DNA of 64,000 bases from Blepharisma stoltei ATCC 30299 (GCA_965603825.1 CBFDEM010000017.1:494786-558785), one strand, 5' to 3'; positions 1 through 64,000 are shown, counted from the stretch's first letter. Notes: generated by a model not told the origin, from the sequence alone. Translations and numbers: made by a program.

Positions 1-1711
1 GTTAAAATCTTATGAAGACGAAGAAAAAAATTTAATAGAAAATCAGTCAAATGCTGGAGACCATGCAAGTGCTTTAACGCTAAAGTCAAGTAAACACTAT
101 TCAGGACGAGCAAAAAAATTAATTTATAAGGCCAAGAAAAAAATCAGAGTTCTCCAATGGGTGTTATTTCTTGTGGTAAGGAAAATATAGATTTTGACAG
201 TTATCGTTGTGATGATTGCGATTATATTAAATGTGATGAATAATGTGGACCTTACGTCTTCTATGAAAATATTTTACAATCTTGGAGAAATTTTATATTA
301 TTTTGGGGTTTCTGCTGATACTGTGAGGAATCTGAACAAAGAAATAACGATACCAATTGATATTTCTCCACGCATCCAAGGGTTATCTTCAATAGTAAGT
401 GAATTAGAAACTATACAGCTTAATATTCGTTCTGATTTCAATTATTGGCGATTTTGCACAGCAGCTGAAGTTGCTGATAAACCTTTGATCCCATTATGAT
501 CTTTTGACGATGAAAATCCTCAGATTATTTATGAAAATATTTACGACATGATTTCTTTATTTAATTACCATGTAATTTTTATTCAGCTAAAACTTGTCAT
601 TTCTTCAGCCAAAAATAACCAAACCAATATGCAACATGCAAAATTTGTAATAGCTAACGGTATAGGCAAAACCTATGAATTTTTAAATCACACTATTTCA
701 GGCTTAGAAAATTGTGAAGTTGATCATATAGACACCCTCCGCTATGAAATAAGCACCCTGCTTGTTTCTGGCTTTTCTATATTTACAGGCTTAGTTATAA
801 TAATCATTTGATTTATTTTGCTTGCAGCCAAAAAAGAAGACGAGTTTTGAAATTTCATGCTGGAGCATGCACAAATTCCTTTAATGAAATTGAGAAGTGA
901 AGCTATGGACAGGCTCATTCTTGTTCATAATGACGAAATAAATCCAGAAGAACAATCCAATATAAGGAAATTGCATAACAGAAAAAAAGTTAGAACAAAA
1001 ATCGAGATAAAATACGCCTGACGAATTTTGGTATTTTTTATGATTTCTGCGTCATATTATTATTTGGTTTATTTTTATTTATATCCAGAATGCGCAAATT
1101 ATATGGCGAATAGGCCGAAATTACTTAATAATTTCAATATAAAGCGATCATTAGTATCAAGGCTTTCTATTTTTGCAAGAGATGTTTATAATCCTTCATT
1201 TATAAAATTATTCCCAAAATCCTATGATTTTCGGAATTCTAAAGAAATGTTTAATATTACTTCACAAATTCTTTTGGACAAAACCAAAGAAATAAGAGAA
1301 AACAAGTTTATGAGCATGATTTCAGGGGGGCTTAAGCAAAGATTATTTGAGAGCTGTAGCATTATGGGGTCAGAGCTTTATTTTGGCTCAGAAACAGCTA
1401 TAAAACTGACTATTTATGATGGAATTTATATCACATACCAGACCAATATTTCCGGTAAAGCTATGATTGTATATTTAGGAATTCTTGGGGAAATAGAAAA
1501 TGAGGTAGGAGAGGAATTTCAAATTGCTGATGACGATTCTTATGAGATCATCAATAATCAATTGCATGTAATTATAATTGCTACTGTTGTTTATTCAGTT
1601 GCATTGTGCAGCTTGTTTTTGCTATATTATTTGCCGTTTTTTATTTATCAAGCGAGGTACTTAAACAGATTTAATATGTTGCCAACGATCCTAAAGTTAG
1701 GAAGCGAATAA
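1..1711 (+). CDS. R1: PAS/TmcB-like polytopic membrane protein, 5'-partial (linker plus C-terminal four-TM module only); UGA=Trp; 15-nt introns 176-190 and 572-586
   Basis: ORFs 194-499, 548-811 and 1028-1711 share one frame and are separated only by TGA. Family motifs KKKIRVLQW, NCEVD, DEF(W)NF, DRL..H, RPKLLNNFNI and YYLP are present. Introns are gtaaggaaaatatag and gtaatttttattcag. Ends in TAA. Confidence 0.88.
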
Positions 1712-2004
1712 TCCATTATTTCAAGGTAGAATTTGCTTAGTTAAAAACTAAAATTATAAGCCTTTATTTATTAAATTCAGTTTTTATTAAAATTATCACT
1801 AAAATATTTTTATTTACTTAGTTTAAAGTTTAAAAATAATTGTTTTATTTTATCGTAATGGAAAAAAAATATGAAAATTATTCAATAATTTATAAATTTA
1901 AAGGACTATAACTAATAAATATTTGCAAATTTTATATTAAGCTATCTATTAAATACTCCAATATCCTAATGATGTAAATTTCATTATAAAAACTTACACT
2001 TAAA

Positions 2005-2856
2005 TTAAATGGGATTGACCTATTGCAGTCCTCTGTGAACTTTTTTGCCCATGTGTCGGCTGTTTGAATCCTCTCTTTGATTTTACCTGTAATTTCCTTT
2101 CTATTTCATTGACTCTCTCAGCTGCCATTTCTCGTGAAAGACCTTAACTGCTAGGTCTATTCTGACTAATTGTTCATTTTGCTTTCCTCCCTCAAAATTT
2201 TCATCTCTCTTTCAAATTCCTCTCTGCATAGTAACGTCTTGGCTCAGTTGCCTCCCGCCTATTCGAAAACTTTCTCCATTTCTGCATTATTTCCTGCTTC
2301 GGCTTCTGCCTAAAATTCTTCTTCTTCCATTTCTGCTTATCCTCTGCTTCAATTTCAGCATCAAAATCTGCTTCATTTTCAGCTCAGATTTTGCTTCAAG
2401 TTCTGCTTTAATACTGCTTTCTTTCCTGATTTCTGCTCCCCTTTCTGCCTCTGATCCTGCTCCAGCTCTTGATTATTCCCCATTGTTGGTCTTTTTGGAT
2501 CTCCTTCTGATTTAGTCTCTCATTCGAGGTAGCCAATTCAATTGGCATCATATTCACTCTCTCGAGAATCTGAACACTTTCCCCTTTATTCAGTGTCTCC
2601 CCTTCAGTTCTCAGTGTTGCTAGCACCCATTCTTCGTAGTCTAGCTCTAAAGAATCTTCCTCGAGCTCCCATTCGCTCTCATAATTTTCTCCGCTATCAA
2701 GAATCTCATCGACTTCATTTTAGGAGCTCATCATCATAAAATAGCAATGCATCATCAAAGTCAGCATAATCTAGTCGCTTCCTGACATGCACAATCTTTG
2801 GCTGTAAGCCAAGGCAGCTCCTTCTTGTTTCACACACCAGACCTATTCTCCTCCAT
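2005..2856 (-). pseudogene. Frameshifted E/K-rich (coiled-coil-like) gene remnant, unrelated to the R family
   Basis: Purine-rich minus strand with an ATG at 2856. Stretches such as EILDSGENYESEWELEEDSLELDYEEW and AELEAKSELKM/EAEDKQKWKKK switch frames and are broken by TAA/TAG. Confidence 0.45.
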
Positions 2857-2900
2857 TTATACAAATTAAAAATAATTTCATTATAAACACCTATTATAAT

Positions 2901-5900
2901 TTAATCATATTTTTCTGGCAAAATCTTCGGCAGCACTGAAAAAAGATTGAGCTGTTTAATTTGATTTTTCATGTACGGCAAATAATAAAAGAAATATAGC
3001 ACACCCAAGGCTACAGAATAAATAACTGTTGTATATATAATAACATTCAGCTGCTCCTGAATAGCATTCTTCGAGTCCCTATCAGCCAAGTCAAATTCTT
3101 CCCCAATTTCATCTTGGATAGTTTTCCCCATTTTTGAAAAGAAAATCCATTCATCATCTGTCACTTCACCTAAATTTTCAAAATTTTCAGTGTCGCCAAT
3201 AACCATGTCAAAAGCTGGCTGAGTCCCTTTATTAAGCCACCAATAAGGTGAGTCATTTTTTGCAAACATTTTTTCTTTTAATTCATGTGACAGCAAATCT
3301 AGATATCTTCCTTCTCGAATTTCATTATTTCTTTGTGTAAGCTGGCATAATGTTTGGTCTAAAATTAGCTCTGAATTTGGGAAAGCGTAAAGTTCTGGCA
3401 GATAATTATATGTATAATTAAATAAAATTTCTCTAGAAAAAACAGTTGCCCTTGACAATAAAGATCTTCGGATAATAAAGTTATCAAGTATATGAGGACG
3501 ATGCATCATCATTGTGTCTAGATTTGGGTATAAATAATTGAAAATTAATAAATAATAAGATGCTGCTATAGTAAAAAGAAGCATTAATCTAATAAAGTAC
3601 TGTAAATATAAAGTTCCTTTAACTTCTCTTTTATGGCTACTTTTTCTTTTGTTTTCTGATCCTGTCTCCACAGCTTTATCAACTCCATGTATGGTGGCTA
3701 GTCTATCTAATGCTGCACATTTTAGCTTAAAAATCGGTCACTGTGCATTATTTAGGCAATAATTTCAAAATTCGTCATATTTTCTGGATATAAGTATGAT
3801 ATACCCCATAATCACTAATATTAAAATCCCAAGAGCAAAAATTCCACATATTAAAAGAATGTTTATAGTGCTCCCAGTGCTTGCTACTCTGTCAATTTCA
3901 CATGTAACTAGCCCATTTATTGTTATATTTGAGTAATAAAATAAGCTTCCAAGTCCATTCATAAACAAAAACTTTGCGTGGTCTTGAAAATTTCTCTTGC
4001 CTTCGACTTCAGATAATAAACTTTGCCCCTGAATAAAAAATACATTATAAATGAATATTCCTATGGCGTCATACAGATTATAATATAAGTCAATTGGCTC
4101 CTTGTGGTCAAAAATTCATATTGGAATTATTGAATTATAAACAATTTTTTGACTATCACAGTCAGACCATTGACTAAAATCAGCTAATAGGGTATCTTGG
4201 ATTATTTCGAAATCTTGATTTAAATTTTTTAAGTTTTCTAAAGCATCTTCGAGAAGATCGTAGTGATTTTTTGCAATTAATCTGTTTATAGTAAGTGCTA
4301 AATCAGCTGAATACCCAAAATCATAAATTAGCTGTCCAAATTTCTTAAAAGAGCTTAATGCATTTGTATGAGACACATCATTTTTCATATAAACTAAAAT
4401 AGCAGCAACAATGACAATGACAGATGAAACCTAAATATTTCTTACAATTAAAAATAATACCCATTGCAAAATTCTAATTTTTTTAACTGAGTCAGAAATT
4501 AGCTGTTGTGCAGTGCTTGCCAAGATATTTTTATTTTTTTTTGTTACAGAGACTTTTGAAAAGTTGTCAGAATTTTCTGATTTTTTTTCATATTGTACGC
4601 TCTCTTCCTCTATTTTTTCCTGAGAATTTACATTCAGCATCCCAACAGATTCAGTTTCATTTTTATCAAAAGATTTTGCTATTGCAGAAAGGGTGCTTAA
4701 TGTATGGAATTTCATTTCTGATTTTTTCAAATTATCTACAGTAAGAAAGCTAGATTCTTCATCTTCGAACATCTGAAAAGTCCCGAATTGTGCAATTGCT
4801 TCGTGATGCTGTCCATTTTTTCATTTAAAGATTTCTTTTTCATCGTGAATTATCATCACTATACTAAGAGTTGTGGACAGCATTTGCTTTTTAATTTTGA
4901 CAAGAATTAGCTCTGTATTTCTGAATGGGATCAGCCAAGGTTCAAAATCATGCATTTTTTCTATTGAAAGCATCGGAATAATATCAGAAATGTTTTTGTT
5001 TTTTAAGTGCCTGCCTTGATATTCTAAATAAAATGAAAACATTTCAGTGTGAGCTATTATAGTTCCTTCATGAGTAGTTATTGCTAATTCTCTTATAACT
5101 GGTCTAGGCTTAAAAGAAACTAAAAAATAAGAGCAGTTATGGAATGCAGTCAATGTGATTAGCATATTGCATTCAAATAAAAACCCTCCAAAGTTCTGTA
5201 AGAATAATTTTTCATGGCAAGGTATATCTATTGATTGACATTCCGCAATAAACCTTTTCATATTATTTTCATGCTTTGCATCAAAAGGTTGAGGAATAAA
5301 ATTAATTATTGACGAGCCCAGGATATTTCCTATTGATGTTTTTAAAAATTGGGAAGCTTTATCATTTATATGTACAATTCTCCCAAAAAAATCGTCAGAG
5401 CATGATACAAGAATTGTTGCTAGGTCTTTTCCATAATTTTTTAAGTTATTTGCATCATGACGGTTAGAAAAATTTATGCTGTTTTTCTTTCTTAAAATAA
5501 AATTTGCTTCTTCATTATCATTGAGCATGTCATCAAGATAGCTTGAATAAATATCAAAGGCTTCAGGATTTTGATGCTTTTCTAATAAGTTTTTGTATCC
5601 ATCTGATATATAAAATATATGCTGCGCTGCCCTTTTCGTTAAGTTTACTAATTTCTCTATCCTTGGCAGTCTTAATGAAAATTCACCTTGCAGTTCAGCC
5701 AAAATAAAGCAAAGCTCTTCATCTTGATTTTTGATTCTGCTAAAATTTTTTAAATATTCCAGATAATCTGTATCAGCAAATAGTGCGTGTTTTTTCCTCA
5801 CAAGCCAATTAAATAATCTTCATTCTTGCACATCTCCTTCAAATGAAGATTTTGCATTTGCAATTTTTGAGAGCTTTACTCTTGCCAATCTCTCATCTTT

Positions 5901-7133
5901 TAATGTATAAAGACAAAAATTAAATTCCCATGTCACAAAAAGCTTGTCTTTAATAAAATGGCTTTCTCTTCAATATCCTAAAAATAGGCTTAAAACTTCT
6001 AATTTGTCATCAGGGTTCCCTTCTGCTAGTAAATGCCTAAAGGTTTTTTCAAATTCGTACTGATTTTTAGGATTCTTGTGTAAATTTGGTAAATTTTTAT
6101 ATCTTCTTCTAATTATTCTTATAGTAAAATAAAGCAAAACGGGAGTTAAAATTACTGTCAAAAACATCAAAATTTCTGCGTTGTCCACAATTATGGCAAA
6201 AATAAAAAATAAAATTGAAGACGAAACTGTAACCATTTTGCAAGCTTGAATAGAGTTTTCAATGGTATTGAAATATTGCATAGAATAAATGATACGTAAA
6301 TATAAGATAAATGATAAAAAAAACACAGCAATTTGGAAAGCAAAAGAGTAGTCTGAATTCCCAAAAATGACGTATAGAATAGTCATGGAAACATAATATA
6401 CTCTTCTTTCTAGGTCAAATCAGGCACACGACCTTGCTTTTAAATTTTTTTTTGAATGGGTGTGCCGTATATCACACGTAAAAGCTTCAGCAAAACAATT
6501 AACAAAAAGTAATGCAAAAATATGAAAAAGACCAAGAAAAACGCCTAAAGGCCCATATTGATACACGCTGGAAGAGATTCCTCCAGTATATTCTTGAATA
6601 ATACTAATGTCAACTGTAGAATATTTTATAACCATAACAAACATCATTGAGCTGGGGATTATACAAACTGTCGTTAAAAGCATTGCAAATTTTCTGGGTA
6701 AAATAGAAATAATTAATGGGACGTCTTTTCTCATATAAATATAAAGTCAAAAGGCTGCAAAAGAGGACAAGCATGAGCATATCAAAAATATAGTTCCATA
6801 TAAACAAAAATCCATGATATCAAAATAGGCACATATTTCGTCGTAGCTAGCATACGCAATGATCTGTCAGAAATCTATATAAGAGCTTCATCCAGCAGCC
6901 TTCATAGCTGGAGATCACCATAAGGGTGATAATTGGAGAACAATAATTATATTGATTACCACTTCATAAAAAATTTGCATTCTAAATTTTATTTTATCAC
7001 TGTATTTAGTTTTAAAAAGCTGTCCAAAAAATCCGTAAAGGTACTCTTTTACTTTGTTTGAAAATAATGATTGCGATAAAAAACCTTGAATATCGATGTT
7101 TTCTTTTTCTGCAATATTGAGGTCACCAGACAT
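2901..7133 (-). CDS. R2: PAS/TmcB-like polytopic membrane protein (~1400 aa), subfamily A; introns 4431-4445 and 4029-4043
   Basis: Eight minus-strand ORFs in one frame, joined by TGA=Trp and two 15-nt introns (gtaagaaatatttag, gtattttttattcag). Start MSGDL chosen by alignment with paralogs; an upstream ATG at 7166 is possible. PAS core IPQPFDAKH. TAA stop. Confidence 0.9.
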
Positions 7134-7509
7134 TAGCTTTTTATAAATTTTTATAAATGAATACATTTATTAATATTATTTCGCGACCAGAAATTAAATT
7201 GCATGTTCTTTTTTTTGTGGGATTAAGCACAGAGTTTCATAAATTGAGCTATTATATAAAAGTGCAGCAAGGAATGTTTTCTGAATAAATAAAGAAGATA
7301 AATTCAGAAATTTCTGGAAAAGCTCTTTGGATTTCTTATGGCCAGCAATTTTTGAAAATTAATAAAAATTATAATAATTCTTTATGTAAAATAATTTAAA
7401 TATAAATCCACGCTTTAATTTGATTTAATTTTTACATTATATATTTGAAATTTACAATTTAATTGTTTTAAGTTGCCTATTATTTCATTTTTATAGCAAT
7501 ATTGGGTAT

Positions 7510-9070
7510 CTAAGTCTAAGACCTTTGCAAAACAGAAAATCTTTAACCTTCTTTGCATAGCAATTTTAAAATATGGAATATAGTAAAAGAATAAAGCACT
7601 GTTATAATGATTATATCCCCAAACAGCTATTTATAGTGTTTTAGAGTCATCTTCTGCAAGTAAAAACTCTTCACAAAGCTTCTTTCTAACTGATTTAACT
7701 TTTGCTGTATATTGATATAGCTCAGCTATATTAAATGCATTTGAAAGGGCTAAATCTTGCATCCAATTTGCAATGTCGTTCAATGTAGCTGCCATAATTT
7801 AAAATATCGTTTTGAATTTATTTATTATTATTACTTTCTTAAATTTTTGGAATAATTCTTTTGACATTAATATGGAAAAATTTTCATTTCTAGAACTTCT
7901 ATTTTCAACTCCAATAATTCGGCAGTATGATTTGCAGATATATGAGGGGAAATTATAAAAGTCATTAAATATTTATCATATAGGTGCTTATGATTTCTTT
8001 AGTGAAATAGCTTTGATATTAAAGCTTGCCTAATATTAAAATTATCTAAAAACAAATGACACTTTACTATCGAATATTTTTAAATTGGTAAGATATGATT
8101 AATAATAAGAGGTTTCTACAAGCGAAAAAATAACTGTTCTTTATTTAATTTTTATATGAATTTAATTTATAACTTTTCCTTATAGAAAACGTGAAATTTT
8201 CTTCAAGCATTGATCTCTCTCTATTTGAATTACAGAGCAGGATTTGATAATAATATTTTTTGAACAGCTAACTGAACAGAGCAGTGCTAAATCTCTTCAG
8301 ATAAAGATAAAATCTGCCCTATTTTTAAGCTGTAATTGCTTCTAATCTCTATTGCAAAACTACAATGCATTTAATAACTAAAAATAATGAGGACACAAAA
8401 ATAAAAATCTCATAATAAATAATGTTTTTATTACCAAAATTAGAATAAAAAACAATATAAAATTTTTTATTTGCATGTCATAAAAAAAATATTCCAGATA
8501 AAATTAATAAAAATTATAGCAAACATCCAAACTACTGAAGATGCTGCGTCTGTGGTGTTCTTCTGCAAAGTTTTATTATCAATTTTTGTGCCATATTCCT
8601 CTATGTTATTCTCTTTAATTATGGAATATTAAAAATAATCAAATAAATCAGTAAATTAGATATAAAACAAATTGCTGATAAACTTGAATAATATATCTAG
8701 ACAGTAAGCAAAATATTTCAGGAAGTCTTAGCTAAAAGAAAAAGCTCAAAATATTAAAAAAATAACTCTCAGTCATTATATAGATGTAGTTCCATAAAAA
8801 AAAAGTCTGTTGTGCTTTCTTCTTCACATAAAAGGTCATAATTTAAGTAGCCTATGAGCTTTCAGAATTTTCCCAGCTTTTCCATCCAGAAATATCTAAA
8901 TTCGAATATCAAGCTAATGAGACAGCTTGCAATGCTGGTATAGCATTTAATTTTTTGTTGATTTCAATATGCACTCAGACTTGAAAAAATGACTCAAAGA
9001 TTTATTAGTCTCGCATTCTATTTTTCTAGTAAATCTTGGCTTTGCAAAAATTGTATTGATTTCATTAATA
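7510..9070 (-). pseudogene. Decayed, internally deleted R-family copy
   Basis: Minus strand retains N-terminal motifs (LQAVSLA(W)YSNLDISGWKSW ~8870-8935; DF..FYGT ~8780-8810) and C-terminal motifs (LDNFNIRQ ~8025-8050; EEFLLAEDDSK ~7640-7673; LFFYYIPYF ~7565-7595). Many stops and frameshifts. PAS region not seen. Confidence 0.7.
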
Positions 9071-10033
9071 TCCTTATCACAAAGCTATGTTTTGATATGC
9101 TTTTAATTCTTTTTAATAACGCGATCCACTCAAATTTAAGAAAAATCATTAATTTTTTATCAAACTAAAGATATAAATAAACAAATTGAAAAAGCTTATT
9201 TTCTTAGGATTAAAAAATTACTTTAAAAACTACTTTTCTAAAGTTACCAAAAATTAAGGCGTTTAATTGAACAGATCTGAGATGAAATATTGAAATTCTG
9301 AGTTATAGCATTTTACTAATTGTGATGCAATTAATTTATAAATTAATACGCCATTTATTTATTAGTAATTTGAACTAAGTTATATTTATACTCTTAAAAA
9401 TAATCTGCATAATTTAGCATTTATCCGATATCTATATACAGAAGATTGCCTTATCTAATTGCTGGTATGTCCTTTATAAAAGATAAAAGTTGATAAAAAG
9501 AAATCTTTAATATTAATCTAAAAAAAAATCAAATACGGGTGCAAAAGAATTAGATCAATTAAAAGCCTATAAAAATTTTAAATTTTAATGCTTTCTGGGT
9601 ATTAATTGCTATTCCAGTCAATACAAAAAAAAATCTTTCCTCCTTTTGCGACTATAATTTTGGCTAAAACTTCAATTATATTTGGGAGCAAGCAATTTTT
9701 AAGCAAGAAAAATCAAATTTAGCATGACTCCATATCTAAAATAGCTTAAACGGTATTTGAGCAGATTCAATAGTCAGCGCCTAAGAAACATAAGGCTAGA
9801 AGTGTTATTTTATCAACTATAGCTCGCTGGATCTCTAGTTAATTTGAAATTATGACATATTTCAATATATCACATCTTTATAAATTATTTTATATGTGAA
9901 AGCTTTTATTACCTAGCAGTTTATTTCTATATAGTCAAATTTGCAAAACAAAATCGATAATTTTAATATTCATGAGGCAAACTGAAATTGACCAATTTTA
10001 AATGCATTACTGATACTAATAATAAAAAAAATC

Positions 10034-13000
10034 ATGATTGGCGACATAGACTTGACTGAAAAAGATAGTTCAGACTTCAATATGTTTTTATCTCAAGCTT
10101 TATTTGCAAGCAAAACCAAAGAATACCTTTATGGCTTCTTTGGACAGCTTTTCAAGGCAAAATACAGCCACAAAGTAAAATTCCGAACACAGCTGTTTTA
10201 TGAAATTCTTATCAATTTTATCATTATTCTGCAGCTGTCTCCTTTATGGTGATCTCCATCTATGAAAGCTTCTGGATGAAGCTCATATATAGATTTCTGG
10301 CAGGACATTGCCTATGTAAGCTATGACGAAGTTTGCGCTTATTACTCTATTATGAATTTTTGCCTTTATGGGACAATTATATTAATAGGATCTTGCATCG
10401 GGTCATTTGCAATATTTGGATTTTATATTTACTGAGGAAAAGAAATCCCTATGATACTTTCCATTTTGCCAAGAAAAATAGCAATGCTAATTACTAATGT
10501 TTTAGTTATTCCAAGCACCATGATTTTTGCTATGCTAATAAAATATTCAGTAGCTAAATATAGCAAAATCCAAGAATACGCTGGAGATATAAGCGCCAGC
10601 GTCTATGAATATGGATATTTAGGCGTTTTTATTGGCCTTTTTTTTCTTTCCTGTTTAATTTTTGTTACACTTTTTAGCGAGTCTTTTAGCTGCGATATGA
10701 AGCATTCCCACTCAAAAAAGAATATAAAAGCTCGGTCTTGTGCAAGTTTTGACTTATGGAGAAGATGGTTTTATATGTCAATGAGCATCCTATATATTAT
10801 TTTTGGGAATTCTGAACACTCATTGGCTTATCAAATCGTTATATTTTTAGAAGCATTGTACTTTTTCTATATATGCGTCCAATCAGGGCAGTATTTTAAT
10901 ATAATAGAAAACTCTATTCAGGCTTGCAAGCTTGCGATAATTGCTTCAATCTTATTATTTTTCATTTTTGCACAAATTATGGACAGTGCTCTGATAATAA
11001 CGTATTTTACACTGTTCATAGAACCAATTGTTATATATTTGACTGCCAGAATAATACACAAAAAATATCAAAATATGTCAAATAATAAAAATCTTCCAAG
11101 AAATCAGTATGAATTTGAAAGAAAATATCGCCACTTGCTGATTGACAAGAGCATTTGTGAAAAATCAGAAGTTTTGCATTTATTTTTAAAATTTTGAAGA
11201 GAAAGTCAGTTTACAAAAGACAAACTATTTGTGATATGGGAATTCAATTTTTGCCTTGACATTATGAATGACGAAAGACTAGCCAGAATAAAACTCTCAA
11301 AAATTGCCAATGCCAAACCCTCATTTGAAGGAGATATACAAGAATGAAGGCTATTTAATTGGCTTGTAAGAAAAAAACACATATCATTTCCTGATACAAG
11401 TTATTTGGAATATTTAAAAGAATTCAGCAGAACCAGAAGCCAAGACGAAGAGCTCTGCATGATTTTGTCTGAGCTCCAGGCAGAATTCTCATTAAAAGTC
11501 CCTAGGATCCAGAAATTGGTAAATTTGGCAAGGAGATCGGCCCAGCATATTTTATATGTGTCAGATGGGTATAAAAATTTGATAGAAAAATACAAAAAAT
11601 TGGAGTCTTATGAAATATATTCAAGCTATCTCAGTGATATTTTGAGTGACCAAGAAGAAGCAAAATTTATTATCAGAAAGAAAAACGGGATTAATTTTTT
11701 TAATGTTCATAGTGAAGATAAAGGATTGGAAAGCTATGGCAAAGATTTAGCAACTATCCTAGTGTCTTGCTCAGATGAGTCTTTTGGGAGTATTGTATAT
11801 ATCAATGAAAAGGCTGCGCAGCTGCTTAAAGCGTCAATAGGAAATATTATGGGATCTTCTATTATGAACTATATTCCTCAGCCATATGACAAAATGCATG
11901 AAAATTTCATGAGAAATTTTATACTTGAATGTAGCTCAATAGAACTGTCCTCTCACAGTAAACTATTTTTCCAGAGCCACGCTGGATTTATAGTAGAAAG
12001 CAGTTTTTTAATCAAATTGACCGCTTTTCACAATTGTTCGTATTTCCTAATATCTTTCAAGCCTAGAACCAATATAAGAGAAATAGCCTTGGTTTCTAAC
12101 GAAGGCTATATAATTGCGCATAGTGAGATGTTTTCGTTTTACCTAACAAATGAAGTCAAAATTATAAAAAATAAAAATTTATCAGAAGTTTTGCCTCTTG
12201 GCGATATAGAAAAAATGAAGGATTTTGAGCCATGGCTGCTCCCATATAAAGACCGAGAATTGATTCTGCTTAAAATCAAAAAAGCTATAAAAAACTCATC
12301 TCTTAATATCATTATCCTGATCCACGATGCAAATGAAATTAAAAAATGGAAAGAAGGGGAACCTCACGATATTCTTACGCATTTAAAATCATTTCAAATG
12401 CTTGAAGACGATGACGAAACTAATAAACCAACGCTAAGCCCAATAAATCCAAAAGCTTTACGTGAAGTAAAATTCCAAACAATTACCGATTTTCCTATTA
12501 CCACAAAAGTCATGGACAAGTCTGACACAGACATTTTCTCCCCCTCACATGGGGATTTTCACGAAAAAACCTTCCAATCAAGTGAAGCTTTTGAGAAAAA
12601 ATCAAATTCATCAAAATATTCCTCATCAAAAAGCACAGGAAATGATTTATTAAACCGCGCAAATATGCTCATATTTAACACCAAGCGAAAAATAAGAGTA
12701 TTGCAGCTAGTTCTGTTTTTAGTCGTAATAAATATTTAGATGTCGTCAGTCATAATCACAGTTGCTGCAATTCTTGTCTATATGGAAAACGACGTGTCTC
12801 ATACAAATGCATTAAGCTCTTTTAAGAATTTTGGGCAGCTTGTATATGATTTTGGGTATTCTGCAGATTTATCATTAACATTGGACACATTAATTAAAAA
12901 TAAAAGTTCTGAAGAAAATATAAATACTGCAATAGATAATTTGCAAAATCTTGTACAAGACTTAGAAAACCTACAAAATTCCCTTTTTGACGATTTTAAA

Positions 13001-14266
13001 CGATGGGATTATTGTAAAGTTCATAAAATTTCTGATTCATCAATAATCCCGATTTGGAATTTTGATCAAAAACAGCCGGTAATTGCTTATCAAAATTTAT
13101 ATGACGCTGTTACAGGCTTTATTTCTAATGTGATCTATATTTAGGGAAAAAGCCTGATTTCTTCTGTTAATGAAAACTATGAAAATAACGCAAAATTTTT
13201 ATTTATTAATGGATTAGGAAATATGTTTTGGAGTTCAGCTTTTATTATGGAAGGATTAGTGGATTGTGAAGCTGAAAGAGTCAGGGATTCTGGAAATAAT
13301 ATTAATATTCTTTTAATATGTGGATTTTTGACTTTAGGGATGCTGGTTTTTGTAATTATAGGGTATATTATTCTTGTGTCAAAAAAATATGACGAATTTT
13401 GGAATTTCATTTTAAATCATGCCCAGTGGCAAATGTTTAGGCTGAGATGTAGAGCTATAGATAGATTAGCTACCACACATGGGGTAGAAAATACTATGGA
13501 GGCAGCTGTAGATGAAAAAAGGATAGCTGGAATTACTCGAAAAATAAAAAGCACTATTTATTTACAATACACATGAAAAGTGATGCTGTTTTTTGGTATT
13601 GCAGCTTCTTATTATTTATTAATTTTCAATTACTTATACCCCAATCTTGATACTGCTATGACAAACCGCCCAGAATTACTAAATAATTTCATAGTAAGAA
13701 AAGCCCTTCTATCAAGATCAGCTGTTTTCTCTAAAGAAATTTATTATGAATATACCTATTTCCTTTCCCCAAAACTATATGGTTTCTCGAACTCGAAAAG
13801 TATTGAAAATTGAACTATAAATTTATTAAAAGACAAAAATAATGAAATTAAGGATGGAAAATATTTTGATTTAATTTCTTCAGAATTAAAGCAAAAATTG
13901 TATGAAAAAAATAACTCGACTATTGAAATTTTAAGCGAAGGGACTCAAGCGGCGATTGGTGTTATAATTGCAGATATTGAAAATTATGAAAATTTAGGAG
14001 CTTTAGACAATAACAATATTTTTGACTTTTCGAAAAAAGTTAAAGCAATCCAGGATCAAATTTGAGAGGAGTTTCATTTGGCTGATAGAGACTCAAAATA
14101 TATTATAAACAGTCAGCTTGCTACGATTATAAATACAACAATCATTTATTCTATTGCTGTATGTGCCTTGTTTTTCTTTTATTATTTTCCATATTTAAAT
14201 CTCCAAATCAAGCAATTACAGCTGTTTTCAGTTCTGCCAAGAATTTTAACCTTAGAGATTGATTAA
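10034..14266 (+). CDS. R3: PAS/TmcB-like polytopic membrane protein (~1400 aa), subfamily A; introns 12725-12739 and 13130-13144
   Basis: Single frame across seven ORFs with TGA=Trp. Introns gtaataaatatttag and gtgatctatatttag (GTG start). PAS GSIVYINEKAAQLLKASIGNIMGSSIMNYIPQPYDKMH. TAA stop. Confidence 0.92.
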
Positions 14267-15637
14267 AATTATAAAATATATATTTCCTGCTATTTTTTCT
14301 CTAATTTATTAATTAAATTAAGAAAATTTTTCGCTGACTAATGTCAAATGAGTCTGAATTCGCAAATTATTAATTTTTTTCTGCTAAATTTTAGAAAGCC
14401 TCAAAATTCGATCAAAAAATTACCCTAATCAAAAATTATTACAATAAATTAAACGCAAAAATTTTATAGAGAAATTGAGTCCATGATAAGTTTTATAGCA
14501 TTATTCACTTTATTAACTCGTTTAGGATTATGGTAAATTAATTTATTTGTATGATAATATGATTTATTTAAAAATTTAATTTCAAAATCGATATCTCAAA
14601 TAAGAAATATTGAGTGAATTAGAAAATTGTTAAAAAAATTGATTAAATAATTATTAGATGGAACAATTATTTGGATTTAATAAATAATGAAAATTGTTTA
14701 TATATATCAAATTACAGATTCAAATGCAATATAGTTAAAGATTTGTCGATCGATTTCCAGAATAAGTCACTTATGTTAAACTTTCCATATTTAATCTCCA
14801 AATAAAGTATCTCAATTTATTTTAGTCTAATAAGAATTTAGCTGACAGAAATTGCTTTAAGTCTTTAATTATAATATTCAATCAGTCATTGATAAGTTTA
14901 TGAGCTTTAACAGATATGAGTCTATTATAAATTCCCAGGCCAACCTCAATGTGGCATCTGTTTAATGAGAAACTAAAATTTTCTCCGACTCAAAAATCAT
15001 AGACAGGCTTTGTAGCTCTCTTTCATACTGAGGAAAGAAGAATGTATGTTAGATCCTTATGAGGGCCAGGGATTCTCAATCCCTGACCTTATAAGGGCAA
15101 ATTTACTAACTAATTTAAATTTTATTCTTAATTTTTGATAGTAATTCAATTATTGCAACTGTTCGTATAAAAAGTAAATCATTTTCTGTTCCCCATATAG
15201 GAATTTTTACCAAGATAATAAATTAATATCGAGATCTTTTTGCTAATAATACTTTAATTTTAAAGCCTACACAGCCGATGCTTAATTCCTGATATAGATT
15301 TATTTAGTATTTAAAATAATAGCTCTTTTAAGGTCTAAGTTGCTCAGAATATTCAAGAACTGAAACATTTATTAAAATTGATATAAAAAATTTATTCGTG
15401 CAAGTTCTATTTAAATCGTCCTTTAAATATCTCCTAGTAAACAATAAAAGATTAATAGCTAATTAATATATTTTGCAAAACATATATCAGAAAGTAGTTT
15501 TTCATTTAACACAAACATATTGACGTATTCAAAACTAATTAATTAATGTTTTACTATATCCTGCATCTTAGAAACTTTTCTAGATAGCAAAATTATCTCT
15601 AGGTGTAGCAGCCAACCCATTTTATATAAAATTAATC

Positions 15638-18600
15638 ATGTCTTTCGAGTTTCATATTGACCAGAAAGAAAGTGTCCAATATAGCGATTTCCTGACACAA
15701 TCACTATTTTCAAGCAAAATTAAAACTTATTTTTATGGGTTCTTAGGAAGTCTTTTCAAAATCAAATATCATATAAAAACCAAGCCGAGAGTCCAAATGC
15801 TTTATGAAGTCATAATAAATTCTGTCATGACTTTGCAACTAACAACCTTAGTATGATATCCAGATTTGGGTATTGAGGGGTGGGCATCATATAAGATATT
15901 TTGAAAATGATTAGGAATTGTAAGCTATGATCAAGTTTGTGCTTCTTGAAACATAATGGGTTTTTGCTTTTATGGAACTTTAGTTTTATTAGCAATTTGC
16001 ATAGGCTCATTTTGGATTTTTGGGACTTATATATATTTTAAAAAAGAACCCCCAGTGTTTTTAGCAGGCTTTCCACAAAAAATCGCATTTTTTTTAACAT
16101 CAGTCTGTCTTATTCCAAGTACAATGATTTCGCTTATGGTATTAAGATATTCTTTTATACCAAAAGAAGGCGTTGAAGAATATGATGGATTTTCATCAGG
16201 AGGAACTATAAATTTTGGAATTCCTGGAGCAATTTTTTCAATTATCTGTATAATCTCATTAGTGGTTATCAGTGTTTTTTCTGAGCTATTTACTTGTGAT
16301 ATTAAACATTCCCATAGCAACACAAATCTTAAAGCAAGATCTTCAGCTGCTTTGGATTTTCAAAGAAGATGATTTTATGTGTTTATGTGCTTTGCCTACA
16401 CAATTTTTAGTGATTCAAATATCATAATTCATCATATTATTTCAGCAATGTATTCCATTTACTTATTCATAAAAAGCATAGTTGTCTTACAATATTATAA
16501 TGTATTTGAAAACTCTATTCAAGCATGTGAGCAGGCTTCAATTTCAATGACTCTTTTGATTTTTATTTTTGGGCAGATAATGGATAACGCTATGATAACA
16601 GTGTTCTTCACCCTCTTTCTGCAGCCTCTAGTATTATTCTTTACATTTACAATTACAAAGAAAAATTACCAAAATTTGCCCGAAATTGGAACAACAAATA
16701 TAAGAAATCAGTTCGATTTTGAGCGAAAATTCAGGCATTTGCTAATTGATAATAGTCAAGAGAATAAAGAAAAAGTTTTAAATTTATTCAAAGAATATTG
16801 AAATTTAAGCTTAGTCCTTAAAGACAAAATATTTATTATATGAGAGTTTTATTATTGCCTTTATTTAAAAGACGAAAGATTAGCAAGAATAAAATTATCA
16901 AAAATCTCAAGCGTAAATTCCTCAATTGAAGGAGATATCCAAGTATGAAGAATTTTTAAATGGTTGGCAAAAAGTAAATATAAGCCATTTCCAGATGTAA
17001 ATTATTTACAATATTTAAAAGAGCTCGGCAGTGTTAAAAAGTTTGACGAAGAATTATGCCTCGTTCTTGTTGAATTGCAAGCAGAATTTTCATTAAGATC
17101 ACCACGAATAGACAAGCTTATTAAATTAGTTAATAAAACTTCAACTAGTATCAAAGAAACATCAGAGCGCTATAAATCACTAATAGAAAAACACAAAAAT
17201 TTTGAAAGCTATGACCTATATGCAAGCTTTTTAGACAATATAACAGGAAACCATGAAGAAGCCAATTTAATTAATAGGAAAAAAAACAATATAAGCCACT
17301 CTCAAAAATATGACGACAATCGGCTAGAAAAGTACGGAAAAGGGGTTGGGGTTATTCTTGTCTCTTGCGCAGCAGAGTCTTTTGGGTCTATTGTATACCT
17401 TAATGAAAAAGCTGCAACTACTTTGAAAACTTCGATATCAACGATCCATGGGTCTTCTATCATGACTTTTATTCCTCCTCCTTATGATATTTCTCATGAA
17501 AAATTGATGAAGAAGTTTATTTTTGACTGCATATCAACCCAGGTCTCATGCCATCAAGATTTGGTGTTCCAGTGCACTGATGGATTTTTATTAGAATGTG
17601 ATACATTAATCAAATTATCAGCATTTCATAATTCAGCTTATTTTTTGATTTCATTTAAGCCGAAAAAGACATCAAGGCACATTGCTTTGGTATCAGATGA
17701 AGGATTTATAATTTCTCATTCAATTTCGTTTCCTTACTATTTTTCTAATGAAAAAAGCTTAAGAAATCGGCTAATTTTAGAAATCATCCCAGATTTTCCT
17801 AATTTAAAACAAGATATTCCTTCGGTTTTTAGCTATAATGGAAAAGAAATTGGTCTAGTGAGCATAAAACGAGAAATTAAATTAAAAACGCTGAATTATT
17901 TATTAGTAATTCATGACTCTGATGAGTTAGTTAAGTGAAAATTAACAGGAGATAAAGAAATTCAAGAAATTGACCATACTAGTAAAATTCCTGATGAAAT
18001 GGATTTGTCAATATCAAAAGAGTTCAAAAAAAGTGATAAAGAGCTAAAACTACCTGAAATGGCAATTTCAAGAAGAATGGTAAAATTGAGTTCAATTTTA
18101 CCTCATAAGCTTGATAGCGTAAATGTTATAGATAATGAAGAAATTAAAGAAGAAGGAAAAGCGGTAAGCAATGAATCCTCAAAGCATTCCTCAACAACTT
18201 CAAGCTCTATAAACTCCAGATTTTCAAAAAAATTGCTTTTAGAATCAAAAAGCAAAATCAGAGTTTTGCAATGGGTTTTATTTTTTGGGGTAAATATTAT
18301 TTAGATGGCTTCAACGCTCGCTTGTGTTATAGGGATTTTAGCTTATATGGCAAGCGATATAACCCACACAACAGCTATGAGTGCTTTCAGTCGCCAAGGA
18401 AACATTTTATTTGATTTAGGATATCTATCAGATTTAAGCAGAACACTTGATAGAGGAAAATTACTGAACGCAGGAGCATCTACATTGAACGTTTATTATA
18501 ACTATGTTGGAAATCTTACAGCCACAATAGAAAATCTTCAAAACTACTTATTGGATGATTTTCGACAGTGGAGCTATTGTCCATATTCAATAATAATTAG

Positions 18601-19831
18601 TGAACCAATTATGCCTCAATGGAACTTTGATAAGGCTTCTCCAGAAATTCTATATAAAAATTTTTATGATACAATTTCAGATTTTATTTATGCAGTATTT
18701 TTTATATAGGCAACAAACTTAGTTGACGATATGCAAAAAAACAGAACCTATTCAAACCATATTAAATTTATTGCAGCGAATGGGCTTGGCTTCACTTTTG
18801 ATTACGTAAATAGGACAATGAATGAAATTGTAAACTGTGAAGTAAATAGAGTAAAAAGCACAGGACTAAAAATAAGTGCATTATTAATTTTTGGATTCGG
18901 CACGCTTGGAGTTCTAATGCTAATTATAAGTGGATATATTATGCTGGTATCAAGGCAGCATGATCAATTCTGAAATTTTGTGCTTGAAAAAGCTCAGTTT
19001 TCTTTGGTTCAATTAAAAGTATCATCCATTGATAGGCTTTTTATTGTGCATGGGATTGATTTTCAATCAGAGACGATATCCCAACCAAAAAACTCCAAAA
19101 GAAAAATTTATTCAAAATTACATAAAAAATACATATGAAGGCTTTCTTTATTTTTTATCATTGTTGCATCTTATTATTTATTGATTTATTGCTATTTATA
19201 CCCAAGTTGTGAAAAAAATATGATAAATCGACCACAGCTGCTAAATAATTTCAATATTAGAAGGTCTTTGCTATCAAGAATGACTGTATGGGCGAGAGAA
19301 ATATCCACTCCTTATTTAACCAATCTTTTGCGCAAACATTATCCATTCGAGAATCCTTCACATTTACTGGACTTTACCTTAGAGGAATTAAATTTAAAAA
19401 CTGAAGAATTAAAAAACGAAGATTTTTTAATTTTAATGTCTGATGATTTAAAGGAAAAAATGTTTGAAAAAGGAAATAGCACTCTGCTAAATCAGCTTTT
19501 TTATGGAACAGATGCTTCAGTTACTTCTATAAAAGACCTAATTTACTATATAAAATATTGAGGATCCACACAATCAGGCCAGCTTGTCCCAACTTTGAAT
19601 AAAGTCGCAGTAGTTGAAAATGTGATTGGTGAAGAATTTTTAGTAGCTGACAAAGACTCCAAGGACGTGATAAATGGGCAATTAAGTGTAATTATTTATA
19701 CCACGGTTATTTACTCGTTCGCTGTGATTTTTTTGTATTTTATTTATTATCTTCCTTATTCGAGGAATCAAATAAAGCAGATGGATATGTTTGAGATTTT
19801 GCCAACAATTTTGACTATGGAGTCTGGGTAG
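15638..19831 (+). CDS. R4: PAS/TmcB-like polytopic membrane protein (~1387 aa), subfamily B; introns 18290-18304 and 18695-18709
   Basis: Single frame with TGA=Trp. Introns gtaaatattatttag and gtattttttatatag. PAS IPPPYDISH. TAG stop. Confidence 0.92.
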
Positions 19832-20827
19832 TTTGAATTAAAAGCAGGAAAGCAATTTATTATTAACTTTTAAAATAATGATCTTTAATAAATAGACTTT
19901 TTAACATAAATAATTAGCATAAGAATAAGCTAATTTTCATCAGAAATTGTATTTGTGGCTTTCCAAATAATGAGCTATTAAATTTGATGATTAGTCTATA
20001 GATCATAATGCTAAAAAATGCCATTTATTTCATCTGATTAGAAGTATATGAGACAAAAATTTTAACTTGATAATGTATAAGAATCAAAAATTCTGACAAA
20101 TGCAACTCTTAGAGGTGAACAGAGCATTTGAAAATCCTATTTCAACGAAAATCTCATTTTGAGTAAGAAATTAGCTGTCTAGTATAAATATTCATACTAA
20201 GTATATTTTTTATAAATGAGCATGCTCTATTACTTGATTATTAATATAAAATTATCTTTTATCTGTTCGCTATTCCATATTTAATATAAGAAATTAGAAA
20301 TTTAATCTTTTTTTCAATGATTGGCTATATTTTATTAATTTTACGTCGTATTAGCATTTCTAATTATTTAACTTAAAAATTGGAGATATATTTTCTACAA
20401 TTATTCATATACTAAATTTTTAAGCTATATAAGACTCTAAAGGGCTGTTATTAAATTTAAATAAAGAGAAAATAATAAAATTATCAAAATTATATATTTA
20501 AAATTTAAATAGCCTAGATCAATTATATGGTTTTCTTTACTATAATATAAATTTTTAGCAAGAATTTAAATAATATTCAGAACTTTCCCTCTCAATCTGT
20601 ATGAATCAAATAGGCAGAAAACTATTGTTTGCTTTTCCAAATTATATATCCTAAAAAGCAATCTAAAACCCTCATATTTATATCATGAATTAATAATTTT
20701 ACATTGAATGCTTAAACAATATCATAAACTTTTTCTCCGCTTAATGGTGATCATCTTTAATAAAAGATTACAAATTACTTCCTGCTGAATATTTATGTAG
20801 TTTCAGAATTTTTATTAAAAAATAATA

Positions 20828-23800
20828 ATGTCTTCAGATTTTCGAATTGATGACAAAGAAAGCCTTTACTACAGCGATTTTTTATCACAGTCGTTCTTCT
20901 CAAACAAGGTAAAAACTTATTTTTATGGATTTTTTGGGAATCTGTTTAAAATCAAATATCACAAAAAAACCAAGCAAAAAGTGCAAATGCTCAATGAAAT
21001 TTTAATAAATACTATTATGACTTTACAATTAACAAGCTTAGCATGGTATCCTAATTTAGATGCCGAAATGTGGGATTCTTGTAAAATTTTTTGAAGTCGA
21101 TTAGGAATTGTGAGCTATGATGAGGTTTGTGCTGCTTGAAATATTATGGGATTTTGCTTTTATGGAACTGTCGCTTTATTAGCGATCTGTTTAGGATCAT
21201 TTTGGGTATTTGGAACTTATATTTATTTGAAAAAAGAGCCTCCAACGTTTTTGGCAAGTTTTCCTCAAAAAATTGCATTTTTTCTTACTTCAGTTTGTCT
21301 TATCCCAAGTACAATGATTTCGCTTATGGTCTTTAAATATTCGCTTTGGCCTAAAGAAACAGTCAAAGAATATGACGGAATTTCATCTGGAGAGACCATA
21401 AATTTCGGGATGCCTGGGGTCGTTTTTTCAATTATGAGTATAGGTCTACTAGTGCTTGTAAGCGTTTTTTCAGAGCTTTTTACCTGTGACATTAAGCATT
21501 CTCATAGCCAAAAAAATCTAAAGGCAAGATCTTCGGCTTCTTTAGACTTTCACAGGAGGTGATTTTATATTTTTATGTGTTCTGCTTATATGGGTTTTGG
21601 TGACACAAATGTAATAATCCATCAAATTATTTCTGCTGCATGATCTATATACTTATTGATAAAAAGCTTTATAGTTTTACAGTATTATAATGTATTCGAA
21701 AACTCAGTTCAAGCATGTGAGCAAGCTTCGATTTCGGTTACACTTCTGATTTTTATTTTTGGACAGATAATGGATAACGCAGTAATTATTGTTATTCTCA
21801 GTATCTTCCTACAGCCTATAGTATTTATTTTTACTATTTTATTGGTCAAAAAATATTACTGCAATTTGCCGAACCGAACAAGCAGAATAAATAATCAATT
21901 TGATTTTGAAAGAAAATTTCGAAATTTTTTAATTGATGAAAATAAGGAAAATAAAGATAAAGTTCTAAATTTATTTAAGGAATATTGGAATTCAAGCTTT
22001 TTTTATAAAGAAAAGCTATTTGTTATGTGGGAGTTTAATTATTGTTTATATTTAAAAGATGAGAGATTAGCAAGAATAAAATTATCGAAAATTTCGGCAG
22101 TAAAATCATCATTCGAAGGAGATATCCAAAAATGAAGAATTTTTACATGGCTAGAAAATAAAAAGCGCAAGCCATTTCCTGACATAAATTATTTACAATA
22201 TTTGAAAGAACTAAGCAGGGTTAAAAAAATTGATGAAGAACTATGTCTTATCTTAATAGAATTACATAATGAATTTTTAGCAAGATCACCAAGAATAGAC
22301 AAACTTATTAAATTGGTAATTCGCACATCAATAACTGCAAAGCAAACTGCAGAAAGTTATAAATCATTAACAGAAAAACACAAAAATTTCGAAAGCTATG
22401 ACCTATATGCAAGTTTTTTAGACAACATAGCAGGAAATCATGACGAGGCAAATTTAATCAATAGAAAGAAAAACAACATAAGCCACTATTACAATCAAAA
22501 AAATGATGAGCGACTAGAAAAATATGGTAAAGGCGTCGGAGTAATCTTAATTTCTTGTGCAAATAATAATTTTGGATCTATTGTTTACCTCAATGAAAAA
22601 GCTGCTACCAATCTAAAATCTTCAGTATCAAATATTTATGGCGCCTCTATCTTGAATTTTATTCCTGCTCCTTATGATATTTCTCATGAAAAAATAATGA
22701 AAAAGTTTATTTATGACTGCACATCAACTCATATATGTTCTCATCAAGACCTAATGTTCCAATGCACTGATGGATTTTTTCTTGAATGTGATACGCTAAT
22801 CAAATTAACAGCATTTCATAACTCAGCCTATTATTTGCTATCATTTAAGCCAAAAAAGACATCAAGAGATATTGCTTTGATTTCGGATGAGGGATTTATC
22901 ATCTCTCATTCAATTTCTTTTCCATACTGTTTTTCTAATGAAAAATGTTTAAATAATTGGTCGATTTCGAAAATTTTCCCAAATTTTGGAAACTTGAAGA
23001 AAGATGTTCCTTGAATTTTAACTCACAATGGAAAAGAAATTGGGATTGTAAATGTAAAAAAAGAAATTAAATCAAAAACAATGAATTTATTAGTAATCAT
23101 ACATGATGCTGAAGAGCTAGCCAAATGAAAATTAAATGAAAACGAAGAATTTAACTCAGAAACAATTGATGACAGGCTAAACCTTGAAGAAAATGATATT
23201 TCGATATTTAAAGAGATTAAGCAAAGTAACGAAAAAAAGCTTCAGGATTTTCCGGATCAATTATTTGAAAGAAAAATGGTAAGATTAAGAACAATTCTGC
23301 CCCAAAAACTTGGCAGCACCAATGCTATTGGAATAGATGAAAGCAAAAAATTTGAAATGGCCCCAAGCGATGAGCCCTCAAGGCGCTCTTCAATAATTGC
23401 AAATCAATTACACACAAAATTTTCAAAATTATTGCTTGTCGAGTCCAAACAAAAAATAAGAATTTTACAATTGGTGTTATTTATAGCGGTACAAAATATT
23501 TAGATGTCCTCAACTCTAGCCTGCGTTATAGGGATTTTAGCTTATATGATAACTGACATATCACATACAACAGCTATGAGCTCTTTTAATCGTCAAGGAA
23601 AACTCCTATTCAATTTAGTATATATGGCAGATTTAGCTAGAACATTGGATAAAGGGAAATTGCTAGGCTCTCCAAAATATTTGGAGGACCATTATGGTTA
23701 TCTTTTAGGTAATCTTTCACTTGAACTAGAAAATCTTCAAGGATACTTACTAGACGATTTTCGACAGTGAGATTATTGCCCATATGCAAAAGTAATCAGT

Positions 23801-25030
23801 AAGCCAATTATACCTCAATGAAACTTTGATGGGGCATATCCTGAAATTATTTTTGAAAATTTTTATGATACGGTGACAGATTTCATATATTCTGTATTTT
23901 TTATTTAGGGGACAAATTTAATTGATGACATAAGAAATAACAGAAGTTACTCAAATCATGTAAAATTTATAATGGCTAATGGTCTGGGTTATACTTTTAA
24001 TTATGTAAATAGGACAATGAGTGAGATTGTAAATTGCGAAGTGGACAGAGTAAAAGAAACAGGAGAAAAAATAGGAGCTTTATTAATGTTTGGATTTTGC
24101 ACTGTTGGAGTTTTGGTATTTATCGTTGGAGGATTCATTTTTTTAGTATCAAAAAAACACGATGAATTTTGAAATTTTGTGCTTGAAAAAGCTCAGTCTT
24201 CATTAGTTCAACTAAAAGCATCTTCCATAGATCGGCTTTTAATGGTGCATGGGCTGGATTTTCAATCAGAAACAAATGCTCAACTTAAAAACTCTCGAAA
24301 AAAAATTCAGTCAAATTTGTATAAAAGCTACATATGAAGGGTTGCAATATTTTTTACAATTGTTGCTTCGTATTATCTATTGATTTATTTCTATTTATAT
24401 CCAAGTTGTGAAAAAAATATGATAAATCGGCCAAAATTCCTAAGCAATTTCAATATTAGAAGATCTTTACTTTCAAGACTTACAGTATGGGCAAGAGAGA
24501 TAAATGTGCCTTATCTAATTAAACTTTTGCCTTATCCCTACCTTTTCCCCAATCCTTCTAGTTTATTGCTATCAACCTTGGACGAATTAAATAAAAAATC
24601 TAAAGAAATTGTGGAGTCTGATTTTGTAGCTCTCATGTCTGAAGAATTAAGAGAGAGAGTATTTGAAAAAGGAAATTCAACGATCAATAGGCTTTACTCT
24701 GGAACTCAGCCTGCAGTGACTATTATTAAAGATGATATTTATAATATTTTATCTTGAAATATTCAATATTATTTAGCTGAAATCGTTTCTCTTTTAAACA
24801 AAGTAGCAGAGATTGAAAATGAAATTGGAAATGAGTTTGAATTAGCTGATAGAGACTCAAAAAATATTATAAATTGGCAACTTAATGCTATAATTCTTAC
24901 TACAGCTATTTATTCATTTGCCGTTGTTTTACTTTATTTCTTTTATTATTTGCCATATTTAAAGAAGCAAATAAAGCAGTTGGAGATGTATGAAATTTTA
25001 CCAACGATTTTAACAATGGAGTCTTCTTAA
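20828..25030 (+). CDS. R5: PAS/TmcB-like polytopic membrane protein (~1390 aa), subfamily B; introns 23489-23503 and 23894-23908
   Basis: Single frame. Reads through TGA at 24755-24757 to ...ILPTILTMESS-TAA. Introns gtacaaaatatttag and gtattttttatttag. PAS IPAPYDISH. Confidence 0.92.
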
Positions 25031-25159
25031 TTTTTGAACAGAAAAACTTATTAATGCATGTTTATATAAATCCTTACAATTAAGATTTCATTTTAAAATA
25101 AATTTTGTAAATATTAATTATTCGAACTGAAAGTTTTATTTTAAAAAATGAATAGATTG

Positions 25160-25490
25160 TCATAAACTTTCAAATGAGAGAATTTATATTTTTTGTATTC
25201 TGCTTATATGGATCTTGGCGACACAAATATCATAATCCATCAAATTATTTCTATTACATTATAATTTTATTTCTTGATAAATAATGATTAGTGTGAATAG
25301 CTGCAGTAATTATCTTTATCCTCAGCGTCTTCTCAAAGCCTATAGCATTTAAATTTTCGATTTTATTAGTAAAGAAATATTTAGCAGCTTGCCTACTCGA
25401 GCGAACATAATATATAATAAATTTGATATTAAAGGAAAATTAAGAATTGTTCAATTGATGAAATTAGAAGTTTTTTACTTTATTTAAGAA
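25160..25490 (+). pseudogene. Short decayed fragment of an R5-like gene (TM region)
   Basis: ttctgcttatatggatcttggcgacacaaatatcataatccatcaaattatttct closely matches R5 ~21580-21635. gcagtaattatctttatcctcagcgtcttc matches R5 ~21779-21810. Frame is broken. Confidence 0.7.
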
Positions 25491-26283
25491 TCTATCCTAT
25501 TTCTTGCTTTATAGCCAACTATCATCAAATTAGCCATCATTGAATACTTTAAAATTAATTAAAAAGGCTTGGATAATCTAGAATAGATTAAGCTCGGTCT
25601 TTATTTCTCATAGGCAATCCAATAATTTTTATCATGAGTTCTCATGTGTTTAAAAAAATACAAATATCAGTCATCTTTAATCTCAAACTTATTTATTCTT
25701 AGAAATTTCACTCTGAGCTCATCATATGAAAAATTATCAATAGCATGGTTATTAATTTCATACTTTCCATCTAGTTCTATTAAATAATCATCTTCAGATA
25801 TTATTTGAACTTTCATCAAATTCTCTTAGACTTTTTAATTCATAAAGTGCTAAGTAAAATGCTATTTAAATAGTTGAGTCTCTGAATCTAATGATTTTAC
25901 GAAGAGTTCTCAAATAAATATTAATTATTTAAATGGCTTTGCTTGCCAGCAGAGAAAGTAGGCTAACCCAATATTAAGCAAAGAGCCCAGTGCCCTATAA
26001 CTTAAATGCAAAAATATAATAGTGCTAAAAATACTTCTCTTTGTAATAAAAGATTTGATCTCTCTTATCGATTTTATAATAGCTTTAAAATTCTTTTTTT
26101 GCAAATCTAAAATATTTATAATGTTTTTTTATTAAAAGTCTAAAGATGAATTAAGTTTTCATGGGCTTTTGTTATGCACATAAAATTGAAGCAATATGTA
26201 ATTTAAGCTTGATTTTTTTTTAAATTGACAAAAATACTTAAATCTTAATTTAGTCAGAAAAGCTTATGCCATTTTCATAATTA

Positions 26284-29200
26284 ATGTCAATGTCCTTAGA
26301 TTTTCGCAATGATGGCAAAGAGAGTTCTCTGTATCGTGACTTCTTATCACAATCTCTTTACTCAAGTCATATTAAAACGTATTTTTATGGCTTTTTTGGA
26401 AATCTTTTCAGGATCAAATATGATATAAAAACAAAATTCAATGTGCAACTGCTAAATGAGGTTATAATAAATGCAATTATGACTTTACAATTAACAAGTT
26501 TGACATGATATCCATATTTAGACATTGAAGGATGAGATTCTTATAAAATTTTTTGGAACAGGCTAGGAATTGTAAGTTATGATGAAGTCTGTGCTTCTTT
26601 AAATATAATGGAATTTTGCTTTTATGGGACCGCAAGTCTATTAATGATTTGTTTAGGGTCATTTTGAATCTTTGGGATTTATATATATTTAAAAAAAGAT
26701 CCTCCAGCATTTTTGGCAACTTTTCCACAGAAAATTGCATTTTTTTTAACTTCAGCTTGTCTAATCCCTAGTACCATGATTTCGCTTATGGTATTTAAAT
26801 ACTCGCTTTGGCCTAAAAAGCATGTTGATGAATACGATGGAATTTCATCAGGAGAAGCCCTTAATTTTGGCGTTACAGGGGGAATTTGTTCCATAATATG
26901 TATAGTCTTGCTGGTACTTATAAGCGTTTGATCTGAGTTTTTTACTTGTGACATTAAGCATTCCCACAGCAAAGCAAATCTTAGAGCAAGATCTTCAGCT
27001 GCCTTAGATATTCATAGAAGATGGTTTTATATTTTTATGGGTTTTGCCTATATAGGCTTTGGAGACTCAAATGTAATAATACATCAGATTATTTCAGCTT
27101 TATGATCTATATACTTATTGGTAAAAAATATTATTTCTATGCAATATTATAATGTATTTGAAAACTCAATTATTGCCTGTGGGTTAGCTTCGGTCTCAGT
27201 GACGCTTTTAATTTTTATTTTTGGACAGATAATGGATAACGCGATGATTACTGTTATCTTAAGCATCTTTCTCCAACCGATGGTCTTAATTTTTACTATA
27301 TTGCTAGCAAGGAAAAACTATTACAGCTTACCATGCAAGATTGAAAATATAAAAAATCAGTTTGATTTTGAAAGAAAATTTCGTCATTTTTTAATCGATG
27401 AAAATAGAGAAAATAAGAATGAAGTTTTAGATTTATTTAAAGAATATTGGAACATGAGTCTATTTCAGAAAAATAAGTTTTTTGTTATGTGAGAGTTTTA
27501 TTATTGTCTCCATTTAAAAGATGAGAGATTAGCAAGAATAAAATTATCCAAAATTTCGACAGTTAAATCATCATTCGAAGCAGATATTCAAGAATGAAGG
27601 ATTTTTACTTGGCTATTAAATAGAAAATATAAACCTTTCCCTGACATAAATTATTTGCATTACTTAAAAGAACTTAGTAGGGTAAAAAAATTTGACGAAA
27701 AATTATGCCTTATCTTGGTAGAATTGTGCAGCGAATTTTCATCAAGGTCACCAAAAATTGATAGACTTATTAAATTAGTCAATAAAACATCGAACAGTAT
27801 CAAAGTGACTACAGAAAATTACAAATTAATAACAGAAAAACACAAAAATTTTGAAAGCTATGACCTGTATGCAAGCTTTCTAGACAACATTATAAGCAAC
27901 CACGAGGAAGCGAATTTAGTGAATAGAAAGAAAAATGGTCTAAATCAATACCAAAAAAATGACGATGACAGGCTAGAAAACTATGGAAAAGGCGTTGGAG
28001 TAATTTTAATTTCTTGTGCAGTAGATTCCTTTGGGTCTATTGCTTATCTCAATGAAAAGGCTGCTGTCACTTTAAAATCTTCAATAATAAATATCAGCGG
28101 TACATCTGTTATGAATTTCATTCCTCCACCTTATGATCTTATACACGAAAAAATAATGAAAAAATTTATTTTTGAGTGCACATCAACCTTGGTCAGCTCT
28201 CACCATGATTTGGTATTCCGATGCACTGATGGATTTTTATTAGAATGTGACACCCTAATTAAATTATCAGCATTTCATAACTCAGCTTATTTTCTTTTGT
28301 CATTTAAGCCCAAAAAGACATCAAGACATGTCGCTTTAATATCAGGCGATGGGTTTATTATTTCTCACTCAATTTCATTCCCATGCTATTTTTCTAACGA
28401 AAAATCTTTAAAAGATATGCATATTTCTAATATTATCCCATATTATCAAAATATTAAGAAAGGCGTCCCTTGGATTTTTACGCATAATGGAAAAGAAGTT
28501 GGGTTGTTAGTAAAAAACAAAGCAATAAGGTGAAAAATATTGAATTATTTATTAATTGTGCATGATGACGAAGAATTAGCTAAATTAAAGCTCAAAGGAG
28601 ACCAAGAAAGCATGGAAATAATTAACGATATCCAAAACCTTTATGAAAATGACATCTCTCAAGATTTGATGCTGAAAAATACTGATAAACTTAAGAATTT
28701 CCCTATTTCATTGATTTCCAGAAAAAAAGTGAAATTAAATTCAATTTTACCTGGAACTGTTGATAACACTGCTCTCGTGATTGAGGAAAATAAAATCGAA
28801 GAAAAAATGAGCAGTGAAGATCCTTCAAAATATTCTTCAACATTTTCGTCTTTTTCCAACGCAAAATTTTCAAAAAAGCTTCTTATGGAATCCAAGCAAA
28901 AAATTCAAATTCTTCAATGGGTGTTTTTTATCCTTGTAAACGTTATTTAGATGTCCTCGACTATTGTAATTGTTGTAGGAATTTTAGCTTATATGATAAG
29001 TGATGTAACTTATACCACCTCAATGAGCTCGTTTTATCGGTATGGGCGTCTTTTATTTGATTTAGGATGAATGTCAGACTCAGCACGAGCAATTGATAAA
29101 AATATTATGTTAAATGGAGCAAAAGAACAGTTATATACTTATATCTATCGATTGGGAAATACCTCTCTTGAGCTGGAAGATATTCAATTGTATTTAATTG

Positions 29201-30474
29201 ATGATTTTCACAAGTGAGATTATTGTCCATATGCAAAAATAATAAAAGAGCCAATTATGCCTCAATGAAATTTTGAAGGTGCCCATCCAAAAATCATATA
29301 TAAAAATTTTTATGACACTGTCTCTGATTTTATATATGCTGTATTTTTTATTTAGGCTACAAATCTCCTTAATGATGTCCAAAATAATCAAACCTATTCT
29401 GATCACGTTAAATTTATTGTTTCAAATGGACTGGGCTATACTTTTACTTATGCTAATTTTACAATGAATGAAATTGTAAAGTGCGAAGTAAATAGAGTAA
29501 AGCATACAGGAAATAATATAGAAGCTCTATTAATGTTTGGGTTCAGCGCACTTGGTATTTCAGTTCTTATTATTGCGGGGTACATCATGATGGTATCAAA
29601 AAAGCATGATGAGTTTTGGAATTTTGTACTTGAAAGAGCACAATTCTCACTGGCTCACCTAAAAGGTTCTTCTATTGATCGGCTTTTTATAGTTCATGGG
29701 ATTGATTATCAGTCTGATGCAGGCGTAGAGGCAGGCCGCTCTAGAAAGAAAATAAAATCAAATTTGCATAAACGCTATATATGGAGAGTAATGATATTTT
29801 TTGCAATAGTAGCTTCTTATTATTTGTTGATTTATTGCTATTTATACCCAAACTGTAAAGAAAATATGATAAATCGACCTAAACTTCTTAGTAATTTCAA
29901 CATAAGAAATTCTTTAATATCAAGATTATCTGTATTTGCCAGAGAGACAACATCTCCTTACTGAAGCTATCTTTTGCCTTACTCACAGCCTTCGAAAAAT
30001 CCGAAAGACTCATTAAATGAAACTTGATATGAATTGACTAAAAAATCAAGTGAGTTAAACAAAAAAAAATTTTTAGATTTAATGTCAGATGAGTTAAAAA
30101 CAAAAATATTTGAAAAAGGAAGCAGCACTTTGAATTATCTTCATTTTGGGTCACAATCTGCAGTTTTTGCAGTTAAAGATGAAATTTATAATATTTTATA
30201 TTGACAGCTTGTAGCCACTTACACACTATACCCATTTTTACTTAAAGTTACAGAAGTTCAAAATGAAATACGCTTAGAATTTACACTAGCTGATAGGGAT
30301 TCGAAAGATGTGATAAACGGTCAGTTAAGTGTAATTATTTACACAACAGTTATATATTCGCTAGCTGTTGTTTTACTTTACTTTTTATATTATTTGCCAT
30401 ATTTGAATGTCCAAATAAAACAGCTTGAAAGGTTTGGGATTTTGCCTACTATTTTAAGTATGGAATCTGAATAA
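26284..30474 (+). CDS. R6: PAS/TmcB-like polytopic membrane protein (~1386 aa), subfamily B; introns 28936-28950 and 29341-29355
   Basis: Single frame with TGA=Trp to ...ILPTILSMESE-TAA. Introns gtaaacgttatttag and gtattttttatttag. Start may be the second ATG at 26290. Confidence 0.92.
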
Positions 30475-30791
30475 TTAGTTTTTTAAGATTTTTTGTATTT
30501 TATATAAATAAATCTTTTCCGCTTAATAAATAAATTGAGACTGCAGCTGTTGAATCGAATATTAAATATTGAAAATTATTATGTTGATGAAATTCATTGA
30601 GAATTGTCGAGTAAGCTTTATAAGTTTAAATACAAATGCAAAAGCTTCTGATATGAAAAACTTCTTTAAATTTTTATATATCATAGTTTAATTAATAATT
30701 AATTTCAAAAATTTCAGATTTTTGGCGATTTATGTTATTATCTTCCTTTACTGGGCGGAGCCAGGAACCCATTTTAAGATAAAAAATTATA

Positions 30792-33700
30792 ATGTCATTC
30801 GATTTTTCTATTGATGATAAAGAAAGCAGCCAAAGTCGCGATTTTTTATCGCAGTCGCTATTTTCAAGCCAAATTAAAACTCATTTTTTTACAAATTTTG
30901 CTAAGCTTTTTAAGGTCAAGTATCATAAAAAAACAAAGTGAAATATGCAGATGATCTATGAAATATGCATAAACGCAATTATGACTTTACAGCTAACAAG
31001 CCTAATATGATATCCAAATTTGGAAATTCAAGAATGAGATACTTATAAAATTTTTTGAATTCGATTAGGAATTGTAAGCTATGATGAGATTTGTGCTTCT
31101 TGGAATATTATGGGCTTTTGCTTTTATGGAACCATAGCTTTAATATCAATTTTTGTAGGCTCGTTTTGAGGTTTTGGAATTTATTTAAAAAAAGACCCAC
31201 CTGAGTTTTTGGCAGGTTTTTTTCAAACTATTGCATTTTTGCTAACTACAGTTTGCCTTATCCCAAGCACTATGATTCTCCTTGCAGTTCTTAAATATTC
31301 TCTATCTCCTTCAAATAATAAGGAATATTCTTCTGGAAATACAATGAATTTCGGAATTCCAGGAGTAATTTGTTCTGTCATTTGCATTTCTTTACTGATA
31401 CCAATTAGCAGCTTTTCTGAGCTATTTTCTAGTGATTTAAAGCACTCTCATAGTAAAAAAAATCTTAAAGCTAGATCTTCAGCTGGTTTTGATTTGCAAA
31501 GGAGGTGATTTTATATGTTTACGTGCTTTACATATATATGCTTTGGAGATTCATATGTATTAATTCATCAAACTATTTTGGCTGAATGGTCTTTATATAT
31601 GTTTATTAAAAGTGTCATTATTTTGCAATATTTTAATCCTATTGAAAATTCAATTTTTGCTTGTGAATTTGCTTCAGTCACAGTTACAATTTTAGTTTTT
31701 GTATTTGGACAGATAATGGATAACGCAATTATAACTGTTGTCTTTACTATATTCCTTCAGCCTATAATAATTATCTTTACTATTTTAATAACTAGAAAGA
31801 TCTATTATAAGTTACCAAATACTACAAAAACAATAAAAAGTCAGCTTGATTTTGAAAGAAAATTCAGAGATCTTTTGACTGACAAAAATCAAGAAAATAA
31901 AGCAAAAGTTTTAAATTTGTTTAAAAAATACTGAAATTTAAGTCTATTTCAAAAAGATAGGTTATTTGTGATATGAGAATTTTACTATTGTCTATTTCTA
32001 AAAGATGAGAGATTAGCAAGGATCAAGTTATCGAAAATCTCAACAATAAAATCGTCATTTGAAGTTGACATAAAAGTTTGAACGATTTTTAATTGGCTTG
32101 CAAAGAGAAAAAATAAGCTATTACCTGATATAAATTATTTGCATTATTTAAAGGATTTTAGTGTTGCCAAAAAGATGGATGAGAAATTGTGTTTTATTTT
32201 GGTAGAGTTATGCTCTGAATTTTCATCAAAATCACCGAAAATCGAAAAGCTTATTAAATTAACAAATAAAGCATCTAGTAACATTAACGAGATCACAGAA
32301 AATTATAAACTATTAACAGAAAAACATAAAAATCTTGAGAGCTATGAATTGTATCAAAGTTTCTTAGAAAACATCACAAATAACCACGACGAAGCAAATA
32401 TAATTAATAGAAAGAAATCTGGAATAAACAGTTTTTACAGTCAAAATAATGATGATGGCTATTTAGAAAACTATGGAAAAGAAGTTGGAGTTATCTTAAT
32501 TTCCTGCTCAAAAGCTTCATTTGGGTCTATTATTTATCTCAATGAAAAAGCTGCGTCTATACTGAAATCTTCAATATCAAGTATTTGTGGGACTTCCTAT
32601 ATGACTTTAATACCTCCTCCTTATGATCTTATACACGCAAAATTTATGAAACAATTTATTTCTGAGTGCGTATCAACCCACATCCCAGCCCATCAAAATT
32701 TAATTTTCCAATGCTCTGATGGATTTTTACTAGAATGCGACTGCTTAATTAAGCTATCCGCATTTCATAATTCCCCTTACTTTTTGCTATCATTTAAGCC
32801 AAAGAATACATCAAGACATATAGCTTTAATTTCTTCTGAAGGACTAATAGCATCCCATTCAATTTCTTTTCCGTGCTATTTCTCCACCGAACAATCTTTA
32901 AAAAATCGTCTGATTTTCGAAATAATCCCAGATTTTCAAAAAATGAAAAAAGGCATACCATGGATTGTTAACCATAATGGCAAAGAATTAGGACTTGTAA
33001 GTATTACAAAAAAAATAAAATATAGAGAATTAAACTTATTATTGGTTATTCATGACTCTGAAGAATTATCTAAATGAAAATCAAAGGGAAGAAAAATTAG
33101 AGATCAAACAGAAATTAATTATGATAAACAAGCTATCGATGAAAACGATGCATCGGTATCTCAAGACTTGACACATAATAGTGTTGAAATTAATTTTTTG
33201 AAAGTTCCTGGTTTTGCTAAGGTAAGGAGATCGGTAAAATTGAAAACATTACTACCTAACACAATGGATAATACCAGCGCTCATGGCTTTGAAGACAGGA
33301 GAGCAGATGAAAAATTGATAAGTGAGGAACCCTCAAAGCCTTCTTCTACTTTTTCGTCATTTTCTCATTCAGGTCTTTCACAGAGGCTGCTTTTAGAGTC
33401 CAAGCAAAAAATAAGAATTCTTCAATGGGTGCTTTTTGCGATTGTAAAAATTATTTAGATGTCTTCGACTATTGCGATTTTTATAGGGATTTTAGTTTAT
33501 ATGATAAGCGATGTGACTCATACCACTAGAATGAGCTCTTTTAATCGTCTTGGCAATCTTTTATATGATTTTGGGCTATTTACAGATATATCAAGAGCGC
33601 TAGACAAAACCATTATTTTAAATGGAGCTAAAGAACTGATAGATAGCTATGTTTACAAATTGGGCAATCTTACGGTTGAAGTAATAGATCTTCAAACTCA

Positions 33701-34988
33701 TATATTAGATGATTTTAGCCGATGAGACTATTGCTCATATGCAAGCATAGCCGACGAGTCAATTATGCCACAATGAAATTTTGAAGAAGTTTTTCCAAAA
33801 ATTATATACAAAAATTTTTATGACACGGTCACAGATTTCGTATATGCTGTAATTTTTACTTAGTCAACGAACTATATAGATGATATAGGCAACCATCAAA
33901 ACTACTCAAGGCATCTTCAATTTCTTTTGGCTAATGGGATGGGATTTTCTTTTGATTATGCAAATATTACAATGAAGGAAATTGAAAATTGTGAAATAAA
34001 CAGAATAAAAACCACAGGAGAAAAAATAGATGCTTTATTAATGTTTGGGTTTGTGGCTCTTGGAGCTTTAATGCTGATAATTTTTTGTTTTGTATTTATA
34101 GTATCAAAAAAACATGATGAATTTTGGAATTTTTTAATTGAAAAAGCACAGCCATCTTTAGTGCAGTTAAAAGGGTCTTCTATAGATAGACTTTTAAATG
34201 TGCATGGGGTTGATTATCAATCGGAAATAAATTGGGAAATGCGCATTGGTGGCAGAAGGAAGAAAATCAAATCAAATTTATATAAGCGTTATATATGGAG
34301 AGTACTGATATTTTTTGCGATTGTTACTTCTTATTATTTATTAATTTTTTGGTATTTATATCCAAATACCGAAAGAAATATGGTAAATCGGCCAAAATTG
34401 CTTAGTAATTTCAATATTCGAAGGTCTCTCTTATCAAGACTAACTGTTTTTGCACGTGAAACAGCGTTACCTTATTGAAAATATCGTCTACCTTATTCTT
34501 ATCCACACGAAAACTCTTTTAACTTATTGCTGGAAACGTGAGATGAACTAAGCATGAAAACCAAAGAGATAAGAGGAAATGACTTTTTAAGATTAATGTC
34601 TGATGAGCTAAAAGAAAGGATATTCGAAAAATTAGATAGCACCTTAGATCAGCTTCATTTTGGGGTAAGATCTGCAGTGCTTTCTATTAAAAATGATATT
34701 TATAATATTTTATATTGAACAAACTTTGCTCCTTCAGTTATGATCCCATTCTTGGGCAAAGTGGCAGAAATTGAAGATGAAATTGGCTTACAATTCGATT
34801 TGGCTGATAGAGACTCAAAAAATGTGATAAATAGTCAGCTAAATGAAATTATTTACACAACTATTATTTACTCACTGGGTGTTGTTTTGTTTTTCTTTTT
34901 GTATTATTTTCTATATTTGAATAAACAGATTAAACAATTGGAGAGTTTTGGGACTTTGCCGACGATTTTATCAATGGAATCAGATTAG
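30792..34988 (+). CDS. R7: PAS/TmcB-like polytopic membrane protein (~1388 aa), subfamily B; introns 33444-33458 and 33849-33863
   Basis: ATG at 30792 (MSFDFSIDDKESS, paralog-like start missed by the ORF track). Single frame. Introns gtaaaaattatttag and gtaatttttacttag. TAG stop. Confidence 0.92.
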
Positions 34989-35367
34989 AGCATAACTACT
35001 TTTTCTTAAAAATTACAAAAAATTCTTTTTTTAGAAAATCAAAAATATGATTATAACCTAAATACATTTTTAATGCTTTATTCAATAGTTTCTGTTTATT
35101 AAACCTGCCAAATAATCAATAAATAACTAGTTTGATGATTATGCAAAAATTGCTTTAATTAATAGAGTCTCAATGAACCCTTTAGCTCTTATTTGCATTA
35201 ATTTTTATTTAATGCTGTTTCCCGAATGTCTTATAAAAATTAATAGAAAAATTACTGATCATATTGGCAGCTTAGTAAATTTTCCTGAATTTTTTATTAG
35301 AAATGGAACTTAATTTATTCAACCAGATATTAATGAATTTAATCTATCATTAATAAATAACAGCCGC

Positions 35368-38300
35368 ATGTCGAGAGATTTAGACACTGCAACAAAAGAA
35401 AACAGCGATTTCCATGTATTTTTATCCCAGTCTTTATTTTCTAATAGAATTAAAGAATATCTATATGGGTTCTTTGGGCAGCTCTTCAAAACAAAATACA
35501 GCCATAAAGTAAAGTTCAGAATCCAGCTTGTATATGAGCTTCTTATCAATTTTACCTTTATTTTGCAGCTTTCTCCTTTGTGGTGGTCTCCAAGCATGAA
35601 AGCATCAGGATGGAGCTCATATCGAGGATTTTGGCAAGGGATTGCCTTTGTCAGCTATGATGAAGTTTGTGCTTATTTTTCAATTATGAATTTTTGCCTT
35701 TACGGGACGATTTTTTTGATAGGATCTTGCATTGGGTCATTTTTGATATTTGGATTTTATATTTACTTTGGAAAAGAGATTCCTTTGATACTTTCCATTT
35801 TGCCTCGAAAAATTGCTGTTCTTTTAACTACAGTTTGCATTATTCCAAGCACGATGATTTTTGTTATGATGATAAAATACTCAATAGTAAAATACGAAAA
35901 AATCCAAGAATACGCAGGAGAGATGTCATCCAGTGTATATAACTATGGAGTATGAGGAGTTTTTCTAGGACTTTTCTGCCTCTGGGCTTTGATTTTTGTA
36001 AATATTTTTAGCGAGTCATTTAGCTGTGATATGAAACATTCCCATTCACAGAAAAATTTAAAAGCTCGGTCATGTGCTAGTTTTGACTTGCAAAGAAGAG
36101 GGTTTTATATGATCATGTGCATTTTATATGTTTCATTTGGAAACTCTGATCACGCCTTTGCTTATCAAATTGTTTTACTTATGGGCTCATTATATCTTTT
36201 TACAATATGCGTTAAATCTGCACAATATTTTAACGTAATTGAAAACTCTATTCAAGCTTGTAACCTAGCGGTGATTTCTTCTACGCTACTGTTTTTTATT
36301 TTTGCACAGATTTTAGATAATGCTTTAATCATCATGCTATTTACTTTCTGCATACTGCCTATTGTAGTTTATCTTACTACAATTATGGTAAATAAAAAGT
36401 ACCAAAATTTAAGGAAAAATCCAAATATCCCTATAAATCAATATGAATTTGAAAGAAAATTCAGGCATCTCCTCAGTGGCGAAAAAGCAACAAATAAAAC
36501 CAAAATTTTGAATTTATTCTTAAAATTTTGAAAAGAAAGCCAATTTATTAAGGACAAGTTGTTTGTTATATGAGAATTTAATTTTTGTTTAGATATGCTA
36601 AAAGATGAAAGACTTGCAAGAATTAAGCTCTCAAAAATTGCTTATGCGAAGTCTTCATTTGAAGGTGATGTACAGGAATGAAGATTATTCAATTGGCTTG
36701 TCAGGAAAAAGCACTCTTCATTTCCTGACACAAGCTATTTAGAATATTTAAAAGAGTTTAGTAGGATTAGAAGCCAAGATGAAGAGCTTTGCATGATTTT
36801 GACTGAATTACAAGCTGAGTTTTCATTAAAAAAACCAAGGATACAAAAATTGGTAAATTTAGTGAGGAGGTCGGCCCAGCATATTCTTTATGTATCAGAT
36901 GGGTACAAAAATTTGATAGAAAAATACAAAAAATTAGAAGCTTTTGAAATATATGCGAGCTATCTTGACGATATACTTAGTTATCATGAAGAAGCAAAAG
37001 CTATTGTAAGAAAGAAAAACGGAATTAATTTTTTTAATATAAATCGTGATGCAAGAAGCTTAGAAAACTATGGAAAAGATCTCGCTGCAATTCTTGTTTC
37101 TTGCTCCGATGAAAATTTTGGAACTATTGTATATATCAATGAAAAAGCTGCTCAGGTACTAAAATCAACAGTTGGGAATATATTGGGGTCTTCTATTATG
37201 AATTATATTCCTCAACCTTATGATTCTTTGCATGAAAATCTGATGAGGAATTTTATCCTTCAGTGCGACTCAATATCACTCTCAACTCATGAAAAGCTTT
37301 TTATCCAGAGCCACGGTGGGTATATAGTTGAGTGCAATTTTTTAATAAAATTGACCGCTTTTCACAATTGCGCTTATTTTTTAATTTCATTTAGACCTGC
37401 TCCAAACATAAGAGAAATAGCTTTAATTACTGATGAAGGCATTATTATGGCTCATACCGAGTTATTTTCATATTATCTTACTAATCAAGAAAAAGACTTA
37501 AAAAACAAAAACTTATCGGAGTTTTTGCCTTTTAGCAATATAGAAAATTTGCATGATTTTGAGCCATGAATTCTTCCATATGGACTAAGTGAGATGCTTT
37601 TAGTTAAAACCAAAAAGCAGATAAAAAATATTTCCTTAAACATCCTCATTCTAATACACGACGAAAACGAAATTAAAAAATGAAAAGAGGGCCAATCAGA
37701 AGACATCATTAGGCACTTAGGCTCATTCCAAATGCCTACTGAAGATAACGAATCAACCAATAACGTCGTTCCATTTTTCCCAAAGCAAAAACCTTTTGAA
37801 GTAAAATTCCACTCAATGAATTCTCAGTCCACTTCCACAAAACTAGTCGAAAAAACAGAAACTGATATTTTTGCTCGCTCAGATGAAACTTATATTGACC
37901 AAGGATACGAAGAAAGCCAGCCTAACGACAAAAGATCAAATTCCTCAAAAGCATCGTCGATTAAAAACCCAGCTGCAGAACTATTAAACCATACCGAAAA
38001 ATTGCTGTCAAACACAAAACGAAAAATAAAAATATTGCTGATTGTACTGTTTCTTGTGGTAAAAAATATTTAGATGTCGTCTGTTATTATAACAGTTGTT
38101 GGGATTTTAGCGTATATGAAAAATGATGTATTACATACAAATGCATTGAGCTCGTTTAGGCATTTTGGGGATTTAATTTATGAGTTTGGCCTTTCAGCAG
38201 ACTTATCATTAACTTTAGATACATTGATAAAAACTGATAGCTCTTATACAAAAATTGATAAAGTTGCGGACAGCTTAGAAGGCGTTGTTTTAGATCTCGA

Positions 38301-39609
38301 ATATTTACAAGAATCAATTTTTCAAGACTTTGAGAAATGGAGCTACTGCAAAAGTTATGAAATTACCGACAGATCTGTAATTCCTCTATGGATTTTTGAT
38401 GAAAAACGTCCAGAAATTTTATTCAATAACTTATATGACGCTATAGCAAGATTCATCACAAATGTAATTATCATATAGGGAAAAAATGTAATTTCTTCAG
38501 TTCGACGAGAAAAAAATTACGAAAAATATGCAAAATTTTTATTTGTAAACGGCCTAGGAAACATGTTCCATTACTCAAATCTTACAATGTCAGAATTAGT
38601 TGACTGTGAAGTCGACAGAGTAAAAAGCACAGGAGAAATGATTAATATTCTTTTGCTTTTTGGGTTTGGCACTTTAGGGATTTTGGTTTTAGTAATTGTG
38701 GGGTATATAATACTTGTGTCAAAAAAATATGACGAATTTTGGAATTTTATTTTAAATCACACACAATTGCAAATGATTATGATAAGATGTGCAGCAATTG
38801 ATAGGCTTGCAACAACTCATGGAGTTGAAAACACTTTTGATGTAAATTTAGATGATAAAATAAAGCCAAGCTATATAAGAAAAGTCAAAGGCACCTTATA
38901 TAAAGAGTATATAAGAAGACTTATGATATTTTTCGTTATAGCTGCGTCTTATTACTTGTTAATTTTCAATTATTTGTACCCAAATCTCGATCAAACTATG
39001 ATAAATCGTCCAAAACTGCTTAACAATTTTATAATTCGAAGATCCCTCCTATCAAGATCATCAATTTTTTCCCAAAGAAATTATCACGATTTCTATTATT
39101 ACTGTCTCCCAGACCTCTATAACTCTCCAAATTCTGAAACAATCAAAGACCTCACTATAAAAAAATTAAAAGAAAAAAATACCGAAATAAATGAACAAAA
39201 ATTTTTTAATTTAATTTCTTCAGAATTAAAACGAAGACTGTATGAGACAAGTGAGGCAACAATTAAAGAATTAAAAGAAGGGACTCAGGCTGCGATTGAT
39301 GTAATTATTAGAGATATTGAAAATTATGGAAATTCTAGCTATGCTTACGAAGACAGTGTTTTAGAATTTGCGAGTAAAGTTAAGGTAATTCAAGATGAGA
39401 TTGGTGAAGAGTTTGATTTAGCAGATAGAGACTCAAAAAACATTATAGATAGCCAGCTGAACACTATTATAAACACCACAATCATTTACTCAGTAGCTCT
39501 AAGTGCTTTGTTTTTCTTTTATTATTTTCCATATTTGAACTTACAAATGAACCAACTTAAGCTATTCGCAGTATTGCCAAGCATTTTGCCTACACAAATT
39601 GACTATTAA
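35368..39609 (+). CDS. R8: PAS/TmcB-like polytopic membrane protein (~1403 aa), subfamily A; introns 38059-38073 and 38464-38478
   Basis: Single frame. Introns gtaaaaaatatttag and gtaattatcatatag. PAS IPQPYDSLH. TAA stop. Confidence 0.92.
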
Positions 39610-39639
39610 ATATTATGCATATTAAATAGAGTGGCGAAT

Positions 39640-41280
39640 AAACCCTCTTAGCTTAGTTAACCAGTAAACAGTGTTTAATTACAAGGGCTAAAATCTGAAC
39701 TTGAGAATCGCCCTTATGGCGGATTTTTAATAAAAAAAATTCTATTCTAGGTCTTCCTTCATGCCACTGAGCCTTGCCCAATTTTGTCGGCTTCTTTGCT
39801 TTCTTACGAACTTTGAAAATTACACCAAGCGCAGCAATTTATTCCTGCTAGAGCCCGCTTTCCAGTCAATTGGCCACCGGCCCGAGGTCGATTTTATGCA
39901 GAGACTCTCTCTGGGCCTATCTATCAAGCTTTGATTGAATTAGCGGATTTAGGTTGGTCTGCTCTTCCAGTTTCTCTCCAGGTCTTTGTGCCAGAACCGC
40001 TTCTAGAGCCTCTTAGCCGCTCTGCCCGCCATGGAGGGCTAGGTTGCATCTTGCTTGGCCATCTCCTCAAGCTCTACAAGGAACTCATATTTGTATAATG
40101 CGATATCCAATAGCCTAAAACCCAGGAGTGACAGCGAATTTTATTCAGATCCTCAGAAAGTTTCTGCCTCGCCTCTCTGCACTATTTGCATACCTCGATT
40201 AGATGAGCTTCGTCGTAAATTATCCCACAAATGGGGCAGTCTGGGCTGACTGCCAATCTCCGCATATGAATGTTAGCAGTTCAGGAGTTAAAGCCAGCTC
40301 TATACCTGTATTCCCTAACGATGTGCCAGCTCTCTTATTTATGCGAAAATGAAAGGTCTTTTCATTTCCATATCTTGCTACAAACAGGCGTATAGCTTGA
40401 TTAACTTCTTTTCCTCCTGCATGACCAGCATGTTGTTGCGTACTCTTTAATCCTGATCCTGCTCTGGATCTCTGACCTCCATTGTTTTTCGTCGCTGCTC
40501 CTTTGAAGGATAGTCAATCCTCAATAAAATAGCCCCTTAGCTGCTTCGAACACCTAGTCTGCTAGTCCAAGCTTTCTTCAAAGTTAAGGAGCATTAGGGC
40601 TTTGGTCAGCCATTTTTGCTTCTTTGACGTCTCAGTCTAAAATTAAGGGCCCTTGCTGCGATTCTCCTACGTATGGATATCCATTACTCCATCAAATCTT
40701 TCGCATTAGCTGTGCCATTTGGGGCTCTAGGAGCCACCACCCATTCTTCTCTGGATCCTTTCCATGTGATTAATTTGGGCTTCGACATGATTTTTGAGCC
40801 ATATTCCTGCGCATAAAAGCTAATGGTAGTGGCGCAAGCTTGCAGGATAGTTTCCTTCCTTCCAATAGAGACATCTCTTAAGGAGGCAAGCCCCTGTTAG
40901 TTAAGGCAATTTGTGACTTATAGGAATGGAGCGTTTGAGGAAGCTAAAAAGAATAGATATAGAGCGTTTTCCTTGCGCAGATGGAGTGGTTATGCTGAGC
41001 TGATAAACTGAAGCTCAGTTTCGGGCTATTTTTTTTTATGGAAAAGGGCATGAAGTTCTTGGCTTATAAAAGCATATCAATCATTGCATCCTGAGCTTCG
41101 AGTTTTTATCTTTGCTGACATTCGGACGTTTTGATTTTTCATTGACATATATACTATAGCCAGACGTGGTGCACCACACTGGTCGAACTTAAAGTAACAA
41201 ATTTCAGCCTGGTCCGAATGATTAGCACAATTGAAGGTCTTAATATACGAATTGGTGAACAATTTGTGAAACATTAGAGA
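39640..41280 (-). mobile_element. Degenerate non-LTR (LINE-like) retrotransposon remnant: RT-thumb-like region and C-terminal CCHC knuckle
   Basis: GC-richer island. Minus strand encodes YRAGFNS(W)TANIHMRRLAVSPDCPICGIIYDEAHLIEVC (C-x2-C-x7-H-x4-C at 40188-40238). Upstream are EYGSKIM / AQINHMERIQRRM / APNGTANA (~40705-40810) across frameshifts. Boundaries approximate. Confidence 0.65.
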
Positions 41281-41980
41281 TGGATTTGGCTTTATAATGT
41301 GATTTCCTTATTATTTTAAACAGCAATCCATCTATTAAATATTTATAATTTAGTAAATTGTGAATTTAATTGAATTCTTAATAACTTAATATTTTTCAAG
41401 ATAAATGATATTAAGATTAAAATATAAATGCCAATCAATTTATAATTTAGCTATCTGCTACCTTAGACCGTTGAATTTTTATAAAATTAAAGATTAGCCA
41501 ATTTTGGGAACTATTTTCAGAATTTCTTTGGTTTTAGGTAAAATTGTCGTAAGAAAAGCAATTTAAATGTTAAAAATTTTATATGATCACGATGGAAAGT
41601 TTTATGTACGTTATTTACTTTTGGGTGATTTAAATTGGTGATTGTTCTATAAATTTCAATTAGGAACTATTATTTTATAATCAATTTAATAGAGTAAATA
41701 TTGTTGATTCTTTTGATTATTCGACTTTTAAGGAAAAGGATGGGATTTAAATATAACGCATCGAAATCGTTAAGATGCATTAGGAAAGGGTTGGCCATAT
41801 AACTGAGAGTATAAGTGACTGCAGTTTAATAGAGGATACTAAATTTATATTTTTTAAAGCTATATAACTAGCCTTTAAGTCATGATAAATTCAACTCCTG
41901 TCTTATTCAGATCGGTAGCAGATTTATCGAACCAATAAAATCTTATCATGGTTTTTAAAGCATATTTATCAAATAAATTA

Positions 41981-44900
41981 ATGATAAGCAGCCTAGTTGG
42001 CTGGGAAACAGAGCTATCAAGTTCCCATAGTCTTTTTGCCCACTCAACTATTCCAAACAAACTGAAAATTAATTTTTATGGTTTATTTAGCAGCATTTTC
42101 AAGCCAAAATACTCCCAAAAGATTAATGTAAAACATCAAATATTTTACGAGATTTTGATCAATACAATATTTACTTTGCAAGCCATATCACTCGCTTGAT
42201 ACCCAAAAATGAATATCACTGATTGGGCTGCTTATGAAGAGGTTTGGAAAATTTTAGGCTTTATTAGCTACGACTCAGTGTGCGCTGATTTAAATATCAT
42301 AAATTTCTGCTTCTTTGGAACCGGGCTTCTCATTGCTGCAGAAATGGTATTTATAGTCATTTTTGGGTATTTTAAGTATCTCAACAAAAAACCATCAGCT
42401 ATTTTTAGCTTTTTAACGAGGAAAATCGCACTACTTTTGACAACGTTTTGCATGATTCCAAGCATGAATATTATGCTTGCGGCATTGAAGTATTCCCTTA
42501 TAAACGCAGATAAAATTGCTGAGTATAATAGAAAAATTGCCACTGGAGACATAAATTATGGTTATATAGGGATTATAATCCCAATACTTGCAATTTTGAT
42601 ATTAATTACTCTCAATTTTTTATCCGAAGTTTTTTCTTGTGATATGAAGCATTCCCATTACAAAAAAAATATTAAAGCAAGATCTTCGTCTGAGCTAGAT
42701 TTACAAACAAAATTTTTTTATGTGATTTTATGCATTTTTTATTTTTCATTTGGAGATAGCTATGCTATTAGCTACCAAATCTCGTCATTGGTAATTTCAT
42801 TATACTTATTAGCAAAATGCACAATTTGTTTGCCATATTTCAATATGATTGAAAACAGCATTAAAGCCTCCGCTTTTGCAATGATTTCTTTGAATTTATC
42901 TAATTTTCTCTTTGGAAGAGCTTTAGATAATTCCATGATAATATTGGTTTTCAGTATTTTTTTGCAGCCATTAATTTTGTTTATTTCTATTAAGTTTGTT
43001 TTTTCTCAATACAAAAATTTATCGAAATCCAAAAATATCATAAAAAATCAGTTCAATTTTGAAAGAAAATTTAGAAATTTACTAATAAATAGCAGAAATG
43101 AAGAAAAAAACAACACTTTAAATTTATTTAAAAATTTTTGAAAATCAAGCCTATTCCAAAAAGATAAAATTTTTATTATTTGAGAATTTAATTTCTGTAG
43201 ATCAGGCGTAAAAGATGAAAGATTGGCAAGAATAAAATTTTCAAAAATTAAAAAGGCTAATGCATCATTAGAAGGGGAAATTCAGGAATGAAGAATATTT
43301 AATTGGCTTAACAGAAAGGTTAAACAGTTCCCAGAGTATGAATTTTTGCTATTTTTAAAAGAGTTTAATCGAATAAAACTCAAAGATGAAGATCTCTGCA
43401 ATGTTCTAATTGAGCTGCAAGGCGAATTTGGCTCTAGAGCTCCAAGAATACAAAAATTAATTAATTTGGTAAATAGAGCAGCTTTAGGTATTGATGAGAT
43501 AAAAGAAGGATACCAAAAAATTATCTTAAGGCATAAAAATGTGGAAGCTTATGAGTATTATGCCAGTTTTCTTGAAGGGATTATGAATAACGCAGAAGAA
43601 GCCAATTTAATAAAAAGGGGGAAAAATTGAATAGATCGGCATAGTGAATTAAATGAGCATCAATCTCTAGAAAAATGCAGCAGAGATATGGGAATTCTAC
43701 TTATTTCTTGTGAAGAATCAGACTTTGGAACAATTGCGTATATAAACCATAAGGCAGAACAAATTTTAAAAATTTCAGCAGAAAGTGCTTATGGGACTTC
43801 TTTGAGCAATTTTATACCTCAGCCATTTAATGCAACACATACAAATTTAATGAGAACTTTTTTCAAGGAATGTGAGTCGACTGAAATATTTAGTCATGAA
43901 AATTTATTTTTGCAAACAAATGATGGATTTTTAGTCGAGTGCCAAATGGTAATAAAACTTACGGCACTTGATAGCTCTGCATACTTTTTAATCTCCTTTA
44001 AGCCGAGACCCCCAACTCGGCAAATTGCATTAATTTCTCAAGAAAATATCGTTCTTAGCCACTCAGAGAATTTTATGCAATTTTTTCAAAAATCAATAAA
44101 ATATGCTCATAATAAGCAACTTCAAGAAATATTGGCTAAGGTAAATATTCATAATATTCAAGATAACGCTTCATTGATTTTCAACATTAATGGTAAAGAA
44201 ATTTTACTTTTACGTATCACAAAAACTATAAAATCGACTCCTTTTCATGTTTTACTAATAATCTATGATAGGAACGAAATCCAAAAGTGAAGGCAAGGAG
44301 AGGCTCAAGAACAGCTTGGAAATTTTGAGAATTTAGGCGTAAATAATCAGATACCTAATTGAAGATTTTTTAATAAAAGAGACTCTAATGGGTATCTCTT
44401 TTCTATTGACCGTGAAGAGTCCCGTATTAAAGAGATCAATATATTAGAAAGTCCGGATAATTTGATTGAAGAAAATAAAACTGAAAATCAATCAGGTGTT
44501 GAATCGAAGCTTTCTTCATTAAGAATGAGAAATAGTAAAAAGGCGAATATAGGTAAATTGTTGCTGCTGAATTTGAAGAAAAAAATTAGAATTTTTCAAT
44601 GAGCTCTATTTATTATTGTAAGAAAAACTTAGATATTAGTTGTTGTTATCACGATGATAGCAATTTTAGCTTATATAATATCGGATGCTTCAAATACATC
44701 AAAAATGAGTTCTCTTGGAGATCTTGGGCAGCTTTTATACGATTTAGAAGCGCTTTCAGACTCCACCAGAATCCTATCTAGGCAGGCCAGAAGTAGCAGT
44801 GTTTCTCAAGCTCAAAAAGATTTGAATTATAAAAATTTCCAAAGCTTGCTAACTGGGATTCAAAACATCAAAAATAACCTATTAGACGATTTTGATCATT

Positions 44901-46174
44901 GAAGCTATTGTGAAAGCTCAAAAATAATCCATGAAAAACTAATTCCGCTATGGATTTTTAATGGAGAGAAACCATATATTGAATATAACAACCTTTATGA
45001 TACACTATCGAAGTTCATATATAGCGTATTCTTTATGTAGGGTTCTAAAACGCTTGATAATTTGTATGAAGATGATGGTTTTTCTCCTGAAATGAAATTT
45101 TTAATGTTAAATGGACTTTCATATGTATTTGAGTATATTAATATGACGACAGATGGTATCGTAGATTGCGAAATAAATAGGATTAAGCTGGCTGGAAAGT
45201 ATATTAACACCTTTATTATGATGGGGTTTTCAATAATTGGGCTATTAGTATTATCTCTATGCTTATTTATAATCTTAGCATCCAAATCATATGATCAATT
45301 TTGAAATTTCATGCTGAATAACATCCAATCATCCTTATCAAATCTAAAAGCTTGCTCAATTGACAGATTAATGATAATTCATAGAAATGAATATACAAGA
45401 GAAGAAAATCAAGGTTTTATTGCAAGCCGCCATCATCCCCGCAAAATAAAATCAAAAATATATCTATCTTATATTTCAAGAATCTTCATTTTTTTCGCTA
45501 TTGCAGGCTCATACTATTTTTTGGTCTATTTTCATTTATATCCAAACTGCCAAACACTTATGATAGACCGCCCATTGCTGCTTAACAATTTTAGTCTCTT
45601 TAGAACTTTACTTTCGAGACTTGATATTTTTGCTAGAGATATGAGAAGCCCTGTTTTTATAACCGAATTCCAAGATTTTTATGATTTTCCAAATTCTCAG
45701 ATAATGGCTGATAATACTTTTGAAATATTAAAATCAAAAAGAAAAGAAATAAAAAAAGAAAATTTCTCAGTTTTGATGTCACAGGAGTTATTAAATAGAA
45801 TCTATAAAAGCAATAATTCAACTGAAGAGGTATTAGAGTACGGAACTGATGCTTCTATTGATGATATTATTGATGAAATATATAGCCTTTTCTATAAAAA
45901 TTTAATTAATACAGATGAACTAAGCCAATATTTTGAGAAATTACAGAATATTCAAAATGAAATTTTAAAGGAATTCTTTCTTGCTGACCGAGACTCTAAA
46001 AATATTATTAATAGCGAGCTGGACGCCATTATTGAGTCTACAATATTTTACTCGCTAACTGTTTGCTTATTGTTTTTCATTTATTACTTGCCATATTTTA
46101 ATAGTCAAATAAAACAACTAAGCAGATTTGCAATACTCCCAAACATATTAGAGATAAATGCTGAACCTACATAA
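41981..46174 (+). CDS. R9: divergent PAS/TmcB-like polytopic membrane protein (~1387 aa); introns 44618-44632 and 45026-45040
   Basis: Single frame with TGA=Trp. Introns gtaagaaaaacttag and gtattctttatgtag. PAS IPQPFNATH. An alternative in-frame ATG lies at 41948. TAA stop. Confidence 0.9.
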
Positions 46175-46236
46175 ATAACTAATTGGCTAAGTCTCTAATT
46201 AATATTTTTTAATTTTTATTTAAAAATAAATAAATT

Positions 46237-49200
46237 TTATAGATCTGATCCGATTTGCAAAATACTTGGCAGAATTGAATATAAATTGAGCTGCTTGATT
46301 TCACTATTTATTGAAGGGAAATAATAAAAACAAAATAGCACGAGAAGAGCCACAGAATAAAAAACAGATGCATAAATAATCACATTTACTTGTGAATCGA
46401 TGATGCTTTTGGAGTCATGGTTAGCCATTTGATACTCCAAATTTATTTGATTTTCGATGCATGTGATATGATACGAAAGCTCTTCCATTTCCTCTTTTGA
46501 TACATAATTTTTATTAGCGATATCATAAAGGTCATATTTTGCAATTTCTATGCTTGTAAATGAGCCAAAACTCAGCATTGAAGTCCCTTTAATTTGTTCA
46601 TATATTTCATCTCTTAATTCTTTTGACATTAAATTCGAAAATTCTTTTTGTCTTAATTCGTCGTTTTTGTCAAAGAGGGAAGCTGCGGTTTTATTTAACA
46701 TAATTTTAGGGTCTGCGAAGTCATAGATGGTTGGGAATGTTTCTTTTAGGTAAAATGATGATTTTTCTCTAGCGAAAATTGAAACTCTTGATAATAAGGA
46801 CCGTCTTAAGTTGAAATTATTTAGTAGCTTAGGACGGTTTATTAAGGATGTTTCGCATATGGGGTATAAATATAGCTGGACCAATAAATAATAATTTAGT
46901 GTGATAGCAAAAAAAATCAGAAGCCTTATTGTATATTTTATATAAATTTTGGTAGCGACCCTTCTTTTGATTTTATAAAAATTTCTGCTGATATTTTCAT
47001 CATTTTTATATTCAATGCCATGAATTGTTAATAGTCTATCGATAACTGCACTTTTTAATAATAACAATGAAAACTGCGCATTATTTAGTAAAAAATTTCA
47101 AAATTTATCATAATTTCTCGACATCAGCACAATAAACCAAAAAATTACCCCAACTCATATAGAAGTAGCAATTACGCCAGCTGTTAAAAATAGCACGACA
47201 TTCAGTCCTATCATTTTTATTTTATCTATTTCGCATTCTTCTATATCTTTAATAGCATTTTCAGTATATTTATAAGCAAGCCCAAGACCATTTATTACTA
47301 AAAATTTTGCATGTTCTTTATAATTTCCTTTATTTGATTTAACGTCACTAATCATATTTTGTCCCTAAATAATTCTTACATGATAAATAAACTCTCCTAT
47401 CATGTTATAAATATTTTCGTCCGATATTTTTGGCTTTTTTTCTTCAAAATTTCATAAAGGAATTTTATGATCTGTTGCAATATCATAAGCACTACAATAT
47501 TTTCGGTCATCAAAATCAGATATGATGCTATTTTGGATATTAATTAATGATAAAATTGTATTTTCTAGCTTTTGCGTGTCCAAAGATTGAGAATTCGCTT
47601 GGATTTCTATATCTAAAGCGCTTGAAAAATCAGCTAAAAGCCCTAAATCGTATAAAAGTTCTCCTAAATGTGTAAAAATAGTCGGAGAGGTGCTTAAGGG
47701 AATGTCACTTGTTACATAAACTAATATTGCAGCCATTGAACTGATGGCTGAAATAATCTAAATAATTTTTACCAATAGGAAAAATATTAATTGTAAAATT
47801 CTCAGCTTTTTTTTAGTTTGAAGCGCCAAATCTTGTGATTGCTCTAATTATAAAGTACTTATTTTTAATATAGAAAAAGTGCTGCTACTAGCATCACCAT
47901 AAAAGGAATTTTCGTTAAGCGCAGGACTTAAATCCAGTGTAGAGCTTTCGTTTAAATAACTTCTTTTGTTCCCATCAAAAATCTTATCAAATTGGTATTG
48001 GAACTTAATCATTTCAAAGTTTTTATTTTCAAATTCATTTGTTTCTGAATGAAAAATTTGTTGCTTATTATCATTTTCTTTAATTTTTTTTATTTCTGCT
48101 TCATCATTAATGATAAAAATAATATGAAGTTTTGTAGATTTTAGCATTTTTTGTATATACACTATAAGTCGGTCCTGGTCTTTTATTTTTAAGTTTATAG
48201 GCTCATTTGCCTTTTGCATGTCAAAGCCTGGTAGAAATTTTAGTATATGTTTACATTTCAAATTGGCTTCGGAATGCAAAATAGTGCTAGAAAAATGCTC
48301 AGTATGGCCAATAATTATTCCAAGCTCTGTTATTAGAGCCATTTCTCTCTTAGCAGCGACTTGTTCAAAAGAAATTAAATAATATGCAGAATTATGAAAT
48401 GCTGTAGCTTTTATCATGATATTACACTCTATTAAAAATCCTTTATAGTCTTGTAAAAATAGCCAATCGTTATAAACTTCTATCGTGTTCGATGAGTGTA
48501 AAAAATTTTTCATCCATTTTTCATGGAGCTGGTCATAGGGCTGAGGAATAAAATTTCATATTGGAGAATCTAAAGCATGATTCAAAGTTATTCCTAAAAT
48601 ATTCATAGCTTTGTCATTAATATAGACAATTTTACCAAAAGAATTGTCAGCACAAGTAACTAAAATTATGGCTAAATTTTTCCCATAATTTTCTAAATTT
48701 TGATTTTCGTTTCTTTGGATAGTCACTTCAAGGCCGTTTTTCTTTTTATTTATTTTATCTGCGTCTTCATGATTACTCATGATATTTTGGAGGAAGCTGA
48801 TATAGTTTTCATAGGCTTCAACATTCTTATATTTCTCTATTAGGTTTTTATACCCCTTATTAACATTTTCTATAGAACAGCAAGCTTTTCCTACTATGAA
48901 TTCAAGCTTTCTTACTCTGGGTATTTTTAAAGAAAATTCTTCTTGTAATTCTATTAAAAAATCACATAATCTTTCGTCTTGTCTTTTTATTATAGCGAAT
49001 TCTTTTAGATATTCCAGATAAATAGTATCTGGAAAAGAGTGGCATTTTCTTTGGACTAGCCAACAAAACACCCTCCATTCTTGTATATCGCCTTCAAATG
49101 AAGACTCAAAGTGGCCGATTTTTGATAATTTAATTCTCGCAAGTCTTTCATTTTTCAATATTGAAAGACAAAAATTAAATTCCCAAATCACAAAAAGCTT

Positions 49201-50382
49201 ATTTTTTTGGAAATGGCTGCACTTTGAGTATTTTTTAAATAATTTGAGTACTGATAATTTATCTTCAAGCTTTTTATCTGTAAGTAAATGCCGAATTTTG
49301 CACTCAAACTCAAACTGATTTTCAGAAATTTTCTGATTATGCTGCAATTTCTTATAATTCACTATTACAATATGCACACAAAACAGCATCATCAGTGGCT
49401 GGACAAATAAATTAAAAATCACTATTATAAGTGCATTATTCATAATTTGCCCGAAAATAAAAACTATCAAGGTTGACGAAATCGAGGCCATTTTGCAGGC
49501 TTGAATGGAATTTTCTAAATAATTATAAAACTGCATGTATACGTTGCACTTATAGAGCAAGTATAATGCAAATACTAACGCAATAATTTGATGAATAATT
49601 GTGTGCTTTGAGCCAAAAGAAACATACAAAACAGACATAAACATATAAAAGCACCGTCTCTGTATGTCTAATTCGGCTGATGATCGGGCTTTTATGTTTT
49701 TCCTTGCATGTGAATGCTTTATATCACAAGTGAAAGCTTCTGAAAGCAAAATTATAGGAAATAAAATTATAATGCAAAACAAAGCAAAAACTGCACCATA
49801 AATTCCATAATTTAGGCTGCCTGATGAAGTTTTCCCATCATATTCTTCAATGTAGTTTGCATTAATTAAAGAATATTTTGTAATCATAAGACAAATCATG
49901 GAACTTGGGATTAGGCAAACCGTGGATAGCATTAAAGCTATTTTTCTAGGTATAATAATGACTAATTCAGGCGCTTTCTTGCCTAAATAGACATATGTGC
50001 CAAAGGTAGCAAAAGATAAAACGCATGCTCCAATTAGGGAAATCGTCCCATAGAAGCAAAAATCCATGACTCCAAATGTGGCACATACCTGATCGTAGCT
50101 TATAATTCCAATGCCTTGCCAGAAGATTATATAGGATTTTCAATCTTCTACCTCTAAATTGGGGTACCATGTCAAAGAAGTTAGCTGAAGGGTTATGATT
50201 ATGTTTATGGTAATTTCATATAATAGCTGCTGCTTGATCCTTATTTTTGTGCTATATTTAACCTCAAAAAGCTGCCCAAAAAACCCAAAAACCGTATTTT
50301 TCAATTTATTAGAGAAAAGAGACTTCTCTAAAAACCCGCTGACGTCTTCATGATCAGCCACTTCTTTTGTGGTATGAAGCAT
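46237..50382 (-). CDS. R10: divergent PAS/TmcB-like polytopic membrane protein (~1366 aa); conserved introns 47758-47772 and 47365-47379 plus a private intron 47844-47858
   Basis: All ORFs in one frame. Apart from the TAG acceptors of the two conserved introns, the only internal non-TGA stop (TAA 47848-47850) lies inside a 15-nt GT..A10..AG segment. PAS IPQPYDQLH. TAA stop. Confidence 0.85.
47844..47858 (-). other. Paralog-specific 15-nt spliceosomal intron (gtactttataattag), phase 1
   Basis: GT...AG, 15 nt, A at position 10 like all 24 other introns here. Contains an in-frame TAA. Splicing gives ...LKIKQSQDLAL..., matching paralog ...KFSKQAQNLL... Confidence 0.75.
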
Positions 50383-52283
50383 GGAATTTTTTATATGGTT
50401 ATAAAATATTAGATTAAAATCTGGCTATTTTTATAGCGAAAGAGACATCAGAAATTCAAAACACTTATCAGTAAGAAAATTTATTATGGAATATTTATCC
50501 ATAATTTAGATAAAATTATGGGTTTTCTGAGAATTAAAAAGAATAAGATATAAGTTAATATATAGAGAAGGAGAGTAATACAAATAAAGAATATTTTTAA
50601 TAAGTATATAAAAATATTAAGAGAGTAAACATTTAGTCGCCTTTTATAAGTAAAATTAATATAAGAGTTAGATGGTTGTCTTCAAAGCCTAGATGTTATG
50701 CGACTTTAATCTATGTATAGCACTAAAATAAGTTATATCAGTTGGCTATTTCCCTTATGGTTTTAAAATCACAGAAATTCACCACAAAAGTAGGCTTAAC
50801 AATTTTATGGTGTATGCGGTGTGCAAAGGATCATAAAGAATAACTCAAAAATAATTGTATTTGAATTTGATACAATTTAGCATTATTAATTTAATTGTGA
50901 CTATCTTTATATATAAGATGATCTTTTTCTAGAAATTCCTGATTATGATATTAGTATGCATGGAGGGACATGGAAATAATTAGAATATTTCACAAAAACC
51001 CAATCACTGATTTTAGCTAATCAAATATTTCTGGATTTATATAAATCTGGTTTTAATAAAAGTAAGCCAATGTCCTATCTATCCAATGTTTTAATTAATT
51101 AATTTTTAACTCTTATATAAATTAATATGCGAAGACGACTACCGACACCTTGGCGCAATTTTTTCAACAAGCAGAGAAGCAGATAAAGTTTACTTGATAT
51201 ATATCGGCTAGGAGTTTTCTCGTTGAACCTTGGGAAATGATTTTTGCTTCTAGGGTTTAATGGTAAGCCAGAGATTTGGAGAATAGAGCAGTGCAAAACC
51301 TTATGTGCCTGTAAGACATCAAATACCACTGCGATATTGAGAGCTGCCTTCAAGGAATTGAGCCGGAGTCAGAAAGCCCAACCACCTTTGCAAGACTTTC
51401 CTGCGGGGGAGGGGAAGGATTTCTGCCAGGATCTAGTGGGATGATATCACGCAGGGATAGAAATTCCTTCCCTACTAAATGACAAAAGATAAGTTCTCAT
51501 CTTTCGAAAGTTTTTCAAAATAAATTTCTTTGATTACAGTTAAATTATGTAATTTAATTATAATAATTTTTAGATATATAATCGAATCAAAAATCCTCGA
51601 ATAAAAGTTATAAAAATGATCATAATTTGATTTCGATTTTGAGCTTAAATTTAAAATTGGATTAAAGCTTGGGGAATTTGGGTAATAACTGTAATTGCTA
51701 AATTATATATTTAGTGATTATTAATTTAATGATGCTTTATTTAAGGTTATTGAGATAATTCCTTGGGCGTCAAGAAGGATTGCTCATTATGTATAATGTC
51801 TAAAGTGATTTAGTGCGAATCTAGTCTTTATATAAATATAAGAGATATTGTGGTAATTTTATAAGAGATAATTTTTGGCAGCTTTCAATTATTTATTATA
51901 AAAAAATTTTACTAATGAGAAACAATACCGATGACATTATTTTTAACATTACAGTAGATTTTCGTTAAAAATTCAAAATTCATTCTATTAAGAATCCAAA
52001 GGAATTCATAAAAACTAAAATACTTTATGGATTAGCCATTTTCAAGCAATTGAATAACTGTATGGATTATGATATGGATAAAAAATAAAGAAGACTTTCT
52101 ATTAATCATAATTCCTTTTGCTGGAAATATTTAGATTCAATACAGCTAATATTAGAACGTTGGCAAGCATAATTTAATATTTCATAAAATTTATAATAAA
52201 TTTTAGAACTATTAAAAAAAATTTTCTTTCCATAGTTTCTGTGCGATTTTAATAAGTTATTATACATTTCAGTCATTAATACC

Positions 52284-55200
52284 ATGCCAAAGACCTTTAG
52301 GCCAATCGAAAATGATGTCAAGGACCTCCACACCTTTCTTTCTCAGTCACTTTTTTCAAGCAAATTTAAGAACTACTTTTATGGATTTTTCTGTCAGCTT
52401 TTTAAAGTAAAGTACAATAGAAAAATAAAGCCAAGTGTCCAGTTCAGCTACGAAATATTAACCAATTTCGTTTTCACACTTCAGGTAATATCATTAGCTT
52501 GATATCCAAACATGAGTGTGAGTGGCTGAAGCTCATACATATTCATATGACAACTAATGGGGTGGGCAAGCTATGATAGTGTTTGTGCAAATTTAGGGAT
52601 TATGGATTATTGCTTTTATGGGACAGTTTCTCTATTAGGCATGTGCTTAGTATCATTCTCAGTTTTTGGTTTTTATATTTACATTAAAAAAGACCCTCCA
52701 ATTTATATATCAATTTGGCCTCGCAAAATTGCTACGCTACTCACAACAGTGTGCTTGATTCCTAGTACAATGATTTTATTAATGATAGGAAAATATTCAA
52801 TAATAAGCACCAAAACGATAGAGGAATATGATGGGTTGACTTCCTCTATTCTCGATTTTGGCTTTCAAGGAGCTTTTCTTTCAATCATTGGACTTGCAGT
52901 TTTGATTTCAATTAATTTATATTGTGAGTATTTTTCTTGCGATATTCAGCATTCTCACCCAGAAAAAAATTTAAAATCCAGATCATATTCTCTTATAGAC
53001 GTGCAAAAAAGACTTTTTTACATCCTCACTTGTATTTCATTCGTGACTTTTGTAAATGCAAAAGCAATTATTCATCAATCAATCTTATTTTGTTTTTCAC
53101 TGTCTTTGAGCTATAAATCAATTACAGTTTTGCATTATTTTAATGAGCTTGAAAATATAATTGAAACATGCAAGCAAAGTGTAATTTCTTTTACAATTCT
53201 ATTTTTTATTTTTGGAGAGCTCTTGGACAGTGCTTCAATTGTAATAGTTTTTACAATTTTCCTGCAGCCGATTATTTTTCTTCTGACAATGAGGCTAGTT
53301 AGACGTAATTATGCAAAGCTAAAAGACAGCAAAGAGTGTCCAAAAAATCAATTTGAGTTCGAAAGAAAATTCAGACATTTATTAACCGATAAAGATAATG
53401 AAGATAAATTTTGGATATTAGATTTATTTAAGACTTTTTGAAAAGCGAATAAATTTCAAAAAGACAAGCTTTTTGTGATATGGGAATTTAACTATTGTCT
53501 TTCAATAGTTAAAGACGAAAGATTAGCCAGGGTAAAATTGTCGAAAATTGGGAATGCAAAAACTTCGTTTGAAGGAGAAATCCAAGAATGGAGGCTTTTT
53601 ATGTGACTTGTTAAGAAGAAATGCAAAACTTTTCCTGAAACAAGCTATTTAGAGTTTTTAAAAGAGTTCAGCAGAATTAGAATCCAAGATGAAGAACTTT
53701 GCTATTTGCTGATAGAACTTCAGGCAGAGGCGTCTCTAAAAGCCCCAAGAATTGATAAAATTATAAACTTGGCAAAAAGAACAACGAATTATTTAATAAG
53801 CCTTTCCGAAGATTTTAAAAACTTGTGTGACAAATATAAGAATGTCGAAGGCTATGAATTATATGGAAGCTTTTTAGAGAATATATCAAGTAATCGTGAA
53901 GAAGCAGAAAAAATGATCAGGAAGAAAAACGGACTTGAAAATTATAATAAGCAGAATAATACTAAAAAATTAGAAGACTATGGAAAAGATGTGCCTATTA
54001 TATTGGTATCTTGCTCTGATAATAATATTATGTATATCAATGAAAAAGCTTCACTATTGTTTAAAACTTCAATTGGAAATATACTTGGCACTTCACTTTT
54101 GAATTTTATTCCTCAACCTTTCGATGTTTGTCACATGACAAATATTAAAGATTTTGTGTTAGACAGCAGCACGATTGAGCTTCCGTCGCACAAACATTTA
54201 TTTTTCAAAAATGTTCAAGGATATTTATTTGAGTGCAATTTTTTAATTAAATTGACAGCATTTCACAACTGTGCATATTTTTTGATTTCTTTTGAGCAAA
54301 GGAAAGCAACACGTGAAATTGCATTAATTTCAGACGATGGGTTTATTATGGGACATTCAGAGCTTTTCCCCTTCTATATTGGCTCTGAATCAAAATTCTT
54401 AATAGGCAAAACCCTATCATCTGTAGTCCCTATTTTAGACATAGATAAAATGAGAGAATTTGAGCCCTGGCTAATGTCTTTTAACAGCGGCCAAATTGCT
54501 TTTATTAATGCAAAAAAAGAAATAAACTCCACCATAATCCGTAATTTAATGATTCTTCATGACGATCAAGAAATAAAAAACTGAAAAGAAGGAATTTATC
54601 ATGACCAATCTATGCATTTTGCAGATCAAGACATAACTTTTGACTTCGATAAATCTCAAATAGAAGAAGAAAGCAGAAAAAGCATCCAAGTCCAATTTCT
54701 CTCAGTCAGCAATATATCACTTTTGCCAAAGCCTTCATTTGAAACAGAAGTTTATACTAATGAAGAATTCGGGATTAAAGATATGAGTACCAGGAGGCAA
54801 AACGAGCCTTCTCCAAGAAATGAAGACAAAAAATCGGGGACTGAAGATTTTTCAAAATCTTCAGTTGGCTCAAAATTTTCAAAACAAGCTCAAAATCTCC
54901 TTTCAGAATCAAAAAGAAAAATTAGGATCCTAGAAATTGTGCTTTTTATAGTGGTAAGAATAAATTAGATGTCATCTGTTATAGTAGTTGTTGGTGCCAT
55001 TCTGGGGTATATGATCACTGACATATCATATACAATGTCTTTAAGCTCTTTCAAAAATTTAGGACAGCTGTTATATAATCTTGGGCTATCCGCAGATTAT
55101 GCAAGGCTTATTGATAATTTAAAGAAGACAAGCGAGACTAATGAACAGCTAAATAGTGCAATTACAGATTTTCAAATTTTAATATCAGACTTAGAATCTA

Positions 55201-56498
55201 TCCAAGGAACAATTTTTAAAGATTTTGACCAATGAAACTATTGCTCAGTCTCAAAAATTGTTACGAATCCTTTGATTCCTTTAATCTATTTTGATGCTTT
55301 TGATCCAACTGTAAAATATTCAAATTTATATGACGCTATATCAGAACTCATTTTAAATGTATTTTTTATTCAGTGTAAAGGCATGGCTAGTGCCATCTCA
55401 GATAATGATCCCTACCTAAAATATATCAGATTTGTATTAGTTAATGGTGCAGGACATCTTTTTGAAAGCACAAATTCCACAATGAATGGGATTGTGGATT
55501 GCGAAATAGAAAGAGTAAAAAAAACTGGCATGTATATAAATGCTCTCTTAATATTTGGATTCTTCGCACTTGGGGTTCTGGTTCTGGTTATTATAGGATA
55601 TATAATTTTTGTATCACGAAAGCAGGACGAATTTTGGAATTTTATTTTAAATAATGCGCAATGGGCACTTGCTAAACTGAAGAGTTCGGCAGTAGACAGG
55701 CTGGTCCTCGTTCATGGAGTTGATTATAGTTCAGATTTAAATATGGAAATATCAGGAAATCGATTAAAAAGAAAAGTGAAAACTTCTGTTTATATGCAAT
55801 ATAGTTGAAGACTTATGGTTTTTTTCATAATTGCTGCTTCTTACTACATTTTAATTTCATTATACTTATATCCAAAATGCGAAGATTTAATGATAAACCG
55901 TCCAAAGCTCCTTAGCAACTTTAATATAAGGCGTTCCACTCTTAGAAGATTATCAATGCTTTCTAGAGAAACTTTTACCCATTACTTTCAAAAAAAAGTT
56001 CCCCAATATTTTCAATATTCAAATGCATGAACAAGTGTTAATAGGGCATCAACTATTTTAAGATTAAAAAACAAAGAACTCAGAGAAAGTGGCTTAAAAA
56101 AATTAATGTCAAAAGAATTAAGAGAAAGAATCTATAATAAGGTAGATTCCGATAAAAGTATCCTTGATTATGGGACAGAAGCTGCAATAAATGTCATAAT
56201 TGGCGATTGTGAAAATCAGGGATATAATGAATTTAATCCTTCATCAAAGATACTTGCAATACTTGCTGAAGTAGTAGCAATTCAAAAAGAAATAAGCCAA
56301 GAGTTTCTATTAGCAGATCGTGACTCAAAAAATCTTATAAACAATGAGCTAGATTCAATAATAAATGCAGCAGTAGCATACTCAATCGCACTCATTATAT
56401 TATATACTTTCTATTATTTACCATATTTTAATTGGCAGATCAAGCAGCTTAATAGGTTCTTGATTTTACCAGAAATTTTACCAATGGATTCAGAATAA
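52284..56498 (+). CDS. R11: PAS/TmcB-like polytopic membrane protein (~1394 aa), subfamily C; introns 54954-54968 and 55359-55373
   Basis: Single frame. Introns gtaagaataaattag and gtattttttattcag. PAS IPQPFDVCH. TAA stop. Confidence 0.92.
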
Positions 56499-56912
56499 TA
56501 TGCTCGGTAGTGGGAAATATAAATAAAATATTTTAATAAATATCAATAAATAAAAAAATTAATTAATAAATTTGATCGAGAATCACCTAGAAGCCTGAAG
56601 CGAGATTTTGCTATTCTCAAAGTAGGCATCATAAAAATTTAAAAAAATTGATTTTCATCTTATTTGCTCTTAAAAACTTAATTTTTTTATAATTCTAATT
56701 CTATCAGTTTTTTAATTTATCCCTATTATATACTAATTCTGTAACTAATTTTCAGGTAGTATTTTTGATTTTAAAATTCAAATTCTAATATGAATTATAA
56801 TATGAAATTTATTAAATTATTCTGAAGATTAAGCTATTCGTCAGTAATTCTGGAATTTTCCACAATTTCTGTTTGATTTAAAGTTTATAAAGCATATTTC
56901 TGTTACTAATAA

Positions 56913-59900
56913 ATGCCAAATAATTCTCAATCAAAAAAGAATGAGGTAAAGGATTTTCAAAGTTTTTTTGCTCGATCATTATTTTCAAGCAGCTTTAAGA
57001 ATTACTTTTATGGATTTTTCGGCCAGCTTTTTAAAGTGGGGTATAACAGAAAAACAAAGAAAAATACTCAGCTCGGTTATGAAATTTTTATCAATACCGT
57101 TTTCGCACTTCAGGTAGTATCACTAGCGTGATATCCAAATATGAACGTGAATAATTGAACTTCATATAAGATCCTCTGACAATTAATGGGATGGGCAAGT
57201 TATGACAGCATTTGTGCAAATTTCGGGATAATGAATTTTTGCTTTTATGGAACAATTTCTCTACTTGGAATATGTCTCATATCGTTTACAATTTTTGGAT
57301 TTTATATATATATTAACAAAGATCCGCCAGTTTATATATCATTTTGACCCCGCAAAATTGCTAAACTACTTACAACATTTTGCTTAATTCCAAGTACCTT
57401 GATTTTATTAGTGGTAGCAAAATACTCATTAATTGATGCTGAAAAAATCGATGAATATGGCGGTTTACCTTCTTCTATGCTTGATTTTAACCTTCCAGGA
57501 TTTTTTGTTTCGGTTTTGGGGATAGTAGTTTTGTTCTCAATTAACATATACTCAGAATATTTTTCATGTGACATTAAGCACTTTCAACCTAAAAAAAATA
57601 TAAAATCAAGATCATGCTCTCTTTTAGACTTTCAAATAAGGCTTTTCTATATTCTGACTTGTGTTTCATTTGTGGTTTTTGTAAATCAAGCAGTTTTGAT
57701 CCATCAATCAGTTTTGCTTTCTTATTCTCTTTTTATAGGCTACAAATCGTTTTATGTTTTGCAGTACTTTAATATTCTAGAGAATATAATAATAGCTTGT
57801 AAGCTTAGCATGATTTGTTCAACACTATTGTTCTTTATTCTGGGAGAGCTCTTAGACAGTGCTTCAATTATTATTGCATTAACAATTTTTCTGCAGCCAG
57901 CCTTATTTTTATTAGTAATTAAGCTGGTGAGAAGGAATTATGCAAGGCTTAAAAATAATGCAGCGAGCCTGAATAACCAGTTCGAATTTGAAAAAAAATT
58001 CAGACACCTTTTAATTGATGAGGATTATGAGAATAAGTTTGGAGTTCTGGATTTATTTAAAACTTACTGAAAAAGACATAATTTCTATAAAGATAAGCTA
58101 TTTGCTATATGGGAATTTAACTATTGTCTTTCAATAATAAAAGATGAAAGATTAGCAAGGGTAAAATTGTCGAAAATCGCTAATTTGCAAACTTCATTTG
58201 AAGGAGAAATCCAAGAATGGAGGCTTTTTGCATGACTTGTTAAGAGGAAATGCAAAGCTTTTCCTGAAACAAGCTATTTAGAGTTTTTAAAAGAGTTCAG
58301 CAGAATTAGAGCCCAAGACGAAGAACTTTGCTATGTGCTGATAGAGTTTCAGGCAGAGGCATCTCTAAAAGCTCCAAGAATTGATAAAATTATAAACTAC
58401 TCGGAAAGAACAGCGAATTATATAAAAATCCTTTCCGAAGATTATAAAAACTTGTGTGACAAATATAAAAATGTTGAAGGCTTTGAAATATATGGGAGCT
58501 TTCTGGAGAATATCACAAATAATCATGAGGAAGCAGGATTAATCAATAGGAAAAATAAAGGGCTCGATTATTACAATAAGCATAATGAAGCAAAAAATTT
58601 AGAAAACTATGGAAAAGATGTGCCGATATTATTGGTATCTTGCTCTGATAATAATATTATGTACCTCAACGAGAAAGCTTCTCTGATACTAAAAACTTCT
58701 ATAGGAAATATAATTGGCACTTCATTGCTGAATTTTATTCCTAAACCTTTTGATGCTTACCACACATCAACAATTAAAGAATTTGTGTTTAATAGTAGCA
58801 CAGTTGAACTATCATCGCATAAAAATTTATGTTTCCAAAATGTACAAGGATACTTAATAGAGTGCAATTTTCTAATTAAATTGGCAGCATTTCACAACTC
58901 TGCATATTTCTTAATTACTTTTGAGCAAAGAAAAACTGCACGCGAAATTGCGATTATCTCAGATGATGGATTTATTTTAGGACATTCTGAGCTTTTCCAT
59001 TCATATATTGGTTCTACGTTAAAAAACTTAAAAGGTCAAAACATATCAAGTGCAGTTCCTTCTTTAGAAATAACAAAAATGAAAGACTATGAGCCCTGGA
59101 TAATACCTTTTAATGATAAAGAGATTGCTTTTATTAAATCACAAAAGCATATAAAGTCCAAGATAATAAATGAATTTAAAATCATTCATGACGATTTAGA
59201 AGTAAAAAACTGAAAAGAAGGACTCGATAATGATCAATTAAAGCAATTGGCTAATTTCGAAATAGAAAAATCTCAAATTGAAGAAAACGACTGAAGGGGC
59301 GTTCAAGCTCAATTTCTTTCAGCTAGTAATGCTCCTCTCTTACCAAGGTCCTCAGCTGAAACAGAAGTTTGCAACAATGAAGAATTCCAAGTAAAAGAGA
59401 TTCCTCCGAAGCGTAATGAAGACAAAAAATCAGGTACTGAAGATTATTCAAAATCATCAGCAAGCTCAAAATTTTCTAATAAAGCTAAAAGCCTACTTTC
59501 AGATACAAAAAGAAAAATCAGAATCCTCCAAGTCACGCTATTCCTCGTGGTAAGAAACATTTAGGTATCTTCAGTAGTTGTGATAGTTTCCGCCATTTTG
59601 GGCTATATGATCACTGATGTGTCATATACGACATCTCTAAGCTCTTTCAAAAACCTAAGCGATCTTTTATATGATCTTGGGCTAGCTGCAGATTCAGCAA
59701 GGCTTATAGATCTTAGTAAGCTAACAAACGCATCTGATGAACAAATAAATAGCTATATTGCTGGTCTAGAAAAAATAATATTAGACTTAGAAGCTATCCA
59801 AGGCACTATTTTAGAAGATCTCAGCCAGTGAAGCTACTGCTCAAGCTCAGAAATTGTGTTAAATGCTATTATCCCTTTACTATATTTTGATACTTATAAT

Positions 59901-61094
59901 CCAAGCGTAAAATATTCAAATTTATATGATTCGATATCAGAAATTATTTTTAATGTAATTTTTAAGCAGTGCAAAGGCATGATCAAAGCCATTTCAGAAA
60001 ATGAATCGTATCTCAAATATATTAGATTTATTCAAACCAATAGTGCAGGATATCTTTATGATCGTGCAAATTCAACAATGGACTGGATTTCTGATTGCGA
60101 AATAAAAAGGATAAAAAATACTGGTACATATATAAATTTCCTTTTAATTTCTGGATTTTTCGCACTTGGGATGCTGGTCTTAGTTGTTGTTGGCTATATC
60201 TTTCTGGTATCACGAAAATATGATGAATTTTGGGGTTTTATTTTGAATACTGCGCAATCAGCATTGGCTAAACTTAAGAGCTCAGCTATAGATAGGCTGA
60301 TGCTTATTCATGGAATTGATTATAACTCAGAATTAAATATGCATATTTCAGGAAATCAAAAAAAAAGAAAAGTAAGGACTACTTTTTATTTGCAATACAT
60401 CTCGAGAATTATGATTTTTTTCGTTGTTGCTGCTTCTTATTATTTTTTGATTTCCCTCTATCTTTACCCAGATTGTGAAGATTTAATGGTTAATCGTCAA
60501 AAGCTTCTTAGTAACTTTAATATGAGACGATCAAATATCAGATGACTCTCAATGTTTTCTCGAGAAGCCAATTCTCATTATTTCGAAAAAAATTCTCCTC
60601 AATATATTCAATTTCCCAATGCTTGGACGAGAATGAATACAGCCTCAGGCATTTTAAAACTGAAAAACAAAGAACTCAGAGAAAATGGATTAAAAAATTT
60701 AATGTCACAAGAATTGAGGGAAAATATCTATCGGAAGGTAGATTCTAGCCATGCAATTTTAAACTACGGCACAGATGCAGCAATTAATTCAATTATAGAA
60801 GATTGTGAAACTAAGGGAATTTATCAAGTTTTGACTAGCACAAATGTCATCTCAATGCTTGCAGATATAGTAGAAATCCAAGACGAAATAAGCCGAGAGT
60901 TCTTATTGGCAAATCGTGACTCAAGAATTCTTATACATGATAAGTTAGATTCTATTATAAATACAACAGTAGCGTATACTATAGCACTATTTATGCTATA
61001 TTTTTGCTATTATTTACAATATTTGAACAGGCAAATTAAGTATCTTAATCGATTCTCAATTCTTCCAGAAATCCTGCCAATGGATCTGGAATAG
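56913..61094 (+). CDS. R12: PAS/TmcB-like polytopic membrane protein (~1383 aa), subfamily C; introns 59550-59564 and 59955-59969
   Basis: Single frame. Introns gtaagaaacatttag and gtaatttttaagcag. PAS IPKPFDAYH. TAG stop. Last intact gene before the telomere. Confidence 0.92.
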
Positions 61095-61129
61095 TGATAG
61101 AGTAGTTATGATATTAAAATATGTAGGAA

Positions 61130-61790
61130 TGCAGATTAAGGATTTTATTTGATTATGATAAATAATGGCATTTTATTATCCAAATAAGTTAAATAAGAAA
61201 TTTAAATATTCAGGTCCTTCAATTCTTAGTTAGGAACTTGAACTGAATTTATTTATGTGCCGCTAGTCTAATTTTTTTATAGATAATAATTCAAAAATTC
61301 TTAAGGCTATGAAAATTTCTGAGGTTGATAATGGTGATTTCTTAGGGAGACATTTCGTAAAATATCCAGTAGTATATCTTTCATTTGAAAATATGATTGG
61401 AAACGATAATATATACTAATTTAATATTGGCAATCAAAAAACTTTTCAATTCTTATTCAACAATATGGTGCTTACAAAAAGTGGCAGAAGGTAATAAGTC
61501 CATATGATTATCATAGATAATAGCAGGCTTTAATAAGCAATTCTAGAAAATTTTTCAGAACTTACCCAAAATAGTGATATAAGTAAATTAGTTATTTCAA
61601 ATGCAATCAATTTAAACTTTTATGCATATGGATGTCAGAATATTTTTCAAATATTAGCTATTTCATTGAGAAACTGAGTTCATTATAATTTATATAAAGC
61701 TTTTTTTATTATTATTTTTGATTCAATGTAAATAATATAAATAGTCATGATTACTTTTGTGAAATTTCAGATAAAATGCAAAATGTGCAT
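61130..61790 (+). pseudogene. Decayed AAA-ATPase-like (PF09820-type) gene fragment
   Basis: 61267-61419 reads SNFFIDNNSKILKAMKISEVDNGDFLGRHFVKYPVVYLSFENM, resembling the family motif LFxGLKI...GKYPVIxLSF. Upstream remnants IKDFI and LNLFM. Bounded by stops; extent approximate. Confidence 0.5.
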
Positions 61791-61969
61791 TAGTTTAATT
61801 TATTATTATTTCTGGTGAAATCTATATGAATAATTTATTTAAAATTCAATGCTTGCAACCTATGACTTTAGGAAAATTAAATATTAGCCTAGCTTTAATT
61901 TCCAATAAATTATAAAAATTGGCTTCAATTATTTAAATTCCCGACTTATGAAATAAATATAATTAAATT

Positions 61970-64000
61970 GGGTGTTAGGGTGTTAGGTGTAGGGTGTTAG
62001 GGTGTTAGGGTGTAGGGTGTTAGGGTGTTAGGGTGTTAGGGTGTTAGGGTGTTAGGGTGTTAGGGTGTTAGGGTGTTAGGGTGTTAGGGTGTAGGGTGTT
62101 AGGGTGTTAGGGTGTTAGGGTGTTAGGGTGTTAGGGTGTTAGGGTGTTAGGGTGTTAGGGTGTTAGGGTGTTAGGGTGTTAGGGTGTTAGGGTGTTAGGG
62201 TGTTAGGGTGTTAGGGTGTTAGGGGTGTTAGGGTGTTAGGGTGTTAGGGTGTTAGGGTGTTAGGGTGTTAGGTGTTAGGGGTGTTAGGGTGTTAGGGTGT
62301 TAGGGTGTTAGGGTGTTAGGGTGTTAGGGTGTTAGGGTGTTAGGGTGTTAGGGTGTAGGGTGTTAGGGTGTAGGTGTTAGGGTGTTAGGGTGTTAGGGTG
62401 TAGGGTGTAGGGTGTTAGGGTGTTAGGGTGTTAGGGTGTTAGGGTGTTAGGGGTGTTAGGGTGTTAGGGTGTTAGGTGTTAGGGTGTAGGGTGTTAGGGT
62501 GTTAGGGTGTTAGGGGTGTTAGGGTGTTAGGGTGTTTAGGGTGTTAGGGTGTTAGGGTGTTAGGGTGTTAGGGTGTTAGGGTGTTAGGGTGTTAGGGGTA
62601 GGTGTTAGGGTGTTAGGGTGTTAGGGTGTTAGGGTGTTAGGGTGTTAGGGTGTTAGGGTGTTAGGGTGTTAGGGTGTTAGGGTGTTAGGGTGTTAGGGTG
62701 TTAGGGTGTTAGGGTGTGTTAGGGTGTTAGGGTGTTAGGGTGTTAGGGTGTTAGGGTGTTAGGGTGTTAGGGTGTTAGGGTGTTAGGGTGTTAGGGTGTT
62801 AGGGTGTTAGGGTGTTAGGGTGTTAGGGGTGTTAGGGTGTTAGGGTGTTAGGGTGTTAGGGTGTTAGGGTGTTAGGGTGTTAGGGTGTTAGGGTGTTAGG
62901 GTGTTAGGGTGTTAGGGTGTTAGGGTGTTAGGGTGTTAGGGTGTTAGGGTGTTAGGGTGTTAGGGTGTTAGGGTGTTAGGGTGTTAGGGTGTTAGGTGTT
63001 AGGGTGTTAGGGTGTTAGGGTGTTAGGGTGTTAGGGTGTTAGGGTGTTAGGGGTGTTAGGGTGTTAGGGTGTTAGGGTGTTAGGGTGTTAGGGTGTTAGG
63101 GTGTTAGGGTGTTAGGGTGTTAGGGTGTTAGGGTGTTAGGGTGTTAGGGTGTTAGGGTGTTAGGGTGTTAGGGTGTTAGGGTGTTAGGGTGTTAGGTGTA
63201 GGGGTTAGGGTGTTAGGGTGTTAGGGTGTTAGGGTGTTTAGGGTGTTAGGGTGTTAGGGTGTTAGGGTGTTAGGGTGTTAGGGGTGTTAGGGTGTTAGGG
63301 TGTTAGGGTGTTAGGGGTTAGGGTGTTAGGGTGTTAGGGTGTTAGGGTGTTAGGGTGTTAGGGTGTTAGGGTGTTAGGGTGTTAGGGTGTTAGGGTGTTA
63401 GGGTGTTAGGGGTTTAGGGTGTTAGGGTGTTAGGGTGTTAGGGTGTTAGGGTGTTAGGGTGTTAGGGTGTTAGGGTGTTAGGTGTTAGGTGTTAGGGTGT
63501 TAGGGTTTAGGGTGTTAGGGTGTTAGGGTGTTAGGGTGTAGGGTGTTAGGGTGTTAGGTGTTAGGGTGTTAGGGTGTTAGGGTGTTAGGGTGTTAGGGTG
63601 TTAGGGTGTTAGGGTGTTAGGGTGTTAGGGTGTTAGGGTGTTAGGGTGTTAGGGTGTTAGGGTGTTAGGGTGTTAGGGTGGGTTAGGGTGTAGGGTGTTA
63701 GGGTGTTAGGGTGTTAGGGTGTTAGGGTGTTAGGTGTTAGGGTGTAGGGTGTTAGGGTGTTAGGGGTGGTTAGGGTGTTAGGGTGTTGGTGTAGGGTGTT
63801 AGGGGGTAGGGTGTAGGGTGTTAGGGTGTTAGGGTGTTGGGGTTAGGGTGTTAGGGTGTTAGGGTGTTAGGGTGTTAGGGTGGTTAGGGTGGTTAGGGTG
63901 TTAGGGTGTTAGGGTGTTAGGGTGTTGGGTGTAGGGGGGTGTGGGGGGGTAGGGTGTTAGGGTGTTAGGGGTAGGGTGGGGGTTAGGGTGTTGGGGTGTT
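61970..64000 (+). repeat. Telomeric repeat (TGTTAGGG)n / (CCCTAACA)n, about 2 kb, chromosome end
   Basis: Roughly 250 tandem 8-mers with the G-rich strand running toward the window end. Abrupt junction with AT-rich sequence at ~61970. Scattered 1-nt indel variants increase distally. Confidence 0.98.

Follow-up and report, generated by a model that had tools for sequence, protein, structure and literature searches.

The closest described genes are those of OG0000018 and OG0000052 in Blepharisma stoltei, whose products were reported to have an N-terminal domain of at least seven transmembrane (TM) helices and, in some, a central PAS domain, and which form large contiguous clusters, some of them at contig ends, accompanied by shorter, eroding pseudogenes (Singh et al. 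2023, PMC9942806 SI). These are almost certainly the same family as the genes considered here. The account in that supplement does not include the link to TPR_TmcB, the FixL-like motif or the C-terminal module with four TM helices and a double bundle, nor does it give selection estimates or a functional proposal. The one studied relative is Dictyostelium tmcB, for which a regulatory role in cAMP signalling during sexual development has been reported. Both Dictyostelium discoideum TmcB and the present family have a polytopic membrane domain and, after it, a helical TPR_TmcB region (Pfam PF25474), and many of the B. stoltei paralogs are named 'TmcB/TmcC TPR repeats domain-containing protein' in UniProt.

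The window, which is the whole stretch of 64,000 nucleotides that was analysed, comes from MAC contig 17 of B. stoltei and holds those 61 kb of a tandem array that lie nearest the telomere. The first-pass annotation had proposed a ciliate with a nonstandard genetic code and, indeed, reading UGA as Trp and removing 15-nt introns yields intact models of about 1,400 codons that match public proteins. Specifically, (i) the total stop-to-stop ORF length roughly doubles when only TAA and TAG are treated as stops, (ii) in a table-4 tblastn search with one copy as query, 11 copies are recovered at full length and a twelfth is truncated at the window start, each of the 12 giving a single in-frame HSP, (iii) all in-frame TAA and TAG codons lie inside 15-nt GT..AG introns and (iv) TGA and TGG interchange among paralogs at invariant Trp columns. 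The window contains 12 intact paralogs of 1,366-1,405 aa (at least 12 of about 1,400 aa had been predicted) and two decayed remnants, as had also been anticipated, and gene spans cover about 75% of its length, in line with the three-quarters originally estimated. The features are as follows, with g3 serving as the exemplar for domain coordinates:

1..1711, + strand: g1, the last 564 codons of the intact 1,373-aa paralog P0009, which begins 2,455 nt before the window does
2901..7133, - strand: g2, intact, about 1,405 aa, with the top Pfam scores of the window (TPR_TmcB 32.8 and PAS_9 27.5 bits)
7493..8998, - strand: decayed remnant that retains about 80 residues from the N-terminus and about 170 from the C-terminus, the middle being gone
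10034..14266, + strand: g3, intact, 1,400 aa, identical to P0167
10151..11074, + strand: g3 N-terminal polytopic TM domain, about 8-9 helices
11075..11704, + strand: g3 cytosolic helical region, including TPR_TmcB (PF25474) and the KDERLARIKL motif
11723..12088, + strand: g3 PAS-A, carrying the FixL-like IPxPYxxxH motif
12089..12436, + strand: g3 PAS-B, a degenerate PAS domain
12437..12706, + strand: g3 linker, Ser-enriched and poorly conserved
12707..14263, + strand: g3 C-terminal module (TM9, four-helix bundle 1, TM10, loop, TM11, four-helix bundle 2, TM12, short tail)
12725..12739, + strand: g3 intron 1, 15 nt, within the codons of TM9, at a position common to all 12 genes
13130..13144, + strand: g3 intron 2, 15 nt, at a position shared by the 11 genes compared for it (g1 and g3 to g12)
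15638..19831, + strand: g4, intact, 1,387 aa, identical to P0161
20828..25030, + strand: g5, intact, 1,390 aa, identical to P0162
25190..25422, + strand: decayed fragment of an N-terminal TM domain, 60% identical to g5
26284..30474, + strand: g6, intact, P0002 with a start differing by 2 aa
30792..34988, + strand: g7, intact 1,388-aa model, of which public P0171 begins at residue 242
35368..39609, + strand: g8, intact, 1,403 aa, identical to P0165
41981..46174, + strand: g9, intact, 1,387 aa, the copy furthest from the rest, with which it shares 38-43% identity
46237..50382, - strand: g10, intact, 1,366 aa, identical to P0001 (CAG9317131.1), covered by RNA-type contigs from 4 runs
47365..47379, - strand: g10 intron 2, lacking in a run X2 contig of 569 nt and so spliced out
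47844..47858, - strand: g10-specific intron, 15 nt, masking an in-frame TAA, present in the public model and outside the contig coverage
52284..56498, + strand: g11, intact, P0160, 1,394 aa once the CAG-ended intron 2 is removed
56913..61094, + strand: g12, intact, P0163, 1,383 aa, the final gene before the telomere
61990..64000, + strand: telomeric repeat (TGTTAGGG)n, reaching the contig end

Intron 2 ends in CAG in g1, g11 and g12. Public B. stoltei proteins equal the models for g3, g4, g5, g8 and g10 and nearly equal those for g6, g7, g11 and g12. The genes are invisible to a standard-code ORF track, as had been pointed out, yet they are hidden in that sense only: all 12 are already in GenBank/UniProt, and the clusters are described in the PMC9942806 supplement.

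The array on contig 17 comprises at least 32 copies, the 12 genes of the window being its end, and the family amounts to at least 92 scored loci genome-wide; extra stops were seen in some copies elsewhere in the genome. About 0.9 kb separate the stop codon of g12 from roughly 2 kb of telomeric repeat, whose unit agrees with the published one and which runs to the contig end, this being also the window end. The proposed chromosome-end location therefore stands for this array, which abuts the telomere, and fails for the family: with contig 17 excluded, 19 of 59 copies (32%) are found no more than 100 kb from a contig end as against 28% expected by chance, so that no enrichment near contig ends was found among these 59 copies, and large arrays sit in the interior of C32, C46 and C2. 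'Subtelomeric' describes the contig 17 array only, not the family as a whole. The genome paper itself warns that MAC contig ends carry little meaning (PMC9942806).

The domain layout proposed at first pass was recovered throughout: an N-terminal TM domain, a motif-bearing region that proves to be TPR_TmcB, a PAS and a degenerate PAS domain, a Ser-rich linker and TM-loop-TM twice. According to hydropathy profile and AF2 model, about 8-9 membrane helices precede residue 350, and four polar residues among them are near-invariant (Q66, D97, K169 and H223). This domain has the same fold as a 421-aa protein cluster of Heterolobosea, in which it stands alone. No solved structure matched it (best Foldseek E 0.3, TM-scores about 0.1; VIA rows across this part with rmsd of at least 16 A), a weak negative as the domain was never folded alone. 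The motif KDERLARIKL...S.EG..QE sits within the Pfam TPR_TmcB match, which, at the gathering score of 27 bits that defines membership, lies above threshold in g2 (32.8 bits) and in the paralogs P0003 (30.9), P0018 (38.7) and P0052 (39.7), and slightly under it, over the same region, in g11 (26.8), g3 (23.6) and g10 (22.5-24.1). By this match and the polytopic membrane domain N-terminal to it, the family is of the TmcB/TmcC type, as had been suspected; the likeness to the Dictyostelium family rests on PF25474, for which several of the window genes score just below threshold.

For PAS-A, g2 reaches 27.5 bits with PAS_9 against a threshold of 27, and among 122 family representatives PAS_9 matches 52 and PAS matches 38 at E<=0.01 (best 1.5e-8). 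The family PAS profile matches PAS structures in the PDB, including the heme-PAS domain of FixL (1d06) at E 1.2e-6, and in this alignment a conserved His falls on the column of the proximal, heme-ligand His. We take this residue, in the F-alpha helix of PAS-A, to be in register with FixL His194/His200. All 12 window genes keep it, as do 93 of the 122 representatives, a hydrophobic residue replacing it in the remaining 24%. Judging from this one motif, PAS-A possibly binds heme. The degenerate PAS-B was recognised by hhalign with a probability of 84% (E 7e-6 across 31 columns), and the linker that follows contains 11-21% Ser compared to 7-10% overall.

The C-terminal module was modelled by AF2 with pLDDT 92.8 and pTM 0.87. 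In the model each of the two TM-loop-TM units carries its loop as an antiparallel four-helix bundle, and the loop between TM10 and TM11 is cytosolic and conserved (W..RL...HG); bundle 1 has a nearly invariant Cys pair, and basic residues border the cytosolic ends of the TM helices. The 4HB sensor folds suggested at the outset were recovered for these loops. More specifically, VIA-align scored single loops against bacterial sensors at Z 14.5 for McpN (rmsd 2.1, 120 aa), 12.9 for HK9, 12.7 for PilJ, 11.9 for NarX and 10.6 for Tar, where Z of about 13 is often reached by helical bundles by chance (according to the tool's own note), and both loops jointly against the NIT domain of NasR at Z 18.2 (268 aa, rmsd 4.2), compared with at most 13 for unrelated rows. 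In these predicted models the likeness is at the level of fold only: Pfam 4HB_MCP, NIT and PilJ had no match at E<=1 among 70 C-module sequences. As a lead only, a language-model neighbour carried PilJ, at 0.86. Pfam models for output or effector domains (MCP signal, HAMP, HisKA/HATPase, GGDEF, cyclase) were unmatched in both domain pieces and full-length paralogs.

Purifying selection was detected in every domain of every copy tested. Overall omega (dN/dS) is 0.15-0.23, with frames open in 12 of 12 genes despite the divergence, as claimed, and by part it ranges from 0.06-0.20 in the TM, TPR and PAS core through 0.14-0.34 in the bundles to 0.25-0.43 in the linker (averages per domain, at dS of 0.84-2.7, which is close to saturation). 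Conservation is highest in the TPR block, and the N-terminal TM domain, at 0.11-0.20, is among the better conserved parts; in the bundles omega never comes near 1. For the loops the rate of evolution is 1.5-2 times that of the core made up of TM, TPR and PAS, in keeping with the notion of variable external loops, and since they are also predicted to be four-helix bundles of bacterial type, this fits sensor loops on the outside that are linked to a PAS domain on the inside. With a smallest dS of 0.84 and most copies less than 50% identical, the duplications are old. Of the suggested birth-and-death array, the tandem, diverged and intact copies interspersed with pseudogenes are upheld; for diversifying selection on the ligand-facing parts, which such a repertoire may be expected to show, the figures are a bundle omega of 0.14-0.34 against 0.06-0.20 in the core, with dS near saturation. 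Transcription and splicing were seen for g10 only, where contigs of low depth from 4 runs of one study are confined to the gene body and one of them lacks a 15-nt intron.

The best explanation, to which we give a probability of about one half, is that this tandem TmcB-type array, with its 8-9-helix domain, TPR, PAS and double bundles, encodes two-sided transmembrane sensors; a sensory or receptor function is plausible. Such proteins would read both sides of the membrane: the paired extracytoplasmic bundles would act as binding sites for a small ligand, in the manner of NIT, PilJ and NarX bundles, and the cytosolic PAS domain would sense another cue, which, through heme, could be O2 or redox state. 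As kinase and cyclase domains are lacking, the signal would be relayed through the invariant juxtamembrane loop and through the TPR, its target being either the N-terminal membrane domain or bound partners, and the diversity of paralogs, highest in bundles and linker, would provide differing specificities.

The missing signalling output domain can also be read as a sign that the N-terminal 8-9-TM domain is a transporter or ion channel, with TPR, PAS and bundles as regulatory parts (cf. PAS in KCNH channels), in which case the main job of the family would be transport and not perception. The conservation of this domain, its near-invariant polar residues and its existence as a stand-alone 421-aa family in other eukaryotes all speak for such a role, which we nevertheless regard as tentative and on the whole unlikely, as no known transporter or channel fold was matched (weakly negative, as noted above) and a gated channel would itself be a receptor, so that the two readings overlap. 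Quite unlikely, in our estimate, is a role as non-sensory membrane proteins of the cortex, of trafficking or of organelle structure, in which PAS and bundles serve protein-protein contacts and the copy number is simply the legacy of old segmental duplications that a gene-rich MAC genome tolerates. The age of the duplications agrees with it, as do a Stentor homolog that stands on its own outside any array, the generic use of four-helix bundles and TPRs as interaction modules and the fact that several unrelated TM families cluster likewise (genome paper, PMC9942806). It sits less easily with purifying selection on all domains of all copies tested, with the retention of a specific FixL-like motif in every window gene and with an ectodomain pair closer to dedicated ligand-sensor domains than to other bundles (Z 18.2 against <=13).

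A largely dead array, be it of pseudogenes or of misassembled repeats at a contig end, is hardly credible. The two remnants in the window and the extra stops mentioned above would point that way, and the genome paper suspects the clusters of causing assembly breaks (PMC9942806); this reading is contradicted by frames open over about 1,400 codons in all 12 genes after removal of the 15-nt introns, by omega of about 0.2, by the transcription and splicing of g10, by protein differences of 32-66% among the window copies, which are not those of collapsed repeats, and by a contig that terminates in a telomere.

The TM-bundle-TM topology is that of the bacterial sensors NIT (NasR, 4akk), McpN (6gcv), PilJ (8wdf), NarX/NarQ, Tar, TorS and HK9, and those with a single bundle superpose on each loop (Z 10.6-14.5, rmsd 2.1-3.3 A, 112-144 residues), whereas identity is only 7-13% with no Pfam sequence match, and the HAMP, kinase and methyl-accepting outputs are absent from the present family. 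Here a single chain carries both bundles, on four of its TM helices, rather than having them brought together in a dimer. RmFixL (1d06) shares P-x-P-Y-x-x-x-H with the family PAS profile, its His on the heme-ligand column, but the significant alignment (E 1.2e-6) covers the first half of the PAS domain only; full-length PAS alignments with DosP (EcDOS) are weaker (E 0.04-0.08), and the kinase or phosphodiesterase partner domain of FixL and DosP is lacking here. Nearer relatives occur in Stentor coeruleus, where OMJ68749.1 and OMJ93845.1 (1,368-1,377 aa) have the full N, M and C architecture, and in Fabrea salina, of which an MMETSP1345 transcript shares a 90% cluster with a full-length homolog. 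The Stentor and Fabrea homologs are about 20-25% identical to the window family, and at the one Stentor locus looked at there is one gene instead of an array. The family is conserved across heterotrich ciliates.

With one copy used as the query under translation table 4, tblastn recovers 11 full-length copies in the window and one that is cut by its start, each as a single in-frame HSP at 39-67% identity, and with 12 open frames and Pfam PAS matches the first-pass description of an array of intact, diverged, polytopic PAS paralogs proves accurate. The 12 intact genes (g1 to g12) cover about 75% of the window, the truncated g1 being an intact gene of 1,373 aa whose start lies 2,455 nt upstream. 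All in-frame TAA and TAG codons of the paralog frames fall within 15-nt GT..AG introns, and the spliced models measure 1,366-1,405 aa. Re-reading the DNA with table 4 and 15-nt introns, as had been proposed, yields models that match public proteins: they are identical for g3, g4, g5, g8 and g10 (the g10 protein is CAG9317131.1 of Blepharisma stoltei, letter-for-letter) and nearly identical for the others. The spliced models served for alignments, dN/dS and the comparison with public proteins, and the database searches used stop-free exon pieces or public proteins. The introns, and the two decayed remnants that bear out the claim of interspersed decayed copies, are as follows.

Introns and decayed copies in the window
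12725-12739 in g3 (exemplar gene, plus strand): intron 1, inside the codons of transmembrane helix TM9; equivalent site in 12/12 genes
13130-13144 in g3: intron 2; same position in the 11 genes covered (all but g2)
47844-47858, minus strand: g10-specific intron of 15 nt that masks an in-frame TAA; removed in the public model, outside RNA contig coverage
7493-8998, minus strand: decayed remnant
25190-25422, plus strand: decayed remnant

The terminal TAG of intron 1 is in frame, so that intron-blind ORF callers end the protein there, which accounts for the numerous publicly predicted proteins of 850-910 and about 1,010 residues. In g1, g11 and g12 intron 2 ends in CAG rather than TAG; it therefore creates no stop, is missed by a stop-based intron scan and was recognised only against the public models. 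Separately, the public model of g7 (P0171, 1,147 aa) begins at frame residue 242, while homology along the open frame reaches back to the usual start (30792-31514 in the window); judged from the sequence, this looks like N-terminal under-annotation.

At about 29% GC the window is AT-rich, and its last 2 kb or so consist of TGTTAGGG repeats. An internal telomere at this end was rejected, since contig 17 stops at the window's last base. Summed long-ORF length in the window doubles when only TAA and TAG are taken as stops, and in invariant Trp columns TGA and TGG interchange among the paralogs. The assembly comprises 64 contigs and 41.46 Mb, and the published description of the B. stoltei genome (64 telomere-to-telomere contigs, CCCTAACA telomeres, UGA as Trp and introns of 15-16 nt; PMC9942806) agrees with the window data on all of these points. 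No tRNA genes or Rfam families were found in the window. Two intergenic blocks stand out. Between g8 and g9 (39700-41400) there is a GC-richer stretch (0.37) without a long ORF, a low-copy repeat that is 81% identical over about 1 kb to another contig of the same genome (C2:766451-767484), with fragments on C64 and C56, and which may be a decayed mobile element. Between g1 and g2 (1750-2880) the DNA is C/T-rich (GC skew -0.24, GC 0.34), and C20 and C40 carry weak, partial copies of it.

The central exon encodes Pfam TPR_TmcB (PF25474) and PAS, both above threshold in g2 and several paralogs, and PAS_9 is matched in 52 of 122 family representatives. Searched against the PDB, a central-region profile finds the FixL heme-PAS structure 1d06 (E 1.2e-6), and the family motif IPxP[YF]xxxH of this first PAS domain (PAS-A; residues 564-685 in g3) lines up with PEPYRHEH of FixL. 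The aligned His, which 12/12 window genes and 93/122 representatives have, corresponds to a FixL His that we take, by FixL numbering, to be the heme ligand. The stretch of about 115 residues that directly follows PAS-A repeats the N-terminal PAS core as a degenerate second domain, PAS-B (hhalign probability 84%, E 7e-6, 31 columns). A weakly conserved linker comes next, 11-21% of it Ser. Nowhere in the proteins was a kinase, cyclase or other output domain detected.

The C-terminal module (TM9-bundle 1-TM10-loop-TM11-bundle 2-TM12) was modelled with AlphaFold2 from a 70-sequence alignment (pLDDT 92.8, pTM 0.87), and the model predicts four TM helices with extensions that form two helical bundles. 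A Foldseek search of the PDB with this module had no significant hit (best E 0.04). In an exhaustive VIA-align search, bundle 2 (model residues 301-447) superposes on McpN (Z 14.5, rmsd 2.1, 120 aa), with further matches to HK9, Adeh_2942, NarX and TorS, and bundle 1 (residues 21-174) matches PilJ, McpS and Tar. Helical bundles can reach a Z of about 13 in VIA-align without kinship, a level exceeded when both bundles are placed jointly on the two-bundle NIT domain of NasR (Z 18.2, rmsd 4.2, 268 aa). The Pfam models of these bundle-sensor families have no sequence-level match and nothing consistent was found on the C module; profile searches against PDB sequences gave no match for either the N or the C module. 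Given cytosolic PAS domains, the bundles would have to lie on the outer or lumenal side of the membrane, and basic residues lie beside the cytosolic TM ends. Bundle 1 carries two nearly invariant cysteines, and R1101 and H1106, which belong to a W..RL...HG motif of the short cytosolic TM10-TM11 loop, are among the module's invariant residues.

For the N module (a TM domain of about 8-9 helices, residues 40-350, plus TPR_TmcB; pLDDT 93.9) the predicted TPR part matches TPR proteins. The best Foldseek hit of the module in the PDB is not significant (E 0.3), and the membrane part has no credible match among solved structures. VIA-align on this model is dominated by the TPR part, and the SK channel rows that it gives for the TM part were discarded as not credible (rmsd >=16 A). 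The membrane part shares its fold with a ciliate TPR_TmcB cluster and with a cluster of 421-aa Heterolobosea proteins (TM-score 0.76 by target).

Selection was estimated per domain, as the first-pass annotation had suggested, and omega is 0.15-0.23 overall with no region near neutrality.

Omega by region (Nei-Gojobori, code 4, seven closest pairs)
TM, TPR, PAS-A: 0.06-0.20
Two bundles: 0.14-0.34
PAS-B: 0.12-0.60
Linker: 0.25-0.43

With dS of 0.84-2.7, close to saturation, these values indicate that the copies are old and constrained. The expectation that the paralogs are transcribed held for g10, where contigs from four runs of one 2022 study cover the gene body only (46,251-50,432) with no flanking intergenic DNA, and where a 569-nt contig lacks exactly the 15 nt of intron 2 (47,365-47,379); the gene is thus transcribed and spliced. 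For g9 there is one 191-nt contig only. The suspicion that the genes are mostly pseudogenes was rejected on the open frames, an omega of about 0.2 and a transcript, and a dead array can in practice be dismissed.

The array is larger than the window. Using the central 463-aa exon piece of g3 as the query, at least 92 loci were scored genome-wide among 186 candidates, 32 of them at 366-556 kb on contig 17, where they form one run of 9 genes and another of 23. The window is the tail of the latter, and the array continues upstream of the window unbroken: the preceding 10 kb (contig 17, 484786-494785) hold the start of g1, one full minus-strand copy and the end of a third. Other arrays are internal to their contigs.

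Internal arrays
C32: 151-210 kb of 835 kb
C46: 386-429 kb of 795 kb
C2: 440-455 kb of 849 kb

Of the 59 copies that are not on contig 17, 19 have a contig end no more than 100 kb away, where uniform placement would predict 28%. The term "subtelomeric" therefore fits the contig 17 array, which does adjoin the telomere, and was rejected for the family as a whole. Ends of MAC contigs are moreover reported to have little biological meaning owing to pervasive alternative telomere addition (PMC9942806).

Among 1.84 billion proteins, the N module matched only 285 cluster representatives (E<=1e-3). Those with names are all from heterotrichs (Blepharisma stoltei, Stentor coeruleus and Fabrea salina); the rest come from metagenome contigs, where identical contig sizes recur between members of different clusters, and there are hints that some such contigs carry several paralogs. 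At the one Stentor locus inspected (OMJ93845.1; MPUH01000036.1, 129288-145637) the lone copy lies about 2 kb from a contig end between unrelated genes, and tandem amplification may be Blepharisma-specific, or at least not universal in heterotrichs. A word-indexed homolog search returned Blepharisma proteins only and gives no view of Dictyostelium TmcB or other phyla.

The array itself is not new, as genes and clustering are already public. GenBank and UniProt list every one of the 12 genes, either as "PAS domain-containing protein" or "TmcB/TmcC TPR repeats domain-containing protein". The supplement of PMC9942806 describes a few transmembrane orthogroups that form large contiguous clusters, some at contig ends and including "eroding pseudogenes"; two homologous groups among them, OG0000018 and OG0000052, with at least seven N-terminal TM helices and a central PAS in some members, are almost certainly the present family in all but name. 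A literature search for Blepharisma or ciliates together with PAS found no study of these proteins. What is added here is the fold assignment of the C module, the FixL-like motif, the selection profile, the true array size and the lack of a family-wide subtelomeric bias.

On the identity, intactness, architecture and constraint of the family, which are firm, a functional reading can be built. The best one, to which a probability of about 0.5 is given, is a two-sided transmembrane sensor without enzymatic output, and the earlier receptor hypothesis was a reasonable one. The external paired bundles would bind a ligand, and the internal PAS, possibly heme-bearing, would read a second cue; relayed by the invariant juxtamembrane loop and the TPR, the signal would reach the TmcB membrane domain or partners. 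The main rival, a regulated transporter or channel, partly overlaps this sensor reading and is rather unlikely; a known transporter or channel fold without PAS, which would have spoken for it, was not seen, PAS being present and the TM part having no credible structural match. Somewhat less probable again is a non-sensory membrane role with neutral growth in copy number, to be read beside the constraint measured in every domain.

Within the sensor reading, it is a bold and rather doubtful proposal that the roughly 100 heterotrich paralogs form an undescribed eukaryotic sensor class, in which an NIT-like extracellular bundle pair and a cytosolic heme-PAS would be combined with a TmcB-type membrane domain as effector, for example a gated ion path for ciliary reversal. 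If the membrane domain were the effector, a single polypeptide would integrate chemical with oxygen cues and need no kinase, cyclase or G protein. Ciliate behaviour towards chemicals, oxygen and light is rich, and to our knowledge few of their receptors have been identified. Dictyostelium tmcB is cited as a regulator of cAMP signalling in sexual development, and the widespread, almost unstudied TmcB family would gain a structural framework. Kept in Blepharisma, Stentor and Fabrea, the present family offers a concrete candidate sensory repertoire, in which a bacterial-type ectodomain sensor fold is joined to a FixL-like PAS motif under purifying selection.
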